Notes under the pieces: generated by a model
What the model was told of the DNA's origin: nothing
The model's input: the letters and a program-made list of their open reading frames with translations, nothing else
Database searches by the model: none
Shown: positions 1 to 64,000 of the stretch, in pieces
Layout: the number at the start of each line of letters is the position of its first letter
How positions within the stretch are numbered: position 1 is the first letter of the stretch
Virus record (IMG/VR): IMGVR_UViG_3300017917_003822
Coordinates: 62,001 to 126,000 of that record
DNA length: 64,000 nucleotides
Strand: one strand, 5' to 3'
Position numbers and translations under genes: made by a program

Positions 1-53
1 TAGAAGAATTTGAGTATACCATTCACAGTCTTTAAAAAAAAGATTAATGGTAA

Positions 54-1904
54 ATGCCAAATGGACCTAGTGCTCAAGAGCAACTTTTAAGACAGAATGT
101 TTCTGATGTAGTAAACAGAAACAGTAATCTCGGATCTAATAATCCATTTAAAGGACCTACTGCTAGGAGTCTCTTCTATGATGCTGGGAGGAGAAATCCA
201 AGCAAATATGGTCAGTTTTTATTCTATGCTTTAGGTAACAATGATAATAACTTTGTTGACGCCTATTATAAATCTGAGAATGCTCAATATAATAGGAAAG
301 TATCCTCTTTAAAATCAAAAAATCCATCTGCCGGATATCTCGTAAGAGAAACAGCAACGCTGGAAGCACTTAGTGCCAATCCCAATGGTATCCTTTCTGG
401 ATTAGTTTCTAATTTCGAAAAAAACATAGTCGGTGGGTTATCCGCACCTTATTATTGGAAGGATTTCTTATACTGTAAGTATTATGGTACAATACCAAAT
501 AACTACATGATAACATTGAGAAGGTTTCCTACACCAGTTTTGGATAATCTCTCGGTTCCGGATTCCATAAAATCTTCGGAATCTTATAGAACCCAGGGAG
601 CGGGAAGACCCGTTGCCCAAGCAGTAACTTGGTTTGGTGGGAATACCGGAAACACTTTAAGTTCTCTTATTGAATTTAGTACTGGACTTGAATGGGCACC
701 AAGATCTCAATCCGATATAATAGAGCAGGAAGCTTTTTCTAAGGGTTTCTTTAATGATCTACCTTTTCAATGGTTTTCTCAGGCAGCTAGAGCAGCTACA
801 GGAACGGATGCACTTAGTAATGGTGCCAATGTTATCGGGGAGTCAGCAGTTATTGGTTTCGATCCAAATAACACATCCATAGAAAATCAAAGGTTTAGAG
901 GTTTAAGAGACAGAGCGAAGGACGGTAGAATGGGTCTTCTTAGTGAATATCAATGGGTTCCTATGGATGTCGTGAAGGACACTCAAGTTAGAACTTCTGG
1001 ACTTAAATTCACTTGGGGTGGACTAAGTATTGTTTTTGAATATGATTTGACCTCGGTCGGTGAGGTCAATACGAAGGCTGCTATGCTGGATATTCTCGGT
1101 AATTTACTTTCTATTGGAACCAATTATGGTAATTTTTTAACTCCCGATGTTCGATATCAATCTAATTTTGCTGGTATTGGTTTCCCTGGTGGTGATGCTG
1201 GACTTGCTCTGTTTTACAAGGACCCTTTGGCATTTTTGCTCTCCTATGGTGAAAAGATAGTTAACCCGAAGGGTGATGCCATCAAATCCGCTCAGGATGC
1301 ACAGATAACTGGACAAATAAATCCATCGGATTCTTCCAGTGGTACTTTTGATACCGAGGTTGCTGATCTAAAAGCACAGCTTTCTAAAATTAGTGAGGAT
1401 GGTATAAGTATAGATAAAATTAAAGATCTAGCTAAAAAATTTCCCGCAGCTTTTGGTAGAATATTACAGGGTGTAGTTACTCCGGATTTTTTAGAAAAAT
1501 ATCAAGCTTCTGCAAGTTTGCTGACTGGTGCTCCCATAGGGGAATGGCATTTGACGATAGGCAATCCTTGTAACCCGATTGCTATGATTGGAAATCTTAT
1601 ATGCGACGATGTTAAAATAACTTTTGGCGACACCTTGGGTCCTGATGATTTTCCAACCACACTTAAAGCAACATTTACCCTTGCGCATGCAAGAGCAAGA
1701 GAAAGAGGTGAGATCGAAAGTATATTCAACCGAGGGGATGGTAGATTGTATCAAACAACACTTAGTACATCTTCGAGTTCTCAATCTTATAGTGCATTTG
1801 CAGATACTGCGGGTAATATTTTAAGCGAGCAAACTAAGGATAATATACTTAATTTCAATTTTTATAAATCTGGATTACCAGATCAACAATCGCCAAATCA
1901 ATAA
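54..1904 (+). CDS. Putative baseplate/tail-tube-associated structural protein
   Basis: 616-aa ORF directly upstream of LysM/gp53-like and hub genes. The C-terminal beta-rich block (WHLTIGNP..MIGNLICDDVKITF..DDFPTTLKATFTL) resembles tube-fold baseplate cap proteins. Function inferred mainly from context. Confidence 0.45.
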   Translation: MPNGPSAQEQLLRQNVSDVVNRNSNLGSNNPFKGPTARSLFYDAGRRNPSKYGQFLFYALGNNDNNFVDAYYKSENAQYNRKVSSLKSKNPSAGYLVRETATLEALSANPNGILSGLVSNFEKNIVGGLSAPYYWKDFLYCKYYGTIPNNYMITLRRFPTPVLDNLSVPDSIKSSESYRTQGAGRPVAQAVTWFGGNTGNTLSSLIEFSTGLEWAPRSQSDIIEQEAFSKGFFNDLPFQWFSQAARAATGTDALSNGANVIGESAVIGFDPNNTSIENQRFRGLRDRAKDGRMGLLSEYQWVPMDVVKDTQVRTSGLKFTWGGLSIVFEYDLTSVGEVNTKAAMLDILGNLLSIGTNYGNFLTPDVRYQSNFAGIGFPGGDAGLALFYKDPLAFLLSYGEKIVNPKGDAIKSAQDAQITGQINPSDSSSGTFDTEVADLKAQLSKISEDGISIDKIKDLAKKFPAAFGRILQGVVTPDFLEKYQASASLLTGAPIGEWHLTIGNPCNPIAMIGNLICDDVKITFGDTLGPDDFPTTLKATFTLAHARARERGEIESIFNRGDGRLYQTTLSTSSSSQSYSAFADTAGNILSEQTKDNILNFNFYKSGLPDQQSPNQ

Positions 1905-1910
1905 TAAAAA

Positions 1911-2504
1911 ATGGGATATTTTAATATAGATACTCTATCGAAAAATAAATCGGTATTTAATCCAAGAACATCTTTGGAATCTACCAGCAGCTATGGTATA
2001 TGGGATCTAACAAAATCTTCAATATCATATAGAAACACGAACGTTGATATAGACACACTTTTCGTGGTCACTGAATATTATCAGATGAGACCCGATTTAA
2101 TAGCTGCAATAAAGCTTGGTGATCACTCCCTTGTTGGTTCCTTATTAAAGATTAATAATATAAGTAACCCCTTTGCTGTAAAAGAAGGAAATATCTTTAC
2201 AATACCGACGTTGGCTACAATTGAGAATACATTTAATAATAAAAAAGCACTTAATCAAGCTCAAGCTTCCTCTAATACAAATACCAATCCAAATCAGGTT
2301 TTTAGAGAGAATCAGGAGCAGAAAAAATTTAAGGTTAGTGAGGGACGCAAGAAATTCCTTGAATCGAAGATTAAAAATCAACCCTCGATGATATTACCAC
2401 CTAATGTTGCTCAACCTAACGATAGATCAATCGCTAAAAAAGATGGCTTCTTGATTTTTGCACCTAATGCGGGTGGGGGTGGATTCAATAGACCAGTAGA
2501 TTAA
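1911..2504 (+). CDS. Baseplate wedge LysM-domain protein (T4 gp53-like)
   Basis: MRPDLIA...LLKINNISNPFAVKEGNIFTIP is the LysM/gp53 signature; located in the baseplate cluster. Confidence 0.7.
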   Translation: MGYFNIDTLSKNKSVFNPRTSLESTSSYGIWDLTKSSISYRNTNVDIDTLFVVTEYYQMRPDLIAAIKLGDHSLVGSLLKINNISNPFAVKEGNIFTIPTLATIENTFNNKKALNQAQASSNTNTNPNQVFRENQEQKKFKVSEGRKKFLESKIKNQPSMILPPNVAQPNDRSIAKKDGFLIFAPNAGGGGFNRPVD

Positions 2505-2508
2505 GATT

Positions 2509-4065
2509 ATGACATCTGACGATATAAAATTTGGCACTCTTGCCCTAAATAACATAAAGCTCGATGAATTAATTAAAGTTGATTCATCAAACGGATCTGA
2601 TGATATTCAGACCAAGAGGAATCTTGGGGCTAACTCAGAATCTGCTACCGGTGTAGTAGCTCCATATATTTCAATAAACGGCTATAATGTTACTAATTAT
2701 TTAATCAATTTTCATCTTGATTTAAATGGATTTCTTCCAACTATTAGATTTTCTTTTAGTGTTGCTGAGACTGTTTTTATATCTGTCAATTACCCTAAGG
2801 ATGGAGATATAGTTTCAGTTTATATGAGATCTCCTGGTGATTTCTATAAGCCATTTAGAATGGATTTTAAAATATTGTCTGTTGATGGTGGACTTTCCAG
2901 CAGGTACTCCGAGAGCGGATCAGATCCGAATGGATCTTATTTTAAATTCATGATAATCGCAGAATGTAACATTCCTGGTCTATATACACCACGAATAAAG
3001 TCATTTAAATCAATGTCATCAAGCGATGCATTATTGGAGGCTTCTCAGGATATAAATTTAGGATTTTCTACCAATGAGAAAAGCACGGAGGATGAAATGA
3101 CCTGGATATGCCCGAATTATTCATATTATGATTTTATTCAGGAAGTTGCTATGAGGGCATATAAGGACGATGAATCTAGTTTTTATGATTGCTGGATCGA
3201 TAGTTATTATAATTTAAACTTTGCCAATCTTGGTAATCAATTTTCTTTCAACGGTGACCCGAAGCAGGAGATAACTGTAATTCCTGGATATACCAATCTG
3301 GGACTAAAAACGGATACGGCAATACCAGGTGCACCTACTGCAGATCCAGTTTCACTTCCTCTAGTTTTAACGAATGCGGTTGGTGCCGGAATAAATCCAT
3401 TTATGATAAATGGTTATACTCTAACATCCAGAGCTGGTAACAATACCAATAATATGGGATACATTACCACGATAGGATTTTATGATGAGACATTAGATTC
3501 AAAGGACGATCCGACTAAAAAATATGTTAAGTACGAGATAGAATCTCTAACAACCGACAATGTTCCGGTTGGCGGAATGCTTCAGAAAGGTAGAGCTAGA
3601 AGCAATGATTATAAAGAGGAAACTAGAAGGGAATGGCTGGGTGTTTTAAATAACGATCCGCAAACTGGAGAGGGAGTACATAAGAACTATTATCATGCAA
3701 AATATCAGAATCTTATAAATATAAACGATGTTACAAAAATGACATTGGAGGTAGAACTGAATGGCTATTTCCCCGGAATCTATAGAGGTCAAGTTATACC
3801 TGTTGTTATTTATGTTTTTGATGGTGGTACTAGACAACAAAACGTAGGTAAAGAAGCAAATAAAAAAACAAACACCGATCAGGTACCTACAAAGGACGAG
3901 TTTCTATCGGGGCTATATGTTATAATAGGTATGGATGTGACCTGGAGCGAAACGTCGGGAGGAATGAGACATATTTTATCATTATCTAAAAGAACTTGGG
4001 TTGCTAACGCTTCCGGTGCTATACCTAAAGCTTTCCCTATATCGGTTCAAAATAGACAATTTTAA
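2509..4065 (+). CDS. Baseplate hub protein (gp27/gpD-like)
   Basis: 518 aa between the gp53-like gene and the spike gene. Ends with LSGLYVIIGMDVTW..MRHILSLSKR, like hub proteins. Confidence 0.55.
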   Translation: MTSDDIKFGTLALNNIKLDELIKVDSSNGSDDIQTKRNLGANSESATGVVAPYISINGYNVTNYLINFHLDLNGFLPTIRFSFSVAETVFISVNYPKDGDIVSVYMRSPGDFYKPFRMDFKILSVDGGLSSRYSESGSDPNGSYFKFMIIAECNIPGLYTPRIKSFKSMSSSDALLEASQDINLGFSTNEKSTEDEMTWICPNYSYYDFIQEVAMRAYKDDESSFYDCWIDSYYNLNFANLGNQFSFNGDPKQEITVIPGYTNLGLKTDTAIPGAPTADPVSLPLVLTNAVGAGINPFMINGYTLTSRAGNNTNNMGYITTIGFYDETLDSKDDPTKKYVKYEIESLTTDNVPVGGMLQKGRARSNDYKEETRREWLGVLNNDPQTGEGVHKNYYHAKYQNLININDVTKMTLEVELNGYFPGIYRGQVIPVVIYVFDGGTRQQNVGKEANKKTNTDQVPTKDEFLSGLYVIIGMDVTWSETSGGMRHILSLSKRTWVANASGAIPKAFPISVQNRQF

Positions 4066-4071
4066 ATGTCG

Positions 4072-4079
4072 GATAAATA
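4072..4079 (+). promoter_or_regulatory. Putative late promoter variant GATAAATA
   Basis: Intergenic, 28 nt before the ATG; a hybrid of GATATATA and the T4 late box TATAAATA. Confidence 0.4.
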
Positions 4080-4099
4080 TAAGAAATAATAAACCTTAA

Positions 4100-6427
4100 A
4101 TGTCATTAGGAGCAACAGATAAGCAGAGGAGTTTATTCCTGAAAGGATTTAAATTATCCAAACAAGGTAACTATGAAGATCCAACATATCTTGGATTTAA
4201 GATAGTTATAGATTTTGGTACACTTCCAATTAGTGCGGATGATGGTCTTCCTCCTAGTCCTCTTTTTAAGGATGATAGCTATTACTATGGATCGACCAAC
4301 AGTTTCTTTGGACAGAATCCATTCGGTCAACCTCAGTATGATTATCTAACACCCTCACTGGATGGTAAGGTTGCTTATTATTCTGCTGCGAGTTATCTAG
4401 AACAGAGGGAGAGTGATTTTCCTTACGGAGGTAAAAGAGCTGACATGCTAAGGCAGTTTAAAATAATGTTTAGCGATCTTCTTTCAAATTCTCCTTGGTT
4501 CATACAATCAATAAACGGTCTGGATAATTTAGCAAAGGTTGCTAGACCTGGGTATCAACCAAATCCCACTGATGGTACATTTAGTCCACAGAGAACAGCT
4601 GGCAAGGTATTGGAATTCAGTACTTTGGAATCTTTAAATTTAAGAATGAGCGCTCTGGCGGATCTTTACAACCAGGCAACTTTCGATTATGATAACATGA
4701 GGGAACTTCTTCCTAGAAACCTTAGAAAATTCACCATGTACATTTTCGTCTCGGAAATTAGAAATTTCTTCAAAACATCCAGACTTATAGGTTCTTCCGC
4801 GGCACTTACAGCGATAGACAATCTATCCACATTATTAGGCTCCGGTAATAATCCAGGTAGTAATTTGGGTGTAGTTGATACCATAATAGGTGGACAACAG
4901 CAAAATTTTAAATCTGGTAATTCAAATATAAACCCAGCGAGTGGTTTTAATTCCTTTGTTGGGAATATACTTAATCAGTCCGGATTAGATAATGATCTTT
5001 CTCTTTTTAAGAATCAGCAGGACCAATCCGGAATAAAACCTATGTTGGTTTTCGAATGTCGAAATTGTGAGTTCGATTTTACTGACAGTACACCGATAGC
5101 ATCTTCCATCAACGTAGGGACTACCGCTGAGCAATCCACACAAAAATTTAAAATACACGTGGGTAAAGTTAGAATGAGAAACCAGTATCCAAATATTAGA
5201 CAAGATGGTAAACCATTAATTCTTGGTGATAGCTGGGATTCCGCTAGATCCTCTGTACAGAAATCCCCAAGGGATACAAATGATATACTTTCTCTTGGAG
5301 GTGAATTATTAACAAACTTTGTGAGCAATTCTCTTAATGATTTAATTAATGAGGGAGTCGCTAGTTTTATACAGCCAAATTTAGCAGGACTTGATAAATT
5401 GGTTCTTGGTAATGCATATAGTTTCAATCCTTCTCAATTAACCGCTGGATTTTCTTTTAATAATGCTCAAAACTTTCTTAATAGCTTAGATGGCGTTAAT
5501 GCCGGATTCAGAGAAACAACTCTACCAAATCCACAGTCAACTGGACTTGGTGGTCCACCTCAGAGAGTTTATCCTCCTCCTGGAGGACCTGATGCTTATG
5601 ATAGAGTTCCTGGACAGGATCTAGGTGTTCCTGATAGAGTTTATGCGGCACCTCAGGGTGATGTTTATAATGGTGTACCAGGACAGGATCTAGGTGTCCC
5701 TGATAGAGTTTATTCACAACCTGATGGTGACGCTTATGCGAATGTACCCGGACAGGATTTAGGAGTCCCTGATAGAGTTTATCCAGCCCCACAAGGAGAT
5801 GCATATGACACAGTACCTGGAGCAGACCTAGGGGTTCCTGACAGGGTTTACCCTCAGCCTTCTGGTGACGCTTATGCGAATGTCCCAGGACAGGATCTCG
5901 GAGTTCCTGATAGGGTATATCCTAATTTTAATGACGATGTTTATTCAGATGTCCCAGGACAGGATCTAGGTGTTCCGGATAGGGTATATCCTAATTTTAA
6001 TGACGACGTTTATTCTAATGTTCCTGGACAGGATCTTGGGGTTCCTGATAGAAATTACCCAGTTTTTAATGAGAGTGTTTATGGAGAAGCTCCTCCTTCT
6101 GGAAGGTTGAGTGAAACCCAAGTTTATCCTGACCCCGATTTCACTCCGGAAGTAAATAATCTGGGAGGTCAGGTTTACCCGGAAAGAAGGGTAGTTAATA
6201 GTTCAGGTGAGCTTAGAGATCCTTCGAATACATTTGAACAGAAACCTACCCCGGTTTATTCCAGACCTAAAGAAACCCCATCTAGGGGCGATATTGGAAA
6301 AGTTTATCCACCAACTAGTGGCGATTTTGTAATCGAAAAACCTATAGATTTAGGAAACCTAAAACCTCCAACAAAATATAACATAAGTAAGGGCGGTTTT
6401 AATACACCCGAAACTGAATTTGAATAA
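4100..6427 (+). CDS. Structural protein with seven 23-aa tandem repeats
   Basis: 775-aa ORF in the baseplate cluster with a globular N-half and a Pro/Asp-rich repeat C-half. Confidence 0.55.
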   Translation: MSLGATDKQRSLFLKGFKLSKQGNYEDPTYLGFKIVIDFGTLPISADDGLPPSPLFKDDSYYYGSTNSFFGQNPFGQPQYDYLTPSLDGKVAYYSAASYLEQRESDFPYGGKRADMLRQFKIMFSDLLSNSPWFIQSINGLDNLAKVARPGYQPNPTDGTFSPQRTAGKVLEFSTLESLNLRMSALADLYNQATFDYDNMRELLPRNLRKFTMYIFVSEIRNFFKTSRLIGSSAALTAIDNLSTLLGSGNNPGSNLGVVDTIIGGQQQNFKSGNSNINPASGFNSFVGNILNQSGLDNDLSLFKNQQDQSGIKPMLVFECRNCEFDFTDSTPIASSINVGTTAEQSTQKFKIHVGKVRMRNQYPNIRQDGKPLILGDSWDSARSSVQKSPRDTNDILSLGGELLTNFVSNSLNDLINEGVASFIQPNLAGLDKLVLGNAYSFNPSQLTAGFSFNNAQNFLNSLDGVNAGFRETTLPNPQSTGLGGPPQRVYPPPGGPDAYDRVPGQDLGVPDRVYAAPQGDVYNGVPGQDLGVPDRVYSQPDGDAYANVPGQDLGVPDRVYPAPQGDAYDTVPGADLGVPDRVYPQPSGDAYANVPGQDLGVPDRVYPNFNDDVYSDVPGQDLGVPDRVYPNFNDDVYSNVPGQDLGVPDRNYPVFNESVYGEAPPSGRLSETQVYPDPDFTPEVNNLGGQVYPERRVVNSSGELRDPSNTFEQKPTPVYSRPKETPSRGDIGKVYPPTSGDFVIEKPIDLGNLKPPTKYNISKGGFNTPETEFE
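5591..6073 (+). repeat. 7 x 69-bp coding tandem repeat (D[AV]YxxVPGQDLGVPDRVYxxxx[GDE])
   Basis: Read directly from the sequence. The units diverge at synonymous positions, and the core VPGQDLGVPDRVY is almost invariant. Confidence 0.95.
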
Positions 6428-6429
6428 TT

Positions 6430-7131
6430 ATGCCAAGTGAAAAGACTTATCTAGGTAGGGTAGTTGATATTAGGGATCCTCTTTATCAGGGTAGAGCTAA
6501 GATTGATGTTTTTGGATTTTTTGATGGTATCCCAGTGGAAGATCTCCCATGGGCGGAGCAGATAGCTGGTTTATCTTTTGGTGGAAATTTTGGTGGTGGT
6601 AATATTACCATACCTCGAGTTGGTGCTATAGTCGCTGTTCATTTCGAGGAGGATAACCATTATAAACTCACATACCACTATCTTAAAGAATTTGATCAGA
6701 CACTTTTAGATGAGTTAAAACAAGAAAATTCTTATGAAGGGACACATTCTCTTATCTCAGATTCAGAAGCTCAGCCAGGGGTACTTAAAATGATTTATAC
6801 AAGAAAGAATGGTCTGGTTTTTCAGCTTGGTGATGCGACAATACAACTAGATACTCAGAATGCTGGAACAGATAAGGAGAAACTTAGAATTAAAATAAAG
6901 ATGAATGAAGACGAGATCCGAATGGAAAAGAGTGGAGGAAAGCAGAAGGTTATAGTGAAATCTGAAAATATAGAGCTTGGCGAGGGAGCTGTTGAAAAAC
7001 TGGTTCTGGGTAATAAATTCCTTCAGCTATTTAATCAACACACCCATCCAACTGGTGTTGGACCATCGGGAGTTCCTATTCAGCCCATGGTGGATAATCA
7101 ACACTTAAGTCAGGTATCTAAAACTAAATAA
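6430..7131 (+). CDS. Baseplate central spike (gp5 OB-fold / gpV type)
   Basis: N-terminal GRVVDIRDPLYQGRAKI..LPWA..IPRVGAIVAVHF OB-fold motif. C-terminal FNQHTHP contains the HxH metal-binding tip motif. Confidence 0.85.
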   Translation: MPSEKTYLGRVVDIRDPLYQGRAKIDVFGFFDGIPVEDLPWAEQIAGLSFGGNFGGGNITIPRVGAIVAVHFEEDNHYKLTYHYLKEFDQTLLDELKQENSYEGTHSLISDSEAQPGVLKMIYTRKNGLVFQLGDATIQLDTQNAGTDKEKLRIKIKMNEDEIRMEKSGGKQKVIVKSENIELGEGAVEKLVLGNKFLQLFNQHTHPTGVGPSGVPIQPMVDNQHLSQVSKTK

Positions 7132-7133
7132 GA

Positions 7134-8831
7134 ATGCCAGCAAATTGGACATCATTTATTAGTAGCGTTAGTGCAAAATTTCAGTCGCAGGGAATAAGAG
7201 ATTCTGACGACCTGGCCGACTTTTTGACTAAACAATATGTTTCTGCCACTGTGGGTAAAGCACAATCACCATTTGGTAACCTTCATCAGAAGGGCAATGA
7301 TTCCATTATGAAATCTGCTTTTTCTAAGGCATTTAAGATGTTAGAGAACGAAAGAGTGCCTTCATTTGAGGATAAATCAGAGGATCCCCAGTATGCTGAT
7401 CTGGAGGAATCTCTTCCAGAAACGGATGCTGAAGGAGCTGCTGCTCAGGTTGAACTTGATTTTAGGGACTGGGCAGAAGCCAATAAAGAAACTATTCCTC
7501 CATTTAGGTATTCACAATTTTTTTCTCAGTTTCCCGGGTTTCCGAGAGACAGAAAACAGGTGGTCAGGGAAATAGCTAGAAAATTAATATTTCAATTTTC
7601 AATCTACCCTGATAGTTCATATATCCAATGGGTATATTCTCTGAGATACGGAAGTTATTCAGATTGGGGAAGAGAAGTTCTTGCCGAAATTGTTAAAATT
7701 ATTAAGCAGGAAACAACAAGTGATTTCAGAGTGGGAGAGGAAGTCCAAGGTTTTGCTAAATTTGAAAATTCGGTTAGATTTACCGGACGTGGATCATCAT
7801 CTAGAATAGCAAGCACTCTAGAAAACACTGACATAGACAACGTTGCTAAATTGCAGAGCGGGAATGTTCTGTTGAGAGGTAAGGTTGTCTCGGTAACTCA
7901 ACCTAAGGGAACAGGTTCACCGACATACAAGATCTCGTATTATGATAAAGTCGCAAAAAAATATTTAGTAAAAGAACTTAGACCCGGATCTATTCAGAAA
8001 AGAATAAGATTTGAAGATTTTGCCAGAACCCTGGAGGATGTAAATATAACAAATAGAATATTCCAGGAACAGAAGATATCTAATCCCAATAAGATACCTG
8101 ATTATATGTCAAGATCTTTTATAATCAAATTCTCATATTCACCGGCCTCCGATAAAAATTTTGTTTATCGAGCTTTTAAGTCTTCAAATTTAAATATACC
8201 AACTTCGGAGATTGATGATATTTTTTCCGCTAGTGATGTTTATTCACTATCGATAATAAATTTACTTTCCGCTAATTTTGGATTTTTTAGTAATAATATA
8301 GCTTCAGCTTTTAATTCGTTTGGTAGCAATTTTAATCTTCTGAATGATGTTAGAAATAGAAAGATTTCTGAATATAATGCAGAGGAAGAAAGGTACAGGA
8401 AACTCAAAATAAGATGGATTGAGGAAATAGCAAACGAAGCTAGAAAGAACGAGGACCCAGATAAGCCGGAAGATCCCTACTATATAATGGCCAAGGGGGT
8501 TATTGATTATTGGAAATCCACACTAGATCAACCGCTGTCACCAAATCCACCAGTTCCCCCAGCTGTAATATTACCTCCACTGGGTGGAAAATATGTTCCG
8601 ATTTATTATGGGAGTCAGGCAAATTTAGCTAATTATCTCAGAAGGGCTTTCAATAGTGGTAAAAGATTTAAAAGTGCACCCGAAATACCAATTGCCAGTA
8701 GAATTGTTGCGACCGCAATAGCTTTCTCTTTTGCTATGCATCTATTGGAGCTTAAATTCATCTATAGAGGTGGTATTCCAACAACGGGAAGCCCAGCTCC
8801 TATGATAGGTTTTGTCCCTCTGGTTTTTTAA
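7134..8831 (+). CDS. Hypothetical baseplate-associated protein
   Basis: 565-aa ORF starting 2 nt after the spike gene; no family recognised. Confidence 0.5.
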   Translation: MPANWTSFISSVSAKFQSQGIRDSDDLADFLTKQYVSATVGKAQSPFGNLHQKGNDSIMKSAFSKAFKMLENERVPSFEDKSEDPQYADLEESLPETDAEGAAAQVELDFRDWAEANKETIPPFRYSQFFSQFPGFPRDRKQVVREIARKLIFQFSIYPDSSYIQWVYSLRYGSYSDWGREVLAEIVKIIKQETTSDFRVGEEVQGFAKFENSVRFTGRGSSSRIASTLENTDIDNVAKLQSGNVLLRGKVVSVTQPKGTGSPTYKISYYDKVAKKYLVKELRPGSIQKRIRFEDFARTLEDVNITNRIFQEQKISNPNKIPDYMSRSFIIKFSYSPASDKNFVYRAFKSSNLNIPTSEIDDIFSASDVYSLSIINLLSANFGFFSNNIASAFNSFGSNFNLLNDVRNRKISEYNAEEERYRKLKIRWIEEIANEARKNEDPDKPEDPYYIMAKGVIDYWKSTLDQPLSPNPPVPPAVILPPLGGKYVPIYYGSQANLANYLRRAFNSGKRFKSAPEIPIASRIVATAIAFSFAMHLLELKFIYRGGIPTTGSPAPMIGFVPLVF

Positions 8832-8866
8832 GAAAAAAACTGACTTTACAAAGGAACTTCAGAGAT

Positions 8867-8874
8867 GATATATA
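8867..8874 (+). promoter_or_regulatory. Putative late promoter GATATATA
   Basis: Recurrent intergenic motif; upstream of the S1-like gene. Confidence 0.55.
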
Positions 8875-8917
8875 GTATAATAAATGAACTTTTAATTACC
8901 TTTAAACTAAAAAAAAT

Positions 8918-10078
8918 ATGAATTCGGATTCTTTCGACAATTTTGACTGGAACCTTACTGATGGACTAACAATTAATAAAAACATCAAAGTTCCTGGAGG
9001 ACATAAAATTTATTGCCACGAGCCATATGCTCAGGAGTTGGCAGAACTTTACTTTAACTCATACGAAGGATTAGATTTCGGATCCAAGGATCTGATTGAT
9101 GGTGCAGTTTATCCTTGTAGAATCGTTAATCTGAAGGAGGATGAGGCATTAGCACAGACTCAGTCAGGTCAAACAATTTATATCGATCTTAAAAAAGAGA
9201 GAAGAGATGCCGAGAGATTTAATTTGATAAATTTAACTTTCCATCCTGGAGAGGAAGTTAATGCTAGAGTTAGAAAATCAAACGGGAACTATATTGGATC
9301 GGTTATCGAATATTATTTACATAGTTTAAGAGCTGAACTTTTTGAACAAATTAAAAAAGAAAGCAGCGCTTATAGAATAAAAATCATTAGCGTTAATAAG
9401 GGAGGATATATTGCTGATCTGTCGGGTATTAAGTGTTTCTTACCTGGATCCCTAGCAGCTGCTAATAAAATCACGGATTTTGAATCATACATTGGCAAGG
9501 AGATGCACGTTATGATAGATGGATACGTGGAGGCTAAGGATATTTTCATTGTTTCTTATAAGAAATACCTTAACAAGATCATGGATTCTAAAATACAGGA
9601 ACTTGATCTTACTAAAAAATACAGAGGTTATGTTACAGGAACTAGTGACTTTGGTGTATTTGTTGAATGGGATAGCGTTTATACTGGACTTATACATAAA
9701 ACAGAATTCCCTGATGATAATTCACTAACCACTCTTTCTCCTGGATCAGAGATTGAGTTTTATGTTAAGGAGATTAAAGATAATAATCGATTGACTTTAA
9801 CTCTAGACAAACCATTAGAGAGAAATGTAATTATCCAGGATATCGAAAACCAGGTAAAGGATGGGACTTGCGAGCCTCTTGATGCTAAGGTTAAACACAG
9901 AAGAAAGAACGGTGCTTTGGTTGAAATTGCTCCTTATGGTATTATGGCTTTAATTCCTCAAGATAGACTTGGTAAAAAAGGAAATAACATAAAAAACGGA
10001 GATGACGTAAGTGTTATTCCTTATGAGGTTGATACAATCTCAGGAAAAATATATGTTGAATTAGTAAATGTCGGATAA
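8918..10078 (+). CDS. Ribosomal protein bS1-like protein (about 4 S1 domains)
   Basis: S1 domain 2-like NKGGYIADLSGIKCFLPGS...YIGKEM and domain 3-like GYVTGTSDFGVFVE...GLIHKTE, with further S1-like segments on either side. Confidence 0.85.
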   Translation: MNSDSFDNFDWNLTDGLTINKNIKVPGGHKIYCHEPYAQELAELYFNSYEGLDFGSKDLIDGAVYPCRIVNLKEDEALAQTQSGQTIYIDLKKERRDAERFNLINLTFHPGEEVNARVRKSNGNYIGSVIEYYLHSLRAELFEQIKKESSAYRIKIISVNKGGYIADLSGIKCFLPGSLAAANKITDFESYIGKEMHVMIDGYVEAKDIFIVSYKKYLNKIMDSKIQELDLTKKYRGYVTGTSDFGVFVEWDSVYTGLIHKTEFPDDNSLTTLSPGSEIEFYVKEIKDNNRLTLTLDKPLERNVIIQDIENQVKDGTCEPLDAKVKHRRKNGALVEIAPYGIMALIPQDRLGKKGNNIKNGDDVSVIPYEVDTISGKIYVELVNVG

Positions 10079-11474
10079 TAGAACACATTTTGATAAGATT
10101 AATGCTCTTGACTCATCAGTAATAGGATTTGAATTTGAATTTTATACTAACCTTTTAAAAGGTCAAGCTGCTGAGTCATTGGCAAAACTTACCAAAAAGA
10201 AAGTTGTTGTTTCCGAAAAATATCACTCAAAAATACCGGTTGATGCTAATAACTTCAAGCTAGAACCAGATTACTCTGGAGGAAGCAAGATGATGGAATT
10301 TATCACCGGTCCGCTTCCGTACAGTGAAGCAATCCCCATATTAATTAAAGTTTTGAATTGGATAGACGAGAATGGCTGGACAACAGACAGATGCGCTTTC
10401 CAATTTTCTGTGAGCTTTGATAAATCAAGAAGAGACGTAAAGGATAAAATAGAAAACCTAGATAAACTTAAATTTGTTTTGGGTCTAGATGAGGGTTTTA
10501 TTTATTCTAGATTTGGTAGCAGGGAAAAAAACGTTTATGCAAAATCGATTAAAAAGGTGGTACCTAGAAATAGATTTTCTATTCTTGAGAACATCCAAAC
10601 TATTGATCCTAAAATGTACAGAGTACCTGAGGACAAATACTATGGTGTAAATTTCACAAAATTACCTCAGGGGTATATAGAATTCAGATATCTTGGTAAC
10701 AGAGACTATCAAAAAAAATCCAAGGAGATAAGGGAAATTATAGACTATGTTATTCTTTATCTGTATGACATTCTGAGCCGTAGAATAAACGGCTATACTA
10801 AGGATGATCTCGCTACCCTTCAGAAGATGATGAATAAATATGCTAAGGTCGTGAGATCTTTTAATAATCCAGACTTCTTCTTTAGAAATTATCCAGATTT
10901 CCATGTTTTCGTGGATCTTAGAGGATGGGACGAAAACATTAAAACATATTTCCCCATCATAAGGGATAAAATATTTGATCTCATCATAGAGGGTAACGTT
11001 ACTTCTTGTTATTTTAATTATGATACCACAACTGGTAGATATCAAGTAAAAGAGGCTAGATTTAGAAATTCTTTCGAAGTGGAAGGTATGGATCTAATTC
11101 TTTGTGATATTAAGAATGCTATTATCAAAAACTGTAACATATACAATTGCGATATAAAGAAATCCTCGATTGAAGATTCCTATATTTTTGCTGGTACTAA
11201 GGTTTACTCATCGAAAGTTAAAGCAACTATTGTAGATTACTCCAATGAATTAAAAGACTGTTTCATAGACTGTCAGGGGAAAAATCTCAACTGCAAAATA
11301 GAAGGTGGGGTTTTAAGAGCCGGTAATATCGGTGAAAACGCTGAAATTAGCAAGGAGACTATGAAGGTTAAAAATACCGACGATCAGAGAATGCTGAGAT
11401 TCGTTACCGATAAAAGATTAAAGGATTTAAATGATAAATACAATAATCCAAGATTCGGTAATATGAATTACTAA
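10068..11474 (+). CDS. Putative amidoligase (COOH-NH2 ligase) with a C-terminal beta-solenoid
   Basis: IGFEFEF, LEPDYS, MEFITGPL, KYYGVN and YIEFR motifs. C-terminal IKNAI/IKNCN/IYNCD/IKKSS/IEDSY pentapeptide-like repeats. Confidence 0.65.
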   Translation: MSDNRTHFDKINALDSSVIGFEFEFYTNLLKGQAAESLAKLTKKKVVVSEKYHSKIPVDANNFKLEPDYSGGSKMMEFITGPLPYSEAIPILIKVLNWIDENGWTTDRCAFQFSVSFDKSRRDVKDKIENLDKLKFVLGLDEGFIYSRFGSREKNVYAKSIKKVVPRNRFSILENIQTIDPKMYRVPEDKYYGVNFTKLPQGYIEFRYLGNRDYQKKSKEIREIIDYVILYLYDILSRRINGYTKDDLATLQKMMNKYAKVVRSFNNPDFFFRNYPDFHVFVDLRGWDENIKTYFPIIRDKIFDLIIEGNVTSCYFNYDTTTGRYQVKEARFRNSFEVEGMDLILCDIKNAIIKNCNIYNCDIKKSSIEDSYIFAGTKVYSSKVKATIVDYSNELKDCFIDCQGKNLNCKIEGGVLRAGNIGENAEISKETMKVKNTDDQRMLRFVTDKRLKDLNDKYNNPRFGNMNY

Positions 11475-11489
11475 AAAAAAACAAAAAGC

Positions 11490-12266
11490 ATGACACAAGA
11501 GGAGTTAATACAAGAAATACAGGATGCACTTTCTTTTAGCTGTGCACTTCCATATAATCTAAATGCCACTGAAACTGAGAGAATTATCAAAAGAGCTAAA
11601 GCTTGGTTTTATGATAATTACCAGTACGCAGTAGAGGAAAGAGTTTTTGTTTTGGCAAACCAACTTTTCCAACATCCCGAGTTTAAGAAAACAAGGCAGA
11701 TTAAGCTCCCTGAATCAATCATAGGGGTTTATGAAGTCAGAGAATTAGGTGGATATGGTATTTCGGGTAATCCTGATAGAGATTTTGGTGATTCTAAATT
11801 GCTTGGGTCAGAGCTTCTTCTTTCTCCCTTTGTCGGTGACAACCTAGTTTACAGAACAGTCATGTATTCATATTTCGATTTAGCTAAAGCATATCTTCTA
11901 AATACATACGCATTCAAATACAACAAGAATACGAAATTTTTAACCATCCTAGGAAGAGACCCGAATAGATCTGGTAAGGGACAATTGGCCCAGGGATTTG
12001 GCGTAGGTGGAGTTGATGTATCAGTAAGATGTCACGTTGCTATATTGGATGAGTACCTATATGATGATGAACTTTTTGTGAGATATTGCATAGCTAAATG
12101 TAAAATAGCTCTTTCTCAGATGCTAAGTGTTTTCACATATAATCTACCCGGAGGTGTACAAGTGAATGCTAGTGAAATAGGAAGCCAGGGGGCAACAGAG
12201 CTTCAGGAAGTAATGGATATGATTAATGGTGAAAATACCCCATCATATTTCCTTCAGTGGAATTAA
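11490..12266 (+). CDS. Neck/head-tail adaptor protein (T4 gp13-like)
   Basis: C-terminal NLPGGVQVNASEI matches the gp13 LPGGVxxNG motif; size fits. Confidence 0.7.
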   Translation: MTQEELIQEIQDALSFSCALPYNLNATETERIIKRAKAWFYDNYQYAVEERVFVLANQLFQHPEFKKTRQIKLPESIIGVYEVRELGGYGISGNPDRDFGDSKLLGSELLLSPFVGDNLVYRTVMYSYFDLAKAYLLNTYAFKYNKNTKFLTILGRDPNRSGKGQLAQGFGVGGVDVSVRCHVAILDEYLYDDELFVRYCIAKCKIALSQMLSVFTYNLPGGVQVNASEIGSQGATELQEVMDMINGENTPSYFLQWN

Positions 12267-12308
12267 AAAATTAACTTATCGACCTCTTTTGACCTCTCTT
12301 TGATTGTG

Positions 12309-12316
12309 GATATATA
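12309..12316 (+). promoter_or_regulatory. Putative late promoter GATATATA
   Basis: 27 nt upstream of the gp25-like ATG. Confidence 0.6.
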
Positions 12317-12335
12317 ATACGAAATAAAAATCCAC

Positions 12336-12707
12336 ATGAGAGAGATTTATAACAGGGATCCATTAGATCCTAACTACAATCCTTATCAATTAGAGACCAC
12401 AGATCCAACAGAGATTTGTATCGGTCAACTTAAAATGCTGCTACTTACTAATAAGGGCGAGGTTTTAGGTGACCCTAAATTTGGACTAAATTTAGAAGAT
12501 TTAATTTTCAACCTCGAACTTTCAGAATCCAGTATAAGAAAAGAACTAGATCTTTCTCTGAGAGTGTATGTCCCTCTTTTTTTAGCACTTGGAGGAACAT
12601 ACGATCTTCAGTTTTATGTCGGTACTCAGAGGGATATTGCAACTCTTGATTTCAGAATACCTGAGGATGGAAAGCTTAGCCCATTGGTTTCACTAAGATT
12701 AACATAA
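12336..12707 (+). CDS. Baseplate wedge subunit (gp25-like)
   Basis: LLLTNKGEVLGDPKFGLNLEDLIF signature. Confidence 0.85.
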   Translation: MREIYNRDPLDPNYNPYQLETTDPTEICIGQLKMLLLTNKGEVLGDPKFGLNLEDLIFNLELSESSIRKELDLSLRVYVPLFLALGGTYDLQFYVGTQRDIATLDFRIPEDGKLSPLVSLRLT

Positions 12708-12716
12708 GTAAAAGAA

Positions 12717-14441
12717 ATGAATATATTTAAGAAAAATAACATCCTTATTAACGGTCTTCTCGGAGATACGTTCAACTTTTTGCAGGCTACCTATAATCAG
12801 ACATCTAATGTCTTTACAGTAGCTTCTGCTTGGGGTCAAATATTATTTGTTCTTCAGAATTTATCACAATTAATTCTTTATTTTATAGAGGATTCGATCA
12901 CTGAATTGAACATGCAGGAAGCAACTAGAGATTACTCAATCCGAAGTTTAGCTAGAATAGCCGGATATGATCCAGGAAGAGCAAATGCAGCACAAGGAGA
13001 AGTTTCTATTTCATGGAATACTAGGGAGGGAGACGTAGGAGGTGGTTCCATCATACTTAGAAACAATAGTCAAATCAGATGTCTTCAGAACGGTAAGGTT
13101 TATTCTTTAATTTTCGGAAGTCCTGAAGTAACTATACCTCTCGTTAGAGGAAACACAATAAGAGTAAAAATAGCACAGGGTACCTTTGAGTCTGCGATAG
13201 TGACCGGAACAGGATTGGCTCTTCAGAGTTTTAATATACCTTCAAGTTCTGGTGCTCTTCTAGACCAGTTTTATGTTGATGTCTATGTTAACGAGGAAAA
13301 ATGGAGAAAATATGATTCACTCTATGATATACCTTTGAATGGGAAAGGATATCTAGTTAAGACTGGAATACAGGAGGGACTTGATATCTATTTTGGAAAC
13401 TCCAATTTTGGAATGGTTCCGCCTAGAGGTTCCAGAATAAGAATAGAATATTTACAGACTGCAGGTGCGGGTGGTAATGCAAATTCAACTAAAGAGACCC
13501 CTTTAACATATAGATTTTCTAGTAACGGTACGGATTTATTTGGAAGAGAGGTTGATGTTAACCTTTATCTGGATATAAAAAATGAAATAGATCCATCATT
13601 CGGAACTAATCCAGAAACGACCAATTTGATTAGGTTGGTTGCACCTAAAACCAGTAGATCTTTCGTTTTTGCTAATGCCGATAATTACGAAGTTTTCTTA
13701 AATAAACTTGGAATATTCTCTCAGATACAGGCTTTTTCGACATTTGATGATGAGTATCTAGACGATGATAATGTCATCTACCTTTATCTAGTTCCTGACA
13801 TTACATTAAATCTTTCCACTAACGAGGATTATTTTAGTGTTCCAGTGGAGGATTTTTTATTGACAGCTCAACAAAAAGCTAGAGTGATTAACCTCATAGA
13901 ACAATCAGGGTCCATGATCGCAACGACGGTTGTTAAGATAGTACAACCAGTTATCGCAAAATATGTTGCTAATGTCGTTCTTGGTATTTTTGAGGGATCT
14001 GATCCTGAAACTATTAAGCAGACAATAAGAAAAAGGATTTCGGAATATATGCTTTCTCTAAAGAGAAGAGACAAGATACCTAAATCCGATTTCATAGCCA
14101 TTATAGAGAGCGTCCCTGGAGTTGATACGGTTTCATTTTTCTTCGTTGGACAGAAGAATGAGGAAAATCAAATAGAGATAAGAAATCTTAGCAATGTTTC
14201 ACAGGCTCAGCTTGACGAGGTTATTGGTATGGATCAATTTGGTGATATTGTTATAGGCAGAAATGAATTGGTTTTACTAAGAGGAGGCTGGACGGATAGA
14301 AATGGAACATTCTACACGGAGTCGATCGTTGAAGGAAAACCTGGACCTCTTAACATAACAATAGCTTCGATAGTCCCTAGAAACTTTAGAAGTGAATTGA
14401 ATGCAGATTTAAAAGCACAGATTATAGCACAGGGATCTTAA
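12717..14441 (+). CDS. Baseplate wedge protein (gp6 / baseplate J-like)
   Basis: ATRDYSIRSLARIAGY, DIYFGNSNFGMVPPRGSRIRIEY...G.GGN and ADNYE motifs; follows gp25. Confidence 0.85.
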   Translation: MNIFKKNNILINGLLGDTFNFLQATYNQTSNVFTVASAWGQILFVLQNLSQLILYFIEDSITELNMQEATRDYSIRSLARIAGYDPGRANAAQGEVSISWNTREGDVGGGSIILRNNSQIRCLQNGKVYSLIFGSPEVTIPLVRGNTIRVKIAQGTFESAIVTGTGLALQSFNIPSSSGALLDQFYVDVYVNEEKWRKYDSLYDIPLNGKGYLVKTGIQEGLDIYFGNSNFGMVPPRGSRIRIEYLQTAGAGGNANSTKETPLTYRFSSNGTDLFGREVDVNLYLDIKNEIDPSFGTNPETTNLIRLVAPKTSRSFVFANADNYEVFLNKLGIFSQIQAFSTFDDEYLDDDNVIYLYLVPDITLNLSTNEDYFSVPVEDFLLTAQQKARVINLIEQSGSMIATTVVKIVQPVIAKYVANVVLGIFEGSDPETIKQTIRKRISEYMLSLKRRDKIPKSDFIAIIESVPGVDTVSFFFVGQKNEENQIEIRNLSNVSQAQLDEVIGMDQFGDIVIGRNELVLLRGGWTDRNGTFYTESIVEGKPGPLNITIASIVPRNFRSELNADLKAQIIAQGS

Positions 14442-14460
14442 AATAAATTGGAACATTAAA

Positions 14461-14991
14461 ATGCAGAGTTATTCACCTTTTTTTCCGGGAGAAAATCAGA
14501 GTATAAGTTATACGGTTAATGGAATAAAACCAAAAACCAACAATACAACTTTTTATAATAATAAGGACTTGTATTCTACCCCCGAGATGGCTCTTGATCG
14601 TTCGTATAATATTGGATGTAGCGGATATCGTGCTGTGATAGCCAATGCAACTGGTTCTTATAAATTTGCTCCATGTTCCACCGTATCTGAATATAAAACA
14701 ATAATGAAACAGATGGGGAAGGTAACGGTTGAGAGGAGATATTATGATTTCGATCCGGGACAAAACATATATGACATAAGGGATAGTATAAATGACAATC
14801 TATACAACGGATTCGATTATCAACACCAGATTTTGAAAAGATCTTTATCCAATGTTATTTATAGAGATCCCGTTAAGGATGGTATACTCAACTACTTTCA
14901 GAGAGTTGTCTATGGATTGGTTGAAACAACAAAGCAAATAAAAAACTTCTTTAACTACACAGTTAAGAAAAATAACAAGAGAGTTTTCTAA
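14461..14991 (+). CDS. Hypothetical baseplate-region protein
   Basis: 176-aa ORF tightly packed between the gp6- and gp7-like genes. Confidence 0.55.
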   Translation: MQSYSPFFPGENQSISYTVNGIKPKTNNTTFYNNKDLYSTPEMALDRSYNIGCSGYRAVIANATGSYKFAPCSTVSEYKTIMKQMGKVTVERRYYDFDPGQNIYDIRDSINDNLYNGFDYQHQILKRSLSNVIYRDPVKDGILNYFQRVVYGLVETTKQIKNFFNYTVKKNNKRVF

Positions 14992-14997
14992 TTTAAA

Positions 14998-17900
14998 ATG
15001 GCAAATATAAAACTTAATTTTTTTGGTAAGGATGGGAATCCTCTAAACTTCGACTATATCGGACCAACCGGACCAACTCCTCTTGATTCCAAATTCACAT
15101 ACATAACATCACCATCCGGAGTTTCGAGTAATGGTGACATTATCTTTAATTTTGGGACTAGCACCTTTATTTGGGAATTGTACCCTAGAGATCTTAATAA
15201 TTTCGATCTGACTGCTTGGTATAATGAGGTTAAGGATTTTATCTCGAAGGGAGCTAATGTTTATGTTAATGGCGAAGTTGCAGGACAGCAGAATTTTAAG
15301 TTTAAGATTCAAAGCGTTGCAAAGAACCCTTCTGGGGATTTTATCATCAATGGTCAAAGTGATAATTACGAGGGTCAAAATATAATAAGTCCAAATAATC
15401 AAATCTATTTCACAACGACTTATGAAAATAGGCCAGGTGGTTATTTTAAGGGTAATATCTATTTCGATCCAGTTTCTGCGGGTCTTTATGAGAATGAACA
15501 AATTTTCGTTGTTCAGGAGTTTGAAACTGCTAGCGGCTATCAATATGGATTGCCTCACACTGGGGCAACAGGTTCAACTGGATCACCCAGATGGAGAACC
15601 AGATGGTACAATGATAATTATGGGGAAACCGATGTAACTGACATTATTTTTACTTATGCCATAGAAGATCAACTTGAAGGCGGTGATGGTGAACCTCTAA
15701 TAGTTAATTATCCCAATATGGTACTTCCTGTTGATATTAATTCGGGTGATTATTACCAGAATGGTTTCATACACACAAATCTTGTTAATTCCGAGGCTTT
15801 AGCTATAAATGTTGCTTTAAATGCTTCTGAGGATGCTGAAAACATATATGAGAGAAAGTTAATAGTAGAGGATATTACTACAGGTACACCAGAGAAAATT
15901 ATAGAAATAGATTTCTACGGTCAAATTATAGGTGAGGATGAGAGATTTAAGGTTTTATTAGAGAATCTTGGGCGTGCATTTTATAAGAGCGATTCGGTGA
16001 TCCTAAGAGACCATGATCCGGATGAACCTAGTCCGAACTTTCTTGAGATTAATGAAAAAAGGAAGGAGCTATTAGTAACGGGCGAGGAGATATTTCCCTA
16101 TATAGGTAGTTATAAGGGTTTAATTAATGCTCTTAAATTTTTCGGGTATCAGGATCTTAGAATTAAGGAATATTGGCTAAATTTAAATTATAAAAATCTA
16201 AAATTAGAATCACCTGTACAACAAAATCAATCTTTTCTTAATGCAATAAAATCCCAACAGTCTAAAGGTTATTCATTGAGCTATCAGATTGGTGATATTC
16301 TAGATAACGAGAATAGTGGAAAGTATAGGCTGACCCAGACATATGGACCCGATAAAAACGGTAACTATGTTCTAAATGTCACATCGGAGGATTCATTAAT
16401 CCCAAGCAGAACATATAAGAAAACTGCTCTCTTTGGTTTATACTATGATTTAAATAAAGTTACAGATGATACCGATGCTTTCGGGTATCCGGTTGTTAAT
16501 GACGCTTTTAAATTTACTCAAGAGGAGGTTTTAATTAAGATTTTTGCACTGAAGGAGAGATTAAAGAGAGACTATCTTCCGTTAAATGCAAGAATTATAG
16601 ATATTACCGGAGAAGGTGTTTATTTCACTATCTACAACACCAAGTCATGGACGGATGTTATGGAAAGGTCTGATATAAACTCTGGATTTTATTTTGATTT
16701 TGCACCGAATCCAGATTTTGGATTTTTGGAAGATCTTAGAAATTTCTCAACTAGACCACTGCCATCAGGAATCCAGACACCAAGTTTATATAGCAACTCA
16801 TATCAAACTGAAGTTAATTTTATAGGTGGGACCGGGAGTGCTATAGGATTCAATGGAAATTTCCCCGGTGGAATGACAGGACCAAATCCAACTATATTTG
16901 TAAATTCCGGTAACACGTATCAATTTAATGTTGTTGATAGTGGAAATTTTGGCTATGATTTTTATTTAACAACTGATCCTCTTTTGACTCAGATTGATCC
17001 TTTGGGAGTTATGAACAATGGAGCAACTGGTGGAAATTCGATCACGTGGTACGTTAACCCTGAACAGACGTCCCCGGTTTATTATTATTCCAGTAATAAT
17101 CCTTCATTATTAAATGGAGTCATTACTGTTCTACCTGCTAAATTATCGGATCTTGGTAATATAGTGGATCCATTATCAAATCAGCAGATTTACACCAAGG
17201 AGCAGAATGATTCTATGATGGCAGCAATAGAAAATTTCTATGAACTTAAACAGAATGGAAAAATTCTTGAGCTAGGTGACGATGATTTCGATCCTACTGC
17301 ATATATTGATCCTGTTACAGGTTCTCAGTATCAGCTTCCTTTGGGGATGCCAGTCATACTGGAGCTTGTTCTAGATGTTTGGGAATGGAATGAACTTAAT
17401 ATTAACTGGAACGCCTTAACTATACCAACCTATAAAGTTGGTGACGTTGTACAAGTTAGACAGCTTGATAATTTTTTCTATGGTGTGTTTGGAACTGTTA
17501 CATCAGCAAGTTATTCCACTGGTGAATATACTGTTTTATTAGATCCCCCTTATAATGTACCTCAGAATTTTGCAGAAGCGGATCTTCTCTCATCTATACA
17601 GACCTATAATTTGTTAACATGGGAAAATATAGATTTTTCGAATTCTGTTGAGATCGAGTGGATTGTTAACAAGACGACGACACAATCTGGATCACCTTAT
17701 AATTTTGAATTTAGAGGTCCAATAGCGAGCTTTTATAGGCTTGCACACTTCTTACCCTACACTGGAGAATATAAGGTCATATGCAACATATATGATGCAT
17801 TTAACGCAAAAACTACTGTAATTAAAGATCGAGTTATTAGAGTTGAACCTAAAACGATCGATATTGATTCATGGACCAGATACAGAGAAGCCGAAAGATA

Positions 17901-19917
17901 CCTTTGGGACAATGTTGATAGAGGATGGGATTCATATAACGGAATCTGGGAATATCCAGCTGAGGGTGAAACCATTGAGATTGTTGAAAAATCAATACCT
18001 AGCGAAATCCTAGACTTTGCTACATACGGAAATAAATCGGAGGAGGGACAGAGTCTCTTTGTAAAATCTCCGACTGATCCGATTGGAGCTACTGGAGAAT
18101 TCTCTTTTACCCAATCAATTACTCAAATTTCTGAAGTTTATTCACTGGAAATATTTCCTGGACAATATGGATATGTTAATATCTCCACCGCATCACCTCA
18201 TGGTCTTGTTGATGGTGATGAGGTAACTATATCGGGATCAATTCCTCAACTTAATGGAAGATGGGTTGTTGGTGTTACTGGATCACTTACGACATTTAAA
18301 ATTCCGACTGCTTTTGATCTTTCCTGGAGTGGGATAAATTTAGAAACCTCACCAGTTAACCGATACGTTGCGGATCCTTTAATCTATCCAAATCAAAGGT
18401 TTACTGGAGCTGGTAACGTAACTGTTTTTGTTGGAGGAAGACCGATAGGAACAGCGGAAACTGGTGATACACTTTATAACACAGCTAACGCTATAACATC
18501 GGCTATAAATTCATTACAAACTTATCCTGATTATTTTGCTTCTTGCTTAGATCCTTCATCAGATCCAGTGAAGATATTAATTTCTGCACCTGATGATCTT
18601 GGTTCCGATCAAAATGGGGTTTCTTTTGATGTTGAAGTTTCAGGATCACTAAGTTTAGTTTCTTTATCTCCGTCCTTAACTGGTGGAGTTAGTCCAACCG
18701 AAACATATGTTTACTGGTCGGAGAATGATCCCGTACAACCTAACGAGAATCTTAAATACTGGGGAACGAAGAGACTCAACTGGGAGGTTTTCACAGATAG
18801 CACATGGGAAGATGCTTATGCACATAGCTGGTTTGATTTCGAATTTAACAACGATTGGCTGGGTGGATATGAGCTTCATACTATATTACCTGGTGATTAT
18901 GTTAAGATTAGCACCGCTAATTCGACATATCCATTTCCCGTTGGCGTAACTTTTTCAAGCGGACTGAGTGGTTTAACGTTACAGGAAGTTGCTGACCAGC
19001 TTAATAACTCCAATGAGCCACATATCACTAATTTTTATTATCGACCAATGCCTAGTGAATCGGGTTCTTTGAGTGCTATAGCTGCTCCAATAAACTTGGA
19101 TATAACTAATAATTTCCTGATTAATAGTAACTTCCAACCACCTCCATCATTAAATGGTGGAAGTCAGTTATTGATTGCCCAATTTGGATATACTGGAGGT
19201 ACACCTATTACAACAACAACATCGACGTCGACAACAACAACATCGACAACAACAACATCGACAACATCGACAACAACAACGACCACTATAGCTCCAACAA
19301 CGACGTCAACAACATCGACAACAACTATAGCTCCGACAACGACAACAACAACTGTCGATCCTTGTTTACTTGCAGGTACAGCTAGTATGGTTTATCCTAC
19401 TACAACGACAACAACATCGACATCGACAACAACGACAACAACAACGCCTATAATACTTTGTCAATGTTACACTCTGACTTGTACCCCTGATCCATTCCCT
19501 GCTCCGTACGTCGGATCTACCACTTTCCAATATGTTGACTGTTCCGGTGATACTCAAACAGTTTTCGTTAATGATGGATCACCAATAGACGTATGTGCTC
19601 AGGAAAATAGTGTCATAAGAATCGGAGGGGATCCTGGAACCATTGACATAAGCCCGTTTGATTGTTGCGATACCTCTCTTTACTTAGCATACAGATCGGT
19701 CTCGTCGGATCCGTCTGATGCTTGTGGTTTTATAACCAGCGAAGTATGCTATGTACAAGGATCTTATACCAGGGTATTTAATGATGCCGGAGGAACTTCA
19801 CCGTTCGTAGGAGGGAATGCATATTGGAAAGTCTCCAGAGCAATTGATTCGTATAGTGTCAGTATGCTAATAGACAACTTTGGATATCCGGTAGGTCTGT
19901 CATCACTTTGTTTTTAA
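14998..19917 (+). CDS. Large baseplate wedge protein (gp7/tail-I-like) with accessory domains and C-terminal poly-Thr and Cys-rich regions
   Basis: IFPYIGSYKGLINALKFFGY..IKEYW tail-I/gp7-like motif. Also cupredoxin-like, SH3/KOW-like and PKD-like segments, then Thr tracts. Confidence 0.6.
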   Translation: MANIKLNFFGKDGNPLNFDYIGPTGPTPLDSKFTYITSPSGVSSNGDIIFNFGTSTFIWELYPRDLNNFDLTAWYNEVKDFISKGANVYVNGEVAGQQNFKFKIQSVAKNPSGDFIINGQSDNYEGQNIISPNNQIYFTTTYENRPGGYFKGNIYFDPVSAGLYENEQIFVVQEFETASGYQYGLPHTGATGSTGSPRWRTRWYNDNYGETDVTDIIFTYAIEDQLEGGDGEPLIVNYPNMVLPVDINSGDYYQNGFIHTNLVNSEALAINVALNASEDAENIYERKLIVEDITTGTPEKIIEIDFYGQIIGEDERFKVLLENLGRAFYKSDSVILRDHDPDEPSPNFLEINEKRKELLVTGEEIFPYIGSYKGLINALKFFGYQDLRIKEYWLNLNYKNLKLESPVQQNQSFLNAIKSQQSKGYSLSYQIGDILDNENSGKYRLTQTYGPDKNGNYVLNVTSEDSLIPSRTYKKTALFGLYYDLNKVTDDTDAFGYPVVNDAFKFTQEEVLIKIFALKERLKRDYLPLNARIIDITGEGVYFTIYNTKSWTDVMERSDINSGFYFDFAPNPDFGFLEDLRNFSTRPLPSGIQTPSLYSNSYQTEVNFIGGTGSAIGFNGNFPGGMTGPNPTIFVNSGNTYQFNVVDSGNFGYDFYLTTDPLLTQIDPLGVMNNGATGGNSITWYVNPEQTSPVYYYSSNNPSLLNGVITVLPAKLSDLGNIVDPLSNQQIYTKEQNDSMMAAIENFYELKQNGKILELGDDDFDPTAYIDPVTGSQYQLPLGMPVILELVLDVWEWNELNINWNALTIPTYKVGDVVQVRQLDNFFYGVFGTVTSASYSTGEYTVLLDPPYNVPQNFAEADLLSSIQTYNLLTWENIDFSNSVEIEWIVNKTTTQSGSPYNFEFRGPIASFYRLAHFLPYTGEYKVICNIYDAFNAKTTVIKDRVIRVEPKTIDIDSWTRYREAERYLWDNVDRGWDSYNGIWEYPAEGETIEIVEKSIPSEILDFATYGNKSEEGQSLFVKSPTDPIGATGEFSFTQSITQISEVYSLEIFPGQYGYVNISTASPHGLVDGDEVTISGSIPQLNGRWVVGVTGSLTTFKIPTAFDLSWSGINLETSPVNRYVADPLIYPNQRFTGAGNVTVFVGGRPIGTAETGDTLYNTANAITSAINSLQTYPDYFASCLDPSSDPVKILISAPDDLGSDQNGVSFDVEVSGSLSLVSLSPSLTGGVSPTETYVYWSENDPVQPNENLKYWGTKRLNWEVFTDSTWEDAYAHSWFDFEFNNDWLGGYELHTILPGDYVKISTANSTYPFPVGVTFSSGLSGLTLQEVADQLNNSNEPHITNFYYRPMPSESGSLSAIAAPINLDITNNFLINSNFQPPPSLNGGSQLLIAQFGYTGGTPITTTTSTSTTTTSTTTTSTTSTTTTTTIAPTTTSTTSTTTIAPTTTTTTVDPCLLAGTASMVYPTTTTTTSTSTTTTTTTPIILCQCYTLTCTPDPFPAPYVGSTTFQYVDCSGDTQTVFVNDGSPIDVCAQENSVIRIGGDPGTIDISPFDCCDTSLYLAYRSVSSDPSDACGFITSEVCYVQGSYTRVFNDAGGTSPFVGGNAYWKVSRAIDSYSVSMLIDNFGYPVGLSSLCF
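19210..19446 (+). repeat. Mucin-like poly-Thr/Ser tracts (ACA/ACG/TCG-rich)
   Basis: Encodes TTTTSTSTTTTSTTTTSTTSTTTTTTIAPTTT... and TTTTTTSTSTTTTTTT. Confidence 0.95.
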
Positions 19918-19960
19918 ATGGAATGAATATATAAAAATAGTAATATAAAAGAACAATATA

Positions 19961-20575
19961 ATGGCATCAGCACTCATAACATTAACAACCGCAGGGACTG
20001 GAACTGGACCATTCGACCTTTATTCTAATATTGGTGGATATGCTTCACCCTTCGAATCTGGGGTTGATAAATCATCTCTTGTTTCTGGGTACGTTTCAAA
20101 TTTGGTTCCAAATGGAACAACTGTAATTAGAGTCCAGTCAACAAGTTTACAGTGCACAAATTATGTTGATATCTCGGTAACTGGTATAACCACAACCACA
20201 ACCACCACAACCACAACGGCAGCTCCCACAAATTCAAGCCTAAAAAATAATAGCGGCACATCAATAAGTGGAACTTTTGTTTTTTCCGTTAAAATAGGAT
20301 CTGGTAGTTTTAGTACTTTCTTTTCAGTGTCTACGACAATTGCACCCGGGGCTACTTATAACTTTTTCCAGTCATATTATCCAGGTTCATTCCAAACTAC
20401 CGGTAACACGTTCAGAGTCCAAGTTTTCTCATCTAGTGGAATAACTTCTTCGAATTATATACAGATGTTTGCTGGATCTACTAGTAATATAGGATTCTTT
20501 AGTGGAACGAATCCTGCTACAGCTGAAACTTTTTCTTCTGGTAACCAATTTGCAATTAACATACAATATTATTAA
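19961..20575 (+). CDS. Small virion-associated protein with a poly-Thr linker
   Basis: 204 aa: two beta-rich domains joined by a T10 tract at 20189-20218. Confidence 0.6.
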   Translation: MASALITLTTAGTGTGPFDLYSNIGGYASPFESGVDKSSLVSGYVSNLVPNGTTVIRVQSTSLQCTNYVDISVTGITTTTTTTTTTAAPTNSSLKNNSGTSISGTFVFSVKIGSGSFSTFFSVSTTIAPGATYNFFQSYYPGSFQTTGNTFRVQVFSSSGITSSNYIQMFAGSTSNIGFFSGTNPATAETFSSGNQFAINIQYY

Positions 20576-20580
20576 TAAAC

Positions 20581-20608
20581 GAAACAGTTACCTTATTTCG
20601 ACTATAAT
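20581..20608 (+). promoter_or_regulatory. Putative early/middle promoter GAAAC-N17-TATAAT
   Basis: Upstream of the glycosyltransferase; the same spacing recurs at 52331 and 60859. Confidence 0.45.
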
Positions 20609-20628
20609 TAATATCTAAAAGAGATATT

Positions 20629-21594
20629 ATGATAAACAAAAAAATGACATTTATCTGTGCACAACCAGACGTGCCTTATTTTCATTGGCAGGTGGAGGTT
20701 CTGATTCATAACTTCATGAAAAATGGGATAAATCCCAACTGGATTGAGATTCTATTTGCTTATGATGAGACTATATCAAATGAAGGTTTATCGTTGGCTA
20801 GAAAATATCCTTTTGTTAGGTTTTTTTTCTATAAAAAAACTCCATGTGATAATTATGGGTATATCCCAATTCTGAGACCAGATATTTTGGAACAACATTT
20901 TATTAAATATCCCCAACTTTCGAGTGAGTTTATTTTCTATCACGACTCGGATATAATCTTCAGAGAACTCCCGGATTTTAATTCATTGCTTAATGATGAT
21001 ATTTGGTATCTTAGTGATACGGTTTCTTATATTGGCTCAGAGTACATAAAAAGTAAATCCGATAAGATTTTAACGGACATGTGCAACATCGCTGGAATAT
21101 CTAGAGATTTAGTTGAGCAGAATAACAAAAACTCGGGAGGAGCTCAGTATCTTATGAAGAATATAGATCATCTTTTTTGGAGAGATGTAAAATTCGTTTC
21201 TCTTGATCTTTATAAATATATGCTTGATGCCGAAATCGAGGAGAGAAAAACACTAACTGAAGATCAGTTAAAAACATACAACCCGATCCAGAAATGGTGC
21301 GCAGATATGTGGGGGGTTTTGTGGTGTGGTCTAAAAAGAGGAAACGAGATCAGATTATCTGATGAACTTGGATTTAGTTGGGGAAGTAGCTGGGGTACAC
21401 ATGAGTGGCAAAAGCATAAAATAATGCATAATGCTGGTGTTTCGGACAACTGTAACGGGAAATGTTTTCATAAGGCGGAGTTTATGAATAAATCCCCCTG
21501 GGATCATGATTTTTCTACAATAGATCCGAATAGTAACAGCTACAACTACATTCAGGCTATTTTATATGCTAAAGAAATGAGATCAAAGCTCTAG
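20629..21594 (+). CDS. GT-A glycosyltransferase, GT95/GT96-like (peptidyl O-glycosyltransferase family)
   Basis: DxD motif FYHDSDIIFR. The blocks PYFHWQVEVLIHNF, YIPILRP and KWCADMW parallel the YFDWQ, YxxxNKP and WxxEM blocks of plant SGT1/HPAT (recognised by eye). Confidence 0.7.
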   Translation: MINKKMTFICAQPDVPYFHWQVEVLIHNFMKNGINPNWIEILFAYDETISNEGLSLARKYPFVRFFFYKKTPCDNYGYIPILRPDILEQHFIKYPQLSSEFIFYHDSDIIFRELPDFNSLLNDDIWYLSDTVSYIGSEYIKSKSDKILTDMCNIAGISRDLVEQNNKNSGGAQYLMKNIDHLFWRDVKFVSLDLYKYMLDAEIEERKTLTEDQLKTYNPIQKWCADMWGVLWCGLKRGNEIRLSDELGFSWGSSWGTHEWQKHKIMHNAGVSDNCNGKCFHKAEFMNKSPWDHDFSTIDPNSNSYNYIQAILYAKEMRSKL

Positions 21595-21615
21595 TTTCAA
21601 GCGCTGATTATTAGT

Positions 21616-21623
21616 GATATATA
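21616..21623 (+). promoter_or_regulatory. Putative late promoter GATATATA
   Basis: 31 nt upstream of the PKD gene. Confidence 0.6.
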
Positions 21624-21646
21624 GTGCAAGCAATCATTAATATAAA

Positions 21647-23455
21647 ATGGCAGATATTCAGATAGGTGTAAATCAAGGCGACACCGTTTATTATTTCGAT
21701 CAGAGCGTTGGTTCTGTGGTTTCTAGAGATTGGTTTTTTCCTGGCGGAACTCCAACCGGTGCATCTTCTTTCGGACCAGCGATCCAATATAATAGCGTTA
21801 ATTCAGTCGGATATAATGCTTCTCTGCTTGTTACAGATGCCGCTGGAGTAACTGCTGGAATAACTAAACCTAATATCATCGTCGTTTTTCCGGAGTCCCC
21901 TAATCCGTCCATCTCAGTAACACCTTCTACACTTACCATGGGTATTAATGTAAATTATAGCGTGGTTGGATCGACAGGAACGGGGTTTGTTTCGTATTCT
22001 TGGAATATCCCAGGTCTCGGAGCAACATCGGGACCTTTGCTCTCTTCGGTTTTACAACAGTATAATGATTGGTTTACTCTAACTGGTACATATAGCGGCT
22101 TACCTGGAGCTTCCTATGTTGCCCCAGTTACATTAACAGTTACAACCACTGTGGGAAACACATTTAACGTTAATACAAACGCAACATATTTTAAATATGG
22201 TCCGATTGAGGAGATAAATTATAACGACTCATCATTTCCTTATGGTGTCAGCGGACCCTATTATCTACCAACGTTGATTGGTCCCAATTCTGGAACAATT
22301 GGCCTCGGAGGAAGCAATCCTGTTATAAAAATAGATCAGAGTTATGGTGCTACAGCTTGGAATAATTCTTATTTTCATTCAACAACAGAGAATTGTTACT
22401 TTTGGCCAAATAACGAGGATTTAAATTCGAGTGGATATCTTACTGGCACATTTACCCCGATACAATTTAAGACTATATTTTCAGGTACTGTTCTAAGTTT
22501 AGCTGGGGCTTCTTACACCTCAGATCCTGCTATAAATTCTGGTAATTATATAAAACCTGGATTTATTAGCACCAATTTGAATGACACCTTTTATATAACA
22601 GATTATCCTGCTGGAGGAATCTTAAACCAAGCAACCACTGGAGGTAGAGATTGGAGCGATGATGCTATACGATCCTATTTATCTAACACATACTACCTTT
22701 CTAACTCATCAAAATATATAGAAAATTCTGGATTTGTTTCAAAAGATGTTCCTAGATCAGATTTGGCAACGGTTGCTGACTATCTGAATGGTGGGTATAA
22801 TTTAAACGGCGGATACGGAACAAATAGTCATGGACCCTGTATACCAACTTCATATTTTTTTGAAACTGTTAAATCCGCACCAGGTTTAACTGTGGATGCA
22901 ACAGTAACGGTTCTTTGTGAAAATTCTGGGTCTAATTACTCCTATAATGTTGTTTTATCTTCACCTGGAGGTACCGGTAACAGTCCAGATAAATATCTAA
23001 CGACAGTACAAAGCAACTCTAACGGGAAGGGAATAGCTCAGATCCTTAATGAAGCAACAGCTCTAATTGGTTCGACTAATAAGCTTTCTGATTTCATTAT
23101 TTTCGAAGCTGCTAAAGAATATTGCTGTTATCAGGGTGGTGGAGATTCCTCAAATCCTCAATATGATGCACAGAGCTTCAACGGTCTACGTATATCAGTA
23201 ACCAATCCGATAGTTTCAAATACTGGAACATCTCTAGATTCTGGTGGAAGTATAACTGGGTTGAGTCTAACCTGGGGTCCTAACTGGATATCATCAATAC
23301 AGGGTAGTGGATTCTTCCTGTTTGATGTAAAATTAGCTAGTAGCCCAGGATCTTCGACAACGATGATATCCTGGTTGGGAGTAAAGGAAACTATGCGGAT
23401 AGATTACAATGATCCGACCAGATATTTTAGAGGGTGGAAAATTGGTGGAATATAA
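21647..23455 (+). CDS. PKD/Ig-domain virion protein
   Basis: N-terminal GDTVYYFDQSVGSVVSRDWFFPGGTP PKD-type motif and a second Ig-like segment; Gly/Ser/Thr rich. Confidence 0.6.
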   Translation: MADIQIGVNQGDTVYYFDQSVGSVVSRDWFFPGGTPTGASSFGPAIQYNSVNSVGYNASLLVTDAAGVTAGITKPNIIVVFPESPNPSISVTPSTLTMGINVNYSVVGSTGTGFVSYSWNIPGLGATSGPLLSSVLQQYNDWFTLTGTYSGLPGASYVAPVTLTVTTTVGNTFNVNTNATYFKYGPIEEINYNDSSFPYGVSGPYYLPTLIGPNSGTIGLGGSNPVIKIDQSYGATAWNNSYFHSTTENCYFWPNNEDLNSSGYLTGTFTPIQFKTIFSGTVLSLAGASYTSDPAINSGNYIKPGFISTNLNDTFYITDYPAGGILNQATTGGRDWSDDAIRSYLSNTYYLSNSSKYIENSGFVSKDVPRSDLATVADYLNGGYNLNGGYGTNSHGPCIPTSYFFETVKSAPGLTVDATVTVLCENSGSNYSYNVVLSSPGGTGNSPDKYLTTVQSNSNGKGIAQILNEATALIGSTNKLSDFIIFEAAKEYCCYQGGGDSSNPQYDAQSFNGLRISVTNPIVSNTGTSLDSGGSITGLSLTWGPNWISSIQGSGFFLFDVKLASSPGSSTTMISWLGVKETMRIDYNDPTRYFRGWKIGGI

Positions 23456-23482
23456 TATAAAAACAAGAAAAATTGATCTAAG

Positions 23483-26400
23483 ATGGCAAACACTTATTTA
23501 ATAATGAATCAGATAGACACCGACCACGAGTTCTTTGTTTGGGGTTCTGGTCAGGACTTAAGAAGATTCAATGGAAGTGGATGGGATTATTATAATTATC
23601 AGAATTCTGCTGTTCCTAGTGGAGCACCATATTTTTTGGATACCCGATGTATTTCAATCGATCCGGAGGATAAAGTTTGGGTTGGATGTGCTCAAGGACC
23701 AACAGCTGGATTAAATGAGGTTGCCGTTTTTTATATTGATAGCGACGATGTTTCGGTTGGTGAGAGCTGGAATTTTTCTGATCTTGGGGTCTTTGATGTT
23801 CCTCAGGAAATCTCACATGTTTATGCTTGTCCGTTTGGTGATGATATACTGGCATTCTCTACCCCATTAAATGGATTTGGTGGAACTGGTGCAACTTCAT
23901 CGTACACCGAATTTAAGGGGGTTACTGGTGGTAGGTTATTTTATTATCTTATTGAAACTGATCAATGGAAAGAAACAGCTCCTGGCTACACCTGGCCTCA
24001 CATATATGACATAAAAGCTAAAGGATATGAAGGGAAGGATTATTTCTATTATGTTGCTACAGATGAAGGATTACTCACAATACCACAAGGAACTCTTGAT
24101 ACGATAGATCTAAATGGTGTTAAAATATTAAAGCAGGCTCGTTTCTATAATACAAAAACCAGCGGTATATTATCTGATAGAGTTTTGTCATTAGATCTTG
24201 ATGAGGATGGTAATTTATGGATAGGTACTGACAAGGGCCTCTCATTTTTTAATGGTGTAGAATTTTGGAATTATCCAACATCATCCGGACCAATAACCAA
24301 AGTTAAATCTAGACCTAATGGACATGTTTTCTATGCATCAGGAGACGGTGAGTTATACCAGGGAACTGGACTTTGGCATTTTAATGGGGTCAATCACACC
24401 CAATATACATCATCAAATTCCAATTTAAATAATAATAATGTTTTAGATATAAAACTGGTTGAACACAACATAACTCAGAGTGGACTTACTGTTTATGAAA
24501 ATGGATTATGGGTTCTGTGTTATAATGACTTGGTTTCTTTTAATTATGATCAACCTCACGTTTACGGTTCTTCCAAATATGAGGGTGCTACAGGTTGGAA
24601 TTTCACATATTTCTCAGCTACGGGTGCAACCAGTGCACCTCTTCCGAAGGTTGACAAATACACTTGGAAATATCCTGAATGGAGAGTTTATCAGGACGAC
24701 TATTTACAGTATAAATTTCCTGGATTAGATCCGCGAAACCTTTTTCTCACAACAAAACTTTCTGATATAGCAAATGGGGAAGCTGGAAATCAACCATACT
24801 GGGATAATTGGCCAATTCCATCCTATGATGATGGGATTTCCATACAGAGTATATCATCACCAAAATGGGTTAGTGAAATAACAATTACGCAGAATCAAAC
24901 AAACCCAACCTATTTCGGGTTTATTGAAATAACCTCATCCACCTCCATCAGAACTGCACTTGGATTAAAGTATTATATTGGTGGTTACATTAAGGGAAAT
25001 GTTACTGTTAATTTTGGTAATTATAATAATAATGATGCTGCTACATTAATTAACATCAATCCAACCATAGGTGGATCAGTTACTAGCACCTCTGTTTCAG
25101 GATTATCTTCGCTAGATTTCGGTGAAATGGGATTTGTTGTTTCCTATAATGAAGCAGGAAATGTCGATTCAATTCTACCTTTTAGAGGTTATCAGACAAG
25201 GGTTCAGGATCTAGCCGCTTCGGAGGATGGTGAATATTTGGTTGCTTCGGGTATCTTTGATAGATTCATAGAAAATGGACCATATGTTTGGGATTCACTG
25301 GAAAGTGAAAATTACACATATCGAACCGGTCCAACTGGTGCACCTGCGGGGGTTACTACAAATAATGTTAATGGTTTAACCAGTGGTGCATATTCTTGGA
25401 TATACGGATCAACAGGATCAGCAATAATAAACACTAAATGGACTTATCTTCCGGGTAATCTTGGACAATCAAGCGGAAATGTCGATTTTGGTTTCGATTC
25501 AGCCTCAACCTGGGAGGAATTGAATGCAGTTTATCTAAATTATAATGATACCTTTTCAGTTTCACAGACACTCAATAATATAGTTTCATCAAACTCCATT
25601 AGCTTGAGTAGCGGAGCATCGTCGGTTCTATATCGTGTTGATTATATAGAGAATTTACCTAATGCGCCAAAAGGTGTTAAGTTGGGTGTAAGCTATAGTT
25701 ATCAATATCCTGGTTCTACTGGTGCATTTTCTTTTTCGAATGGAAATTCAATAGATGTTATTGTTTATGATTCGTCTAATAGCACATATCCCCTGGTGAG
25801 AGAAGTTTCTAGCGTTACTAATTATTGGGACAACTTTGACATTGATACCAAGTCAGTTTTCGTTGCTAAAATTGGAAGGGATTTAGGTAACACGATATCC
25901 TTTACTGATTTAGGTCTAACTGGAGGTTTTTCTTATGATGTTGCTAAATCATATAGAGGACTAGCTTTTAGACATTTTCCTAGTAAATATGAGCTTGATT
26001 CTAATTATCCTAATTATAAATCAACCAAGCTGGACGTAACTAGATATTCAATAAATCTTTCGCTGGAATCCAATCCGACTTTTTCTCTTTTGTCGAATAC
26101 AGCGGATCTCTCAACTTTAAAGAATAAATGGAATAGAACGAATGACTATTTTTCTACATCCGATGAAATATTGGGAAGCACACAGGAAATATCACAGAAT
26201 TGGAACTATGATTCAGTGTTGGGGTACATCAGAATGTCTTCGGAGGATTTGGCTTTATTCTCAACTAAAACATCCGAGAGCATCTATCCGGGGGTTGGAT
26301 CGACCGGTTCGAATAGAATGATATCTGATATAAAATCACTTACAAATAACAACACCTCACTAATAACGGGAGTTTCTGATCAGAATTTTAATTTTGGTGG

Positions 26401-27559
26401 CATTGGAGTTACCGGGGTTTCTTCAACATATACTCCATATTATATAATTTTGGATAAAGACGGGAACGGTGTAACTGGAGGTTTTATAAATGGAGCGACA
26501 GGTCAATATTTATATCCAAAAACATCTAAGGATTCCTCTACATACTATGTAACCTCCATATTTGGTGCTTCTGGAAGCTATTTTGGCGATTTCTATGATG
26601 CTGGTGCTACTGGAACGACTTCGTCTCATTTTTTAACTGCTAGAATAACTGAGCAGGGTGTGCCACTTTCGATAGATTCATTCAGTTCGTCTGTTGCATA
26701 CTCCGATATTTCACTAGTTGAATCTAGCAACTTAAGTACCGATCAATATTTCGTTTCGTACAGAGAAATCGGAGCAACATCAGATAATTTATATTTAGTT
26801 AAAACAAACAAAAATGATAAGATTACGGATTCCGAATCATTATCAGTAACCGGAACAAATCCATATACTGGAAATTTTGGTTTAGTGGTTAATACAGACC
26901 AGATTAACAACATAATGATTAGTGGTTTCAATTACGGTGTTACTGGATATGGTTATTATGAATATGGATCGACCTCAGGTTCTTTCATTTTGAGTGAACA
27001 GTATGTACCAGAACTAGGTATTAATTTGGGTAATATTATATCCCGCCCTGGATCTGGTGCTTGGACTTGGTGCGACGTTCATTCAACGGATAAAGGAATG
27101 AGCATTCCTTTAATGTCAACCGTTATTTTCAGTAACTATGCCTCAAATATCTATGGTAAGCAGAATAATAAGTGGATACTTAGCGATTCTGGAACTGGTA
27201 ACGAGCTATTAAACGTTATGGGTACACCATATTTTATTTATACTTTTACCTCACCTGGGAATTATACGATTTACAATAGTGTAGAGGATTCTTTTGGTAA
27301 CGTTTATGCTACTACGAGACCTGGGTATATTGAGGTTGTTAATCATAAAGTAAAAAGACCCGATGATAGAAACCCTGATGAAGTTGATTCATTTGATTAC
27401 GGACAACCTGAACCTTTCTATGGAAGGGACTATCAGGCTCAAAAACTTGCCAAGGATCTTATCATCGAGCAAGAAAAAATATTTAAATCTGGTATACAAC
27501 CTTTTGGTAGTCAGGTTAATATACCAGATAATCCAGACGCTACTTTCAGAAGCGAATAA
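23483..27559 (+). CDS. Beta-propeller (Reg_prop-like) plus PKD virion or receptor-binding protein
   Basis: ILSDRVLSLDLDEDGNLWIGTDKGLSFFNG propeller blade; C-terminal YTFTSPGNYTIYNSVEDSFGN PKD motif. Confidence 0.65.
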   Translation: MANTYLIMNQIDTDHEFFVWGSGQDLRRFNGSGWDYYNYQNSAVPSGAPYFLDTRCISIDPEDKVWVGCAQGPTAGLNEVAVFYIDSDDVSVGESWNFSDLGVFDVPQEISHVYACPFGDDILAFSTPLNGFGGTGATSSYTEFKGVTGGRLFYYLIETDQWKETAPGYTWPHIYDIKAKGYEGKDYFYYVATDEGLLTIPQGTLDTIDLNGVKILKQARFYNTKTSGILSDRVLSLDLDEDGNLWIGTDKGLSFFNGVEFWNYPTSSGPITKVKSRPNGHVFYASGDGELYQGTGLWHFNGVNHTQYTSSNSNLNNNNVLDIKLVEHNITQSGLTVYENGLWVLCYNDLVSFNYDQPHVYGSSKYEGATGWNFTYFSATGATSAPLPKVDKYTWKYPEWRVYQDDYLQYKFPGLDPRNLFLTTKLSDIANGEAGNQPYWDNWPIPSYDDGISIQSISSPKWVSEITITQNQTNPTYFGFIEITSSTSIRTALGLKYYIGGYIKGNVTVNFGNYNNNDAATLININPTIGGSVTSTSVSGLSSLDFGEMGFVVSYNEAGNVDSILPFRGYQTRVQDLAASEDGEYLVASGIFDRFIENGPYVWDSLESENYTYRTGPTGAPAGVTTNNVNGLTSGAYSWIYGSTGSAIINTKWTYLPGNLGQSSGNVDFGFDSASTWEELNAVYLNYNDTFSVSQTLNNIVSSNSISLSSGASSVLYRVDYIENLPNAPKGVKLGVSYSYQYPGSTGAFSFSNGNSIDVIVYDSSNSTYPLVREVSSVTNYWDNFDIDTKSVFVAKIGRDLGNTISFTDLGLTGGFSYDVAKSYRGLAFRHFPSKYELDSNYPNYKSTKLDVTRYSINLSLESNPTFSLLSNTADLSTLKNKWNRTNDYFSTSDEILGSTQEISQNWNYDSVLGYIRMSSEDLALFSTKTSESIYPGVGSTGSNRMISDIKSLTNNNTSLITGVSDQNFNFGGIGVTGVSSTYTPYYIILDKDGNGVTGGFINGATGQYLYPKTSKDSSTYYVTSIFGASGSYFGDFYDAGATGTTSSHFLTARITEQGVPLSIDSFSSSVAYSDISLVESSNLSTDQYFVSYREIGATSDNLYLVKTNKNDKITDSESLSVTGTNPYTGNFGLVVNTDQINNIMISGFNYGVTGYGYYEYGSTSGSFILSEQYVPELGINLGNIISRPGSGAWTWCDVHSTDKGMSIPLMSTVIFSNYASNIYGKQNNKWILSDSGTGNELLNVMGTPYFIYTFTSPGNYTIYNSVEDSFGNVYATTRPGYIEVVNHKVKRPDDRNPDEVDSFDYGQPEPFYGRDYQAQKLAKDLIIEQEKIFKSGIQPFGSQVNIPDNPDATFRSE

Positions 27560-27560
27560 T

Positions 27561-28316
27561 TTATTTAGTATTATTTTTTTCCTCCCACTCATCGAAGACT
27601 TCCTCGATGAGTTTTACTATAGGATCCCTGACTATATCATCATTGGAAAAATACATTGTCCCTATTCCGTCCTTATTTTCAAAGAGCTTAATAACTAGAT
27701 CGAGCGATGATAATTTGGGATTTTTCATATCTATTTGTTTAGTGTCGCCCGTTATGATCATTTTAGAATCCGTACCTATCCTGGTCATAGTGGATCTCAT
27801 GTTTTTCTGAGTTATGTTTTGAGCTTCGTCAACTATTATTATTGAGTTGTCTATCGACCTTCCTCTGATGTATGCGAGAGGTAAAATCTGGATGATACCC
27901 TGATCCAACATAATTTGAGTTAGGCTCTCTCCAATTATTTTATGAAAGTTGTCGAGAAATGAAATCATAAACGGAAACATTTTTTCCTTGAGATCCCCCT
28001 TTAAAAATCCAACCTCTTCTCCCTCCAGCACAGTTACACTCTTAACCAAGAGGATTTTTTTAAATCTTGGGTCCGACTTTAGAAGTTTCAAAGCCTGAGC
28101 ACATGCTAGATAGGTTTTCCCTGTTCCCGCTGGCCCTGATGTAATCGTTATTTTGTTTTCGTTTATGAGATTACTAAGCTTTTTCTGGTTTGTATTCTTG
28201 AATTTGTAATCTATTCTCAGTTTCTGTAAATCAAAATTCTGATTGTTTGCTGTTTGGCATGTAGTAAAATCGGATGTTTCCTTGTCATTGGATTTCTTAG
28301 TTTTGCTTCTTGTCAT
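27561..28316 (-). CDS. phoH: PhoH-family ATPase
   Basis: GPAGTGKTYLA Walker A, LAYIRGRSI, IIVDEAQN, GDTKQID and DIVRD motifs. Confidence 0.95.
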   Translation of the reverse strand: MTRSKTKKSNDKETSDFTTCQTANNQNFDLQKLRIDYKFKNTNQKKLSNLINENKITITSGPAGTGKTYLACAQALKLLKSDPRFKKILLVKSVTVLEGEEVGFLKGDLKEKMFPFMISFLDNFHKIIGESLTQIMLDQGIIQILPLAYIRGRSIDNSIIIVDEAQNITQKNMRSTMTRIGTDSKMIITGDTKQIDMKNPKLSSLDLVIKLFENKDGIGTMYFSNDDIVRDPIVKLIEEVFDEWEEKNNTK

Positions 28317-28488
28317 TTTCTAGTTTTTTTGTTAGAACGCAGATTGGGTACAACCTGGAAGATTTTTTTTTCGATTCAATAAAAAATTTGATTTTTTCGG
28401 TTTTTAGATGGGAATAAATACCGGTTTTTACAGTTAAAGATATATCCTTAAAGGCTTTTTTAGAAGTCTGTGTTTTTTGTCCCGTCAT
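28297..28488 (-). CDS. Small basic hypothetical protein (uncertain)
   Basis: 63-aa ORF from an internal ATG; fills the gap upstream of phoH and overlaps its start. Confidence 0.3.
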   Translation of the reverse strand: MTGQKTQTSKKAFKDISLTVKTGIYSHLKTEKIKFFIESKKKSSRLYPICVLTKKLENDKKQN

Positions 28489-28511
28489 ATTTAAGTGTTG
28501 TCTGTGACAAT

Positions 28512-28519
28512 GATATATA
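28512..28519 (+). promoter_or_regulatory. Putative late promoter GATATATA
   Basis: Positioned to restart + strand transcription after the inverted phoH. Confidence 0.6.
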
Positions 28520-28550
28520 TTTCGCTCTAAAAAACAAATAAAAGAAAAAA

Positions 28551-29456
28551 ATGGCAACTGTAAACATTAATGAAATCTTAGGTTCCGATTCAGTATCGGG
28601 ATCCAGAGTAACCATAAATTCCAATTTTCTTGTTCTTCAGAACTGGATTAATGGTTACGTAAACGTATTTGGAATTGACACCGTAAATGGTATACTTGAT
28701 CTTTCATCAGCTTCGACTGGTAGGGTTCAGGCAAAAATTGGTAGATTTGATTCGATTTCTCTTCCTTCCACAGGAACAGCAACCGCATCTATCAATTCAG
28801 CTGGTAACGCATCATTTGCAAGTGTTCAAACAACAACATTCACAGCATCAGGAGCTGTGGTAGCTTCATCGACCGTTACTTTCGGTTCGGCTTCAGTCTT
28901 TACATCAAATGGTACTGCAACATTCAACGGATCTTTAACAGCAAACTCGTCTCTGAATCTAGGTGCACAAGGTCATATAGTAAGTCAAAATACTACCTAT
29001 CGATCTGGCGCTACAGCAGGAACCGCGTTTCCTTCTAATGCAGCCGGAGGAGGTGGGGTTTATTCTTCTGTTAATTCACCTTATGCAATCACTGGATTGG
29101 AAGACGTTATTTACGCAGAATGTGGACCTACTGGATTCTATATGAAAGTGGTTGATGGAACATCACCAGTTGGTGGAACCTTACCTGCAATTCCGCAGGG
29201 AACAAGAATTACAATAGTGAACACATCAGGAACCACTGGTTATATTCATACAGGTGTTACTGGATCAACTTCATATTACACCGGATTTAACACGAATGCT
29301 TCATATGGAGGATTTGATGCCGGGGGTTTAGTTGTAACATCAGGAAAAGCATATAGATCTTCCGTTGTTCTTCAATGGGAACCTAGAGTTGGACAAGGTC
29401 AGGCTACACAAAATGGATCTTGGGTGGTATTAGGTTCTACAAACATAACAGTATAA
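28551..29456 (+). CDS. Short tail fibre / baseplate-attached protein
   Basis: N-terminal SDSVSGSRVTINSNF (gp9/gp10-like anchor motif) followed by a Ser/Thr/Ala-rich beta-helix-like region. Confidence 0.55.
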   Translation: MATVNINEILGSDSVSGSRVTINSNFLVLQNWINGYVNVFGIDTVNGILDLSSASTGRVQAKIGRFDSISLPSTGTATASINSAGNASFASVQTTTFTASGAVVASSTVTFGSASVFTSNGTATFNGSLTANSSLNLGAQGHIVSQNTTYRSGATAGTAFPSNAAGGGGVYSSVNSPYAITGLEDVIYAECGPTGFYMKVVDGTSPVGGTLPAIPQGTRITIVNTSGTTGYIHTGVTGSTSYYTGFNTNASYGGFDAGGLVVTSGKAYRSSVVLQWEPRVGQGQATQNGSWVVLGSTNITV

Positions 29457-29475
29457 TAAAATAATATAGGAATCA

Positions 29476-31674
29476 ATGGCAAAAACACCATTTATAAGGC
29501 CTTTACAAGTTCAGGGTGGTACATTCTACACCTTTAGTTCGTCTGCGGAGGATCTTTCGTTCACTTTCAATAACTCGGTTAATAAATTTAGATTTTCTAA
29601 ATTTGCACTGTTAAATATACCCAACATAGATAATAGCTCCAATGCAGAGACCAATTACATTAGATTAAATGGTCCTGATAGTGCATTCCTAGATTGGGCA
29701 AATAGTACAGGTTTAATTATAACTGGTAACGGGAACATTGATTTTTCACAGAGTTTCCAAAGTTATTGTTTAAATTTGGAATCCACGATAACAGGGACTG
29801 ATGAATATGACTCTACGTTGAAACAAAATGTATCGGAAAGAGTTTTCTTTAAATGGTTAAGAGAAATTGGTGCTATTAGATTTAGAGCAGCTGATTCTGA
29901 TGAGGTTGTTTCTTCATTAGATCAAAACACGGTTACTGTTATTGACGGTCTTCCTGTTACACAGAAAAGATATGTCGAGGGTGACTCAACTCCGGGTACA
30001 ACGGGATCTTATGGACTTACCGGGGGTACATATAATAGAGTGGTACAGTATATTGGGAATCTTGATATAGTAAACTCCGTAAAAAATTCAACAAACACAT
30101 ATTCGGAGGTCTATGTTTATGTTCCAACTAAGGACGGTAACACACCAACGGTTCTTTTCAGGAATGTTGTTGATAGAAACTATTATCCAGATTATCAATG
30201 GAGCAACGATCCAGCAAATCCACTTAATGATGAATACCTATTTGGTAGAAATTATGACGAGACAAATCCTAGCGGGTTAACAAATTTAGCCATTTTTGAT
30301 GATGATGTACTAGGCTCTCCAACTTCCAGCTATATTGATACTGGGGTTACTGCTGCTTCTGTTCCTGGTAATTGGTATTCTCCAAGAGACACCGCGAATA
30401 CATATTTTACCGATTCTTCCTTTGTGGATCCTTCAAATTATATTATCACCAAAACTGATAATTCTAACAGTTTGACTTATGTTAGAAGTAAACTTGATTC
30501 GATAGGGATTGATTTCAATCCTAACTCATATCAGGGAATCATATCAGATCCAAATATATCAACGATAGAGGAATTCAATGCCACCGCAGATGCCTCAGAT
30601 TTTGAGTTTAACGCAGTTTTAATTTATTATGATGTGTATGATCCTGCAGTACCTACCGATGTGGCTACGAACTTATATGGAGTTTTATTCTTAGATGACG
30701 TTAACTCTGAGAGCGGAGATGTTTTCATACCTAGATTACAGAAATATAGACCTAATCCTGTTACCAAATTAAATGGTAACTCATACGGATTCAAGATAAA
30801 CTTAAAGTTTGATACTGACGTTGATCAGACCGGAGTGGAGCAAGCAATAAATGACTATTCCCCATTTTCACTTTCGATGTTCATGGATGCCATGAATGTT
30901 TTACAGGATGCCGCATCAACTTTAAATAATGCTAGTGTCGATTTCATAAATTTGAGTAATAGAGTTACGAATATTGAAAATATTACTCTATCATCACAAA
31001 CCGCTGCGAATCTTGAAAGAAGAATAGAGGGACTAGAACAAACATTAGCTGCTAATCAGGCTCTGTTTAATAACACCAGTTCTATAATGGAATTAATCAA
31101 TCAGAATTACGATCTGGTAAGAGCTATTATAAACAATCAGACTAGTGTGGAGGTTTCATACAATCTGGATTTATTTAAACAGGGATTGGGTATAAATCTT
31201 GACAGAAGCACTCCTAATGAGGTGACAGTCAACACCACAAACCAGGATTTTAATATAGGATCTGATTTAGGCAAGGGTACACTTACTCAAAACGGATCTA
31301 ATGAGATAACATTAATTAATTTCTCGAATTATTTTAAGCATGTAAATAATGGTAATCCTTTAACTTTAACCGGGGATCTTACCATAAGAATAAATGACAA
31401 TCCGGTAAACTGGAAGAATGGACAAAGATTCAGATTATCCTTTGGTGATATAGTCTATCCTGGAAATTATTTTATAAATATATTGACAAACTCACAGGGT
31501 AAATACCCTCTGGCTAATCCAAGCACAATTAGCTATTCTACAAGCATTATAACCCTAGACGAGTCTATGTTCGCTTCTCAGGATTATAGACCTGTAATAG
31601 ATATAGTTTGTATCGATTCGGAGAATCTAAGATTCCAAGTTGATATGATAGGAAAAAGCTTAACCAACAACTAA
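29476..31674 (+). CDS. Large structural protein with a coiled-coil segment
   Basis: 732 aa within the structural operon; LERRIEGLEQTL heptads. Confidence 0.5.
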   Translation: MAKTPFIRPLQVQGGTFYTFSSSAEDLSFTFNNSVNKFRFSKFALLNIPNIDNSSNAETNYIRLNGPDSAFLDWANSTGLIITGNGNIDFSQSFQSYCLNLESTITGTDEYDSTLKQNVSERVFFKWLREIGAIRFRAADSDEVVSSLDQNTVTVIDGLPVTQKRYVEGDSTPGTTGSYGLTGGTYNRVVQYIGNLDIVNSVKNSTNTYSEVYVYVPTKDGNTPTVLFRNVVDRNYYPDYQWSNDPANPLNDEYLFGRNYDETNPSGLTNLAIFDDDVLGSPTSSYIDTGVTAASVPGNWYSPRDTANTYFTDSSFVDPSNYIITKTDNSNSLTYVRSKLDSIGIDFNPNSYQGIISDPNISTIEEFNATADASDFEFNAVLIYYDVYDPAVPTDVATNLYGVLFLDDVNSESGDVFIPRLQKYRPNPVTKLNGNSYGFKINLKFDTDVDQTGVEQAINDYSPFSLSMFMDAMNVLQDAASTLNNASVDFINLSNRVTNIENITLSSQTAANLERRIEGLEQTLAANQALFNNTSSIMELINQNYDLVRAIINNQTSVEVSYNLDLFKQGLGINLDRSTPNEVTVNTTNQDFNIGSDLGKGTLTQNGSNEITLINFSNYFKHVNNGNPLTLTGDLTIRINDNPVNWKNGQRFRLSFGDIVYPGNYFINILTNSQGKYPLANPSTISYSTSIITLDESMFASQDYRPVIDIVCIDSENLRFQVDMIGKSLTNN

Positions 31675-31695
31675 TAAAACAAATAACCAAAAGAA

Positions 31696-34600
31696 ATGGC
31701 AGGAACACAAAATACAATAAGTTCTTTAGTAGCACAGTTTTTAAGACTTCAAAAAAACTCCCTTGAGATCATCAATGGTTTAAATGAGGTTGCTGTTTCT
31801 ACCAACAACACGGTAAGTATAGAAGTTCTGGACGAACAAGGATTACCTAAGAATGCAAACGTACCTTCATATGGGTATCTAAGTGGTGAAATACAGAGAC
31901 TTGATAATAATATAAAATCCCTGGCAGGGATTGGTGATTCTTCAGCAACCGTAAGAAATCCCGATGGTACTTACTCTCAGGTATTCAAATATCAAACTCT
32001 AAAGGAGCCACCTAGATTAACTAATCTATCAGTTCCTAGCACATTTGGTGTTAAGGATAACTGGTTCTTTGAGAGTTTTCTTAGTCCACTTCTTTATGTT
32101 AATATAAACGTTACAGGTCAAATTGCAGACTCTGATGATAGAATTGTGGTTAAGAGAATTATAGCAAACACTCAGACAGAGGAACAAAAATCCTATTTTG
32201 ATCAGCAGCTTAAGGGTAGAAATGATTTATCATACGAACAATTTATACAGGCACTTGGTGATAATGGTATTGGTTATTTTGTGGATGAATCTATAGAGCA
32301 ATTGCCGTTAAGAACAATAAGATACATTGGAGGATTCGGGGTTCTTAGTTATTATGACGACACCGTATCTTTAACTGACCAAAACGGAGCAACAATACAG
32401 GAAGTTAGAAGAAACTATAAGTTAGATAAATTGACTTATACAGACACTCTTACGAACGTAGTAGACGGTAAGAGCTTGGATGTCGGAGATAAGGTAGCAA
32501 CTCAAGATGGTAGTTTATATCAGATAACATCAATAGATAGAGACCAAGCTTCAATCCAGGCTAAAAGAGTATCTGGATATCAACCAATTCAAATAGGTGC
32601 AAATTCCTTAACAATATCATCAACCGACTTCGGCCCAAGATATGTCCAAGTTAATGTCGGATACGACGAGAGACAGGGGATTTTCTTTAAAACAATAGAC
32701 GATAATTTTAACATCGTAAGTGCCGTATGGTCAACGAGTATAATCTTTTGGAGTAATGAACTTACTACGAAAAATTCCGATGGTGAAATAGTTACTTTGG
32801 AAAACTATTACTTAACTCAGGTTTCTGATTTAGGTAAGGTATTTTTGGGCACAGCCAAGGAAAATAAAATTCCTGCCATACAGGGACTTTTACCCGACGC
32901 TCCTTTATTAACTGAGGAAAGCTTCAAGGTAGTACAAATAAATAGACAAGTAACACAATCCACTTCGATTAAAGTTGTTGAAGATAAGCTCAACATTAAA
33001 ACAACTTTAAAGAGTGAGATTGACGCTCTAGATGAAGCTATAAGTGAAGCTCAACTTCAACTTAATACAGGTTTATCTAGATCTGATGCATATTCAGGAG
33101 GACGTAACCAGTTCATTTTAAGTCCTGATGCCTCTTTTGGAACATCGGAGGGTGGATCTGGCTTTAATACAAGAATCAGAGATTATGTTATTGATAGCCC
33201 ATTAACAGCTCCAAGGGGTGTTAATATAGCTTCAATCAGAGCAAATCTTAATAGTCTTATTGACGAGAGAACAAAGAAAGCCCAGCTTTATGCTTCATTG
33301 GTTGACGAGGTTACCACACTGGTTCAGGACGTACCTCAAATAGTAACTCCACCAAAATATAGAGTTAGAGGATTTTGGCCAATCCCAGCACCGAAGGTCG
33401 ATCCTTCAACCGGTCCTCAGCAAGTAATCCAGTTTTCTGTTAGATATAGATATTTGTCTGATAGCGGAGCAGCACAACCATCAGATCAGATAGAATTCGT
33501 TGATAATGACGGTTTAAAGAAAAACGCAGCATTTTCCAACTGGACCGAATATAAGACGGATATTAGAAAGAAAGTATATGATGAAAGCAGAGGAATTTAC
33601 GTTTGGGCCGATGAGATAACATCGGATTCTGACGTTCAAAATATAAATCAGCTTGATATTGCTATAACTAAGGGCGAAAGATTGGAGATACAGGTGGCTT
33701 CTATTTCTGAAGCTGGATGGCCAGATAACCCACTAACATCAGACTATTCTCAATCTGTTACTATATCTTTCCCTGATGATCTTAGTGTTGAGGGAATCTC
33801 AACAACATTGAGACAAAATAATGAAGATGCAGCTGTTGTTAAGGTTCAAAGAAATCTTGATGCACAAGGATTACCTAGCCATCTTTCTCAGCAATTTACT
33901 TCTGGTGATAGAACTTATTATCACGACGCAACAGGAATTGCCAGTGGATTCTACAATAGCGCTGGTGCTGTTATAAATTTATTTGATAAATTAACTGAGC
34001 TCCAAAATCAAATATCGATGTTGTCATCTCAGATAACTACAGCTAAAGGTGTTCTTGAAATTTATTTGGTTGATTCGAGTAATAATAAGATTAAAGTTTC
34101 TAGAGGATCTACAGTTAAAATAACTGCAGGCTTCTATAGCGATATATTCTCAGATCCCCTTGCTTCCGATGCTGGTAAAATAGCTTCATTTACTTACAAT
34201 ATTCAGTTGTTTAATTCTAAGGCATCAGCGGTTGAGCTTGCTTCTGTTATTCCTGGTGGTTTAACTCTTAGAGCTCCGTCAACAATAGCTCCTCAAAATT
34301 ATCCGGTTGGATATGATGATAATTTAAGATATGGTGACTGCCCTATTTCAATAACATCTTTAGTTTTGGCTGATAGCTCCATTATTAATAATGCATATTA
34401 TAGACAGGCTCCTCCATTTGCTTCAGCAAATTCATATTCTCAGTACATTTACCCTAGATACAGAAGCGTTGGTTACGATCAGCAGCTATATACCGGTAAT
34501 AACTTAGGATCCAGCTTTTCTACTAATTTTAGTGCTTCATATGCTTATGATGGTGGTTTAAATACGGTTAATTTTGGACAGTCTGGGGTATACCCTCAGA

Positions 34601-35361
34601 ATGGTACGATTATGATTCCTTATGACCCAGCTTCAACCCCATCTACAGTTTCTGGTGCTACTGGATCTAATATTTGGAACGGAACATTCTCTGGGGTTAC
34701 TGGAGGTACACCTAATGGTGGTGGGGTAATCTCCGAATTTTGTATCGACAAGAGACACCCGCATCTAGCTTCAGTAGGAAACTCATCATCATTCGTTGAT
34801 TATGCTGATATGGTTAAACCTTATGCTGCATCAAACAAAGTTTATCCGCCATTTAGACACACTCAAACTTTCTGGGGAGATACAACTCTTGATTATTATT
34901 GGGTACAACAATCTTACAGAACTCCAATAACGTTTGCAACTGGTGCAACTGCATCTAGAGACGATAGGATGTATCCTGATAAGTTAGGATTCACCGCAAA
35001 TGACGAATTCTTAATAGGTAAGTATTCATGTGGTTCCTACTTATATTTAGGTCCTCCTTCAGCATCTTCTCTTCAGGTACAGGGTACAACATCACTTTCA
35101 ACAAAAACGTTAAATGATGGAGAGTCAAATGCAATAAACGTTCCATTAATTTTCCAATTTAGAGCGGTCGATAAAGCTGGATACATTGGTGGCTGGAGAA
35201 AATCAGGAAACCTTACGAACATAACATATTCCAAAAAAATAGGGGTGGATGTACAGGTTCAGAATGAGGATTCATTCTCGTTTGATGTTCAGGTAGCTGG
35301 ATCTTACAAAAATGATACATTAGTTGCACCTAACTTCGACAGCGGTCTTAGTACGGTTTAA
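31696..35361 (+). CDS. Large structural protein (baseplate/tail)
   Basis: 1221 aa with coiled-coil segments and an FN3-like part (SNWTEY; QVASISEAGWP). Confidence 0.5.
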   Translation: MAGTQNTISSLVAQFLRLQKNSLEIINGLNEVAVSTNNTVSIEVLDEQGLPKNANVPSYGYLSGEIQRLDNNIKSLAGIGDSSATVRNPDGTYSQVFKYQTLKEPPRLTNLSVPSTFGVKDNWFFESFLSPLLYVNINVTGQIADSDDRIVVKRIIANTQTEEQKSYFDQQLKGRNDLSYEQFIQALGDNGIGYFVDESIEQLPLRTIRYIGGFGVLSYYDDTVSLTDQNGATIQEVRRNYKLDKLTYTDTLTNVVDGKSLDVGDKVATQDGSLYQITSIDRDQASIQAKRVSGYQPIQIGANSLTISSTDFGPRYVQVNVGYDERQGIFFKTIDDNFNIVSAVWSTSIIFWSNELTTKNSDGEIVTLENYYLTQVSDLGKVFLGTAKENKIPAIQGLLPDAPLLTEESFKVVQINRQVTQSTSIKVVEDKLNIKTTLKSEIDALDEAISEAQLQLNTGLSRSDAYSGGRNQFILSPDASFGTSEGGSGFNTRIRDYVIDSPLTAPRGVNIASIRANLNSLIDERTKKAQLYASLVDEVTTLVQDVPQIVTPPKYRVRGFWPIPAPKVDPSTGPQQVIQFSVRYRYLSDSGAAQPSDQIEFVDNDGLKKNAAFSNWTEYKTDIRKKVYDESRGIYVWADEITSDSDVQNINQLDIAITKGERLEIQVASISEAGWPDNPLTSDYSQSVTISFPDDLSVEGISTTLRQNNEDAAVVKVQRNLDAQGLPSHLSQQFTSGDRTYYHDATGIASGFYNSAGAVINLFDKLTELQNQISMLSSQITTAKGVLEIYLVDSSNNKIKVSRGSTVKITAGFYSDIFSDPLASDAGKIASFTYNIQLFNSKASAVELASVIPGGLTLRAPSTIAPQNYPVGYDDNLRYGDCPISITSLVLADSSIINNAYYRQAPPFASANSYSQYIYPRYRSVGYDQQLYTGNNLGSSFSTNFSASYAYDGGLNTVNFGQSGVYPQNGTIMIPYDPASTPSTVSGATGSNIWNGTFSGVTGGTPNGGGVISEFCIDKRHPHLASVGNSSSFVDYADMVKPYAASNKVYPPFRHTQTFWGDTTLDYYWVQQSYRTPITFATGATASRDDRMYPDKLGFTANDEFLIGKYSCGSYLYLGPPSASSLQVQGTTSLSTKTLNDGESNAINVPLIFQFRAVDKAGYIGGWRKSGNLTNITYSKKIGVDVQVQNEDSFSFDVQVAGSYKNDTLVAPNFDSGLSTV

Positions 35362-35391
35362 TTTTATTAATAAATTTTAAGAATTTAATAT

Positions 35392-38300
35392 ATGTCCGGA
35401 GCAAAGCTTTTTGATTATAATTCATCCTTCGCCGTTATAAGAACAAATCCCAAGCTAACTGGGAATTTGAAAATAACGGTGGAATCCAATAACAGAGTTA
35501 GTTTTAATTCTCTTAGTGTTAACTCAACGCTTAGTAATGATAGATTTAAGAATTTTAATATTACTGGAGAGAATAGTTTTGCTTTGGATGTTTTTAATTT
35601 TTTTGATAAAGGAACAACTCCAGCTTCAGCGATATTTCAGGTTGGTGAGTTCACCAGGGGATCTAGAGAACCTGCAAAGCAATTTGGCGAGCAGTATGAC
35701 TTTTTTTATGCTAGCGGTGCATCTGCCTTAGCCGATAAAAATTACTCTGAGTCTTTTAGCTACTTTGCCCCTCTATGGATAAAGAATGAAATTCCCGATT
35801 ATTTTGTTATATTCAAGGTTCCTGGTGCTGTTAGTTATCCATACTCCACCAATCAAACAACAATTTCAAGCTCGTTAAAGTACAAGCTAGTTCAAAACTA
35901 CGACAGTCCTGAGGTTTTTAAAATCACGTACGGAAGAGACCCATCAGGAAATGATGTTGTTTATTCTGCCGGTGATATTTTTACTGGATCTAGTAACTAT
36001 AATTCCTACACGATTCTTTCTGGTAGTGGTATAGTCGTTCTTTTCGATGAATTGGCAAATTTACCTCTGGTAAATGACGTAGAATCACTTTTTAATAGCA
36101 AGATAATTCCGAATCTTTCTGTCGTAAAAACATTTGATATAGGAGAAAATAGTAAAATTGGAAAATATATCAGATCTATATTTAATGATAAGCAGTTTTC
36201 CAAATCACCAATGGAAGTTAGCTGGGGACCTAATTCCTATACATATTTTAACGGAGTTTCAGTTTCCGATGGTATATTTACCAAGAAGGGAGAGATCTTA
36301 ACTTCATATTATACCAGCGATTCTTCCGATAAGATGATGGATTTTGAGTCATATATGACTTCCGGATTTTCTAGAAATAATATAATATGTCCAAATCTTC
36401 TGAATCTTGAGTTCCTATTCGATGATCCTGATTCTGATATGTACACCATTAACAGATACATGGGATTCTATGTTTCTAAAAATGACATGGCCTCATTTAG
36501 ATTAAATGGTAATTTTTTCTATGAATATAGAAATCTGGAGGGTAATAACGATTCACCAAAACCATCAAGAAACTCTTTTGGTTATTATTATGATAATAAC
36601 AGCTACGGTGTAACTGCATCTACAGGAGTTAGACTTTTTTATGAAGAAGCAACAGGATTTCTTCCTGGTTCTAATGATGTTAATTTATTAAACCCACATA
36701 AATTATTTTATATCACTGACAAGGAAAATAATTTTTATACACTTAAGAGGGATGAGGGTTATTTGGTACCAGGTGGAAATTCACCGGCATATTCATATGG
36801 TCCTTTTAACAGTACAACCGGAGAATTTTCAGCAACTGGATCGACTGGTGCTACAATGGGATCCTTTGTGATACAAGATAATTTTGTAGATCTTCTATCT
36901 TTCACCGGTACTGATGTTAAAATAGCCACAGTTCCTGGAGTTCTTGCTAGCGAAGCTGGTAAAGCTTACTGCGATGTTGAGTTTCTTAAACCTTATGATT
37001 TAAATAAGCCTTTAACTTTTAAAATATATTGGCCAAATGGTAGAAGAACGGAGGGATCTAGAAAATATGACATTGTCCAATCAGAGGATCTTTCCGCTAT
37101 TTTAGTATGGGTTGCAGGATCTTATTATTCAACCGGATCCACCTTCTATTTTAATGCTTCGGCTGGTACTACTGAACAGATTGCTACTGGACTATCAAGT
37201 CTATTTGATATCGTGAATCCAACTACATGGGAAAGCGGATCCAATTTAAATACATCTATCATAAGATTGAAGGATTCGGGAACCTATGGAAACGAAGCTT
37301 ATTCCATAAGTGTTTTTGATGACTATGATTCGTTTACTTCTAGATACAGGGGAAATTGGTCAAATACAAGTGCATATGCTTCCGGTGATATTGTCCTTTA
37401 TAATGATATCTATTATTTGACAAACACCAACATAAGTTCACCCTCACCAGGTTCTTTTAATAACAACCCATCAATTTCTGGATGGAGTAGATACTCGACC
37501 TTTTCCAATTCTGGTTACATTAAAATAAACGGTATAGATGCATCACAAATAACTAGTAATGTACATTTTAATGGCGGAACTAGAACTAAAGATACTAGAG
37601 TTACCTTTCCTATTGAATATGATGGATTCGTTAAGCCTGGAAGTTTTATAAAAACGACCGAAGGATATTCTATCATAACATCGGTTACAAGATATGTGGA
37701 TTCACCTCAGAGGGATTCAGTTACCAATAAGATAACCGGATTTAATAATTTTAGCTATACTAAGGTTGCTAACATAGCAGATTATATACCGAATGACCTC
37801 TCTAGAAGAAACACCCTAACATATCCAAGAATAGAATTGGGGTCTGATCGTTCTTTTAATGTTTATGGAACACCTAAATTAAATGCTGGAGTTTTCACAT
37901 TTTTTGATACCAAAGAATTTGATTTCGATTTTTGGTCTTCCAATTATGGATACACCCCAACCCCGGAAACCTATAAATACTTTCAGCTTGAAGTTGGTGC
38001 AAGTGGATCAATTTCGCCCGGAATACCATATCTGGTAAAACAAGGGCAAGCAAATTACAATGGTTCCTTATATATTGAAGGTTCCATATTTTATGGTGTA
38101 ACCGGATCTAGCTTTTTTACTGATGCTAGTCCAAACTTATACAAGGAACTTGTTGTTTTTCCTGCACAGTATTCGGATATTTCTTATGATCCTATATTAA
38201 CGAATTACGGAAACCAAATAGGTTACAATGGTGATTTAAATGCATTTAATGGATTCATTGGAATTCAGAGTTTAGATCCACAGCCTATCCCGGCTTCAGC

Positions 38301-40908
38301 TTCTAAAACTCAAATATTCGAGAGGGGTAAACTCGAAACTGAATATGAATATCTGGAGGAGAATTACACCCCAGAAAGAGCTAATGTTTCCAGAATAGTT
38401 CCTTTTATCAATAAGTGGGTTTATACTTCTGGAACTGATGCTAGAGGTAATTCATACAGGCTAAATCTTAGTCCAGCTTTTACTCCGACAAATTTTTCAC
38501 CTAGTATTGATAAGAATATACCCGATTCTAGATATATTACCCATGAGTGGTTCTTATTAGAGGAACCGCCCAGACAGTTCCCTGTCAATGAAATGCAAAA
38601 TCAGAACAGTTATCTTGCGGGTAAGATAGATCTCGACAAAGCAAGAAGTGCTGATCCTGCAGATTCACTTTATTTATCATCATATTTTACTGTTGAACCC
38701 CAGGATTATGCATCGGAATATGTTGATCCGAAAGCATATACCAAGGAGTTATTCACGCCTCTGACATATAATAAATCTAATGGATATTATGAAACTCTTT
38801 TTAGAGGAGTAAAAGTCTATCTAAAGAAAAGATCAAATCTTTCTAATTCGGTTGCGGATTCACTTGACAAATATATTCCACAATACAGAGGATATGAAGA
38901 TTATAAATTTGCTGCAATATTAAGGGCCGTACCTGAGGATGATTCAATTATACAGGATCCGGTAAGTTACGAGGTTATAGAAAATTCCCAACAAAAGTTT
39001 GTTCTTTTTGTTTGTAATGTTCTTATGAGGGATTATAAATCTCTTCCTCTTGGATATACCGGAGGAACAGGAGGAACCCCACAATTGGACTATACTCTTT
39101 TATATTCGTTAAGTAACAAAGAAAGCCTAAAATCTACACTGATCACGGGGGAAAGACTCTATGATATTGCTGACATTAAACTAAGTTCGGCTCTGGATCT
39201 ATCATTATCTTCGGGAAGTATAGTTAATACCACAATAAGTCCTGGTATCATAAATTACATACCTAGCGCAACATACGATACCGACTTGAGAGAGGAAATT
39301 CACACATTCTTTGTGGAAAATTCTGTTGGTGCAACTGCGGGACCAGATCCTACAGGAAGAGGAAGTTTTATTGTTCCTGGTATAGCTGGTAGTCCAACTT
39401 ATCCTTGGCCGATAGGTGTCGGTCCAAATTATATTGAATTTGGAAGAGTAGCAACGGGATCTGCTTCCTACATATTTAATATACCTTTTTCTGCTGCCGA
39501 TCCGGTGACGGTTCCGGTTGGACCTTCTTCCGTTTATCGAAATAATCCAGTTTTTCAAATTCAGGGAGGAGAAAGTTACTATGATTCGATATTGCAGAGG
39601 ACTTCTGTTGCTGACATTGCTAGAAGAGTTAATTCAAGCTCAACATACATTAGATATCGAACTTATGTTTGGGATCCAATTAACTCAGTTACTGTTGAAA
39701 GAAATAATGATTTTGAGCTTTATATAGAAAAACCAACAAGACTAGTTAAAACAAGAGGGACTAGAACTTCTAAGTTTTATGGCGGACCACAAACAATAGG
39801 AGAATCTACGCCAACCGGATATATTATGCAATCCAATCAAAATCTACCGTCCACACTTCTGAGATATTCGGGTGGATATGAGCCTATATTTAGAAAAGTG
39901 GTTCATTTTGATAATGATAAATCCGATAAGATTTACGGATACAATCAGATGGATCTGTCCTTTAGAAATTGTAATTTTGCACCAAATAAATATTATTTTG
40001 GGGTATCTAGAAACCTACAATTTACTAAAGTTTCACTGGACAATAATATTCTCTCGTTGAGTCAAAATTTACCTGAAGGACCAGTTTATCCTCTTGTTGG
40101 TCAGTCACCAATATGGAAGAAGGATTTTAATTTATTCTCTTCATCTTGGGATCCTGGATATTATCAGCAATTTACGGGTGCAGAAACTTATGTTGATGTA
40201 GCAGGTACTAGATCAATGAAGGAATTTAAATCTTTCTTTGGTTCTAAAATAATGAAAACCCCTGACCCTGTACAGTTTAATAATTACATAACATTACAGA
40301 TTTCTAGAACAACCGGTTCTTCCGATGTTGCTTCTGTAAATGAAATGATAAATTCTTATTTGGCTCCGATACAGTCAATAACCCCTTCAAACTCGTCTTC
40401 CGGTATAGGTAGTGTTGGACCATATCTTTCTGGAGTTGATTATAATAAGTTGGATCTATCTATATTCCCTGATGCTGAGTTAATTTGGCAATATTTTCCA
40501 GAGACTAATTCAATTAGGGGTATAATAAGACTTGATAGAATGTTAAGGAGATATCTTCTTAATTCAGGTATAAAACAGACTTTTATAGACAATATCATAT
40601 CTGATTTTGGTGTTGGTGATCCGGATTCCATAAACGATGATGTAAATGCTTATATTGATTTAAACGTTTCCCCGTTATATCAGGGTAATATATTTGATAT
40701 GTACGTCAAGAAGTCGTCTGAACCTCTGAACCAAAATTACATGGTTAGAGGGGACATAGCAAATTCCGAAAAATATAAGCTGGAATTTTTCAATGAACCA
40801 AACTATAAATTAACAAAAAATAGGGATTTAATTTACGATTTTGAGTATAATCTAGAAACAAATTATAACTACTCATTATTATTTAATCTTGGAATAACTA
40901 AAATATAA
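35392..40908 (+). CDS. Very large structural protein with a CBM5/12-like module
   Basis: 1838 aa; WSNTSAYASGDIVLYNDIYY...W near 37350-37490 is a chitin-binding type 3 signature. Confidence 0.55.
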   Translation: MSGAKLFDYNSSFAVIRTNPKLTGNLKITVESNNRVSFNSLSVNSTLSNDRFKNFNITGENSFALDVFNFFDKGTTPASAIFQVGEFTRGSREPAKQFGEQYDFFYASGASALADKNYSESFSYFAPLWIKNEIPDYFVIFKVPGAVSYPYSTNQTTISSSLKYKLVQNYDSPEVFKITYGRDPSGNDVVYSAGDIFTGSSNYNSYTILSGSGIVVLFDELANLPLVNDVESLFNSKIIPNLSVVKTFDIGENSKIGKYIRSIFNDKQFSKSPMEVSWGPNSYTYFNGVSVSDGIFTKKGEILTSYYTSDSSDKMMDFESYMTSGFSRNNIICPNLLNLEFLFDDPDSDMYTINRYMGFYVSKNDMASFRLNGNFFYEYRNLEGNNDSPKPSRNSFGYYYDNNSYGVTASTGVRLFYEEATGFLPGSNDVNLLNPHKLFYITDKENNFYTLKRDEGYLVPGGNSPAYSYGPFNSTTGEFSATGSTGATMGSFVIQDNFVDLLSFTGTDVKIATVPGVLASEAGKAYCDVEFLKPYDLNKPLTFKIYWPNGRRTEGSRKYDIVQSEDLSAILVWVAGSYYSTGSTFYFNASAGTTEQIATGLSSLFDIVNPTTWESGSNLNTSIIRLKDSGTYGNEAYSISVFDDYDSFTSRYRGNWSNTSAYASGDIVLYNDIYYLTNTNISSPSPGSFNNNPSISGWSRYSTFSNSGYIKINGIDASQITSNVHFNGGTRTKDTRVTFPIEYDGFVKPGSFIKTTEGYSIITSVTRYVDSPQRDSVTNKITGFNNFSYTKVANIADYIPNDLSRRNTLTYPRIELGSDRSFNVYGTPKLNAGVFTFFDTKEFDFDFWSSNYGYTPTPETYKYFQLEVGASGSISPGIPYLVKQGQANYNGSLYIEGSIFYGVTGSSFFTDASPNLYKELVVFPAQYSDISYDPILTNYGNQIGYNGDLNAFNGFIGIQSLDPQPIPASASKTQIFERGKLETEYEYLEENYTPERANVSRIVPFINKWVYTSGTDARGNSYRLNLSPAFTPTNFSPSIDKNIPDSRYITHEWFLLEEPPRQFPVNEMQNQNSYLAGKIDLDKARSADPADSLYLSSYFTVEPQDYASEYVDPKAYTKELFTPLTYNKSNGYYETLFRGVKVYLKKRSNLSNSVADSLDKYIPQYRGYEDYKFAAILRAVPEDDSIIQDPVSYEVIENSQQKFVLFVCNVLMRDYKSLPLGYTGGTGGTPQLDYTLLYSLSNKESLKSTLITGERLYDIADIKLSSALDLSLSSGSIVNTTISPGIINYIPSATYDTDLREEIHTFFVENSVGATAGPDPTGRGSFIVPGIAGSPTYPWPIGVGPNYIEFGRVATGSASYIFNIPFSAADPVTVPVGPSSVYRNNPVFQIQGGESYYDSILQRTSVADIARRVNSSSTYIRYRTYVWDPINSVTVERNNDFELYIEKPTRLVKTRGTRTSKFYGGPQTIGESTPTGYIMQSNQNLPSTLLRYSGGYEPIFRKVVHFDNDKSDKIYGYNQMDLSFRNCNFAPNKYYFGVSRNLQFTKVSLDNNILSLSQNLPEGPVYPLVGQSPIWKKDFNLFSSSWDPGYYQQFTGAETYVDVAGTRSMKEFKSFFGSKIMKTPDPVQFNNYITLQISRTTGSSDVASVNEMINSYLAPIQSITPSNSSSGIGSVGPYLSGVDYNKLDLSIFPDAELIWQYFPETNSIRGIIRLDRMLRRYLLNSGIKQTFIDNIISDFGVGDPDSINDDVNAYIDLNVSPLYQGNIFDMYVKKSSEPLNQNYMVRGDIANSEKYKLEFFNEPNYKLTKNRDLIYDFEYNLETNYNYSLLFNLGITKI

Positions 40909-40911
40909 AAT

Positions 40912-42450
40912 ATGCCTGTTACTAATATACAATCTTTAAATTATGGTGACTCACAATCACAGATCATCGACAAAATAAACTACAATTTTGACGAGATTGT
41001 CGAGGCTCATGGGGGAACTCAGGGTATTACCGGACCTACCGGGGATGTTGGACCTATTGGTTCGAGAGGTCCCATCGGATTTACAGGAGGTACCGGGGTT
41101 AGAGGTACTAGATGGTTTGTTGACTTAGTCCAGCCATCGGGAACTTTTAACACTGTTTCAGAGGGTGACTTTTGGATAGACGCCAGTGACGGAAGAATTT
41201 TTATTTTTACCGAATCTGGATGGACAAACACTGGATATACATTAGCTTCAGGAGGTAATATATTTAAACAGGAGGACTCATATTTCTCATCGGGTGGAAC
41301 CGGATCAGCTATTCTTTTTGACCAGATACTACCTCAGAATTATCTCATGATTATAGCTGACAAAGTACCAGAGTCGGGCGTACTGAATGAAAATTTGTCT
41401 AAATTTGTAATTTCCACAGATACCACTGTTAACGATTCACCGGTATTGGAGTTCTCCAAGAGTAATGTTGAATCTGGGGATATCTCTGATTACTCTCAGC
41501 ACCCTATCTTCAGATGGAAAAATTTCGACCCATTAAATAATTCTCTGGTTTTAGAAATACCCGGCGGATCTTTCGTAATAGGTTCCTCTGGAGGATTCCA
41601 ATCAACATTTGACTTTTTAACGGTACAGACACCATCAGCAACTTCCATTTCTTATGGTGCAACTTCAGGATCTGGTATATTTTCTACGGGAGGGTTTGAA
41701 TTAAATACCAGCGGACAATTTAAATTTAGAAGTTCTTTTTTTAATGTCACTGGTGGATCTGGTTATATTTCCGCGCCTGTTAATTTAACGGCAAGTCTTA
41801 CCCCGACAACCCCCTCAATCTTCACTTTTAGTGGTGGAACTGCAGGTTTCAGAACTTCAAGATCCGGTGACAGTTTTAATACGTTGTCAAACTCCGTTTA
41901 TGCTCTTTCGTTAGAATCATCTTCCGATCGTGAATTTTTCATAAACACAAAGGGAAAAATAAGAACAAAAAAAGCGGAGACCTCGATTTCCTATGCATCG
42001 ACTACACCTGGAGCTACCAGTACAGTATCGTCTAATTTGGTTAACTGGTACCTTATTTCAAGAACTTCTACTCCTGTGGCATCCTCAGTTTTACAATCAG
42101 GTAACACCATAGTCATAAATCCGGTTATACCAACCAGCAGCTATGTTGGTATTGGAGTTTATAGTGCAGCTGATTACTCTTGGGGAACGACTGGTGGACT
42201 TGAACCTGGTCAATCCATAGATATTAATGTCCACTATAGTCCAAACACAACTCAAAGGGGTTTTAGTGAGGGCTTCCGTTATATTGGTAAAGGAGCAACC
42301 AGTGGGGACGTATCAAATGTAATCACTTTACCTTTCGCAGCAACTAACGTGGACTTCACTTTAGCTAGAGGAGTTACATCCAGTAATATGACCGTTTTTT
42401 ATAGAGCTTATGGTTCTACTGGTGGATCTGGTGGATCTTTTGTTGTCTGA
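40912..42450 (+). CDS. Collagen-containing tail fibre, paralogue 1
   Basis: GDSQSQIIDKINYNF anchor, (GXY)10, then GDFWID. Confidence 0.75.
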   Translation: MPVTNIQSLNYGDSQSQIIDKINYNFDEIVEAHGGTQGITGPTGDVGPIGSRGPIGFTGGTGVRGTRWFVDLVQPSGTFNTVSEGDFWIDASDGRIFIFTESGWTNTGYTLASGGNIFKQEDSYFSSGGTGSAILFDQILPQNYLMIIADKVPESGVLNENLSKFVISTDTTVNDSPVLEFSKSNVESGDISDYSQHPIFRWKNFDPLNNSLVLEIPGGSFVIGSSGGFQSTFDFLTVQTPSATSISYGATSGSGIFSTGGFELNTSGQFKFRSSFFNVTGGSGYISAPVNLTASLTPTTPSIFTFSGGTAGFRTSRSGDSFNTLSNSVYALSLESSSDREFFINTKGKIRTKKAETSISYASTTPGATSTVSSNLVNWYLISRTSTPVASSVLQSGNTIVINPVIPTSSYVGIGVYSAADYSWGTTGGLEPGQSIDINVHYSPNTTQRGFSEGFRYIGKGATSGDVSNVITLPFAATNVDFTLARGVTSSNMTVFYRAYGSTGGSGGSFVV

Positions 42451-42456
42451 TATATA
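42449..42456 (+). promoter_or_regulatory. Putative late promoter GATATATA
   Basis: Overlaps the TGA stop of fibre 1; 33 nt before fibre 2. Confidence 0.55.
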
Positions 42457-42481
42457 CAATAATTATTCCACTTAATCTCAA

Positions 42482-44167
42482 ATGGCAGAATTAAAATTAC
42501 TAAGAATAGAGGAGGGTGACTCTCAGAAGACTTTAACAGATAAGGTAAATGTAAACTTTGCCAATCTGATAATCTTTGATGGTGGTCCCTATGGTAGAAT
42601 TGGAGAAAAAGGTCCAGAGGGAGCTAAAGGTGCCACCGGGCCGATTGGATCGTATGGAGATCGAGGGGTTCGTGGTACAATTTGGACTGTGGGTCCCTGC
42701 CAGCCAAGCCCAACAGGATCTATAGTCGGTGATTTTTGGTTGAATACAGATAATTCAAATTATGTTTATCGTTTCGGATCGGATAGAAATTGGTCACAAT
42801 ACGGTTTTAATTTAAAATCTGAGGATCTTTTCAGGGTATACGGACCACTTTTGAACTCAGCTGGTACCACTAATAAATACGGTTATTTTCTATCATCCAA
42901 TACTCCGATAGATTATACTGTTGTTATTACCGATAATCCATCTATGGATAGCGGAACTGAATTTTCACCAAACCCAATATTCAATCCACAATATTCAAAG
43001 TTTGTTATATCCGTGGACGGAACAAATCCTAATAAAAACATATTAGAATTCACAAAATCTGATTATGATGATACCTCGTTCACTGAAGGAACTCCTAGAT
43101 TTTATTGGAATCAGGGTCCTACTGCAGACAGAGGAAATTATGGGTTATCCTTCAAAAATTATGACCGGACAAATTTTAGCCTACCTAATTCAACTCTGAG
43201 ATTCGAGTCAACTTCGTCATCTATATCCCTTGATTCAGTCGGATTCAATCTTTATCTAAATAGTCAACAGTTATTTACTGTTAATTCATCAGGTGAAATT
43301 TATTTTGATTTCAATAACGGTACTGCTCTGTTTTCAACAAGAAATATATCATATAGCCCAAGTGGGTTTAATTTAACTACTGGATTAAATGTTTATTCAG
43401 AGTCAAGTGATCAAAATCCTCCACTGCATCTTATATCAGGATCTGCTGGAACCGGAAATTTAAGATACCTTTATAACTCGACGCCAAGTAATTCAGCATT
43501 TTTATTTAGAGTAGTTCAGGGAACAGGTACGTTATTTTCCACCTTTGGTGCGGGATATACTTTCATGGATAAGAGGGTTAATTCTATACAATCCCCACAA
43601 AATTTAACCCAAACTGCTTCAGGAACATATGGGTCAACTACCGTAAATTGGACAGCAGTTATACCATCCATAGCTGTAAATACAACGTCGGGTGATTATT
43701 TTTATGCAAATAATGGATCTGATTTTGTTATTGAAAGATCACCATCAGCTTCTCCCGGTGACAGAGGCATCTGTATATGGACTCCAGCAACAGGTGGAAC
43801 CGTTGGCTTTAACGGAGGATGGTTAAATTTGGTGGAGGATCAAGAGGCTATCACATTTAGAGTACATAGCACAAATCCGGGATCAACAGCAGATTGTTTT
43901 AGATATCTTGGATTGAATACGAGCCAATCCCCAAATATTATACCATCAACGTTTAATTCTGGTGTAAATGAGGCAGTTGCAATTTTACCTGCTGGTGAAT
44001 ATGCTTCCACTGCCGAATTTACGGTTGTTAACGTAAGGGGTGCAACTGGAGGTGCCGGTGGAACAGGAGGAACTCGAAGATGGTACAAAGTATTTTATTC
44101 TGCGTGGGGCGGTAATTTATCAAATACCTATTGTGGGGTTTTAACAACAAGTAATTCAATAGCTTAA
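42482..44167 (+). CDS. Collagen-containing tail fibre, paralogue 2
   Basis: GDSQKTLTDKVNVNF anchor, (GXY)10, then GDFWLN. Confidence 0.75.
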   Translation: MAELKLLRIEEGDSQKTLTDKVNVNFANLIIFDGGPYGRIGEKGPEGAKGATGPIGSYGDRGVRGTIWTVGPCQPSPTGSIVGDFWLNTDNSNYVYRFGSDRNWSQYGFNLKSEDLFRVYGPLLNSAGTTNKYGYFLSSNTPIDYTVVITDNPSMDSGTEFSPNPIFNPQYSKFVISVDGTNPNKNILEFTKSDYDDTSFTEGTPRFYWNQGPTADRGNYGLSFKNYDRTNFSLPNSTLRFESTSSSISLDSVGFNLYLNSQQLFTVNSSGEIYFDFNNGTALFSTRNISYSPSGFNLTTGLNVYSESSDQNPPLHLISGSAGTGNLRYLYNSTPSNSAFLFRVVQGTGTLFSTFGAGYTFMDKRVNSIQSPQNLTQTASGTYGSTTVNWTAVIPSIAVNTTSGDYFYANNGSDFVIERSPSASPGDRGICIWTPATGGTVGFNGGWLNLVEDQEAITFRVHSTNPGSTADCFRYLGLNTSQSPNIIPSTFNSGVNEAVAILPAGEYASTAEFTVVNVRGATGGAGGTGGTRRWYKVFYSAWGGNLSNTYCGVLTTSNSIA

Positions 44168-44168
44168 T

Positions 44169-46343
44169 ATGCATTTCAATACTAAATACATTTTTCAGGG
44201 TGACGATAGAGGTGAAATCGCCAGCAAGATCAATTACAACTTTGATCAGATAATTTCATTTGCTGTTGGTCCTGATGGACATATTGGCCCAAGAGGAGCT
44301 ACTGGATTATATGGTCCTGCAGGATTTAAGGGATTAACAGGAGCTACTGGAGCGAGAGGAACGATGATATTTAAACAACCAACTCAACCTCTTCCTTCTG
44401 AAACACAGGAATATGACATTTGGGTGGATAATTCTTCAGGTGAGGGTGACGTGAATGTTTTAGGAGCTACCGGAACTTGGAATTATTCAGGTTATTCTTT
44501 TTTTAGTTCCTCGTATTTTTCAACCTATTCTTGGATACTTGGACCAGCTGGATCCACTGATAAATATGTTGTTGGTATTAAAGATATAGCAAATGCTCCT
44601 ATCACTAATCTGGTTATAAGCGACGGTAACCCAACATCATCAGTTTCAAATCCAAATAATTCTAAGGTTCTTGTTGCCACGCAAGATCAGACGTCAACAC
44701 CAATATTTACTCTATCTAAAACTGGAGCTATTTCTTCTGGAGTACCTTCTTTTTATTGGGAGTCTACTGGATCCAATCGTAATCTTGTTTATAGGTCAAC
44801 GGGTGATCTTGAGATAATATCTCAGTTGAGGATGTCTATAGATTCAGGCCTGGCAAGAACTCTTTTATTTGGTAATAATGTTAATATAACAGCCTCGAGT
44901 TTTACTGTGGGTGGATCTGGTGATTTCCAACTAGCAGCAAACACAACTGTTGGTAGTGGTGGTATATTTAATGTACAGTCTCAAAATTTACTGATCGCCT
45001 CCTCATATTTCACTAGTGCTGATCCTTTGACTATATACGCAGCATCAGGAAATTATGTTCTCAATGATGTCCCAGTTTCTGCTGGATTAAACTCCGGTAT
45101 AACAATATCAACAACATCCACGGCAAATGATAGTTTTTCGATAAATGATCTAACTGGAAATCCGATTTTATCGGGTAAACCATTTGGATCGGTTGATAGC
45201 GGGAAACACTCACAAACAATATTTGGCTCAACCGGTGGATTTACCGGAGGTACCGCCGGTCCATTTTCATACCATGTAAGAAGGGCTTCTCAAGTTACTA
45301 AAAGCACGGTTACAGTTCTATCAGCTGCTCGATATCTTTCAACCACAGCAGGGACAGATACCCTAAATAACGTTTTCGATCTAACAGATCTGTCTCTTTG
45401 GAATTCAAATGTTATAGTCGTTACACCTACATTGTATACGAATAGCGGACAAGCTGGGGTTTATTTGAGAATACCAGCATCATATTTGAATTCATTAGAG
45501 CCAGTTTATAATACGGGTCGAACCAATATTTATAGAATTCTTTTAAACTCACTAGATTCTAGTTTATCTGCTAGGTTTATTAATGGTTTTGTTTTCAGTT
45601 ACACCAATTACGGTTCAGGAGGACTAACTTCAACGTCGATTTTAAATTACTTTAATTTACCAACTCCGATTTCTATTAATAGTTATTGCCAGTATATCGA
45701 TCTCCATTGGCTAGGAATATCAAACTCTTCCAATCTTAATCCGAGACTTTTCTATAAAGCATGTAACGGTGTCGGTGGATATTTAGAATTAACCAACTTA
45801 AATAGTATAGGATCGGAACAACCTATTACATCCGGGTCATCTCCAACCTCTGGTACAGGAAGCCCGAGTTTTGACGACGGTAGCTTCATTTCAAGTGGTG
45901 GTGGATCGTTTTTCAATCCATTCTGTCCAACTCCAGATATGTTAATTTATTTAGGTGATGGTAATTGGATTGCTGCTGGGGAGCTTAATATCGGAGATAT
46001 AGTATATACGCTTCATGAGCAAACTAACCAGTGGGATTATTATAAAGTTTCTTCAGTTGACAGAGCCACTCAGCCTGTTATCTCTGCAATTATTGGGGGC
46101 AAAGAAATTAAGGTATCAGAGCACCATAGATTCCTCACTGTTGATAATGAGTATGTTTCCATTAACGACCTTCAGATTGGTTCCGAACTTAGAACGATCG
46201 ACGGTTCAGTTAAATTAGAATCTAAAACAAATATAGGAGAGACTGAAGTTGTTAAAATAGAAATTGAAAATGCACATACGTATGTTCTGGAGGGTGTAAT
46301 CTCACACAACGTAAAAATAAGTCAGTTTATAGCAGCACCATAA
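44169..46343 (+). CDS. Collagen-containing tail fibre, paralogue 3, with a C-terminal Hint domain
   Basis: GDDRGEIASKINYNF anchor, (GXY)10, then YDIWVD; C-terminal CPTPDM...SHN. Confidence 0.75.
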   Translation: MHFNTKYIFQGDDRGEIASKINYNFDQIISFAVGPDGHIGPRGATGLYGPAGFKGLTGATGARGTMIFKQPTQPLPSETQEYDIWVDNSSGEGDVNVLGATGTWNYSGYSFFSSSYFSTYSWILGPAGSTDKYVVGIKDIANAPITNLVISDGNPTSSVSNPNNSKVLVATQDQTSTPIFTLSKTGAISSGVPSFYWESTGSNRNLVYRSTGDLEIISQLRMSIDSGLARTLLFGNNVNITASSFTVGGSGDFQLAANTTVGSGGIFNVQSQNLLIASSYFTSADPLTIYAASGNYVLNDVPVSAGLNSGITISTTSTANDSFSINDLTGNPILSGKPFGSVDSGKHSQTIFGSTGGFTGGTAGPFSYHVRRASQVTKSTVTVLSAARYLSTTAGTDTLNNVFDLTDLSLWNSNVIVVTPTLYTNSGQAGVYLRIPASYLNSLEPVYNTGRTNIYRILLNSLDSSLSARFINGFVFSYTNYGSGGLTSTSILNYFNLPTPISINSYCQYIDLHWLGISNSSNLNPRLFYKACNGVGGYLELTNLNSIGSEQPITSGSSPTSGTGSPSFDDGSFISSGGGSFFNPFCPTPDMLIYLGDGNWIAAGELNIGDIVYTLHEQTNQWDYYKVSSVDRATQPVISAIIGGKEIKVSEHHRFLTVDNEYVSINDLQIGSELRTIDGSVKLESKTNIGETEVVKIEIENAHTYVLEGVISHNVKISQFIAAP
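45924..46310 (+). other. Hint / bacterial intein-like (BIL) domain, 129 aa
   Basis: Cys1 (CPTPDM), block B-like VSEHHRF, block F/G VVKIEIENAHTYVLEGVISHN; the +1 residue is Val. Confidence 0.9.
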
Positions 46344-46364
46344 AAAATTAAAATATATATAACT

Positions 46365-46628
46365 ATGATAAATCTAACAAAAAAAGAACAGGAAAGCATG
46401 CTTAATCTATCTAAGGAATTTGTAAGCATACATCAAGAGATTCTCCAGGTTGAGAAAACTATTAAGGAGATGGAAGACAGATCATGTGAATTGATATCCC
46501 AACTCGAGAGATGCAGAGAAAACGAGAGTGATTTTATCTGCAAATTAGAAAAAAAATACGGAATCGGATCTCTAGATCCTATCAATCTCGTATGGAAAAA
46601 AGAAACAGTAAATAATGAAGTACATTAA
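46365..46628 (+). CDS. Small coiled-coil protein
   Basis: 87 aa with a heptad pattern and a KYGIGSLDP end; overlaps the next gene. Confidence 0.55.
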   Translation: MINLTKKEQESMLNLSKEFVSIHQEILQVEKTIKEMEDRSCELISQLERCRENESDFICKLEKKYGIGSLDPINLVWKKETVNNEVH

Positions 46629-47463
46629 CAAAGAAAATTTAGGTAAGATATCGGGTTTATTAGGAAATAGATTTTTTCTAATTGCAGTAATTGTTGTTTT
46701 AATAATGCTCTCGTTAAAACAGTGTGGTGATGTCGATCATGCTAAAGCTGAAGCATTAAGAGAACATAATAACTATTTGGCATCTCTTGATTCGGTTAGA
46801 GTTATAAAGAATGAGCTTGGAGAGCTTATCGTGGAAAAATCGGCATATCAACTTAAGGTTTCTGAATTAAGCAATGAACAAAAAGATCTGATAAAAAGAC
46901 TCGACTTAAACACGAACGGGAGAGGAACAACACCAAAGACCGTTATCCAGACAGTTTCAGAATATAATGAAACTATAACAAACATAAAATCGGAGGTTGT
47001 TAAGGACCCAAATGGTTCTGAAGCAATAACATTCAATCATGAACCAACTTTACCAGGAAAAAATAAATTAAAAATATCAGGAAAGGTACCATACGATCTT
47101 AATTTACTGAGGGATCCTGCAGATTCTACTAAATATATAGCTTCAGTTAATCCACTAGGTACAACTTTAACCATAGAGCAGAATATTGATATCGTTACTG
47201 GTCTTTATCAAGATCCCAAATCTAAAAGAATAATGACTAGGGTAAGTACAACCTATCCAAATTTAACTTTTAGCGAAGTTAATTCTTTTGATATTACTGA
47301 TAATCCGGAAGCTAGAAAAGCTTTAAAAGCAGCTAGAAAGGAATTTGGTCTTGGAGTAAGCGTAGGTTATGGTTTAATAGGAAACTCAAATAGCATGAGC
47401 ACCGGTGTTTTTGTTGGACTTGGTCTCCACTATACACCAAAATTTTTACAATTCGGAAAATAA
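46615..47463 (+). CDS. Membrane-anchored coiled-coil protein, possible spanin
   Basis: N-terminal transmembrane segment FFLIAVIVVLIMLSL followed by KQC, a coiled coil, and a C-terminal amphipathic beta-hairpin FGLGVSVGYG..VFVGLGLHY. Confidence 0.45.
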   Translation: MKYINKENLGKISGLLGNRFFLIAVIVVLIMLSLKQCGDVDHAKAEALREHNNYLASLDSVRVIKNELGELIVEKSAYQLKVSELSNEQKDLIKRLDLNTNGRGTTPKTVIQTVSEYNETITNIKSEVVKDPNGSEAITFNHEPTLPGKNKLKISGKVPYDLNLLRDPADSTKYIASVNPLGTTLTIEQNIDIVTGLYQDPKSKRIMTRVSTTYPNLTFSEVNSFDITDNPEARKALKAARKEFGLGVSVGYGLIGNSNSMSTGVFVGLGLHYTPKFLQFGK

Positions 47464-47472
47464 AATATAAAA

Positions 47473-50205
47473 ATGGCATTTACTACTACATCCAAATTTG
47501 TACAGATTACTCCATACCTTTTGATGGAGTATATGTATGCTGATGAACCAACACCGGAAACACACTTTGTTAATAGTGGAGGGGTTACCGTGGGGTATAA
47601 TAAATTGATAAATGGATATAGAAGTAATACAGTCCAAATTTTCAATAGAAATTCCGATTATCCCACTACACATAATACAACCGAGAATAACGTGGTTAGA
47701 ATAGGTGAGTCATCTTTTGTGACACTTGATTCCAATCTGATAGTTCCATTTAATGATTACTCTGATGAGCTAACTGATACTATAAACTTACCAATAGTTT
47801 TTCCGTCTAATTTGCTGGTTGTTTATGATACTGTTAGATATCACATAAGAGCTGGATATAATCTAAACAATCTTGATGGCTTGATTTTAACTGTCGAGTA
47901 TCAAGATCAAAATTTAGAATACGTTACAGCTTCTCAAATTCTATTAAAGAAAGGAACTGAGCAAGAGTACAATTTAAATCCAAATCCAGTTACGATCGGA
48001 GCAAATATCTATGATAAGTACTTTGAGATAAAGCTTCCTAACTTGAAGGATATGAACGATAAGTATTTAGCTGCTTCGTCCGCTTTTAAACCAGAAACAC
48101 TTGCTTCGTTAATTAGTTCGAGTGGAAATGGATTTATTTACGGATCCCCACTAAGAGTAACTGCTTGGCAGGTTCAAAATACTGTAGATTTTAACGGCTA
48201 CGAGAGATATAATTGTGCCGAAATAGCTACACTTTCTCTAGAGCAGGAGGATCCTTTTTCTAATATAGGTGCTACCATCAAGGAATCCGACAGGGGTCAA
48301 TTTTTTGAATATTATGCAACTGATAACGAGGGATTTATAGAGGATTTTATACTTTTTCAAAATTCGATAGGAAATGGGTATTATATAAGTCACCAGATAG
48401 AAGTACTAGAACAAATAGGGGCAGCTCTTATACAAACCTCAGGTTTCCAGTCTATACAAACGACTGCATACGATCTTCCTAATTACTATAGACCTATTGT
48501 TAGAAACGCAGCTGTTGCTGCTAGTTTTACCCTTAGATACACGATGTCTCTGATTAATAGCGTTAATCAAAGTCGAATAATTAGAATATCTACATACAGC
48601 TCGGTTAACCCTAGTCAGTGGGGAACTAATATAACTCCGATACAGCTAAGTACATTCCCGCAAGTTCAGAAGATCTATAACAGAGTTTATTCACAACCTG
48701 GTATTACTGTTGGCGGCGGAACAACAGTAGCACCTAAGGAAATTGTTAAATACACGAACGTTTTTATTAATCAAAATTATGTTACGTCCACAGTAAATAA
48801 TTTGACATTTACTGATAATAGTCTGAATATAAATTCAGGAGCTGAACAAACAACGGCTTTTGGAACCGGAAAAATGAACATCACAATTTCACCATTCGAC
48901 AATTACTACAAGTTTAAATTTATTAAAAGTGGTCCTTCAGCAGATCCAGTTCCGATTGATTTAAGTGCTTCTGGTAATTTTAATATCTCCTTTGTTGATA
49001 ATGTTGGTAACAAAATACAGGTTCCCGCACTGGAGGATAGAAATCTAGCAAATCCATCAACTGGAGAATTAGCTTTTAAACTTGATGAATCCATTTCAAC
49101 CAAGGTTCTTCAGCTAAGCGACAGAAGATTTTTTATTACAAACGGAACATCCATAAATAATGCTCAATCCGGAGTTGCTGCAAAAGAGGTGGTTTCAGTT
49201 GATGCAGGTGTTACTGATAATGTGGTTGAAAAGAGAATTGAATCTGTCATCGCAAATAGAAGAAATGAAGCTATGGCTATCAGCGGAGCCAATAACTATA
49301 TAAATATTCCAGCATCCAATATACTTACACCAGTAAATAATGCTAATTCTGTCATGTATTGGGGGTATTGGAAAAAACCAGGAGAGGATGATATTATTGT
49401 TGGTGCTACAGCAGCAGCTCCAGTTATAACTCCGACTAGTGGTGTTGGTGTTGTTGGAGCTGTAGAGGAACCTGCTCCTGTTCCTATAATTAAAAATGTA
49501 AAACCGAGAACTTCGGGTTCTGGTAAATTCTTGATTGGTTCCGCAACTGCGAACACCACTGAGACATTAACTGGAAGTGCATTGATATCAGCTCTAAGTG
49601 CTGAAATTGCTGGATATAAAGCTACTGGATGGCAGGATCAGACCATTATAAATTACTTCATGGTTCCTGGTAAAGCTGGATATATTAAATATCCTGGACT
49701 AACCAAACAACAGTTTATCCAGGCAGCTACTGGTATATTAGCACCGGCGACTCTAACTAGATTTGGTAGAACAAATAATGGCGGTGGCGGATGTCCAACT
49801 CCAGATATGAGGATCTTAACATCAGATGGTGATTATATTAAGGCTGGTGATATTAAAGTAGGAACTAGTGTTCATACGGTCCATGAAAAAACTGGAGAAT
49901 TTGGTGACTATAGAGTTTCTTATGTGGGTAGAATGATCCAGCCTATATTAAGAGTCAGCATAGATGGAAAATCTATAACAGTTTCAGATTCCCATAAATT
50001 TTTAACTGAGAATGGTGAATATGTTACAATCTCTAACATAACTGAGGGCACTTTAATTAAAACCATTAACGGATTAGCAAAACTTGAAAGTAAGCAGAGA
50101 ATAGGTGAGGGAGAGGTTATTAAAATAGAGGTTGAAAATGCACACACTTACGTTCTGGAGGGAGTTATCTCACATAACATTAAAGCTGCTTCCTTAGTAG
50201 AATAA
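47473..50205 (+). CDS. Large structural protein with a C-terminal Hint domain
   Basis: 910 aa; ends NNGGGG-CPTPDM...VISHN-IKAASLVE. Confidence 0.65.
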   Translation: MAFTTTSKFVQITPYLLMEYMYADEPTPETHFVNSGGVTVGYNKLINGYRSNTVQIFNRNSDYPTTHNTTENNVVRIGESSFVTLDSNLIVPFNDYSDELTDTINLPIVFPSNLLVVYDTVRYHIRAGYNLNNLDGLILTVEYQDQNLEYVTASQILLKKGTEQEYNLNPNPVTIGANIYDKYFEIKLPNLKDMNDKYLAASSAFKPETLASLISSSGNGFIYGSPLRVTAWQVQNTVDFNGYERYNCAEIATLSLEQEDPFSNIGATIKESDRGQFFEYYATDNEGFIEDFILFQNSIGNGYYISHQIEVLEQIGAALIQTSGFQSIQTTAYDLPNYYRPIVRNAAVAASFTLRYTMSLINSVNQSRIIRISTYSSVNPSQWGTNITPIQLSTFPQVQKIYNRVYSQPGITVGGGTTVAPKEIVKYTNVFINQNYVTSTVNNLTFTDNSLNINSGAEQTTAFGTGKMNITISPFDNYYKFKFIKSGPSADPVPIDLSASGNFNISFVDNVGNKIQVPALEDRNLANPSTGELAFKLDESISTKVLQLSDRRFFITNGTSINNAQSGVAAKEVVSVDAGVTDNVVEKRIESVIANRRNEAMAISGANNYINIPASNILTPVNNANSVMYWGYWKKPGEDDIIVGATAAAPVITPTSGVGVVGAVEEPAPVPIIKNVKPRTSGSGKFLIGSATANTTETLTGSALISALSAEIAGYKATGWQDQTIINYFMVPGKAGYIKYPGLTKQQFIQAATGILAPATLTRFGRTNNGGGGCPTPDMRILTSDGDYIKAGDIKVGTSVHTVHEKTGEFGDYRVSYVGRMIQPILRVSIDGKSITVSDSHKFLTENGEYVTISNITEGTLIKTINGLAKLESKQRIGEGEVIKIEVENAHTYVLEGVISHNIKAASLVE
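49792..50178 (+). other. Hint / BIL domain, 129 aa
   Basis: Cys1, VSDSHKF block B, VIKIEVENAHTYVLEGVISHN; the +1 residue is Ile. Confidence 0.9.
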
Positions 50206-50219
50206 AAAAATAATTTTAG

Positions 50220-50768
50220 ATGATACTCAATCCTAAATCAAGTAGTTTTTATTTCGTTTTTCCGAAGGGATTTTTCCCTGAGATTGTTGTTGATAAATAT
50301 TTGCCATATTTAAAAAAGCAGCCAATACCTTTTGACAACGTTGCAAATTATATGAATAGCACCATCAGATCTATTGGATTCCCATCCATGACCATAGATT
50401 CAGTTGAGCAAATAAGACCATTAGGAAAAAGAATAAATTATAAAAGTGGTACACCAATTCAGGATCTTTTTAGTAAAGATTTTGCGATCCAATTTAAGTT
50501 GGTTGATGGCTTTATTAATTACTTCATAATGTTGGATACGATTATACATTTCATGGACTTTCAGAATCCCGGTCTTTTCCTTCAGAACTTACCACTTAGA
50601 ATTATGGATAATGAAGGTAACATAATAACCTCAGTTACTTTTAAGGAGGTTACTTTAACCTCTTTTTCTGAACTTGAGTTAGCTTATACTTCCAATTCGC
50701 CTCAACCGGCATCATTTACTGTAGGGTTTAAATGTAACTACCTAGATATAGTTTTGGAAGCTAAATAA
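50220..50768 (+). CDS. Tail tube-fold protein (gp3 tail terminator / gp19-like)
   Basis: 182 aa; the pattern LRIMDNEGN..VTFKEVTLTSFSELELAY..FTVGFKCNY is typical of the gp3/gp19 fold. Confidence 0.6.
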   Translation: MILNPKSSSFYFVFPKGFFPEIVVDKYLPYLKKQPIPFDNVANYMNSTIRSIGFPSMTIDSVEQIRPLGKRINYKSGTPIQDLFSKDFAIQFKLVDGFINYFIMLDTIIHFMDFQNPGLFLQNLPLRIMDNEGNIITSVTFKEVTLTSFSELELAYTSNSPQPASFTVGFKCNYLDIVLEAK

Positions 50769-50776
50769 GATATATA
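50769..50776 (+). promoter_or_regulatory. Putative late promoter GATATATA
   Basis: 27 nt upstream of the ORF at 50796. Confidence 0.6.
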
Positions 50777-50795
50777 ATCTAAATAAAATAGTAAC

Positions 50796-51026
50796 ATGAA
50801 AAAATTTACAGACCTAAAACAATTAAATGAAATGAAATACGGTCAGCCACTTTATAGTGAAAAAGACCACATGAAAAACCTTTTGATCGCTGCATCAGGT
50901 AATGATCAGAGAGTTTTAAATGACATCGTGAATTGTTTAACCGATGCACAGATGAAGCAGTGCTATGATAAGCTTTCTAAAGCTTATGGTTACACTGGTA
51001 GTGTGGGCCAAAAAGTATCAGCATAA
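50796..51026 (+). CDS. Small protein with a capsid-targeting-like N-terminus
   Basis: Starts MKKFTDLKQLNE; preceded by GATATATA. Confidence 0.55.
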   Translation: MKKFTDLKQLNEMKYGQPLYSEKDHMKNLLIAASGNDQRVLNDIVNCLTDAQMKQCYDKLSKAYGYTGSVGQKVSA

Positions 51027-51056
51027 ATAAAGTCTAACCATTTAATCTAATTTTTA

Positions 51057-51764
51057 ATGAATTTAGTCGGCATAGACTTTTCTATAAACTCACCAGCATT
51101 TTGTTGTTTAAAGGATGGTAAATACACTTGGGGCTCTGTGACAAGATCTGATAGATCTTCGGAATCACTTTTGAAAAATTCAAAAAAACCATACTTTATA
51201 TTGGAACAAGATGACAATTTTGTTCTAAAGTTCGTAGATAAAAAAGATTTACCCGATGACTATTCGGGAAGGGAGAGAGCTAAAATTGGTTACTTCCTTG
51301 AAATAGTTAATGCTCTTTGGGATTCTATAATTGAAGTGATGGGGCACGATCCGTTCCATGTTGCCATGGAGGGTTTAAGCTTCTCGTCAAATGGAAATGC
51401 ACTTATTGATATTTCGATGGCAACTGGACTACTTAGGGAAAGAATAATTTCCGAGGTGGGTTCAGATTCTTTTCATGTATTTTCTCCAACCACCATTAAA
51501 AAATATGCGGTAAAGGGAAATGCAAAAAAGGATGAATTGTATCATGCTCTTTATAATTTTAAAGAAGATGAAACAAATTTGGAACATTTTGGTAAAATAT
51601 TAGAAACAAACAAAGAGGAGTGGATTACCCCAAGTAAGGTGGTAAATAAACCGATCGATGATATTGTGGACGCAACTTGGATTAATTTATATTTAAAGAA
51701 AGAATTAGGAGAATTTTATGGAATTAAAGGAAATCTTGAAGGAACATCTAAATCAGGCCTCTGA
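51057..51764 (+). CDS. RuvC-like (RNase H fold) nuclease / Holliday junction resolvase
   Basis: LVGIDFSINSPA, VAMEGLSF, SPTTIKK...GNAKK and DDIVDA motifs. Confidence 0.8.
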   Translation: MNLVGIDFSINSPAFCCLKDGKYTWGSVTRSDRSSESLLKNSKKPYFILEQDDNFVLKFVDKKDLPDDYSGRERAKIGYFLEIVNALWDSIIEVMGHDPFHVAMEGLSFSSNGNALIDISMATGLLRERIISEVGSDSFHVFSPTTIKKYAVKGNAKKDELYHALYNFKEDETNLEHFGKILETNKEEWITPSKVVNKPIDDIVDATWINLYLKKELGEFYGIKGNLEGTSKSGL

Positions 51765-52320
51765 CATTTTAAATGACTTCATTAACAACGACGAGTATCT
51801 AAGCTCGGTAGAGGAGGCTGCTCAGACTATAATCACAGCACTACAAAACGGTAATAAAATAATATCAGCAGGTAATGGCGGATCTATGTGTGACGCTATG
51901 CACTTTGCGGAAGAACTATCTGGCAGATGGAGGGAAGACAGAAAACCTCTGGCTGCCATTTCTGTATCAGATCCCTCCCATATAACTTGCGTTGGTAACG
52001 ATTACGGATTTGACCAGATTTTTTCCAGATATCTAGATGCTGTTGGGAACGAAGGTGATGTATTTTTTGGTATAACGACCTCAGGTAATTCTAATAATAT
52101 CACCCGAGCGCTGGTTACTGCCAAGCGTAAAGGTATGAGAACTGTCATACTCACATCAGACAGGCCTGAGAGCGACGTACGATTAAAATTTAATCATCTT
52201 ATTGATAATACCATACTAACACCAAGAAACAAATATGCGGACCGTACGCAAGAACTACATATCAAAATAATACATTCCCTGATTGATATGATAGAGCGAA
52301 AATTGGGATTGAAAAATTAA
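51718..52320 (+). CDS. gmhA: Phosphoheptose (sedoheptulose-7-phosphate) isomerase
   Basis: GNGGSMCDAMHFAEEL, SHITCVGNDYGF, TSGNS and ADRTQELHIKIIH. The catalytic His/Glu/Gln/His set is present. Confidence 0.93.
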   Translation: MELKEILKEHLNQASDILNDFINNDEYLSSVEEAAQTIITALQNGNKIISAGNGGSMCDAMHFAEELSGRWREDRKPLAAISVSDPSHITCVGNDYGFDQIFSRYLDAVGNEGDVFFGITTSGNSNNITRALVTAKRKGMRTVILTSDRPESDVRLKFNHLIDNTILTPRNKYADRTQELHIKIIHSLIDMIERKLGLKN

Positions 52321-52330
52321 AGTTAAAAAA

Positions 52331-52357
52331 GAAACAAAAAGAAAACAAAAAGTAAAA
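52331..52357 (+). promoter_or_regulatory. Putative early/middle promoter GAAAC-N17-TAAAA
   Basis: Upstream of the gp32-like gene; one mismatch to the other copies. Confidence 0.35.
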
Positions 52358-52380
52358 ATTAAAATTAAAAAAACAAAAAC

Positions 52381-53352
52381 ATGAGTAATTTAGACATCTT
52401 TAATCTAGACGCAGAAGCTTTCGTAACGAAAACAGCACAACAAGGCGAAAAAGACCTTGAATTTTACAAACCATATCCTGAAGATGGGAAGGATGGAGTT
52501 TACAAATCTTTAATCAGATTCGTACCGAATCCGGTAGATCCAGCTAAATCTAAAGTCCACAAATACTACGTGTATTTGAATGATCCGGTTAGCGGAAATG
52601 GATTTTCAGTAGACTGTCCGTCCACTGTAGGTAAGAAATCGGTTTTAAAGGATTTATTCTGGAAACTTAAGAATTCACATTCTGCAGCAGATCAGGAATT
52701 ATCTAAGAAATTTTCCAGAAAAGAGGATTTCTATTCATTAATTCAAGTTGTACAGGACAAGAACAAGCCTGAACTTGAAGGAAAAATTATGATCTTCAAA
52801 TTTGGTAAGAAAATAAATGACATGATCGAGGCACAATTACAGCCAGAATATGGTGACCCATGTAATCCTTTTGATCTTTTCGAAGGTAGAGAATTTGCAG
52901 TAAGCGTTAGAAAAGTTGGTGAGTGGAACAACTATGATCTTTGTTCATTCGTAGGTGAAAAGACTCCAATTAAAGTTAATGGGGTTCCTATGAAAAAGAC
53001 TCAGGAGGATATGAAAACGGTTCTTGATTATCTGAATGAGGGTCCTAAAAACCTAACAAGTTTCGACTATAAGGATTGGGATGATGAAATGACTGATAAA
53101 GTTATGAATGTAATCAGAAACACAGTTCCTGAACAAAGAGTGATCAATGAAATCATGGGTGGTGTGGCTTCTTCTAAATCAGCTCCATCTCCAGTAGCAA
53201 AGGAAACTTCTTCATCTGATATCTATAACGAGGTTTCTAATACTAAGGTTTCTGGACATACTGAAAGAGTAGAATCTCCAGTACAACAAGCTCCTAGTTC
53301 TTCTTCAACAAGTTCTCCGAATTCATTAGAGGATTTGTACGCTGATCTTTAA
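52381..53352 (+). CDS. Single-stranded DNA-binding protein (T4 gp32-like)
   Basis: LIRFVP, EGKIMIFKFGKKINDMI, NPFDLFEG, WNNYD and an acidic tail LEDLYADL. Confidence 0.9.
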   Translation: MSNLDIFNLDAEAFVTKTAQQGEKDLEFYKPYPEDGKDGVYKSLIRFVPNPVDPAKSKVHKYYVYLNDPVSGNGFSVDCPSTVGKKSVLKDLFWKLKNSHSAADQELSKKFSRKEDFYSLIQVVQDKNKPELEGKIMIFKFGKKINDMIEAQLQPEYGDPCNPFDLFEGREFAVSVRKVGEWNNYDLCSFVGEKTPIKVNGVPMKKTQEDMKTVLDYLNEGPKNLTSFDYKDWDDEMTDKVMNVIRNTVPEQRVINEIMGGVASSKSAPSPVAKETSSSDIYNEVSNTKVSGHTERVESPVQQAPSSSSTSSPNSLEDLYADL

Positions 53353-53369
53353 TAGATAATAAACTTAAT

Positions 53370-53402
53370 GGGGCGGTTCCTTAAGAAGGACTGCCCCTTT
53401 TT
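53370..53402 (+). terminator. Rho-independent terminator after the gp32-like gene
   Basis: GC-rich stem GGGGCGGTTCC...GGACTGCCCC followed by TTTTT. Confidence 0.8.
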
Positions 53403-53408
53403 ATTAAT

Positions 53409-54473
53409 ATGGAACTAGAAAAAATAGAGGATACAATAAGAACAATTCTTTCAAGAGAATTTAGCGATAATCCAGCTAAGCAAATCATATACAAAGCTGG
53501 GAATAGACTAAACTTCTCGTGTCCATATTGTGGGGATTCTCATGACGCTAGGAAGAAGAGAGGAAATTTCTACCTTGATACTCTGGGTTATAAGTGCTAT
53601 AATGGCGGATGTGGAATATTCAAGGATGTAATCACTTTTTTTAAGGATTTTTCCGTTTATGCCAAATTGAATGGAGACGAAAGAACCGAGATTAGAGGAA
53701 TCCTGGACGAGGGCAGAAATAAAAGGAGAAGCTCTTATGGAAAAATTGATATTAGCTATTTTTTTGATAATGACATAAGCGATGTTTTAATTGATAGATC
53801 CCAATTAATGGAAAAGCTTGGCCTGAGGGAAGTATACGGGTCTTCTATCCAGAGATATATCACCAGAAGAAACCAAAAATTGGATAAGAAATTTGCCTGG
53901 GATCCTAAGAGGGAAAAATTATTTCTGTTTAATCTAACTCCCGATGATAAAATATTGGGATTGCAGGTTAGAAATATGAATTCAATAAAGGGTTCCATGA
54001 AATATCTTACATACAAGCTTAGTGGTATATACGAGAAGCTTTTAAATGTGACAGATCCGCAACTACTGGAAAAAGCAAAATCGGTCGATCCAATATCGCA
54101 TGTTTTTGGTATAGGATCTTTGGATTTTTCCTCTGATATAACAGTATTTGAGGGTCCTATGGATTCTTGGTTTTGGAATAATTCCGTTGGGTTATGTTCT
54201 CTTGAAAATAAGTTCCCATTCGACGTGGATAATGTTAGATATTGGTATGATTGGGATAAGTCGGGGATAGAGAAATCAATGGATCTTTTAAGTAGAGGTG
54301 AAACGGTTTTCAATTGGGGTAAGTTTCTGGAAGAGAATGGAATATCAAAGAATAGGAAATGGGATTTAAATGATCTGGTGGTTCATTTGAGATCAACCGG
54401 AAAAAAGATTAAGAGATTGGATAATTATTTCACTAACGATGTACTCGACCTTAGATATTTTATTAACGAATAA
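53409..54473 (+). CDS. DNA primase (T4 gp61-like)
   Basis: Zn finger NFSCPYCGDS...YKCYNGGC; TOPRIM motifs VFEGPMDS, YDWD and DLND. Confidence 0.9.
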   Translation: MELEKIEDTIRTILSREFSDNPAKQIIYKAGNRLNFSCPYCGDSHDARKKRGNFYLDTLGYKCYNGGCGIFKDVITFFKDFSVYAKLNGDERTEIRGILDEGRNKRRSSYGKIDISYFFDNDISDVLIDRSQLMEKLGLREVYGSSIQRYITRRNQKLDKKFAWDPKREKLFLFNLTPDDKILGLQVRNMNSIKGSMKYLTYKLSGIYEKLLNVTDPQLLEKAKSVDPISHVFGIGSLDFSSDITVFEGPMDSWFWNNSVGLCSLENKFPFDVDNVRYWYDWDKSGIEKSMDLLSRGETVFNWGKFLEENGISKNRKWDLNDLVVHLRSTGKKIKRLDNYFTNDVLDLRYFINE

Positions 54474-54480
54474 GAGAGAA

Positions 54481-54717
54481 ATGGAATCCGATTTAATGAA
54501 CGAGTGGGAATCTGAATTGGAAAAGTTGGGAAAACCTAAACTTAAATTTCCTTTGAAGGTCATAGAGTCAGATCTGGATAAGATTGATTTAAATTTCAAG
54601 GACCCCTCAGTATCGGAACCAAGGAAAAAAGAGATCAAAAATCCACAGGAGGTTAAAGTTGTAGATCTCGCAAAGAAAAGAAACACTAATAAAAAAGATA
54701 AAACAAAACTATTTTAA
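54481..54717 (+). CDS. Hypothetical charged protein
   Basis: Likely starts at ATG 54481, just after the primase stop; abuts the next gene. Confidence 0.55.
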   Translation: MESDLMNEWESELEKLGKPKLKFPLKVIESDLDKIDLNFKDPSVSEPRKKEIKNPQEVKVVDLAKKRNTNKKDKTKLF

Positions 54718-55164
54718 ATGTCAACAGGAGAAAGAGCAGATTTTAATAAGATATTCGAACAAGAAAGATTCGAATGGAAGGAGAAGATACAGACACTATC
54801 ACTCCAGATGAAAGATATAAAAACATTGGCTAAAGCTCAGGTTGATCTTTTTAGTCAGCGTCAGGTTCTTTTGGAGTACAGTTATAAACTTGCTTCGATT
54901 ATATCCAAATTAAGCTCTAAATACAGATCGGAAAAAGCTAAGAAGCTTAAGGATTATTCGGAGAATAATGATGTTAGATACGGATCCAATGAGAAAACAG
55001 TTTTAATTGAGGGTGACTTAACCGAGATATCCGAGAAGATAGAATTGGTAGAAAGTCATAGAAAATTCATAGATCAGACTATACAAACTGTCGACCATAT
55101 GCTATATGGGGTGAAAAGTAGAATAGCATTAGAGGATTATTTAAGAGGATCCACAGTAAAATAA
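54718..55164 (+). CDS. Recombination mediator (UvsY-like)
   Basis: 148-aa helical protein directly upstream of UvsW, as in T4-like phages. Confidence 0.6.
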   Translation: MSTGERADFNKIFEQERFEWKEKIQTLSLQMKDIKTLAKAQVDLFSQRQVLLEYSYKLASIISKLSSKYRSEKAKKLKDYSENNDVRYGSNEKTVLIEGDLTEISEKIELVESHRKFIDQTIQTVDHMLYGVKSRIALEDYLRGSTVK

Positions 55165-55176
55165 ATATGTAATTAG

Positions 55177-56727
55177 ATGTTAAAATTTCAAGTTTCCGAA
55201 GATCAGCAGTGGATGATTTTGGTAGAATCTCCGGATGAGGTTGAGAAAAAACAAATTGATATTTCTCTAACTAAAAAAATCCACAACTTTTATTTTCATC
55301 CTCTCGTAAAAAAGAAGATATGGGATGGAAGTATCTGCTTTATAGAGAAGAAGGGTGGATTTTGGAAAGTTCCAATAGGTCTTTGGAGAGAGCTATTACA
55401 GATAGGGGAAGAGTACAACATAGAAATAGAAATAGTTGGCCTGGATAAGATAATTCTAAAAAGTCCAACTCTGGAGGAGTTTACTGAGTGGGTCAACGAT
55501 TTTTTTAAGGACGGTATTCTGGGTGATCCTAATAAAAAACCTAGAGATTATCAAATAGAAACAGCATGGAAGTTGATAAAGTATCGATATTCTGTTTCTG
55601 AAGTTGCAACATCTTCAGGTAAGACCTTAATCTCATTTATGATATTTGCATATTTGAAATCTAAGGGTCTCATAAGAAAATTTTTGATGATTGTACCCAA
55701 TACAAACTTAGTTTTCCAGGGCAGTGAGGATTTTATAGATTATGGACTGGATAGCCTGGGTGTTAAAATACAACAAATTGGAGGGGGAAGTAAGCTAAGA
55801 GATGGATGTGATATTATTATGGGTACCTTCCAGTCTCTTGTAAAACAAGGACCTGAATTTTTTGAGGAGATAGATTGTGTTTTCGTCGATGAGGCACACC
55901 ACACCAACAGCATGTCGATTAAAAAAATAGTTGCTCAGTGTATGCACTCCAAATGGAGATTTGGTTTAACTGGAACTCTGACTAAAAGAGGAACTGCTGA
56001 TTATTTAACAGTTCAGCAATTTCTTGGACCTCTAGTTGTTGAAATCCCGCCAAGTTTCCTTTTCGATAACAACTATGCAACTCCTGTTTCGATAAAGGTT
56101 GTTATAATGGATTGGTTGGAACCTGAATATAAGGAGAAGCTAGCAGAACTAAAACAAAACAACAAAGGCTCTGATAATAAGATAGAGGGTAACGAATTTT
56201 ATAACATAGAGAGAAAACTTGTTATCGAAAGCAAAAAAAGACTAAATTACGTTGTTGATTTTATAAATAAAACATCCAAGAATTCACTGGTTCTTTTCCA
56301 GTCAGTTAAGGATGAATACGGAAAGCAAATATGGAATTCATTAAGAGAAAAAAGCTCAGACAAGGAAGTTTTTTATGTTGACGGTGACACATCGGAAGCT
56401 CTGAGAGAGGAATATAAAACAAGGATGTCTAGTGGATCAAACAAAATACTTATAGCAACATACGGTACATTTTCTACCGGTATATCCATAAACAATCTGC
56501 ATAATATTTTTCTTGTTGAATCTTATAAGAGTGAAGTCCTAATTAAACAGAGTCTTGGTAGAGGTATGCGTAAAATGGACGGAAAGGAAAGGGTAAATGT
56601 AATAGATTTTGTTGATGACTTTAGTACGAAGGGATATCAAAATTATCTGATGCAACATGGTGATGCAAGAATACAGATCTATAGAAAGGAGTGTTTTGAT
56701 TATAAGATATTTAATGTCAAACTTTAA
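55177..56727 (+). CDS. uvsW: SF2 DNA helicase (UvsW-like)
   Basis: PRDYQ, ATSSGKT, VDEAH, FGLTGT, ATYGTFSTGI and QSLGRGMR motifs. Confidence 0.92.
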   Translation: MLKFQVSEDQQWMILVESPDEVEKKQIDISLTKKIHNFYFHPLVKKKIWDGSICFIEKKGGFWKVPIGLWRELLQIGEEYNIEIEIVGLDKIILKSPTLEEFTEWVNDFFKDGILGDPNKKPRDYQIETAWKLIKYRYSVSEVATSSGKTLISFMIFAYLKSKGLIRKFLMIVPNTNLVFQGSEDFIDYGLDSLGVKIQQIGGGSKLRDGCDIIMGTFQSLVKQGPEFFEEIDCVFVDEAHHTNSMSIKKIVAQCMHSKWRFGLTGTLTKRGTADYLTVQQFLGPLVVEIPPSFLFDNNYATPVSIKVVIMDWLEPEYKEKLAELKQNNKGSDNKIEGNEFYNIERKLVIESKKRLNYVVDFINKTSKNSLVLFQSVKDEYGKQIWNSLREKSSDKEVFYVDGDTSEALREEYKTRMSSGSNKILIATYGTFSTGISINNLHNIFLVESYKSEVLIKQSLGRGMRKMDGKERVNVIDFVDDFSTKGYQNYLMQHGDARIQIYRKECFDYKIFNVKL

Positions 56728-56737
56728 TTTTAATAAG

Positions 56738-56745
56738 GATATATA
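56738..56745 (+). promoter_or_regulatory. Putative late promoter GATATATA
   Basis: 26 nt upstream of the cassette of capsid-targeted proteins. Confidence 0.6.
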
Positions 56746-56763
56746 GAAAAATATGTTTTTATT

Positions 56764-57291
56764 ATGAATATTAAATCTTTCGATGATTTTATAGCCGAAA
56801 ATGAAGTTTATGGTGCTACAGGAAAAACTAAGTTCAGTTCATGGCTTAGAAACGTGAATGCCAGAGTTAAAGACTCGATGGGTGATTCATACTATTCTAG
56901 ATATTACGACGATCATAATGATCCTCATAAGACATCCAAAACTTTGGCTCAACTAATACCTGGAGCTATCCGACTTGTTACTGGTGCTGCTGCGGCAGTT
57001 TCTGATTTTTTCTTTAAAGGAGATAATAAAGAAAGCTTTTCTAAATTATCACGAGAAGATCTAAAATTAAGAAAAAAGGAAGTTGTTGATAAATGGGAGA
57101 GTGAAAATTTGGCATCGAAGAAAGTAACTGAGGAAGATGCTGAAAGATTCTATAAATCTGGAATATTGAGAGGTAAAAAATATTTCGGTAATGAGTATAA
57201 CCCAGCAAATCCTAAGAATAAGGACGAGGAAATGTATACCGATTATATTAATGATGTGATGGAGAGATACCACAAAAAATTAAAATCGTAA
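56764..57291 (+). CDS. Hypothetical protein with a capsid-targeting-like N-terminus
   Basis: Starts MNIKSFDDFIAENE; preceded by GATATATA. Confidence 0.6.
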   Translation: MNIKSFDDFIAENEVYGATGKTKFSSWLRNVNARVKDSMGDSYYSRYYDDHNDPHKTSKTLAQLIPGAIRLVTGAAAAVSDFFFKGDNKESFSKLSREDLKLRKKEVVDKWESENLASKKVTEEDAERFYKSGILRGKKYFGNEYNPANPKNKDEEMYTDYINDVMERYHKKLKS

Positions 57292-58226
57292 TGAATTTCG
57301 GTAAGGCTTTAAGATTTTCTGAATTTGTTCAATTGAATGAGGGTGGGGCTGCTATAAAAAGTTCTAGAAGAATCCGCGAAGACGAATTTCCGGGTACTCT
57401 TGACAACATAAAACAAAATCTTTTCCCTATTCTATCTATAGATCCGGTCAAACAAAACGATCAATATATCATAATAGGAAGCATAGGTAAAAAGAAAAAT
57501 CCGGATGATACTTCAGGGGATCTTGATTTGGGTTATGATAGTTCATGGTTTTCCAGAACCCATAATATCCCAGTAAAGGAGTCATCGTCATTTGTTTATA
57601 ATTTACTCTCTGAAAAGTTACCGGAGGTTCTTGGATTTAATCCCGAGATCAATTTTATGAAGGGATTAAATATAGTTAGTGTTGGTTGGCCTATTAAGGG
57701 GGATGTTAATAATGGGATAGTACAGTTAGATCTTATTCCAATATCAAGTATGGATTGGGCGGAGTTCATATATTATTCACCCAATTATAAAATAGGGGAA
57801 AGTAAATATAAATCTGCTCATAGAAACTGGCTTTTAGCTGCTATATTGGCATCAAGGAAAGAAATAATAGGCAATGATGATAATGGTGAAATTATGGACT
57901 ATAACTCTCCTGTATTGATTCTAAGTGATGGGTTATTTTGGCACACCAAATCTTATCGTGGAAAATTAAAAGATAGGCTTAAAAATCCAAAAAAAGTAGA
58001 GGGTAGCGAGAGATTTATTACTAGAGATCCACAGGAATTTATCGATTTTGCACTAGGAACTGGTTACAGTTTGAATGACGTCAAAACTTTTGAATCTCTA
58101 TTAAATATTATAAATTCTCCGGATTTTGAATTGAAAGAAAAATTACCAGAGATTAAGAGTAAATTTATAGAGTATCTAACTAGAGCTAATTTGGAGATAC
58201 CGGCCGAAATAAATCAAATACCTTAA
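57291..58226 (+). CDS. Pol-beta-superfamily nucleotidyltransferase
   Basis: IGSIGKK...SGDLDLG (GS..DxD) plus a third Asp in VQLDLI; N-terminal RFSEFVQLNE-GG. Confidence 0.7.
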   Translation: MNFGKALRFSEFVQLNEGGAAIKSSRRIREDEFPGTLDNIKQNLFPILSIDPVKQNDQYIIIGSIGKKKNPDDTSGDLDLGYDSSWFSRTHNIPVKESSSFVYNLLSEKLPEVLGFNPEINFMKGLNIVSVGWPIKGDVNNGIVQLDLIPISSMDWAEFIYYSPNYKIGESKYKSAHRNWLLAAILASRKEIIGNDDNGEIMDYNSPVLILSDGLFWHTKSYRGKLKDRLKNPKKVEGSERFITRDPQEFIDFALGTGYSLNDVKTFESLLNIINSPDFELKEKLPEIKSKFIEYLTRANLEIPAEINQIP

Positions 58227-58252
58227 AGTATAAAACAGTAAAGAATTTAGAC

Positions 58253-60313
58253 ATGTCAGGAATAAGTCATCTATATGATATCTATAATAAGAAGGGTAAA
58301 GAGTTTATTGATAATCTCTTCAATTCTTATGTGACCGTTAATGAAAAAATGGACGGATCAGCCTTTGTTTTCGAAAGAGATTTAGAAACTGGTAGATTTA
58401 TCTTTTATAAAAGGGACCAAAGAAACCCAATTACGTTGGTGGATAGGACCTTAATGAAATACTATGAAATTCCTATTCAGTACATAGAATCTTTACCTCC
58501 TCATATTATAAAGGAGATCCCGAGAGGTTGGAAATTTGGATTAGAGTATTTTGCAAATTTAAAGCCTGTTGAGATAGCATATGATAGATTACCAAAAAAT
58601 AATCTGATCTTATCTTACGTTCATCCAAAAGACGAGAACGGAAAACAAACAACGATACAAAACAAGGAAAAACTGGACACTTGGGCAGATTTGATTGGTG
58701 TGGAAAGACCTCCGATAGTTTTTCAGGGGTATCTTTCGGACGAACAGAAAGACAAGATTTTAGACTTTTTAAGAACCCCTTTTGATCAACTTGTCACAGA
58801 ATACAGAACAAAAAGTTTTGTTAGGTACATTATAGGTGTTCTGAACCCAGAAGCCAAGAATAGTGCTTTAAATAAAGATCTGGATAAACCCATTGAGGGA
58901 ATAGTATTTAGATTTGGTGAGGAGAATAACGAATCTGAGCCTATTCTTTCTAAAATGGTCGATCCGGTCTTTACTGAAATGGCTAAGGAAAAGTACAAGA
59001 AGAAAACTGAGGAAAAACCTAGTGATTTCTTGGGGATAACCATACTGGATGTGATGAATTTTATACTGGAGAGAGGAGTGGAAAGCTTCAATATCAGTGG
59101 AGACAGCGACGATGAGAGATACATCTCGTTTATATCTGACGTATTTTCAAAATTCCTAGATGAGTATGGGTACAAATATAAGGGTGCTGACTTTCAGGAA
59201 CCTGAATATCTTAAAAAGGATGAATTTAGATTAAATAGACCACTAATAAAAGACAAGAGAGTCCTTAGTTATCTTGAATCTGACGATTCCTACGAATCTT
59301 TGTTTAAGTTAATATTAAATTCCTTCAGAAAAATTAAAAAAAGAGCTGGTGGAATAATAACATCAGGAATAATAGATCAGTTTAATTTACTGGTTAAAGA
59401 TATACAGGGAGCAGTTTCTAGTAAATCTACACCAAAAATACAGGAATCACAGGTTCCTTCATTTCTGGACTTTAAGAAAAATAATCTCTCACTTAGAAAT
59501 ATTGACTATACAACATCAGAGAGTGAGGAATCTGATAAATCTGGTGATGAATTTGATCATTTCTATTCATATAACGAATTTATCTCTGCCTTAGAAACTC
59601 TTGACACTCAGGAAAAACCGAGCGAGATAGTGACGGAGGTCGAGGAGAATTTGGAAGAAAATAAAAAAAGTGAACTTCAGCCTGTTAATCTTCTCGTTGG
59701 TAGATTCCAGCCCTTCCATAACGGTCACCTCAAGATGATTAAAAAGATGGAGGAGGAAAATGAACTTCCTAGCATTATAGCGGTAGTCCATCCGGGTCAT
59801 AATAAATCTGGCAAAACACCATTTGACGTGGATCTAGTTTCTAAATATATGGAGACACTTGTTAGAGATAACCCAGGAAAGATATTGGGATATTTTATTG
59901 TCAATCGAGGGTTGCTTGGTGTAATATACGGAAAGGCCAAAGAACTTGGATACCTTGTTAAAGCTATTGCTGCTGGGGATGATCGTGTTGACGATTATAA
60001 TAAACAAGTGGAATATCTTAAAAAAGCTGGTGGCGATTTTCCGGAGGACATTAAAATAATCCAAACACAAAGATCAGGTAGCGGAACTGATGTGAGAGAT
60101 AAAATCGAAAGTGAAGATTTTGTTGCTTTTAAAAAAATGGTTCCCCCTGCTATATCCTCGTTTTATGAACAGCTGGTTTCTGCACAGAAGGGAAGAAGCA
60201 TCAAGGAATCCTCTGAGACTATCTATTACCTAAATGAATTCGGTGACGAGAAAACTCTGGAAGAAGTTCAGAACGAAATAAAAGAAAAAGAAATTAAAAA
60301 TAAGGAAGAATAA
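58253..60313 (+). CDS. Fusion of an ATP-dependent ligase-type NTase and a HIGH-motif cytidylyltransferase/NMNAT-like domain
   Basis: N-terminal motifs I (NEKMDGS), III (GLEYF), IV (IEGIVF) and V (SKMVD). C-terminal VGRFQPFHNGH...AGDDR...SGTDVR. Confidence 0.75.
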   Translation: MSGISHLYDIYNKKGKEFIDNLFNSYVTVNEKMDGSAFVFERDLETGRFIFYKRDQRNPITLVDRTLMKYYEIPIQYIESLPPHIIKEIPRGWKFGLEYFANLKPVEIAYDRLPKNNLILSYVHPKDENGKQTTIQNKEKLDTWADLIGVERPPIVFQGYLSDEQKDKILDFLRTPFDQLVTEYRTKSFVRYIIGVLNPEAKNSALNKDLDKPIEGIVFRFGEENNESEPILSKMVDPVFTEMAKEKYKKKTEEKPSDFLGITILDVMNFILERGVESFNISGDSDDERYISFISDVFSKFLDEYGYKYKGADFQEPEYLKKDEFRLNRPLIKDKRVLSYLESDDSYESLFKLILNSFRKIKKRAGGIITSGIIDQFNLLVKDIQGAVSSKSTPKIQESQVPSFLDFKKNNLSLRNIDYTTSESEESDKSGDEFDHFYSYNEFISALETLDTQEKPSEIVTEVEENLEENKKSELQPVNLLVGRFQPFHNGHLKMIKKMEEENELPSIIAVVHPGHNKSGKTPFDVDLVSKYMETLVRDNPGKILGYFIVNRGLLGVIYGKAKELGYLVKAIAAGDDRVDDYNKQVEYLKKAGGDFPEDIKIIQTQRSGSGTDVRDKIESEDFVAFKKMVPPAISSFYEQLVSAQKGRSIKESSETIYYLNEFGDEKTLEEVQNEIKEKEIKNKEE

Positions 60314-60314
60314 G

Positions 60315-60857
60315 ATGGAAAAAATTATAACATTTGGACAATTCATAAATAACATGAATGAATCAGATGGTTTTGGTACTTCACCCTTTCTGCTAGAAAA
60401 AGTTAGTGACATATATCATTACTTTTTTAATCTGGATCAGGAAAAATCTGAGGATCAAATGGGATATCACTTAATTATAGGAAAATATTCAGACCAGGAA
60501 GTCATAGAAGGTCCAAAAAATTCATACTGTGTACTAACTATAAACCAGATTTCGCCTGAAGTTATAGATGATATAGCAGTTAAAAAAGAGGACGTTCCGC
60601 AAACTAACAAGGAAAAATTTAAGATGGGCGGAAATGATATATCTAGACTTATGGAATATGTTTTCAAATGTGTTACTAACTATCTGGAAGCAAATCCCAA
60701 GGTTACTAGAATATATGATGAAATGCAGGAAAATCTAGTTTTAGAGGGTAAAGGTGAATATATCGAGTATATGAAATCCATCGCAATTTCACAACTTGGT
60801 GGGAATTGGTCGATCCAACAGGGGGCATCCAAAATTTCAGTAATAATTAGCAGATAA
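60315..60857 (+). CDS. Hypothetical protein with a capsid-targeting-like N-terminus
   Basis: Starts MEKIITFGQFINNMNES. Confidence 0.6.
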   Translation: MEKIITFGQFINNMNESDGFGTSPFLLEKVSDIYHYFFNLDQEKSEDQMGYHLIIGKYSDQEVIEGPKNSYCVLTINQISPEVIDDIAVKKEDVPQTNKEKFKMGGNDISRLMEYVFKCVTNYLEANPKVTRIYDEMQENLVLEGKGEYIEYMKSIAISQLGGNWSIQQGASKISVIISR

Positions 60858-60858
60858 C

Positions 60859-60888
60859 GAAACAAATTAAGAATACTAAGTATAAATA
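60859..60888 (+). promoter_or_regulatory. Putative early/middle promoter GAAAC-N17-TATAAATA
   Basis: Upstream of the Hc1 gene; also contains the T4 late box TATAAATA. Confidence 0.45.
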
Positions 60889-60910
60889 TTAAATTTTAAA
60901 AAAGATCAAA

Positions 60911-61090
60911 ATGGAAAAATTTGAACAAATCAAGGCTCTTATCGAGCAAACTCAAGGAGACGTTGAAAAATTCTTCAACAAAGGAAACGGAACAGCTGGT
61001 ACTAGAGTTAGACAAGCTATGCAGGAATTAAAAAAACTTGCTCAGGATCTTAGAATTGAGGTGCAAGATGCTAAAAACAACAAAGCTTAA
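60911..61090 (+). CDS. Histone H1-like protein (Hc1 family), 59 aa, absent from the ORF track
   Basis: Translates to MEKFEQIKALIEQTQGDVEKFFNKGNGTAGTRVRQAMQELKKLAQDLRIEVQDAKNNKA, with the KGNxxAGTRxR signature. Confidence 0.85.
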   Translation: MEKFEQIKALIEQTQGDVEKFFNKGNGTAGTRVRQAMQELKKLAQDLRIEVQDAKNNKA

Positions 61091-61114
61091 TTATTAACAT
61101 TTAAAAAAATTAAA

Positions 61115-61348
61115 ATGGCATATTATCTTGTAAAAGTTAATTTTGAATCTGGTGACGTTAATAAAGCCGGTGATCCAATTTACAAAAAATCCGAATTCCT
61201 AGTTGCTGCTGAATCTGTAATCGAATGTGAAAGAAAAGTAGCAGAATACATGGACGGAACGGTTGGAGGATTTGAAACATTTCAAATCTCCAAAACAAAA
61301 ATAGAATCAGTCATTTATGACAAAGAAAAGTACGAAGATATCATCTAA
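61115..61348 (+). CDS. DUF4494-like protein
   Basis: The pattern YYLVKVNFE..G..KKSEFLVAAESVIECERKVAEYM..FET..ISKTKI matches a Bacteroidota family. Confidence 0.65.
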   Translation: MAYYLVKVNFESGDVNKAGDPIYKKSEFLVAAESVIECERKVAEYMDGTVGGFETFQISKTKIESVIYDKEKYEDII

Positions 61349-61580
61349 AAATCCATCCGAAACCAGTTCGTATGTTCCCCCGCAATCACCAATTGCTATT
61401 CAGCCTGGTGATACTGGATTTACGACAGTGGGAAAGGCATATAATAGGTTCATTTGGACATTTAGCGACTGGAAAGATAGAAAAAAGAAGATAATAAATC
61501 CCGATACCAATTGGGATCTAAATTCGAAACCCATGACTGATAACGAATGGGAAAAAAAGAAAAAGGACTTATATTTATAA
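61317..61580 (+). CDS. Hypothetical protein
   Basis: 87-aa ORF that overlaps the previous gene and ends inside a terminator. Confidence 0.5.
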   Translation: MTKKSTKISSKNPSETSSYVPPQSPIAIQPGDTGFTTVGKAYNRFIWTFSDWKDRKKKIINPDTNWDLNSKPMTDNEWEKKKKDLYL

Positions 61581-61591
61581 GTCCTTTTTTT
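61560..61591 (+). terminator. Intrinsic terminator, possibly bidirectional
   Basis: Perfect inverted repeat AAAAAGGACTTAT-attt-ATAAGTCCTTTTT with a T run. Confidence 0.8.
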
Positions 61592-61594
61592 ATT

Positions 61595-61602
61595 GATATA
61601 TA
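61595..61602 (+). promoter_or_regulatory. Putative late promoter GATATATA
   Basis: Immediately after a terminator and upstream of the DUF3008 and collagen fibre genes. Confidence 0.65.
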
Positions 61603-61631
61603 GCTTGAACCCAAAAATAATTTAAAATAAT

Positions 61632-62000
61632 ATGCCAGCAGTAAGTACAGCACAACAAGCATTAATGGGACAAGCTTATGCTATCAAGATAGGTTCTATG
61701 AAACCTTCGGACTTAAACCCAAAATATAGAAAAGAAATATTAGCACTCGCTGATAAAATGACCAAGAAGGAATTAGAAGCTTTTGCGTCAACGAAACACA
61801 AGGGTCTTCCACACCACGTGGAGGAGTCTAATTTGAATGTTTCTCTGGAACCAATTAGTTCTGAAAATATCCCCCAATTTAACCCGAAGGGACCAGGAAA
61901 AATAGTTCCATTTTTAGACCCAGATTCCAAACAAAAAGTCAAAGGAAAAAGAAATCTCCAGAACCTTAAGGATTATAGAGATTGGATAGCAAATAAATAA
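61632..62000 (+). CDS. DUF3008-like protein
   Basis: MPAVSTAQQ...MTKKELEAFASTKHKGLPHHV signature. Confidence 0.7.
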   Translation: MPAVSTAQQALMGQAYAIKIGSMKPSDLNPKYRKEILALADKMTKKELEAFASTKHKGLPHHVEESNLNVSLEPISSENIPQFNPKGPGKIVPFLDPDSKQKVKGKRNLQNLKDYRDWIANK

Positions 62001-62020
62001 AAGCCGACTTAGAATAGTAT

Positions 62021-64000
62021 ATGGCTCAATTTCCAATCAATCCCCGAATAGGGCAAGCTTTTCTAGCAGATTCCAAAATATATGTTTGGAGTGGAACTCA
62101 GTGGGTTGCGGCACAGGTTGGAGGGACAGGAGACGGATCATCAGGAACCTCTGGAACTAGTGGAGTTGATGGAAATTTTTATGGATCCTCTGGAACCTCT
62201 GGAACCTCCGGGGTTAATGGATCCAGTGGAACAAGTGGTACACCGGGATCTTCTGGAATATCAGGATCTTTCGGAACAAGTGGATCTAGTGGAACATCAG
62301 GATCTACCGGAAGTCCAGGATCTTCTGGGTCTAGTGGATCTTCTGGTGCTAATGGTTCGTCTGGAACATCAGGAATTAATGGATCCAGTGGAACAAGTGG
62401 CTCGAATGGATCATCAGGAACTTCTGGATCTAGTGGAAGCAGCGGAACTTCAGGCACTAGAGGATCTAGTGGAACTTCGGGTTCTTCGGGAACATCTGGT
62501 GCTAATGGTTCTTCAGGAACATCTGGATCTAATGGATCTTCGGGTGTCAGTGGAATTAATGGTATAGATGGAACTTCTGGATCTAGTGGAACTTCAGGTA
62601 CTAGAGGATCTAGTGGAACTTCTGGTTCTTCAGGAACATCTGGTGCTAATGGTTCTTCAGGAACCTCTGGTGCTAACGGTTCATCGGGTTCATCGGGAGT
62701 TAGTGGAATTAATGGTGTTGATGGAACCTCAGGATCTAGTGGAAGTAGCGGAACTTCAGGTACTGGCGGATCGAGTGGATCTTCGGGTTCTTCCGGAACA
62801 TCTGGCTCTAATGGTTCTTCAGGAACATCTGGTGCTAATGGTTCATCGGGATCTTCGGGTGTCAGTGGAATTAATGGTGTTGATGGAACTTCAGGATCTA
62901 GCGGTACTTCTGGTGTTAATGGCTCTAGTGGAACATCCGGTTCATCAGGATCGTCAGGAACCAGTGGAATCACCGGATCGTCGGGATCTAGTGGATCTTC
63001 GGGTGTCAGTGGAATTAATGGTGTTGATGGAACTTCAGGATCTAGCGGTACTTCTGGTGTTAATGGATCTAGTGGTACTTCGGGATCTGGTGGATCGAGT
63101 GGAACTTCAGGATCTGGTGGATCTAGTGGAACTTCGGGATCTAGAGGATCTTCAGGAACCAGTGGGACAAGTGGATCCTCAGGGTCTAGTGGAGATTCTG
63201 GCTCTAGTGGAACATCCGGTTCATCAGGATCGTCAGGAACCAGTGGAATCACTGGATCGTCGGGATCTAGTGGATCGTCGGGTGTCAGTGGAGTTAATGG
63301 TGTTGATGGAACCTCAGGATCTAGTGGTACCTCTGGTGTTAATGGATCTAGTGGTACTTCGGGATCTGGTGGATCGAGTGGAACTTCAGGATCTAGAGGA
63401 TCTTCGGGAACCAGTGGAACCAGTGGATCTTCAGGATCTAGTGGAGCTTCTGGATCTAGTGGTACCTCCGGTTCTAGTGGTTTATCAGGATCTAGTGGAA
63501 CTTCGGGATCTAGAGGATCTTCGGGAACCAGTGGAACCAGTGGATCTTCAGGATCTAGTGGATCTTCAGGAGTCAGCGGGGTTAACGGTGTTGATGGTTC
63601 TTCCGGATCCAGTGGAACATCCGGAAGTAACGGAACTCCGGGTTCTTCAGGTTCTTCAGGTTCTTCAGGTTCTTCAGGTTCTTCAGGTTCTTCAGGAACT
63701 TCGGGATCTAGAGGATCCAGTGGAACATCTGGTATAAACGGTTCTTCCGGCTCTTCGGGAACGTCAGGGTCCAGTGGAACATCAGGGACAAGAGGAACTA
63801 GCGGAACATCTGGTATAAGTGGAAACGACGCATCTAATTCAGGGAGATGGGAATATTCAAATTCGATTGCACCGACCAATCCAGGCACCAGCAGATTCTG
63901 TACAAATAGTTCTTCTCTAGGATCTGTTAATGTATTAAGTATTAGTATTTACGACATAAACTCGGTGGATTACACTAAATGGTTTCAAGCATCTGACACA
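62021..64000 (+). CDS. Gly-Ser/Thr collagen-like fibre protein, truncated by the window end and absent from the ORF track
   Basis: ATG at 62021 (MAQFPINPRIGQAF..YVWSGTQW) with an open frame to 64000; a long Gly-X-Y region, then a non-repetitive domain (GRWEY..). Confidence 0.85.
   Translation, partial: MAQFPINPRIGQAFLADSKIYVWSGTQWVAAQVGGTGDGSSGTSGTSGVDGNFYGSSGTSGTSGVNGSSGTSGTPGSSGISGSFGTSGSSGTSGSTGSPGSSGSSGSSGANGSSGTSGINGSSGTSGSNGSSGTSGSSGSSGTSGTRGSSGTSGSSGTSGANGSSGTSGSNGSSGVSGINGIDGTSGSSGTSGTRGSSGTSGSSGTSGANGSSGTSGANGSSGSSGVSGINGVDGTSGSSGSSGTSGTGGSSGSSGSSGTSGSNGSSGTSGANGSSGSSGVSGINGVDGTSGSSGTSGVNGSSGTSGSSGSSGTSGITGSSGSSGSSGVSGINGVDGTSGSSGTSGVNGSSGTSGSGGSSGTSGSGGSSGTSGSRGSSGTSGTSGSSGSSGDSGSSGTSGSSGSSGTSGITGSSGSSGSSGVSGVNGVDGTSGSSGTSGVNGSSGTSGSGGSSGTSGSRGSSGTSGTSGSSGSSGASGSSGTSGSSGLSGSSGTSGSRGSSGTSGTSGSSGSSGSSGVSGVNGVDGSSGSSGTSGSNGTPGSSGSSGSSGSSGSSGSSGTSGSRGSSGTSGINGSSGSSGTSGSSGTSGTRGTSGTSGISGNDASNSGRWEYSNSIAPTNPGTSRFCTNSSSLGSVNVLSISIYDINSVDYTKWFQASDT
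62183..63829 (+). repeat. About 183 Gly-X-Y triplets (GSS/GTS/GVS/GIN/GVD), including (GGTTCTTCA)6 at 63641-63694 and larger internal duplications
   Basis: Visible directly; 1647 nt equals 183 x 9 nt. Confidence 0.92.

Follow-up and report, generated by a model that had tools for sequence, protein, structure and literature searches.

Introduction

SgtA of Clostridioides difficile attaches O-GlcNAc to the Thr of G-P-T and G-A-T collagen-like triplets in BclA3 (PMC7157674). The enzyme is cytoplasmic and metal-dependent, comprises a GT-A domain (residues 1-260) followed by four TPRs, and is encoded next to the G-x-T repeat gene. A long repeat is not needed in vitro: SgtA transfers beta-O-GlcNAc from UDP-GlcNAc to the Thr of a single GATG or GPTG in a 17-mer peptide, and it also accepts Ser (PMC7157674, Tables 1-2). 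In BclA of Bacillus anthracis and in the cuticle collagen of Riftia, Thr at the Y position of G-x-T triplets carries O-glycans; both are long triple-helical repeats of cells or animals. Other protein glycosyltransferases act on other substrates. SunS and ThuS (PDB 7msn, 7msp, 7msk) modify small bacteriocin precursors on Cys or Ser in an inter-helix loop, and SunS is prophage-encoded. GmaR of Listeria monocytogenes (PDB 22ao; PMC9638930) is a cytoplasmic flagellin O-GlcNAc transferase and an anti-repressor, for which no G-x-T-G sequon is known. Phages can also glycosylate their own virions: mycobacteriophage glycosyltransferases decorate the C-termini of capsid and tail-tube subunits with O-linked glycans (Freeman et al. 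2023, cited in PMC12619734). The mycobacteriophage glycosyltransferase genes lie beside the structural genes.

Here we examined a 64,000-nucleotide stretch (the window; positions 62,001 to 126,000 of IMG/VR record IMGVR_UViG_3300017917_003822) of a giant freshwater phage. A preliminary description had noted that G-x-T-G (hereafter G.TG) and G-x-T-[AS] recur as isolated motifs in unrelated tail proteins, and had proposed that these proteins convergently accumulated an acceptor site for Thr O-glycosylation by a phage glycosyltransferase (GT), with a possible link to gmhA and heptose. The observation held in full, whereas the interpretation is supported only in part. As in the SgtA system, the acceptor-like motif is G-x-T-G with small x and the phage encodes a predicted GT-A plus TPR enzyme. 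However, most of the motifs are single copies in loops of globular beta-rich tail proteins rather than in a long collagen-like region, and the predicted enzyme is encoded about 32 kb from the last fibre gene.

Results

The motif excess is real, Thr-specific and acts at the protein level. Comparison with composition-shuffled proteins had been proposed beforehand as a test, and its outcome is clear. The 12 tail ORFs between positions 14,998 and 46,343 hold 51 G.TG against 7.9 expected (Poisson 1.5e-24), about six times too many, and G.TG is by far the most enriched of all 8000 a.bc patterns. The neighbouring patterns G.TA (13 versus 4.0) and G.TS (17 versus 9.5) are less enriched, and G.SG (10 versus 9.8), G.NG and G.DG show no excess. 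The 26 other ORFs of the window hold three G.TG. The counts of 13 G.TG and 7 G.T[AS] given in the preliminary description for the 1358-aa protein reproduce exactly, and HTGATGSTGS, NNGATGG, GYTGGTGG, GTTGSYGLTGG and GATGGAGGTGG are all present.

The DNA pattern GGNNNNACNGG occurs 51, 0 and 3 times in codon frames 0, 1 and 2, and five times on the other strand. Gly codon use at the motif matches overall use, indicating that the constraint is on the protein. Local composition does not account for the excess, because shuffling within blocks of 10-50 residues still gives only 8-11 motifs (z = 13-16). Nor do collagen-like runs: 39 of the 51 G.TG, in 36 separate clusters, lie outside any run of four or more G-X-Y triplets, and only 12 of 81 G.T[GAS] lie within such runs. 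The only runs of any length are 11 triplets at aa 34-67 of the three fibres, whose scores against the Pfam collagen profile PF01391 (18.6 and 20.7) are below the cut-off of 27.2. Paralogy is likewise insufficient, as BLASTP finds no similarity among the proteins except over the first ~200 residues of the three fibres. The features are listed in Table 1.

Table 1. Motif-bearing ORFs, conserved sites and other features considered (window positions unless stated; expected counts from composition shuffles)
Position	Strand	Feature	G.TG	G.T[AS]	Conservation and other evidence
14998..19917	+	1639-aa tail protein	9 (1.06 expected)	1 G.TS	In 47 orthologues, sites 22, 192, 610 and 675 kept in 72-91% with x free
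15061..15072	+	Conserved site GPTG, aa 22 of ORF 14998			Kept in 91% of 47 orthologues
16825..16836	+	Conserved site GGTG, aa 610 of ORF 14998			G1 98%, T 72% (otherwise Ser), G4 100%
19961..20575	+	204-aa Thr/Ser-rich protein	0	2 G.TS	
21647..23455	+	602-aa tail protein	2	3	
23483..27559	+	1358-aa tail protein, predicted multi-beta-propeller	13 (1.08 expected)	7 (1.67 expected)	AF2 model pLDDT 83, pTM 0.85; fold matches BT4663, DDB1, CylK and PorZ propellers
23879..23890	+	Conserved site GGTG, aa 133 of the propeller protein			G 100%, T 100%, G 94% in 94 homologues; no T->S
23918..23929	+	Conserved site GVTG, aa 146			Kept in 96%; x is V, A or S
24584..24595	+	Conserved site GATG, aa 368			Kept in 99%; conserved but low-confidence segment (model residues 318-404, pLDDT < 50)
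25328..25339	+	Conserved site GPTG, aa 616			Kept in 90%; coil at pLDDT about 90
26468..26479	+	Conserved site GVTG, aa 996			Kept in 94%; x is I, V, S, L or A
28551..29456	+	301-aa tail protein	3	2	
29476..31674	+	732-aa tail protein	2	1 G.TA	
31696..35361	+	1221-aa tail protein	2	3	
35392..40908	+	1838-aa tail protein	4	2 G.TA	
40912..42450	+	512-aa fibre	7	5	Four G.TG in an 11-triplet collagen-like run at aa 35-67
42482..44167	+	561-aa fibre paralogue (N-terminus)	3	2 G.TA	
44169..46343	+	724-aa fibre paralogue (N-terminus)	6	2	
46615..47463		282-aa conserved neighbour			Membrane/coiled-coil protein
50220..50768		Tube ORF	0		
51718..52320	+	GmhA-type sedoheptulose-7-phosphate isomerase			E = 1e-59 to PDB 1x94 and 7.5e-57 to 2i22; HFAEEL and QE.H kept; not linked to the motif
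Contig 140,013-141,293		426-aa predicted GT-A + TPR glycosyltransferase			About 14 kb beyond the window end on the 270,629-bp contig

The excess is a property of the whole phage clade. The 95 propeller homologues have a median of 12 G.TG against 1.2 expected. Five columns are kept in at least 80% of homologues down to 38% identity with x free, and there are 72 rarer columns, indicating that the motif is under selection, with a conserved core of sites plus turnover. The 47 orthologues of ORF 14998 behave in the same way. In 37 related loci, fibre-side ORFs give 648 G.TG versus 95 expected, and baseplate-side ORFs 14 versus 46.5. By contrast, the T4 fibres (6 versus 3.1) and five distant relatives, LR756500, LR756504, Lak-B5, MaF61 and pT24 (together 14 versus 7.8), lack it. 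The major capsid protein shows only a weak excess that is not Thr-specific (1.8 versus 0.54, with G.SG 1.5 versus 0.51), and its motifs are internal. The tube and the sheath-like protein have no motif. This pattern does not match mycobacteriophage virion glycosylation, in which the glycans sit at subunit C-termini, whereas the motif here is internal and defined.

Where Thr is replaced and both Gly are kept, the replacement is Ser (46) and not Val/Ile (5), against a baseline of 713:330 (Fisher p = 5e-4), which suggests that the hydroxyl matters more than beta-branching. In the AF2 model of the propeller protein, 67 of 80 motif residues (84%) are coil against 54% overall, next to strands and at pLDDT mostly 82-94, so that the motifs lie in ordered loops. 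The flanks do not resemble the Asp-box beta-hairpin (S-x-D-x-G-x-T-W), as they show no S/D at -4 or -2 and Gly rather than W after Thr.

Nothing in the window is a GT. However, a 426-aa protein encoded outside it has a Pfam Glycos_transf_2 domain plus TPR repeats, with DTGSxD and IDADD conserved. In its AF2 model (pLDDT 87) the GT-A domain spans residues 39-202 and helical repeats residues 214-424. The best profile hits in PDB are GmaR (5.6e-11; IVKxEE, DTGSxD and IDADx motifs shared), SunS (3.5e-8) and ThuS (4.7e-7). The top six Foldseek hits are SunS/ThuS over the full length (E = 2.5e-15 to 6e-14, 290-402 aligned columns, sequence identity only about 15%), and the next fold class is at E >= 1e-7. 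The best structural relatives are thus protein glycosyltransferases. Orthologues occur in all 11 clade contigs of at least 200 kb that carry the wedge gene, making this a core gene of the clade, and tblastn finds no homologue in the motif-poor outgroups. The gene lies at contig 140.0 kb, whereas the last fibre gene ends at 108.3 kb; small ORFs aside, its neighbours are those of a nucleotide-metabolism block (RNR, adenylate kinase and topoisomerase) and not the precursor and export genes of a glycocin locus.

Relatives of the predicted enzyme are coupled to G-x-T repeat proteins. Of 80 bacterial loci holding its closest relatives (33-46% identity), 22 hold a collagen-like (G-x-T)n ORF, within 500 bp in 11, within 2 kb in 17 and within 5 kb in 21. 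In those ORFs Y is Thr in 65% and Ser in 2%, and X is Ala in 43% and Pro in 23%. The same holds in phage Tunturi_5, where the GT is 3.7 kb from a tail fibre with 66 G.TG versus 4.6, and in LR756502, where a collagen-like ORF has 36 versus 3.4.

The proposed gmhA/heptose link, which would recall autotransporter heptosylation by TibC/AAH with ADP-heptose, is not supported. GmhA is genuine, but it is absent from the syntenic site in about half of the related loci, whose fibres keep the excess (about 121 versus 19, against 109 versus 24 with GmhA). Within contig positions 42-147 kb, a part of the contig that leaves out about 165 kb, we saw no heptosyltransferase and no other ADP-heptose pathway gene.

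Discussion

We propose that G-[A/V/S/T/L/I/P/G]-T-G is the acceptor site (sequon) of a phage-encoded cytoplasmic protein O-glycosyltransferase, the GT-A + TPR protein described above. We hold this reading with moderate confidence, as somewhat more likely than not; the circumstantial support for a GT is strong. What stands on evidence is that enzymes of this family are encoded next to collagen-like (G-x-T)n proteins, and that the published SgtA, of the same architecture, glycosylates single GATG or GPTG sites in short peptides. For this phage lineage the remainder, including any sugar on the Thr and the activity of the enzyme, is inferred from sequence and predicted structure alone. In this view the sequon is no longer confined to collagen-like runs, and single copies sit in ordered loops between beta-strands of at least ten non-homologous distal tail and fibre proteins. 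The newly made proteins would be glycosylated in the host cytoplasm before or during assembly, giving the outer tail a glycan coat, with stability, solubility, protease resistance or shielding as the likely benefit. Heptose via GmhA is unlikely to be the donor route.

Several findings sit uneasily with this proposal. The predicted GT is not encoded beside its supposed substrates. SgtA accepts Ser in vitro, yet the tail proteins show no G.SG excess, and the phage's own 987-aa collagen-like fibre is built of GSS/GTS triplets (G.SG 164 versus 19.7, G.TG 4 versus 6.5). The motifs lie in well-ordered regions of folded propellers, to which access for an enzyme is unproven, and the contrast between a clade with GT and motif and outgroups without either rests on few independent events. 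The idea of convergent accumulation is only half right: the best sites are ancient and inherited (90-100% kept in homologues down to 38% identity), whereas others turn over.

The main rival, possible but in our view less likely, is a purely structural motif: a lineage-typical loop, beta-bulge or short PPII element that closes or links beta-strands without any enzyme. Gly would serve backbone geometry and close packing against aromatic residues, and Thr a side-chain to main-chain hydrogen bond. The near-invariance of both glycines and the Thr at the oldest sites, and the coil next to strands in a confident model, are what such an element would also show. Moreover, Y/F alternate at -8, -6 and -4 and aromatics follow at +6 to +9; motifs often come in pairs 8-17 residues apart (27 pairs within 20 aa against 15.1 by random placement); and x is small or aliphatic and never charged or aromatic, as for a semi-buried position. 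However, a generic turn motif should not be confined to one phage lineage, nor span about ten unrelated folds while missing from T4 fibres and five related phages. Turns normally tolerate Ser, Asn or Asp, yet these variants show no excess. The motif also keeps arising at new columns, often in lineage-specific insertions, and its residue preferences copy those of the collagen-like partners of the GT family.

Two further readings are unlikely. The GT might modify only true collagen-like runs, either the 11-triplet N-terminal runs of the three fibres or other proteins, the dispersed motifs being harmless remnants or by-products of triplet insertion and decay (slippage or recombination with collagen-like segments). 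Tandem mini-runs do exist outside collagen regions (GATGSTG, GYTGGTGG, GATGGAGGTGG and GSTGGFTGGTAG), several window-specific motifs sit in insertions relative to homologues (propeller sites 811, 939 and 1044), and all known or inferred partners of the GT family are long repeat proteins; but neutral remnants would not be conserved at 90-100% for G, T and G with x free, 36 clusters lie outside triplet runs and codons vary. Equally doubtful is recognition by another trans-acting factor (an assembly chaperone, a different modification such as phosphorylation, or a shared docking partner in the baseplate periphery) or a glycan-binding role of the tail proteins themselves: lineage specificity across non-homologous proteins points to a shared partner, the hydroxyl is the conserved feature and aromatic residues are enriched nearby as in sugar-binding sites, but no candidate factor was found in the window, where the 282-aa conserved neighbour 46615-47463 is a membrane/coiled-coil protein, and the specific match to the GT family's partner proteins is left unexplained.

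Glycosylation of G-x-T triplets in long collagen-like repeats is already described; what differs here is the dispersal of single motifs over folded tail proteins. If our reading is right, which at its broadest we judge about as likely as not, an abundant clade of freshwater jumbo phages would coat its outer tail with sugars through a defined four-residue sequon that escaped from collagen-like repeats into loops of many unrelated proteins. More broadly, GT-A + TPR glycosyltransferases paired with (G-x-T)n proteins would form a widespread, so far undescribed protein-glycosylation module in Chlamydiota, Verrucomicrobiota, Planctomycetota, Proteobacteria and large phages.

Results

The 270,629-bp viral contig (IMGVR_UViG_3300017917_003822, JGI Ga0192394_135162), of which the window covers positions 62,001–126,000, belongs to a T4-like jumbo myovirus. 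Baseplate genes are followed by a long row of large tail and fibre genes, then by a sheath-like ORF, a tube ORF and replication genes. The nearest database relatives are uncultured huge phages, Lak phages, and phages of Flavobacterium and Tenacibaculum. The contig also carries HSP20 and HSP70 genes, and on these grounds alone it probably belongs to the freshwater 'moraphages' of Bacteroidota (PMC12619734).

Features of the window and of the contig beyond it (window coordinates unless marked; L084 is a stretch of the same contig)
Feature	Coordinates	Strand	Description
Baseplate genes	54-14441
Tail and fibre genes	14998-46343		Twelve ORFs
Propeller protein	23483-27559		1358 aa
Segment of the propeller protein	24551-24811		aa 357-443; many invariant residues, including GATGWNF; pLDDT < 50 in the AF2 model
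PhoH-like gene	27561-28316	-	On the opposite strand, in the middle of the tail-fibre gene row
Conserved protein	46615-47463		282 aa; N-terminal membrane segment and coiled coil; immediately after the last fibre gene in all related phages
Sheath-like ORF	47473-50205		910 aa, conserved
Mini-intein-like (Hint) domain	49786-50178		aa 772-902 of ORF 47473-50205
Tail-tube ORF	50220-50768		phrog_45
GmhA-type isomerase	51718-52320		Inside the replication module, between RuvC-like and gp32-like genes
Fusion protein	58253-60313		686 aa; RNA-ligase-like domain (aa 26-224) and NMN-adenylyltransferase-like nucleotidyltransferase domain (aa 480-526)
Collagen-like fibre gene	62021-64000, continuing to about 64984 on the contig (L084:11707-14670)	+	987 aa; typical fibre N-terminus, C-terminal chaperone-like domain
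Public gene call at the collagen-like fibre gene	62179-63888	opposite	569 aa
Glycos_transf_2 + TPR protein	contig 140,013-141,293		426 aa

The dispersed G-x-T-G motif is real. The preliminary description had counted about 13 G.TG and about 7 G.T[AS] in the 1358-aa protein; the numbers are exactly 13 and 7, against 1.08 and 1.67 expected. Over the twelve ORFs of the tail region there are 51 G.TG against 7.9 expected (P=1.5e-24), making this the strongest of all gapped tripeptides. The excess is specific for Thr: G.SG occurs 10 times against 9.8, while G.TA and G.TS show a weaker excess. The x position is Ala first. Runs of Thr are also enriched in the tail proteins (TTT 37 versus 8.2; T.TT 35 versus 8.2), for example TPITTTTSTST in ORF 14998, and these are possibly linkers or further O-glycosylation regions.

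Several trivial origins can be excluded. The corresponding DNA pattern occurs only in the coding frame, with ordinary Gly codon use, which rules out a DNA-level signal. Local composition or low complexity is rejected by block shuffles, since shuffling inside 10-residue blocks still leaves z=12.8. Collagen runs are not the whole cause, because 39 of the 51 motifs, in 36 clusters, lie outside any run of four G-X-Y triplets. Hidden paralogy is likewise rejected: by BLASTP the proteins are not detectably related, apart from the N-termini of the three collagen-bearing fibres. Finally, the flanks do not fit an Asp-box or Reg_prop repeat signature.

The motif is a property of the lineage and is under selection. 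In 95 full-length homologues of the propeller protein (38–88% identity), the median is 12 G.TG against 1.2 expected. Five sites keep G, T and G in 90–100% of sequences, while x varies freely and Ser almost never replaces Thr. Another 78 alignment columns carry the motif in fewer sequences, so that sites are also gained and lost. Forty-seven orthologues of ORF 14998 behave the same way. Moreover, across 37 related loci the fibre-side ORFs have 648 motifs against 95 expected, and the baseplate-side ORFs 14 against 46.5. By contrast, T4 fibres (6 versus 3.1) and the wedge regions of LR756500, LR756504, Lak-B5, MaF61 and pT24 (14 versus 7.8 together) show no comparable excess, and the motif is therefore not a generic property of tail fibres. 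The x residue is small or aliphatic; charged, aromatic, Asn and Asp residues are strongly avoided. Where Thr is replaced, the replacement is Ser rather than Val or Ile (46:5 against a baseline of 713:330, p=5e-4).

Not every structural protein shows the Thr-specific excess. The sheath-like and tube proteins have no motif. The capsid protein, considered as a further substrate, shows only a weak excess that is not Thr-specific. The 987-aa collagen-like fibre is built of GSS (88) and GTS (61) triplets, with 164 G.SG against 19.7 and 4 G.TG against 6.5, and its use of Ser rather than Thr at Y contrasts with all other tail proteins. The sheath-like ORF has a mini-intein-like (Hint) domain at its C-terminal end, which matches DnaE intein 7qil at E=1.1e-5. 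That ORF lies just before the tail-tube ORF and so may be the tail sheath; an intein in a sheath-like structural gene would be unusual.

An AF2 model of residues 40–1200 of the propeller protein (pLDDT 83, pTM 0.85) shows tandem beta-propellers. Of the motif residues 84% are coil, against 54% overall; they lie next to strands, mostly at pLDDT 82–94. This is evidence on predicted secondary structure and not on exposure of the Thr side chain. The flanks show alternating Tyr/Phe before the motif and Gly/Ser/Ala after it. AF2 could not place one segment with many invariant residues (aa 357–443), which may be an interface with another virion protein.

No glycosyltransferase (GT) was found in the window by searches against Pfam, NCBIfam or PHROGs, even at lax thresholds, and the conserved 282-aa protein that follows the last fibre gene, examined as a possible enzyme, is a membrane plus coiled-coil protein that could be lysis- or assembly-related. 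However, walking along the contig revealed a Glycos_transf_2 + TPR protein beyond the window, with conserved DTGSxD and IDADD motifs. Among solved structures, a profile of 25 orthologues hits only protein glycosyltransferases and TPR designs: GmaR at 5.6e-11, SunS at 3.5e-8 and ThuS at 4.7e-7. Its AF2 model (pLDDT 87) matches SunS and ThuS over the full length at E about 1e-15, eight orders of magnitude better than teichoic-acid GTs. The gene is present in all eleven clade contigs of at least 200 kb that carry the wedge gene, and tblastn finds no homologue in the motif-poor outgroups. A word-based homologue search with the GT profile returned only clade orthologues, and the contigs of four distant GT representatives were short or uninformative.

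Relatives of this GT are coupled to G-x-T proteins. In phage Tunturi_5 the homologue lies 3.7 kb from a tail fibre made of (GPT/GAT/GIT)n runs, with 66 G.TG against 4.6. In LR756502 the homologue lies near a collagen-like ORF with 36 against 3.4. Of 80 bacterial loci holding the closest relatives (33–46% identity), 22 contain a collagen-like ORF with a huge G.TG excess, which lies within 500 bp of the GT in 11, within 5 kb in 21, and further away in only one. Many of the loci are from environmental Chlamydiota, Verrucomicrobiota, Planctomycetota and Proteobacteria, and the arrangement looks like a widespread, apparently undescribed gene pair analogous to sgtA–bclA3. In those ORFs Thr fills 65% of Y positions and Ser 2%, and Ala (43%) and Pro (23%) lead at X. 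These are the same preferences as those of the dispersed phage motif. In a 42-kb podovirus from Manatee Spring (MW202524.1, positions 3147–11978), a cluster of three glycosyltransferase and two methyltransferase genes lies right after the major capsid gene, an arrangement reminiscent of virion-glycosylating mycobacteriophages.

The preliminary description had also pointed to gmhA and heptose. The window does encode a genuine, GmhA-type phosphoheptose isomerase with its catalytic residues intact. However, about half of the related phages lack it at the syntenic site and keep the motif excess, no partner heptose-pathway genes were seen nearby, and no heptosyltransferase was seen in the part of the contig that was read, which leaves out about 165 kb. 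The heptose idea is therefore not supported.

Discussion

The proposal that G-x-T-G is an acceptor site for Thr O-glycosylation by a phage GT is thus supported in part. The motif excess, its conservation and the pairing of the GT family with G-x-T proteins are direct observations; that the phage enzyme is active, and that it places a sugar on the tail proteins, is inferred from sequence and from predicted structure, and no sugar has been observed. We consider the sequon reading somewhat more likely than not. The published C. difficile enzyme SgtA has the same GT-A + TPR architecture, lies next to bclA3, and adds O-GlcNAc to Thr in peptides with a single GATG or GPTG (PMC7157674). Thr glycosylation of G-x-T-G by GT-A + TPR enzymes is thus already known; what would be new here is its dispersal into globular tail proteins of a phage clade. 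Several findings sit uneasily with this reading. The GT is far from the fibre genes; SgtA also accepts Ser, yet G.SG is not enriched in the tail proteins; and the phage's own collagen-like fibre uses GSS/GTS triplets.

A purely structural motif is the main alternative. The invariant glycines fit a structural element equally well, but on balance we think this explanation unlikely. Two minor alternatives are less likely still. Even if the sequon reading is wrong, the motif is an unusually sharp, lineage-specific structural signature that needs explaining.

Defined sequons for bacterial or phage O-glycosylation are rare, and virion glycosylation has been shown experimentally mainly for mycobacteriophages. 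If the sequon reading is right, it gives a short, predictive sequon and a named enzyme, both accessible in E. coli without culturing the phage. It would also give a way to predict glycan-shielded regions of receptor-binding proteins in a very abundant group of environmental phages, and a general rule linking one GT family to G-x-T proteins across several bacterial phyla.

What the first reader, a model, noticed from the sequence alone, without database searches (positions are those of the whole stretch)
19210..21594. Candidate phage-encoded virion O-glycosylation module: a GT95/GT96-like transferase next to its likely poly-Thr substrates
Seen: the gp7-like baseplate protein ends in mucin-like Thr/Ser tracts, the next protein has a T10 linker, and the gene after that is a DxD glycosyltransferase. 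Established: plant peptidyl-serine galactosyltransferase SGT1 (GT96) and hydroxyproline arabinosyltransferase HPAT (GT95) glycosylate proteins directly. The ORF carries their ordered blocks as I recall them (YFHWQ, YIPILRP, HDSDII, WCADM). Inference: the phage O-glycosylates its own tail proteins with its own enzyme, rather than through the Bacteroidota D-S/T sequon pathway. This could give a glycan coat for shielding, stiffness or adhesion. The Thr tail, the small protein and the GT look like a cassette appended to a core baseplate gene.
Basis: partly seen in the sequence, partly recalled or inferred. Interest (0 to 1): 0.88.

Follow-up and report, generated by a model that had tools for sequence, protein, structure and literature searches.

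The report
Phage glycosyltransferase paired with poly-threonine tail proteins
A jumbo phage carries a previously unnamed sugar-adding enzyme directly after two baseplate proteins with long threonine runs, and the same enzyme-plus-threonine-run pairing recurs in very different phages, which suggests a widespread but untested way for phages to sugar-coat their own particles.

Summary
The big baseplate ORF (14998..19917) ends in two Thr/Ser tracts and a Cys-rich tail. The next ORF (19961..20575) has a T10 linker. The ORF after that (20629..21594) is a soluble GT-A glycosyltransferase with an invariant DxD (AlphaFold pLDDT 95).

The central inference, that the phage enzyme glycosylates the neighbouring poly-Thr tracts, gains strong comparative support:
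- Across 39 clusters of homologues, 34 of 38 have an S/T-rich ORF within 3 kb upstream on the same strand. The other flank bins total 4 of 98 (p = 4e-23).
- All 12 isolate phages inspected show the pairing. The Thr-tailed proteins are unrelated to each other: major tail, capsid, Ig-like and baseplate proteins.
- Two close relatives of this phage lack the Thr tail, the small protein and the enzyme together, with synteny otherwise kept.
- A chromosomal sister clade in Bacteroidota sits in bacteriocin/RiPP clusters, which again points to peptide substrates.

The GT95/GT96 label is not supported. Pfam's HPAT model does not match, and the nearest folds are retaining GT-A enzymes (GT24, GT8, GT6). 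The family has no Pfam or NCBIfam model and is "unknown function" in PHROGs. I found no paper on it. Nothing is shown biochemically.

The parts
14998..19200 (+). Core of the large baseplate protein (aa 1-1401), placed after a gp6-like wedge gene. This part is shared with relatives that lack the cassette.
   Evidence: The L253 homologue (1394 aa, 61% identity) aligns to aa 5-1399 and then stops. L254 is similar. The gp6-like neighbour at 12717..14441 matches phrog_219. The protein's own PHROG, phrog_28177, is of unknown function.
19201..19353 (+). Thr/Ser tract 1 of the baseplate protein (aa 1402-1452, interrupted by two IAP triplets). Proposed O-glycosylation substrate.
19399..19446 (+). Thr/Ser tract 2 of the baseplate protein (aa 1468-1483). 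Proposed O-glycosylation substrate.
19447..19917 (+). Cys-rich C-terminal domains carried on the Thr stalk (aa 1484-1639; 10 cysteines here). This is the distal module of the appended extension.
   Evidence: Cysteine positions. No Pfam or PHROG match. Absent from L253 and L254.
19961..20575 (+). Small two-domain protein. It has a conserved N-terminal beta domain (aa 1-72), a T10 linker (aa 77-86, nt 20189-20218) and a variable C-terminal beta domain (aa 92-204). Proposed second substrate.
   Evidence: AlphaFold model: two all-beta domains, linker aa 75-88 with pLDDT < 50. The N-terminal domain is conserved across the lineage. The C-terminal domain also occurs at the end of the big ORF in L023.
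20629..21594 (+). Soluble GT-A glycosyltransferase of an unnamed family (phrog_4417). The DxD motif is at aa 106-108 (nt 20944-20952). His267 is invariant.
   Evidence: phrog_4417 E 5e-61. pLDDT 95.3, pTM 0.91. Foldseek top hits are GT24, GT8 and GT6 enzymes. Invariant residues. No hydrophobic segment (max Kyte-Doolittle 0.67).

Best explanation
ORF 20629..21594 is a cytoplasmic, metal-dependent GT-A glycosyltransferase. It most likely acts on protein and adds sugar from a nucleotide-sugar donor onto the hydroxyls of the threonine (and serine) runs encoded just upstream. Those runs are the two tracts in the C-terminal extension of the large baseplate protein and the T10 linker of the small two-domain protein. 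Modification would happen before or during tail assembly. The likely product is a mucin-like glycosylated stalk that holds small Cys-rich or beta-sandwich distal domains away from the baseplate.

Shown here: the fold, the conserved DxD, the lack of a membrane anchor, the strong and polar genetic linkage to Thr-rich ORFs, and the joint presence or absence of the cassette.

Inferred: the enzyme-substrate relation; a retaining (alpha-linking) mechanism, from the nearest folds; and the role of the glycan (extension, protease resistance, shielding or adhesion). The donor sugar is unknown.
For: 1. Enzyme. AlphaFold gives pLDDT 95.3. Foldseek against PDB finds GT-A enzymes: the UGGT catalytic domain 7zle at E 3.5e-7, WbbM, XXYLT1, the Skp1 alpha-GalT 6mw5, LARGE1, alpha-1,3-GalT and LgtC. 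BFVD hits are GT8-like viral enzymes. D106, D108 and H267 are invariant across 57 diverse members. There is no TM segment or signal peptide.

2. Linkage. The analysis covered 164 viral and phage loci grouped into 39 clusters at 80% identity. An S/T tract lies on the same strand within 3 kb upstream in 34 of 38 clusters. The other bins gave 1/35, 3/33 and 0/30, and the opposite strand gave 0. Fisher p = 3.6e-23. All nine clusters at 60% identity show the pairing. Most apparent negatives carry interrupted Thr repeats.

3. The Thr-tailed neighbours are not homologous to each other:
- phiFL1A major tail and major head proteins
- PLE3 gp08 and Semele gp075
- phiCTP1 tail tube and the SAC12B Ig-domain protein
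- VPE25 and Staphylococcus phage RQ1
- phage 1706, TPWB06 and bIL285 major tail proteins, and the MS-confirmed structural protein gp051 of LP65
- Chryseobacterium phage MA9V-3

4. Natural experiment. Five relatives of the baseplate gene have both Thr tail and enzyme. Two (L253, L254) have neither, with the flanking genes kept.

5. In the window, the only Thr-tract ORFs in 64 kb are these two.

6. The family has peptide substrates elsewhere too. A Bacteroidota chromosomal clade lies beside C39-peptidase ABC exporters, HlyD, LanC-like and radical-SAM genes, and double-glycine-leader precursor peptides. Other members are fused to second GT domains.
Against: No biochemical or proteomic evidence exists for any member of this family, and I found no publication on it. 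Gene adjacency is not proof of an enzyme-substrate pair. One viral clade (L024, L026, L027, L069) has the enzyme with no S/T-rich ORF within 6 kb. In bIL285 the Thr-tailed tail protein lies 1.3 kb downstream rather than upstream. The clusters are not fully independent phylogenetically. The nearest solved folds have TM-scores of only about 0.45-0.5 at about 10% identity, so donor, acceptor and stereochemistry cannot be read off them.
Confidence: 0.75

Rival explanations
1. The enzyme glycosylates something other than virion protein, such as host envelope polysaccharide, teichoic acid, LPS or phage DNA. On this reading it sits near Thr-rich genes only because both travel in the structural module.
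For: Phage glycosyltransferases are classically known for DNA glucosylation and serotype conversion (reviewed in PMC12619734). The nearest folds include polysaccharide and LPS enzymes such as WbbM and LgtC. The window also encodes a GmhA-like heptose-pathway isomerase.
Against: The partner ORFs share only the Thr tract, not homology or a fixed position in the module. Flanking bins of the same structural modules lack Thr tracts. The enzyme and the Thr tail are lost together in L253 and L254. There is no membrane anchor. The cellular sister clade sits in peptide (RiPP) clusters, not polysaccharide loci.
Confidence: 0.1
2. The Thr tracts are plain flexible linkers that are never modified. The GT-like protein is then a structural or assembly factor, or an inactive enzyme.
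For: Thr/Pro-rich linkers exist without glycosylation. The small protein's T10 is predicted to be disordered.
Against: The catalytic DxD and His267 are invariant over a family of more than 800 representatives, which argues for a conserved active site. The tight pairing of the enzyme with Thr tracts would be left unexplained.
Confidence: 0.07
3. The enzyme is a true member of, or a recent transfer from, the plant GT95/GT96 (HPAT/SGT1) families.
For: Both are protein-directed enzymes. GT95 is predicted to be GT-A-like (PMC8476585). One of 57 family members touches Pfam HPAT at E = 0.23.
Against: The window protein does not match PF23452 at E <= 1. The single weak hit is one among 21 unrelated families, each hit once. 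There is no type II anchor. The family is abundant in phages and Bacteroidota. Structural neighbours are GT24, GT8 and GT6.
Confidence: 0.05

Closest known systems
Virion glycosylation in mycobacteriophages (Che8, Corndog, Myrna; Freeman et al. 2023, Cell Host Microbe 31:1216). The paper was not held. It is cited through PMC12619734, PMC10877033 and PMC13313380, and from my own knowledge.
   Same: Phage-encoded cytoplasmic glycosyltransferases modify the phage's own structural proteins. In the Gram-positive relatives found here the targets would likewise be C-terminal tails of capsid and tail-tube subunits (phiFL1A, 1706, phiCTP1).
   Different: The enzyme family is different: no mycobacteriophage is among the 77 tblastn hits. 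The proposed acceptor is a mucin-like poly-Thr run. In this window the carriers are baseplate proteins, not capsid or tube. Hosts are Bacteroidota-type and Bacillota rather than actinobacteria. Nothing is shown experimentally.
Retaining GT-A glycosyltransferases: GT24 (UGGT catalytic domain, 7zle), GT8 (XXYLT1 4wlm, LgtC 1g9r), GT6 (alpha-1,3-GalT) and the Skp1 alpha-galactosyltransferase 6mw5
   Same: They share the GT-A fold, a DxD metal site and a conserved downstream His. Several of them act on proteins or protein-bound glycans.
   Different: Identity is only about 8-13% and TM-scores are about 0.4-0.5. There is no Pfam or NCBIfam match. Membership in any of these CAZy families is not established.
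Mucin-type O-glycosylation (GT27 ppGalNAc-transferases) and the O-glycosylated Thr/Pro linkers of secreted cellulases
   Same: This is how the system is proposed to work: dense sugar on Ser/Thr runs makes an extended, protease-resistant stalk between folded domains.
   Different: No lectin domain and no GT2/GT27 signature were detected. The proposed reaction is cytoplasmic and bacterial, not secretory. This is an analogy only, from established knowledge.
Plant GT95 (HPAT) and GT96 (SGT1) peptidyl glycosyltransferases
   Same: They transfer sugar directly onto repetitive structural proteins.
   Different: There is no detectable sequence relationship through Pfam HPAT. They are Golgi membrane proteins, and their acceptors are Hyp or Ser in extensin motifs.
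Glycocin and other RiPP glycosyltransferases (SunS-type, GT2)
   Same: The Bacteroidota sister clade of this family sits in clusters with double-glycine-leader peptides, a C39 ABC exporter and LanC-like genes.
   Different: The GT family is different. No product is known, and the link is by gene neighbourhood only.

Membership tests
GT-A fold, metal-dependent nucleotide-sugar glycosyltransferase | Single Rossmann-like alpha/beta/alpha GT-A fold | tested here: met
   AlphaFold pLDDT 95.3, pTM 0.91. 248 PDB matches at E <= 1e-3, and every one of the 50 listed is a glycosyltransferase.
GT-A fold, metal-dependent nucleotide-sugar glycosyltransferase | Conserved DxD motif after the fourth strand | tested here: met
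   D106 and D108 are invariant in 57 sequences down to about 33% identity. They lie between strands E102-104 and E109-111.
GT-A fold, metal-dependent nucleotide-sugar glycosyltransferase | Third metal ligand (His) and transferase activity | tested here: inconclusive
   H267 is invariant. Its geometry could not be measured and activity cannot be tested here.
PHROG phrog_4417 (unknown function) | Full-length profile match | tested here: met
   E 5.4e-61, residues 6-314 on profile positions 1-291 of 293.
CAZy GT95/GT96 (HPAT / SGT1) | Sequence match to the HPAT family model (Pfam PF23452) | tested here: not met
   No hit at E <= 1 for the window protein. One of 57 members hits at E = 0.23, at noise level.
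CAZy GT95/GT96 (HPAT / SGT1) | Membrane-anchored Golgi enzyme | tested here: not met
   Maximum 19-residue Kyte-Doolittle hydropathy is 0.67, and the N-terminus runs straight into strand 1.
CAZy GT95/GT96 (HPAT / SGT1) | Profile-profile or structural similarity to a GT95/GT96 member | not testable with these tools
   No GT95/GT96 sequence or structure could be obtained. The PDB search returned none.
Phage virion O-glycosylation system (mycobacteriophage type) | Phage-encoded glycosyltransferase in or next to virion structural genes | tested here: met
   The gene lies inside the baseplate module. In relatives it is next to tail-tube or capsid genes.
Phage virion O-glycosylation system (mycobacteriophage type) | Enzyme homologous to the mycobacteriophage glycosyltransferases | tested here: not met
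   No Mycobacterium phage is among the 77 records hit by tblastn.
Phage virion O-glycosylation system (mycobacteriophage type) | Glycans demonstrated on virion proteins | not testable with these tools
   This needs glycoproteomics or glycan staining.
T4 gp7-type baseplate wedge protein (for ORF 14998..19917) | Sequence or profile similarity to gp7 | tested here: inconclusive
   Only the position after a gp6-like gene supports it. PHROG gives an unannotated family, Pfam gives nothing and a PDB sequence search gives nothing.

The most novel reading that the evidence does not exclude
This is one member of a large, unrecognised family of peptide- and protein-directed glycosyltransferases. The family defines a dedicated 'poly-threonine plus enzyme' O-glycosylation module used by phages of Bacillota, Bacteroidota and aquatic jumbo phages to build mucin-like glycan stalks or tails on capsid, tail-tube and baseplate proteins. 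A bacterial sister clade glycosylates exported RiPP peptides. If this holds, virion glycosylation is common well beyond actinobacteriophages, and poly-Thr acts as a portable glycosylation tag.
Probability: 0.6. Interest if true: 0.85.

Novelty: new variant of a known kind. Interest (0 to 1): 0.75.

Why it matters
Self-glycosylation of phage particles has so far been shown only for some mycobacteriophages, where it alters antibody recognition. A second, unrelated enzyme family is tied here to an easily recognisable acceptor (poly-Thr). It occurs in dairy, enterococcal, staphylococcal and clostridial phages and in environmental jumbo phages. That would make virion glycosylation a general phage trait. 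It bears on phage therapy (immune recognition, stability), on dairy phage biology and on host recognition.

It would also provide a simple enzyme-plus-tag pair for making glycoproteins in the bacterial cytoplasm. In addition it would give a function to a family with more than 800 representative clusters that is at present 'hypothetical' everywhere. The claim is directly testable in laboratory strains of Lactococcus lactis or Lacticaseibacillus casei.

Tried and rejected
- Pfam, NCBIfam and a PDB sequence search on the enzyme gave nothing.
- A family profile searched against PDB sequences returned only TAL-effector repeats. That is a 29-residue chance resemblance multiplied by the repeats, and each stretch is insignificant on its own. 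I rejected it.
- A Pfam scan of 57 members gave no recurrent family.
- A Foldseek search with the small-protein model gave no match at E <= 1e-3, so its domains stay unassigned beyond 'beta-sandwich-like'.
- The small protein and the big protein's tail are not detectably similar to each other in this window.
- The gp7 identity of the big ORF could not be confirmed.
- The promoter/terminator scan was uninformative: 33 promoter-like sites against 38 expected.
- Ten literature searches found no paper on this family or on poly-Thr tails of phage proteins. The Freeman 2023 paper is not held. The genome papers for SAC12B and Semele mention neither glycosylation nor threonine.
- A direct comparison with GT95/GT96 sequences could not be made, because none could be fetched and typing them from memory is not acceptable.
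- My first, strict Thr-tract threshold gave 18 false negatives and was replaced.


Full report
**What is in the window**

The region lies in a plus-strand block of tail and baseplate genes of a T4-like myovirus:
- a gp5-like hub at 6430
- a gp25-like gene at 12336
- a gp6-like wedge gene at 12717..14441 (phrog_219, E 8e-31)
- tail-fibre-like genes from 40912 onward

The window is part of a 270,629-bp uncultured viral contig, IMGVR_UViG_3300017917_003822. Its large baseplate protein has distant relatives only in jumbo phages of Bacteroidota, namely Prevotella Lak phages and Chryseobacterium and Flavobacterium phages. This makes a Bacteroidota host plausible but not shown.

- The 1639-aa protein carries two Thr/Ser tracts (aa 1402-1452 and 1468-1483). 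A tail follows with 11 of its 13 cysteines.
- The 204-aa protein has ten consecutive Thr codons.
- The 321-aa protein carries HDSDII.
- No other ORF in the 64 kb has such a tract.

**The enzyme**

It has no Pfam, NCBIfam or PDB sequence match. It belongs to phrog_4417, 'unknown function'. The family is large. The word-indexed search found 1144 relatives, all unnamed. The exhaustive search found 829 representative clusters at E <= 1e-3.

An AlphaFold model built on 42 homologues is very confident (pLDDT 95.3, pTM 0.91). Foldseek places it among GT-A glycosyltransferases. The best matches are:
- the catalytic domain of UDP-glucose:glycoprotein glucosyltransferase (GT24)
- WbbM
- the GT8 enzymes XXYLT1, LARGE1 and LgtC
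- the Skp1 alpha-galactosyltransferase
- GT6 alpha-1,3-galactosyltransferase

TM-scores are about 0.4-0.5 and identity is about 10%. Viral structure matches point the same way. D106, D108 and H267 are invariant in a 57-sequence alignment that reaches 33% identity. The protein has no hydrophobic segment. It is therefore a soluble, presumably Mn-dependent enzyme of the cytoplasm. Its nearest folds are mostly retaining enzymes, so an alpha linkage is a reasonable guess but only a guess.

**The GT95/GT96 label**

They are the conserved core of this family. I could not verify that they occur in the plant enzymes.

The Pfam copy used includes the HPAT family model PF23452. The window protein does not match it at E <= 1. 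Among 57 family members, one touches it at E = 0.23, alongside 20 unrelated families each hit once. GT95 is only predicted to be GT-A-like, and GT96 has been predicted to have a different fold (PMC8476585). I therefore do not file this protein under GT95/GT96. A profile-profile test remains to be done.

**Linkage to poly-Thr genes**

This is the main result. The first three isolate phages I opened were unrelated to each other: an Enterococcus siphovirus, a Lactobacillus casei prophage and a Lactobacillus plantarum Herelleviridae myovirus. In each, the gene immediately upstream of the homologue ends in a long Thr run.

I then fetched 80 viral contigs around relatives of the window enzyme and 80 around relatives of the Gram-positive form. 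All six frames were scanned for 20-residue windows with at least 14 Ser+Thr. After collapsing to 39 clusters at 80% enzyme identity, the counts were:

| Position relative to the enzyme gene | Clusters with a tract, same strand |
|---|---|
| 3 kb upstream | 34 of 38 |
| 3-6 kb upstream | 1 of 35 |
| 0-3 kb downstream | 3 of 33 |
| 3-6 kb downstream | 0 of 30 |
| Opposite strand, any bin | 0 |

Fisher p = 3.6e-23. All nine clusters at 60% identity show the pairing. Most loci missed by a stricter threshold carry interrupted repeats such as TTTTTTVSP or TTSP. One viral clade (L024, L026, L027, L069) is a true exception.

Further isolates all fit:
- phiCTP1 tail tube and the SAC12B Ig-domain protein
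- VPE25 and Staphylococcus phage RQ1
- Lactococcus phages 1706 and bIL285, Arcanobacterium phage TPWB06 and LP65
- Chryseobacterium phage MA9V-3

LP65's Thr-rich gp051 is annotated as a structural protein confirmed by mass spectrometry. The partner proteins are not homologous to each other. They are major tail, major head, Ig-like, baseplate and 950-aa Cys-rich proteins, and the Thr tract is the one feature they share. In phiFL1A both the capsid and the tail-tube proteins end in Thr runs. That mirrors the two glycosylated proteins of mycobacteriophages.

**The cassette**

A search with the first 1380 residues of the baseplate protein found seven related contigs. Five have the Thr tail and the enzyme. 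Two have neither.

In L253 the homologue (61% identity) aligns to residues 5-1399 and stops exactly where the window protein continues into its first Thr tract. The next gene in L253 is the homologue of window ORF 21647..23455. L254 behaves in the same way.

The small protein is modular. Its N-terminal domain is conserved across the lineage. A disordered Thr linker follows (pLDDT < 50 at aa 75-88), then a variable C-terminal beta domain. In L023 that C-terminal domain sits at the end of the big ORF instead.

**An independent hint from bacteria**

In bacterial genomes the family is common in chromosomes of Chitinophaga, Pedobacter, Mucilaginibacter and Sphingobacterium. There it is a 480-620-aa protein with a second, GT-like C-terminal domain. 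These copies form their own clade and are not next to poly-Thr ORFs.

Their neighbours are bacteriocin-type genes instead:
- C39-peptidase ABC exporters in 25 loci
- HlyD
- two kinds of LanC-like protein
- radical-SAM enzymes

Several loci encode short peptides with a double-glycine leader. One of them has a core that ends in a Thr/Pro-rich tail. This supports the view that the whole family works on peptide or protein acceptors.

**Mechanism and limits**

The most likely picture is this. Virion proteins are made in the cytoplasm. They cannot reach the periplasmic general O-glycosylation machinery of Bacteroidota (established knowledge). The phage therefore brings its own soluble transferase, which decorates Thr runs that serve as portable acceptor tags. 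By analogy with mucins and cellulase linkers, the glycan would stiffen and protect the stalks that present distal domains.

None of this is shown. The donor, the linkage, the occupancy and the biological role are all open. I put 0.75 on the enzyme-substrate relation.

**Known or new**

Phage virion glycosylation by phage enzymes is known for mycobacteriophages (Freeman et al. 2023, cited). The enzyme family found here is unrelated to those by tblastn. It is unannotated in every library searched, and it did not appear in ten full-text searches. I rate it a new variant of a known kind.

Noticed in passing
L173:1-10936, L203:1-10897 and about 50 further loci among L173-L244: In Bacteroidota chromosomes a two-domain form of this glycosyltransferase lies in RiPP/bacteriocin-like clusters. 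The neighbours are a C39-peptidase ABC exporter, HlyD, LanC-like proteins, radical SAM enzymes and a methyltransferase. This may be an unrecognised class of glycosylated peptides.
   Followed up: partly
L173:1188-1379; L177:841-1038 and 1191-1394; L197:2139-2333; L201:1272-1472; L206:10604-10780: Short ORFs with double-glycine leaders next to the two-domain enzyme. The L173 and L177 cores end in Thr/Pro-rich tails, so they are candidate precursor peptides.
   Followed up: partly
L165:4734-4889 (VPE25); L167:4611-4928 (Staphylococcus phage RQ1); L257:3720-3926 (Arcanobacterium phage TPWB06): The poly-Thr segment lies in a short ORF that overlaps the end of the preceding capsid or major-tail gene in another frame. 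This could be a programmed frameshift that gives only some subunits a Thr tail, or an indel error in the ACA repeats.
   Followed up: no
window 51718-52320 (+): A GmhA-like D-sedoheptulose-7-phosphate isomerase (NCBIfam NF001628, E 8e-70, just under the equivalog cut-off). This is the first step of activated-heptose synthesis. A link to the donor sugar of the glycosyltransferase is pure speculation.
   Followed up: partly
window 58253-60313 (+): A 686-aa protein that combines an RNA-ligase-like N-terminal part with a nicotinamide-nucleotide adenylyltransferase-like segment.
   Followed up: no
window 27561-28316 (-): A PhoH-like gene (phrog_170, E 1e-67). Among the ORFs scanned, it is the only one with a family match on the minus strand inside the plus-strand structural block.
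   Followed up: no
window 62001-64000: GC content rises to 47.7% against about 36% elsewhere. Long ORFs overlap here on both strands (62179..63888 minus, 62568..63737 plus). No tRNA was found in the window.
   Followed up: no
L046:9126-12950; L036:3359-7651; L042:3660-7646: In related aquatic phages, the ORFs a few kb downstream of the enzyme consist largely of Gly-Thr-Ser / Gly-Ser-Ser triplet repeats. These look like collagen-like fibre proteins.
   Followed up: no
L023:5007-5348 versus window 20231-20563: The C-terminal domain of the small protein is found at the end of the big baseplate ORF in a relative. The distal domains on the Thr stalks are therefore shuffled between the two carriers.
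   Followed up: partly
window about 21050-21150 (enzyme aa 139-173): A 29-residue stretch of the family profile resembles the TAL-effector repeat unit. This produced a misleading E = 6e-8 hit in the PDB search through repeat summation. I judge it a chance resemblance.
   Followed up: yes

What the first reader, a model, noticed from the sequence alone, without database searches (positions are those of the whole stretch)
40912..46343. Three tandem fibre paralogues with exactly register-matched collagen segments: a possible heterotrimeric fibre
Seen: all three start with GD-x6-K[IV]N[YV]NF, followed by exactly 8 residues, exactly 10 Gly-X-Y triplets ending G[VA]RGT, and a D[FI]W[ILV] block. The X/Y residues and the distal parts are highly diverged, and only the third carries a Hint domain. 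Established: phage fibres are normally homotrimers, and the N-terminal motif resembles the T4 gp9/gp10 anchor. Inference: conserved length despite sequence divergence fits either a 1:1:1 heterotrimeric triple helix or three homotrimers that fit equivalent sockets.
Basis: partly seen in the sequence, partly recalled or inferred. Interest (0 to 1): 0.65.

Follow-up and report, generated by a model that had tools for sequence, protein, structure and literature searches.

The report
Three tandem collagen-stalk phage fibre paralogues
Three neighbouring fibre genes of an uncultured jumbo phage share an inherited anchor motif and a short collagen stalk of fixed length, and because related phages with one or two such genes keep the same length, the match reflects common descent and a shared baseplate fit rather than a mixed three-chain fibre.

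Summary
ORFs A (40912-42450), B (42482-44167) and C (44169-46343) each have a leader with GD-x7-K[IV]N-x-NF (x7, not x6). Eight residues follow, then ten Gly-X-Y triplets plus G-T, then a D[FI]W block. No indel occurs anywhere in this stretch.

The register match is inherited, not a heterotrimer signature. In about 68 syntenic loci from related Bacteroidota-type jumbo myoviruses, the same slot holds three genes (A-B-C), two genes or one. Single-copy phages, including a 100 %-complete 482-kb genome, keep the identical 41-residue NF-to-W spacing. Another clade carries two adjacent module-bearing fibres that are out of register.

A, B and C are three old orthologous groups, each with its own conserved leader, collagen X/Y residues and C-terminus. 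C's length varies independently (548-1279 aa).

T4 gp10 and gp9, adjacent genes that each form a homotrimer, carry the same GD-x7-KIN-x-[ND]F motif.

Best reading: three separate homotrimeric baseplate fibres on one ancestral anchor-stalk module. An ABC heterotrimer is not excluded (about 7 %).

The C-terminal Hint of C is a bacterial-intein-like self-cleaving domain. A second copy ends a nearby 910-aa protein.

Ordinary to moderately interesting.

The parts
40912..42450 (+). Fibre A (512 aa). Leader aa 1-34 (40912-41013) carries GD-x7-KINYNF. The collagen stalk is aa 35-66 (41014-41109). A post-collagen beta domain with GDFWID spans aa 67-~125. The C-terminal beta-sandwich is ~aa 370-512, ending in the A-specific ...GGSGGSF-x-x.
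42482..44167 (+). Fibre B (561 aa). It has the same module, with the collagen at aa 35-66 (42584-42679). B-specific conserved features are the leader M-x-ELKLLRIE-x-GDSQK, the triplets GPY and GSY, and the C-terminus ...YYSAWGG...CGVL-x-T-x-N.
44169..46343 (+). Fibre C (724 aa). Its leader is one residue shorter (MHFNTKYIF-x-GD). The collagen is aa 34-65 (44268-44363). The fibre body runs to ~aa 585 and is followed by a C-terminal Hint domain.
45924..46310 (+). Hint (bacterial-intein-like) domain of C, aa 586-714. It starts at Cys (CPTPDM) and ends in His-Asn. A 10-residue tail follows, beginning with Val, so there is no +1 nucleophile.
   Evidence: Profile A5 hits PDB 2LWY (bacterial intein-like domain) at E=2.2e-11 and also hits mini-inteins. 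Pfam Intein_splicing and PT-HINT score below their cut-offs.
49792..50205 (+). Second Hint copy, at the C-terminus of the 910-aa ORF 47473-50205. It belongs to the same mobile domain but is not part of the fibre trio.
   Evidence: It is 51 % identical to C's Hint. Both domains start with the exact 18-nt repeat TGTCCAACTCCAGATATG. It is absent from every homologue of this ORF in related loci.
35392..40908 (+). Giant 1838-aa structural protein directly upstream (stop 3 nt before A's ATG). It marks the conserved 5' border of the fibre slot in all related loci and is a candidate baseplate partner or socket (inference).
46365..47463 (+). Two conserved small genes (87 aa, and 282 aa with an N-terminal hydrophobic helix) that form the 3' border of the fibre slot in most related loci. 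Their function is unknown.

Best explanation
A, B and C are three separate homotrimeric baseplate fibres of an uncultured ~271-kb jumbo myovirus related to phages that infect Bacteroidota. They arose by two successive tandem duplications of a single ancestral fibre gene. All three keep the ancestral N-terminal attachment module. That module is a short leader with the T4 gp10/gp9-type GD-x7-K[IV]N-x-NF motif, 8 linker residues, a ten-triplet collagen-like stalk, and a small beta domain (W...QP...GD-x-W). The beta domain probably nucleates trimerisation. The module's length is fixed because it must span a defined distance in the baseplate. This constraint applies whether a phage has one, two or three such fibres. 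The distal bodies and tips have diverged (~25 % identity), presumably giving three receptor specificities. Each paralogue group has conserved its own leader and its own exposed collagen X/Y residues. I therefore infer that each docks at its own site, as gp9 and gp10 do on T4 gp7, rather than competing for one socket. What is shown: paralogy, synteny, variable copy number, the invariant register in single-copy relatives, orthologous groups, and motif identity with T4 gp10/gp9. What is inferred: triple-helix formation, homotrimeric state, baseplate location, distinct sockets, and receptor binding.
For: (1) Copy number varies in the same syntenic slot, which lies between the giant-protein homologue and the homologues of the 46365/46615/47473/tube/RuvC/SSB genes. 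There are three genes in the close clade, two in L026 and one in L028-L035, L036-L043 and others. Whole-record profile searches find only one module in a 100 %-complete 482-kb genome and two in L026's record. The weaker hits in those searches have a different leader. (2) Single-copy fibres (L028-L035, L038) have the identical spacing of NF + 8 + 10 triplets + G-x-x-W, i.e. 41 residues. (3) In another clade, two adjacent module-bearing fibres are out of register: leader 27 / gap 6 / 13 Gly versus leader 20 / gap 8 / 12 Gly. (4) A, B and C are each monophyletic (UFboot/aLRT 100/99, 100/100, 100/98). L026's second copy is sister to C (96/80). (5) Each group has its own conserved leader, collagen X/Y residues (A: GPT; B: GPY, GSY; C: GH-x, GAT, GPA) and C-terminal signature. 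(6) Distal lengths vary independently: C 548-1279 aa, A 509-594, B 555-671. (7) T4 gp10 (GD-YLRKGGI-KINENFDELYYELG) and gp9 (GD-ILFDGGN-KINSDF) carry the motif. hhalign gives probability 73.5 % for gp10. Both are trimers encoded by adjacent genes with paralogous N-termini (PMC3004832). (8) All three collagen segments are net-positive, with no acidic/basic complementarity. (9) No DNA-level gene conversion was found among the three genes.
Against: No experiment or reliable multimer model shows the oligomeric state. The A-B-C trio is strictly retained, in order, in all ten distinct close-clade lineages, and that also fits an obligate complex. One C orthologue (L019) has a Gly-to-Ala break, and most C orthologues lose the eleventh Gly. 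Such changes are more easily tolerated in one chain of a mixed helix than in all three chains of a homotrimer. The gp10/gp9 match covers only 11-12 columns, and the profile found nothing in PDB at E<=10. The monomer model of A is poor (pLDDT 56.7). The baseplate location is inferred from synteny only.
Confidence: 0.62

Rival explanations
1. ABC heterotrimer: one chain each of A, B and C wind into a single register-matched collagen stalk and a single mixed fibre.
For: The leader-plus-collagen length is identical, and the three are homologous over the whole body. A-B-C are strictly co-retained in a fixed order in the close clade. The genes are packed tightly (3, 31 and 1 nt apart), which would suit 1:1:1 synthesis. 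A Gly-to-Ala interruption occurs in only one chain type, in L019 C.
Against: The same register is kept in phages with one fibre gene, including a complete genome, and in a phage with two. Equal length therefore predates the paralogues and needs no heterotrimer. Two-copy phages of another clade have unmatched registers. C varies from 548 to 1279 aa while A and B stay near 510-590 aa. There is no charge complementarity, since all three are net-positive. The solved collagen-containing phage fibres hit are single gene products. T4 gp9 and gp10, which share the motif, are homotrimers. One literature search with the terms heterotrimeric, tail fiber, collagen-like and phage found no report of such a fibre.
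Confidence: 0.07
2. Three homotrimers compete for one and the same socket. Virions would then carry a stochastic or regulated mixture of alternative fibres, a bet-hedging route to broader host range.
For: The anchor motif and stalk length are identical in all three. Distal parts are diverged, and C's tip is highly variable.
Against: Each orthologous group has kept its own distinct leader sequence and its own exposed X/Y residues over long divergence. This pattern suggests different binding partners. All three genes are retained in every close-clade genome. T4 gp9 and gp10 use different sites.
Confidence: 0.17
3. Branched fibre complex: one paralogue anchors to the baseplate and the others dock onto it. 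This is how the CBA120 tailspike complex works, where the gp10-like N-terminus of TSP4 serves as a hub.
For: The motif is gp10-like. Residues 353-505 of the A model show a noise-level structural similarity to CBA120 TSP4-N (Z 4.7, rmsd 3.6, 93 aligned). PMC8825819 describes such a branched assembly (abstract seen).
Against: The structural match lies below the level expected by chance for this search (notes). All three proteins carry the same complete anchor module, which argues that each attaches in the same way.
Confidence: 0.07

Closest known systems
T4 gp10 and gp9 (baseplate wedge trimers encoded by adjacent genes)
   Same: They share the N-terminal GD-x7-KIN-x-[ND]F-[DN]-x-[IL] motif at the same distance from the N-terminus. 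They are tandem genes with paralogous N-termini that lie downstream of the gp6/gp7-type wedge genes; the window has a gp6-like gene at 12717-14441. Both are homotrimers at the baseplate periphery (PMC3004832).
   Different: gp9 and gp10 have no collagen segment. Similarity is confined to 11-12 residues, and gp9 reaches only 4.5 % hhalign probability. The bodies are unrelated by sequence. There are three copies here rather than two.
Collagen-motif phage fibres (PHROG 5073, 3904, 366 'tail fiber protein'; Staphylococcus phage 80alpha upper fibre gp68, PDB 6V8I)
   Same: A short uninterrupted Gly-X-Y run lies inside a fibre protein. phrog_5073 aligns from the GD of the leader through the collagen (A residues 11-66, E=9.8e-7). 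6V8I gp68 is hit by the module profile.
   Different: The matches are driven largely by the collagen. The distal bodies have no Pfam, PHROG or PDB match. No cultured phage in INPHARED matches A by tblastn.
Heterotrimeric collagens (animal types I, IV and IX; designed ABC peptides such as PDB 9LLP)
   Same: They use three homologous chains of equal triple-helical length.
   Different: Those systems need all chains, or defined chain-selection domains, and complementary charges in designed cases. Here copy number varies among relatives, and no charge complementarity is seen.
Bacterial intein-like (BIL) / Hint domains (PDB 2LWY; Pfam PT-HINT PF07591)
   Same: C's last ~130 residues match at E=2.2e-11, with the N-terminal Cys and the C-terminal His-Asn.
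   Different: The domain sits at the extreme C-terminus of a virion fibre, followed by only an 8-10-residue tail with no +1 Cys/Ser/Thr. Cleavage rather than splicing is therefore expected. No toxin domain follows it, unlike PT-HINT.

Membership tests
Collagen triple-helix repeat (PF01391) | Uninterrupted (Gly-X-Y)n | tested here: met
   Ten triplets plus Gly in A, B and C, read directly from the sequence.
Collagen triple-helix repeat (PF01391) | Score above the Pfam gathering threshold | tested here: not met
   B scores 18.6 bits and C 20.7 bits against a cut-off of 27.2, and A has no hit. The segment is only half the model's length.
Collagen triple-helix repeat (PF01391) | Actual triple-helix formation | not testable with these tools
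   This needs CD, melting curves or a solved structure. Pro content is low (2-4 of 22 X/Y positions), so flanking trimerisation domains would be required.
T4 gp10/gp9-type N-terminal anchor | GD-x7-KIN-x-[ND]F motif near the N-terminus | tested here: met
   T4 gp9 and gp10 were translated from NC_000866. The motif and its spacing are identical in A, B and C.
T4 gp10/gp9-type N-terminal anchor | Profile-level homology of the N-terminal domain | tested here: inconclusive
   hhalign of A3 against gp10 gives probability 73.5 % over 11 columns, and against gp9 4.5 % over 12 columns. hmmsearch of the leader profile against PDB found no gp9 or gp10 at E<=10.
T4 gp10/gp9-type N-terminal anchor | Homotrimer bound to a gp7-like wedge protein | not testable with these tools
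   Only synteny bears on this: a gp6-like gene at 12717-14441 and giant structural genes upstream.
Heterotrimeric (ABC) collagen | Obligate co-occurrence of all chain genes in related genomes | tested here: not met
   Relatives have 1, 2 or 3 genes in the syntenic slot, with the same register in the single-copy genomes.
Heterotrimeric (ABC) collagen | Complementary charge pattern favouring the mixed helix | tested here: not met
   All three segments are net-positive in most lineages. A crude axial/lateral pair score shows no consistent advantage for the mixed helix. The scoring is rough.
Heterotrimeric (ABC) collagen | Predicted or measured co-assembly of the three chains | tested here: inconclusive
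   The complex job on residues 1-125 of A+B+C returned 'no answer', which counts neither for nor against.
Hint / bacterial intein-like domain | Hint-fold sequence profile, N-terminal Cys and C-terminal His-Asn | tested here: met
   2LWY at E=2.2e-11 plus mini-inteins. The Cys-Pro-Thr-Pro start and the Ser-His-Asn end are conserved in 5 copies.
Hint / bacterial intein-like domain | Pfam gathering thresholds (Intein_splicing, PT-HINT) | tested here: not met
   23.7 bits against 35.8, and 21.1 bits against 27.7.
Canonical intein (protein splicing) | +1 Cys/Ser/Thr on the C-extein and a functional C-extein to ligate | tested here: not met
   The +1 residue is Val, Ile or Lys, and only 8-10 residues follow.

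The most novel reading that the evidence does not exclude
A, B and C assemble into a genuine 1:1:1 heterotrimeric collagen-stalk fibre. This would be the first heterotrimeric phage fibre and the first natural prokaryote-world ABC collagen. Under this reading it evolved from a homotrimeric ancestor that survives in single-copy relatives.
Probability: 0.07. Interest if true: 0.8.

Novelty: new member of a known kind. Interest (0 to 1): 0.3.

Why it matters
The result explains an eye-catching regularity (three paralogues in exact register) as inheritance of a length-constrained anchor-stalk module. It also defines that module across a large, mostly uncultured group of jumbo and mega-phages of Bacteroidota. 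The module is a gp10/gp9-type motif, 8 residues, a clade-specific number of Gly-X-Y triplets (7-15 across the wider group) and a beta domain. It gives a practical marker for finding the host-recognition fibres in these genomes. It also offers a natural series (1, 2, 3 copies) for studying how baseplates acquire extra fibres. If the minority heterotrimer reading were true, the trio would be a new principle of fibre assembly and a natural ABC collagen design. The terminal Hint domains on virion proteins are a separate lead on self-processing of phage structural proteins.

Tried and rejected
- **Complex prediction:** residues 1-125 of A, B and C, with C as partner, returned 'no answer' (0.29/0.30 against a mark of 0.34; controls were not run). 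This is not evidence either way.
- **Monomer fold of A:** built with a 26-sequence alignment, mean pLDDT 56.7. Foldseek against PDB found nothing at E<=0.001. VIA-align wide gave a best Z of 4.7, which is noise level.
- **Leader and body searches:** the leader-only profile found no PDB match. The whole-module profile was swamped by collagens. Pfam, NCBIfam and PHROGs on the fibre bodies gave nothing beyond collagen-driven 'tail fiber' hits.
- **Cultured-phage searches:** blastn and tblastn of the locus and of A against INPHARED found no match. No module was found near the syntenic genes of the cultured relatives Tenacibaculum PTm1 and Flavobacterium MaF61. The uncultured 462-kb phage LR756500 has one, with 7 triplets.
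- **Charge-pair scoring:** a crude score of homo- versus heterotrimers gave no usable signal.
- **Gene conversion:** the idea that it keeps the N-termini alike was rejected. There are no DNA repeats beyond the collagen periodicity.
- **B's C-terminal Cys:** the idea that it is a Hint relic was rejected, because the ...CGVL-x-T-x-N end is conserved in all B orthologues.
- **The 910-aa protein as tail sheath:** rejected. It has no similarity to the PTm1 sheath, and its model is a chain of Ig/FnIII/macroglobulin-like beta-sandwiches.
Full report
**What is there**

The window is bases 62001-126000 of a 270,629-bp IMG/VR virus record that is estimated 99 % complete. Its genes include a gp6-like baseplate wedge subunit, several giant structural proteins, a tube-like protein, a RuvC-like resolvase, a gp32-like SSB, a primase and a helicase. 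A conserved 1221-aa neighbour finds its nearest cultured relatives among jumbo phages of Bacteroidota and allies. These are Tenacibaculum PTm1/PTm5/pT24, Flavobacterium MaF61, Chryseobacterium MA9V, Sphingomonas PAU and the Lak megaphages.

The three ORFs of the finding sit exactly where stated: A 40912-42450, B 42482-44167 and C 44169-46343. They are tightly packed behind an 1838-aa protein.

**The observation**

- The motif is GD-x7-K[IV]N-x-NF, not x6.
- Exactly 8 residues follow.
- Ten Gly-X-Y triplets follow, ending GVR/GVR/GAR and then G-T.
- A GDFW / YDIW block follows.

The three are true paralogues (A vs B E=1.9e-19, A vs C E=6.5e-12), and they are the only three in the genome. In a 26-member family alignment, none of the 57 columns covering A residues 12-68 holds a gap, whereas 36-67 % of columns elsewhere do. 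The NF-to-Trp distance is 41 residues in 25 of 26 sequences. The length constraint is therefore real.

**Comparative evidence**

A pattern-plus-tblastn scan of IMG/VR returned 68 loci. tblastn with the window's neighbouring genes shows that all are syntenic. Each has the homologue of the giant protein, then the fibre gene or genes, then homologues of the 46365, 46615 and 47473 genes, the tube-like gene, RuvC and SSB. The slot holds different numbers of module-bearing genes.
- **Three genes (A-B-C, same order):** the window and ten distinct close-clade lineages.
- **Two genes:** L026.
- **One gene (1044-1303 aa):** L028-L035, and further single genes in L036-L043, L048-L049 and others.
- **Two genes of different leader types:** L044-L047, L050-L053 and others.

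A profile of the module (A2) was searched over whole records. It finds exactly one full module in a 482-kb, 100 %-complete genome, two in L026's record and three in a close-clade record. The weaker extra hits in two records belong to collagen proteins with a different leader (MAQK...F-x-TGD-x-PT) and lack the motif.

The single-copy fibres of L028-L035 and L038 have the same register as A, B and C: NF, 8 residues, ten triplets, G-x-x-W. In the L044-type clade the two adjacent fibres are out of register (leader 27 / gap 6 / 13 Gly versus leader 20 / gap 8 / 12 Gly). Across the wider group the triplet number ranges from 7 (LR756500) to about 15. The exact match among A, B and C is thus a clade-level ancestral state that does not depend on copy number.

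**History of the paralogues**

A maximum-likelihood tree of the first 320 residues makes A, B and C each monophyletic (100/99, 100/100, 100/98). It places L026's second copy as sister to C (96/80). L026's first copy and the single-copy fibres sit in an unresolved cluster with A and B. The simplest history is one gene, then two (an A/B-type and a C-type), then three. No DNA-level repeats link the genes beyond the collagen periodicity, so there has been no recent gene conversion.

**Individuality of the three**

Each group keeps its own features across lineages that have diverged to 35-60 % identity.
- **Leaders:** A has MP-x-TNI, B has M-x-ELKLLRIE-x-GDSQK and C has MHFNTKYIF.
- **Exposed collagen residues:** A has GPT, B has GPY and GSY, and C has GH-x, GAT, GI[YF] and GPA.
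- **C-terminal signatures:** A ends ...GGSGGSF-x-x, B ends ...YYSAWGG...CGVL-x-T-x-N and C ends ...PR[IL]FYK-x-C-x-G.

Distal length varies independently. C ranges from 548 to 1279 aa, with or without Hint or other extensions, while A stays at 509-594 aa and B at 555-671 aa. All three collagen segments are net-positive, and a crude charge-pair score shows no complementarity. These features fit three separately evolving fibres whose stalks contact different partners. They do not fit three strands of one rope well. None of them formally excludes a heterotrimer. The Gly-to-Ala break in L019's C and the loss of the eleventh Gly in most C orthologues would be easier to tolerate in a mixed helix.

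**The T4 resemblance**

T4 gp9 and gp10 were translated from NC_000866. They contain GD-ILFDGGN-KINSDF and GD-YLRKGGI-KINENFDELYYELG. A contains GD-SQSQIID-KINYNFDEIVEAHG.

hhalign of the leader profile gives 73.5 % probability against gp10 and 4.5 % against gp9, over 11-12 columns. A PDB-wide hmmsearch with the leader found nothing. The resemblance is real but short, so homology is plausible and unproven.

Its value is as a precedent. gp9 and gp10 are encoded by adjacent genes and have paralogous N-terminal parts. Each is a trimer present in 18 copies at the baseplate periphery (PMC3004832).

**Structure and complex prediction**

The monomer model of A is poor (pLDDT 56.7). It does contain a helix at residues 15-23, beta hairpins at residues 68-110 and a confident C-terminal beta-sandwich at ~370-512. 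No structural neighbour rises above noise. The best hits are Z 4.7 to CBA120 TSP4-N, and Z 4.0 for residues 66-124 against the collagen XV/XVIII trimerisation domain, with 50 of 53 residues aligned. These are leads only.

**The Hint domain**

C's last ~130 residues begin Cys-Pro-Thr-Pro and end Ser-His-Asn. A profile of five copies hits a solved bacterial intein-like domain (2LWY, E=2.2e-11) and mini-inteins. Pfam scores are below their cut-offs. The residue after His-Asn is Val, Ile or Lys, and only 8-10 residues follow. I therefore predict self-cleavage that releases the mature fibre, not splicing; this is inference.

Among relatives, Hint is present on some C orthologues only. The window's second copy, on the 910-aa protein (49792-50205), is unique among the sampled loci. 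Both copies start with the same exact 18-nt sequence. This points to a mobile domain.

**Verdict**

I put the heterotrimer at about 0.07.

The system is a new member of a known kind: tandem paralogous baseplate fibres sharing an N-terminal anchor, with a short collagen stalk. Interest is modest.

Noticed in passing
window 49792-50205 (C-terminus of ORF 47473-50205) and 45924-46310: Two Hint (bacterial-intein-like) domains, 51 % identical, end two different virion-type proteins. Both start with the exact 18-nt TGTCCAACTCCAGATATG. In related loci, Hint occurs only on some C orthologues and never on homologues of the 910-aa protein. This suggests a mobile, self-cleaving C-terminal domain.
   Followed up: partly
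window 47473-49779: The Hint-less body of the 910-aa protein is conserved just upstream of the tube-like gene in all related loci. It is not a sheath. Its model (pLDDT 70.6) is a chain of Ig/FnIII/macroglobulin-like beta-sandwich domains followed by a small helical domain.
   Followed up: partly
window 62021-64000 (runs off the window): The GC jump to 0.48 at the window's end is caused by a very long collagen-like protein of G-S-S / G-T-S triplets (Pfam Collagen E=8.5e-79), encoded by nested tandem DNA repeats. Its leader (MAQFPINPRIGQAF...) is different and lacks the K-x-N-x-NF motif.
   Followed up: partly
L077 320-1537 and L078 474-1355 (records of L031 and L033): Related single-copy phages carry further collagen-repeat proteins with a different N-terminal leader (MAQK-x-R-x-x-LK-x-RF-x-TGDIPTQQDF-x-DLIDS). 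This is a second fibre-leader type in the phage group.
   Followed up: no
window 41107-41283 (A residues 66-124): The small beta domain right after the collagen gives a weak but near-full-length structural match to the collagen XV/XVIII trimerisation domain (Z 4.0, rmsd 2.7, 50 of 53 residues). The score is at noise level, but a trimerisation domain at this position would make functional sense.
   Followed up: no
window 46615-47463: A 282-aa protein with an N-terminal hydrophobic helix lies directly downstream of the fibre slot and is conserved in most related loci. It has no family match. It could be an assembly factor.
   Followed up: no
L016 13252-17076 and L027 13252 onward: The C orthologue in these phages is 1275-1279 aa, more than twice the usual size, and ends in a divergent Hint domain with an insertion.
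   Followed up: no
L083 26389 onward (LR756500.1, 462-kb uncultured phage): A single 1792-aa protein carries the same leader motif with only seven Gly-X-Y triplets. Stalk length is therefore clade-specific across the wider group.
   Followed up: no

What the first reader, a model, noticed from the sequence alone, without database searches (positions are those of the whole stretch)
45924..50205. Twin C-terminal Hint domains on two different virion proteins, lacking the splicing nucleophile
Seen: two paralogous 129-aa domains of identical length (CPTPDM...ENAHTYVLEGVISHN) end a collagen fibre (44169) and an unrelated 910-aa protein (47473). Each is followed by only 8-10 residues, and the +1 residue is Val or Ile. 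Established: canonical splicing needs Cys/Ser/Thr at +1. Hint domains with Cys1 and His-Asn but no +1 nucleophile (BIL or Hedgehog type) instead cleave themselves or pass the N-terminal thioester to an external nucleophile. The second copy is preceded by GGGG, so cleavage would leave an activated C-terminal Gly-Gly. Inference: a shared maturation or ligation module that either removes itself or covalently couples these proteins to a partner (protein, lipid or glycan) during assembly. There is no homing endonuclease, so this looks like a domesticated domain rather than a selfish intein.
Basis: partly seen in the sequence, partly recalled or inferred. Interest (0 to 1): 0.8.

Follow-up and report, generated by a model that had tools for sequence, protein, structure and literature searches.

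The report
Intein-like tails on phage virion proteins
Two unrelated tail-region proteins of an uncultured 270-kb freshwater phage each end in a small intein-like (Hint) domain that keeps its self-cleaving residues but lacks the residue needed for normal splicing, so it most likely cuts itself off after translation; the same module ends many uncultured-phage tail proteins and has not been studied.

Summary
ORF 44169-46343 (a 724-aa collagen-like fibre) and ORF 47473-50205 (910 aa, just upstream of a tube-like gene) each end in a 129-aa Cys...His-Asn domain. The two domains are 53% identical and are followed by 10 and 8 residues, with Val and Ile at +1. The domain is a genuine Hint fold: AF2 pLDDT 94, TM 0.84 to BIL domains and mini-inteins, and profile E 4e-12 to the gp41-1 intein. 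All autoprocessing residues are kept. The subfamily falls below Pfam thresholds. It has 1830 hits at E<1e-3, all of those examined metagenomic, many at the very end of phage tail and fibre proteins. Gly is usually at -1 and Lys is at +1 or +2 in 131 of 137 domains. The distribution is sporadic: a sister phage (88% identity) has lost the ORF910 copy, fibre relatives show at least 7 gains, losses or swaps including a second Hint class at the same site, and one relative keeps the tail without the Hint. dN/dS is about 0.1. Best reading: a BIL-type, endonuclease-free, self-excising add-on that is optional for the host protein. Ligation to a partner is not excluded, and Tetrahymena BIL2 is a precedent. 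This is a new variant of a known kind.

The parts
44169..46343 (+). Collagen-like tail fibre gene (724 aa), third of three tandem paralogues and the only one with a Hint
   Evidence: ORF. G-X-Y run at residues 34-64, with Pfam Collagen and PHROG tail-fibre hits. 30% identity to the neighbouring fibre over the first 200 aa.
45924..46310 (+). Hint copy 1 (129 aa, Cys1 to Asn129). Block B is S65-x-x-H68 and block G is S127-H128-N129. The -1 residue is Phe.
   Evidence: AF2 pLDDT 94.3. Foldseek TM 0.84 to BIL and mini-inteins.
46311..46340 (+). 10-residue tail after copy 1 (+1 Val, +2 Lys)
   Evidence: Residues 133-139 are disordered in the AF2 model (pLDDT <50). Lys at +1/+2 is a family feature.
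47473..50205 (+). 910-aa conserved tail-module protein. Its 773-aa body has no recognisable family.
   Evidence: Most orthologues are 740-780 aa and lack the Hint.
49780..49791 (+). Gly-Gly-Gly-Gly immediately before Cys1 of copy 2
   Evidence: Gly is at -1 in 7 of 7 Hint-bearing orthologues.
49792..50178 (+). Hint copy 2 (129 aa)
   Evidence: pLDDT is about 80-89 for this part of the full-length model.
50179..50202 (+). 8-residue tail after copy 2 (+1 Ile, +2 Lys)
50220..50768 (+). Tail-tube-like gene (182 aa) directly downstream
   Evidence: phrog_45 'tail tube', E 3.8e-8. Weak similarity to the C-terminus of T4 gp19.
40912..44167 (+). Two paralogous collagen-like fibre genes without a Hint (40912-42450 and 42482-44167)
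46365..47463 (+). Two small ORFs between the Hint-bearing genes: an 87-aa coiled-coil-like ORF and a 282-aa ORF with an N-terminal hydrophobic segment. They are conserved whether or not the ORF910 Hint is present.
   Evidence: Synteny with L002, L003 and L004.

Best explanation
Each domain is a bacterial-intein-like (BIL, A-type-like) Hint domain without an endonuclease. It is inserted in frame between the flexible Gly/Ser-rich C-terminal linker of a phage tail protein and a short stub peptide. After translation, Cys1 with the block-B His would convert the bond at the N-terminal junction (Phe|Cys in the fibre, Gly|Cys in the 910-aa protein) into a thioester (inferred). The terminal His-Asn would cut off the stub by succinimide formation (inferred). 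Because no Cys/Ser/Thr sits at +1, the thioester is resolved either by water or by an amine. The amine could be the freed alpha-amine or the conserved Lys at +1/+2 of the stub. Either way the 129-aa domain is removed, and the mature protein ends at or near the point where Hint-less orthologues end. In evolutionary terms it is an optional, repeatedly gained, lost and swapped C-terminal add-on of tail and fibre genes. The host protein does not need it.
For: Fold and motifs: AF2 pLDDT 94.3. Foldseek TM is 0.84 to Tetrahymena BIL2 and 0.83 to Clostridium BIL 2lwy, followed by DnaB/DnaE mini-inteins and Hedgehog. Profile E is 3.7e-12 to the gp41-1 intein, 1.8e-9 to 2lwy and 3.4e-9 to BIL2. TIGR intein N- and C-terminal models align in register. 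C1, H68, A117, H128 and N129 are invariant in 98 sequences. No +1 nucleophile: Val and Ile here, and Cys/Ser/Thr in only 6 of 137 family domains. Lys is at +1/+2 in 131 of 137, and Gly is at -1 in 39 of 57 C-terminal cases. Selection: dN/dS is 0.08-0.12 between orthologous copies. Optional add-on: most orthologues of both proteins lack it and end in the same variable linker. The host-protein tree puts Hint-less P0005 as sister of the window protein inside a Hint-bearing group, with 3 changes forced. The fibre tree needs at least 7 changes, and a second Hint class (24% identical, with Pfam Hint, Intein_splicing and PT-HINT hits) occupies the same site. In-frame insertion behaviour: the tail motif SQDFSNI follows the Hint in P0130 but follows the linker directly in its Hint-less sister P0136. 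Phage tail context is general: the PHROG hits of the N-terminal parts of other proteins ending in this Hint are mostly to tail fibre, spike, minor tail or other tail and virion structural families; the rest are a protease, a hyaluronidase and five unannotated families. BIL domains are described as autocleaving elements in hypervariable regions (PMC7664689, PMC7765530).
Against: No biochemical or proteomic evidence of processing exists, and no cultured phage carries the module. If only N-terminal cleavage mattered, the invariant Asn and the conserved Lys would be unnecessary, so the chemistry at the C-terminal junction is not understood. The block-F position that usually holds Asp holds Lys here. 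Strong conservation and recurrent recruitment of two Hint classes to the same fibre site could instead mean that the module has a positive function.
Confidence: 0.6

Rival explanations
1. Ligation device. The Hint thioester is not hydrolysed. It is passed to an external amine or hydroxyl, such as a Lys of another virion protein, a lipid or a glycan, and this covalently couples the C-terminus of the fibre or the 910-aa protein during assembly. This would resemble the way Tetrahymena BIL2 conjugates a ubiquitin-like domain or Hedgehog adds cholesterol.
For: The best structural match is BIL2, which forms Lys isopeptide bonds to several substrates without ATP (PMC8616854). Poly-Gly precedes Cys1 in copy 2 and in 68% of C-terminal family members. 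Two different proteins of one tail carry the module.
Against: The -1 residue is Phe, Tyr or Ser in many fibre copies. A close relative does without the ORF910 Hint. No partner gene co-varies with Hint presence in syntenic loci. The invariant terminal Asn and stub are not needed for transfer, and Hedgehog lacks them.
Confidence: 0.12
2. Domesticated maturation or chaperone module. The Hint is required for folding, trimer registration or timed assembly of the tail protein and then removes itself. This would be a functional analogue of the Peptidase_S74 intramolecular chaperone of tail spikes.
For: It recurs at the extreme C-terminus of many unrelated tail and fibre proteins. Two Hint classes were recruited to the same fibre site. 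There is strong purifying selection. Each copy is inherited with its host gene.
Against: The sister lineage lost it while keeping 88% identity, and most orthologues never had it. Two paralogous fibres in the same window lack it. Purifying selection is equally expected for a selfish self-excising insert.
Confidence: 0.2
3. PT-HINT-type cargo release. The Hint exists to cleave off a C-terminal effector or toxin.
For: 23 of 70 family members with internal copies pass PF07591 at E<1e-5. The nearest ESM-Atlas structures are polymorphic-toxin HINT proteins (TM about 0.9).
Against: Only 8-10 residues follow the domain here, and 2-28 residues follow it in 57 family members, so there is no cargo. The window copies score below the PF07591 cut-off.
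Confidence: 0.03
4. Inactive relic. The domain is not processed and stays on the virion as a structural knob.
For: None directly. No processing data exist.
Against: All catalytic positions are invariant across 98 diverged sequences, and dN/dS is about 0.1.
Confidence: 0.05

Closest known systems
A-type bacterial intein-like (BIL) domains (Amitai et al. 2003; Dassa et al. 2004; Clostridium thermocellum BIL, PDB 2lwy)
   Same: Hint fold, Cys1, terminal His-Asn, no +1 nucleophile and no endonuclease. They sit in hypervariable regions of non-conserved proteins. Cleavage products are expected to predominate.
   Different: The hosts here are phage tail and fibre proteins, and the domain sits at the extreme C-terminus with only a 2-28-aa stub. 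Lys at +1/+2 and Gly at -1 are family signatures. By sequence it is no closer to 2lwy (E 1.8e-9) than to a phage-type mini-intein (gp41-1, E 3.7e-12).
Tetrahymena thermophila BUBL BIL2 (PDB 6y75/6tmm)
   Same: It is the top structural match (TM 0.84). It is a Hint without canonical splicing, and its thioester is resolved by a Lys epsilon-amine.
   Different: Identity is only 16%. The N-extein here is not ubiquitin-like. Ligation has not been shown here.
Pretoxin HINT (PF07591) of polymorphic toxins
   Same: This is the nearest named family in Pfam and ESM-Atlas space. Some subfamily members pass its threshold.
   Different: No toxin or other domain follows the Hint. The window copies score 21.2 bits (copy 1) and no reported hit (copy 2), against a cut-off of 27.7.
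Canonical mini-inteins (gp41-1, DnaB, DnaE)
   Same: Blocks A, B, F and G are present, the size is the same, and these give the best profile E-values.
   Different: There is no +1 Cys/Ser/Thr, the domain is not in a conserved site, and the C-extein is a stub.
Hedgehog Hog/Hint autoprocessing domain
   Same: Both share the Hint fold (TM 0.76-0.79 to the Hedgehog structures 1at0 and 6tyy). Copy 2 has a Gly|Cys junction. The second Hint class on fibre relatives begins GGGG|CFLPGT and hits PF01079.
   Different: A terminal His-Asn is present, there is no sterol-recognition region, and the window copies do not hit PF01079.
Peptidase_S74 intramolecular chaperone of tail spikes and fibres
   Same: It is a C-terminal, self-removing module of phage tail fibres, which is a functional analogy only.
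   Different: The fold and chemistry are unrelated, and there is no PF13884 hit.

Membership tests
Hint (Hedgehog/intein) superfamily | Hint beta-fold | tested here: met
   AF2 pLDDT 94.3. Foldseek probability 1.00 and TM 0.74-0.84 to inteins, BIL and Hedgehog.
Hint (Hedgehog/intein) superfamily | Splicing blocks A (Cys1), B (Ser/Thr-x-x-His), F and G (His-Asn) | tested here: met
   C1, S65-x-x-H68 and H128-N129 are invariant or nearly so. The register agrees with TIGR01445/TIGR01443 and with DnaE alignments.
Canonical class-1 intein | Cys/Ser/Thr at +1 | tested here: not met
   +1 is Val and Ile. Only 6 of 137 domains in the subfamily have Cys/Ser/Thr there.
Canonical class-1 intein | Inserted in a conserved site between two functional exteins | tested here: not met
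   It lies in a hypervariable Gly-rich tail, and the C-extein is 8-10 aa.
A-type BIL | N-terminal Cys plus C-terminal His-Asn without a +1 nucleophile and without an endonuclease | tested here: met
A-type BIL | Located in variable regions of non-conserved proteins and sporadic among relatives | tested here: met
   The definition is taken from PMC7765530.
A-type BIL | Sequence clustering with the described A-type BIL family | tested here: inconclusive
   2lwy scores E 1.8e-9, which is no better than the gp41-1 intein at 3.7e-12. The original BIL seed alignments were not available.
A-type BIL | Autocleavage at the N- and/or C-terminal junction | not testable with these tools
   Needs expression and mass spectrometry.
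PT-HINT (PF07591) | Score above the Pfam gathering cut-off | tested here: not met
   Copy 1 scores 21.2 bits and copy 2 has no reported hit, against a cut-off of 27.7. 23 of 70 other subfamily members match at E<1e-5.
PT-HINT (PF07591) | Followed by a C-terminal toxin domain | tested here: not met
   Only 10 and 8 residues follow.
Hedgehog Hog domain | Hint followed by a sterol-recognition region, with no terminal Asn | tested here: not met
   His-Asn is present and the tail is 8-10 aa. PF01079 is not hit.
BUBL-type BIL (Tetrahymena) | Flanked by ubiquitin-like domains, with isopeptide ligation | tested here: not met
   The N-exteins are a collagen-like fibre and an unassigned 773-aa body. The ligation chemistry is not testable here.
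Peptidase_S74 intramolecular chaperone | PF13884 domain at the fibre C-terminus | tested here: not met
   No hit.

The most novel reading that the evidence does not exclude
The Hint domains are ATP-independent ligases of the virion. The thioester at the C-terminal Gly (or Phe) of the tail protein is captured by a specific amine, either a Lys of a neighbouring tail protein or a group on the host surface. This would create a covalent isopeptide staple during assembly or adsorption, and would be the phage counterpart of Tetrahymena BIL2 ubiquitin-like conjugation and Hedgehog cholesterol addition. The conserved Lys at +1/+2 would be the built-in default acceptor.
Probability: 0.12. Interest if true: 0.85.

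Novelty: new variant of a known kind. Interest (0 to 1): 0.55.

Why it matters
If processing is confirmed, Hint/BIL thioester chemistry would join the mechanisms that mature phage tail proteins. Those known so far are S74 chaperone autoproteolysis and prohead-protease cleavage. The subfamily is large (1830 representative clusters at E<1e-3), falls below Pfam thresholds, and has no example among cultured phage genomes. Its near-universal Lys at +1/+2 and Gly at -1 give a testable handle on how a Hint resolves its thioester without a side-chain nucleophile at +1. That question bears on the evolution of inteins, BILs and Hedgehog, and on self-cleaving or self-ligating protein tags. The recurrent gain, loss and class swapping at one fibre site also gives a natural system for asking whether endonuclease-free Hint domains persist as selfish inserts or as useful modules.

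Tried and rejected
(1) Calling the 910-aa protein a tail sheath. It has no Pfam, PHROG or NCBIfam hit and no PDB hit with a 54-sequence profile. hhalign against T4 gp18 gives probability 0.1%. The AF2 model is too poor to search with (pLDDT 51.5), and ESM-Atlas scores are about 0.6, which is noise. Only its position next to a tube-like gene and weak phrog_20013 hits support a structural role.

(2) Recent intragenomic duplication or gene conversion between the two copies. The Hint tree places each copy with the orthologues of its own host gene. Codon identity at conserved residues (41/70) is not clearly above cross-genome pairs (32-36 of about 70).

(3) A deletion scar of the Hint in the Hint-less relative L002. 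None is recognisable.

(4) Hint-less alleles in four metagenomes. No contig skips either Hint. One X4 contig breaks 1-2 nt after copy 2, but it could not be retrieved.

(5) Relatives in cellular genomes. None was found with strict patterns.

(6) Relatives in cultured phages. Only Corynebacterium phage terminase mini-inteins at 30% identity were found.

(7) Literature on C-terminal Hint domains of phage fibres. Nothing was found in five searches. The 'Hint domain' mentions in phage papers concern ordinary inteins.

Full report
**Observation.** The window is part of IMG/VR contig IMGVR_UViG_3300017917_003822 (270,629 bp). It is a T4-like-baseplate myophage with 34-39% G+C. ORF 44169-46343 (724 aa) is the third of three tandem collagen-like fibre paralogues. 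ORF 47473-50205 (910 aa) lies directly upstream of a tube-like gene at 50220-50768 (phrog_45, E 3.8e-8). Both ORFs end in a 129-aa segment running from Cys to His-Asn, at 45924-46310 and 49792-50178. The two segments align without gaps at 53% identity, and BLASTP over the C-termini gives E 5e-54. They are followed by 10 and 8 residues, with Val and Ile at +1. The second copy is preceded by GGGG and the first by GGGSFFNPF. The bodies of the two proteins are unrelated. Contigs from four independent metagenomes bridge both junctions.

**What the domain is.**
- Single-sequence searches give weak but consistent hits to mini-inteins and to the Clostridium BIL domain, to Pfam Intein_splicing and PT-HINT below cut-off, and to the TIGR intein N- and C-terminal models in the right register.
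- A profile of 98 relatives hits the gp41-1 intein at 3.7e-12, NpuDnaB at 1.1e-9, BIL 2lwy at 1.8e-9 and Tetrahymena BIL2 at 3.4e-9.
- AlphaFold2 with that alignment gives pLDDT 94.3, with only the last seven tail residues disordered.
- Foldseek against the PDB returns BIL2 (TM 0.84), 2lwy (0.83), DnaB/DnaE/RecA mini-inteins and Hedgehog (0.76-0.79), all at probability 1.00.
- C1, H68 (block B, S-x-x-H), A117, H128 and N129 are invariant.
- There is no room for an endonuclease.

It is therefore a mini Hint domain that keeps all the residues used for the N-S acyl shift and for Asn cyclisation.

**The subfamily.** An exhaustive HMMER search of 1.84 billion representatives finds 1830 proteins at E<1e-3 and 370 at E<1e-10. 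Among the best 150, 137 full domains could be scored:
- Cys/Ser/Thr is at +1 in only 6.
- Lys is at +1 or +2 in 131, against a background Lys frequency of 4.5%.
- In 57 cases the domain sits 2-28 residues from the end of the protein. In that group Gly is at -1 in 39 and Gly-Gly in 26.

The N-terminal parts of such proteins rarely match Pfam. Their PHROG hits are mostly to tail fibre, spike, minor tail or other tail and virion structural families, with one protease, one hyaluronidase and five unannotated families. Sampled contexts are arrays of very large unannotated genes on viral contigs. All members looked up are unnamed metagenomic proteins. Among 50,697 deposited phage genomes, only ordinary terminase mini-inteins match. 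Strict patterns found nothing in 185,579 cellular genomes. Five literature searches found no description of C-terminal Hint domains on phage tail proteins.

**Distribution among relatives.**
- *ORF910 family.* Of the 120 best relatives of the 910-aa protein, 113 are Hint-less. Apart from one 522-aa fragment, these are about 725-810 aa long and end in a variable, often Gly/Arg-rich tail. Seven carry the Hint, always with Gly at -1 and with Ile-Lys or Lys after His-Asn. On a tree of the protein bodies, the window protein is sister (support 95) to the Hint-less P0005, inside a group whose other members carry the Hint. Three changes are forced. The syntenic locus L002 encodes that Hint-less protein, while its fibre still has the Hint.
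- *Fibre family.* Of 97 relatives, 14 carry this Hint. Eleven carry a different Hint class (GGGG|CFLPGT...VHN|K) that is 24% identical and passes the Pfam cut-offs of AXH in all four members scanned and of Hint, Intein_splicing or PT-HINT in some of them. Others carry unrelated C-terminal modules, and most carry nothing. The fibre-body tree needs at least 7 well-supported changes.
- *In-frame insertion.* P0130 has the Hint followed by the tail ...YLSQDFSNINN. Its sister P0136 lacks the Hint and has ...FISQDFSNI directly after the same Ser/Thr/Gly linker. The Hint therefore behaves as a clean in-frame insertion or deletion between linker and tail.
- *Relation of the two window copies.* They are not each other's closest relatives. 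Each groups with the copies in the orthologues of its own host protein. The ORF910 copies may derive from a fibre lineage (support 93/85).
- *Selection.* Orthologous copies evolve at dN/dS 0.08-0.12, with synonymous sites near saturation.

**Mechanism (inferred).** The intact Cys1, block-B His and His-Asn, together with the missing +1 nucleophile, match A-type BIL domains. Those domains mainly give N- and C-terminal cleavage products and lie in hypervariable regions (PMC7664689; PMC7765530). I conclude that the domain excises itself. A thioester forms at the N-terminal junction, Asn cyclisation cuts the C-terminal junction, and the thioester is resolved by water or by an amine of the released stub. 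The mature proteins would then resemble their Hint-less orthologues. The invariant Asn and the conserved Lys at +1/+2 show that the C-terminal junction matters, and simple Hedgehog-like N-cleavage would not need it. A Lys side chain could reach the thioester from either position. The top structural match, Tetrahymena BIL2, does use a Lys epsilon-amine to form an isopeptide (PMC8616854). Whether the stub becomes ligated by a peptide or an isopeptide bond, or the thioester passes to another molecule, cannot be decided by computation.

**Evolutionary reading.** Sporadic presence, recent loss in a sister phage, replacement by another Hint class and clean indel behaviour all point to an optional, exchangeable module rather than an indispensable maturation step. 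Purifying selection does not separate a useful domain from a selfish one, because a self-excising insert must stay active for the host protein to work. On the other side, recurrent recruitment to the C-termini of tail proteins, and the convergent Gly(-1) and Lys(+1) in two Hint classes, leave room for a positive role in assembly timing, a chaperone function or ligation.

**Comparison and novelty.** The domain works like an A-type BIL and meets that family's operational definition. By sequence it is no closer to the one solved BIL than to phage mini-inteins, so formal membership is open. It is not a canonical intein, because it has no +1 nucleophile and no conserved insertion site. It is not a PT-HINT in the functional sense, because there is no cargo. 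It is not a Hedgehog Hog domain, because His-Asn is present and there is no sterol-recognition region. I rate it a new variant of a known kind: a large, unmodelled Hint subfamily specialised to the C-termini of phage tail proteins.

**Limits.** The identity of the 910-aa protein's body is unresolved. 'Virion protein' is therefore an inference from gene position. No processing data exist.

Noticed in passing
window 62003-64000 (+), runs off the window end: A long collagen-like ORF. It has a short N-terminal head followed by about 590 aa of GSSGTSG-type G-X-Y repeats. It explains the local G+C jump to 0.477 and the open reading frames in several frames on both strands.
   Followed up: partly
window 40912-46343: Three tandem paralogous collagen-like fibre genes share about 30% identity in the first 200 aa. 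Only the third carries a Hint. The first ends in a Gly-rich ...GGSGGSFVV tail that resembles the linker before Hint copy 1.
   Followed up: partly
window 50180 (run X4, read laying): One metagenomic contig matches the window from 50180 onward but is unlike it for at least 255 nt upstream. The breakpoint is 1-2 nt after the last codon of Hint copy 2. Read in frame, it would give the same tail (V-KAASLVE) without a preceding His-Asn, so it may be a Hint-less allele. Three exact-pattern scans did not recover it.
   Followed up: partly
proteins P0132, P0136, P0212 (fibre relatives): In place of the Hint, these carry an unassigned C-terminal module of about 110 aa. It also begins with Cys (CNLFYNQGYLPKEIW...) and ends in a Lys-rich tail. 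It has no Pfam hit.
   Followed up: partly
proteins P0218, P0223, P0228, P0229, P0231-P0233, P0240: The same Hint subfamily occurs as two or more tandem copies in one protein. The copies are separated by short Lys/Arg/Pro-rich linkers (for example His-Asn followed by KRRRP) or by only 4-7 residues.
   Followed up: no
L019:8244-13377: Four consecutive radical-SAM/SPASM genes lie two genes downstream of a 1024-aa protein that ends in this Hint.
   Followed up: no
Hint copy 1, residues 29-34 and 111 (window 46008-46025 and 46254-46256): A subfamily-specific motif, T-x-H-E-x-T, has no counterpart in intein blocks. In addition, the block-F position that usually holds Asp holds Lys.
   Followed up: no
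window 51057-53352: Downstream of the tube-like gene lie a 235-aa ORF that I read by eye as RuvC-like (no Pfam hit), a SIS-domain (GmhA-like) protein and a gp32-type ssDNA-binding protein. The tail module therefore ends at the tube-like gene.
   Followed up: partly
whole window (look-up of sequencing runs): Near-identical sequence (40-78% of sampled 31-mers) is present in pond, marine, freshwater, wastewater, salt-marsh and soil metagenomes from many studies. This jumbo phage lineage is geographically widespread. The nearest cultured relative of the 910-aa protein is in Flavobacterium myophage MaF61 (24% identity).
   Followed up: partly
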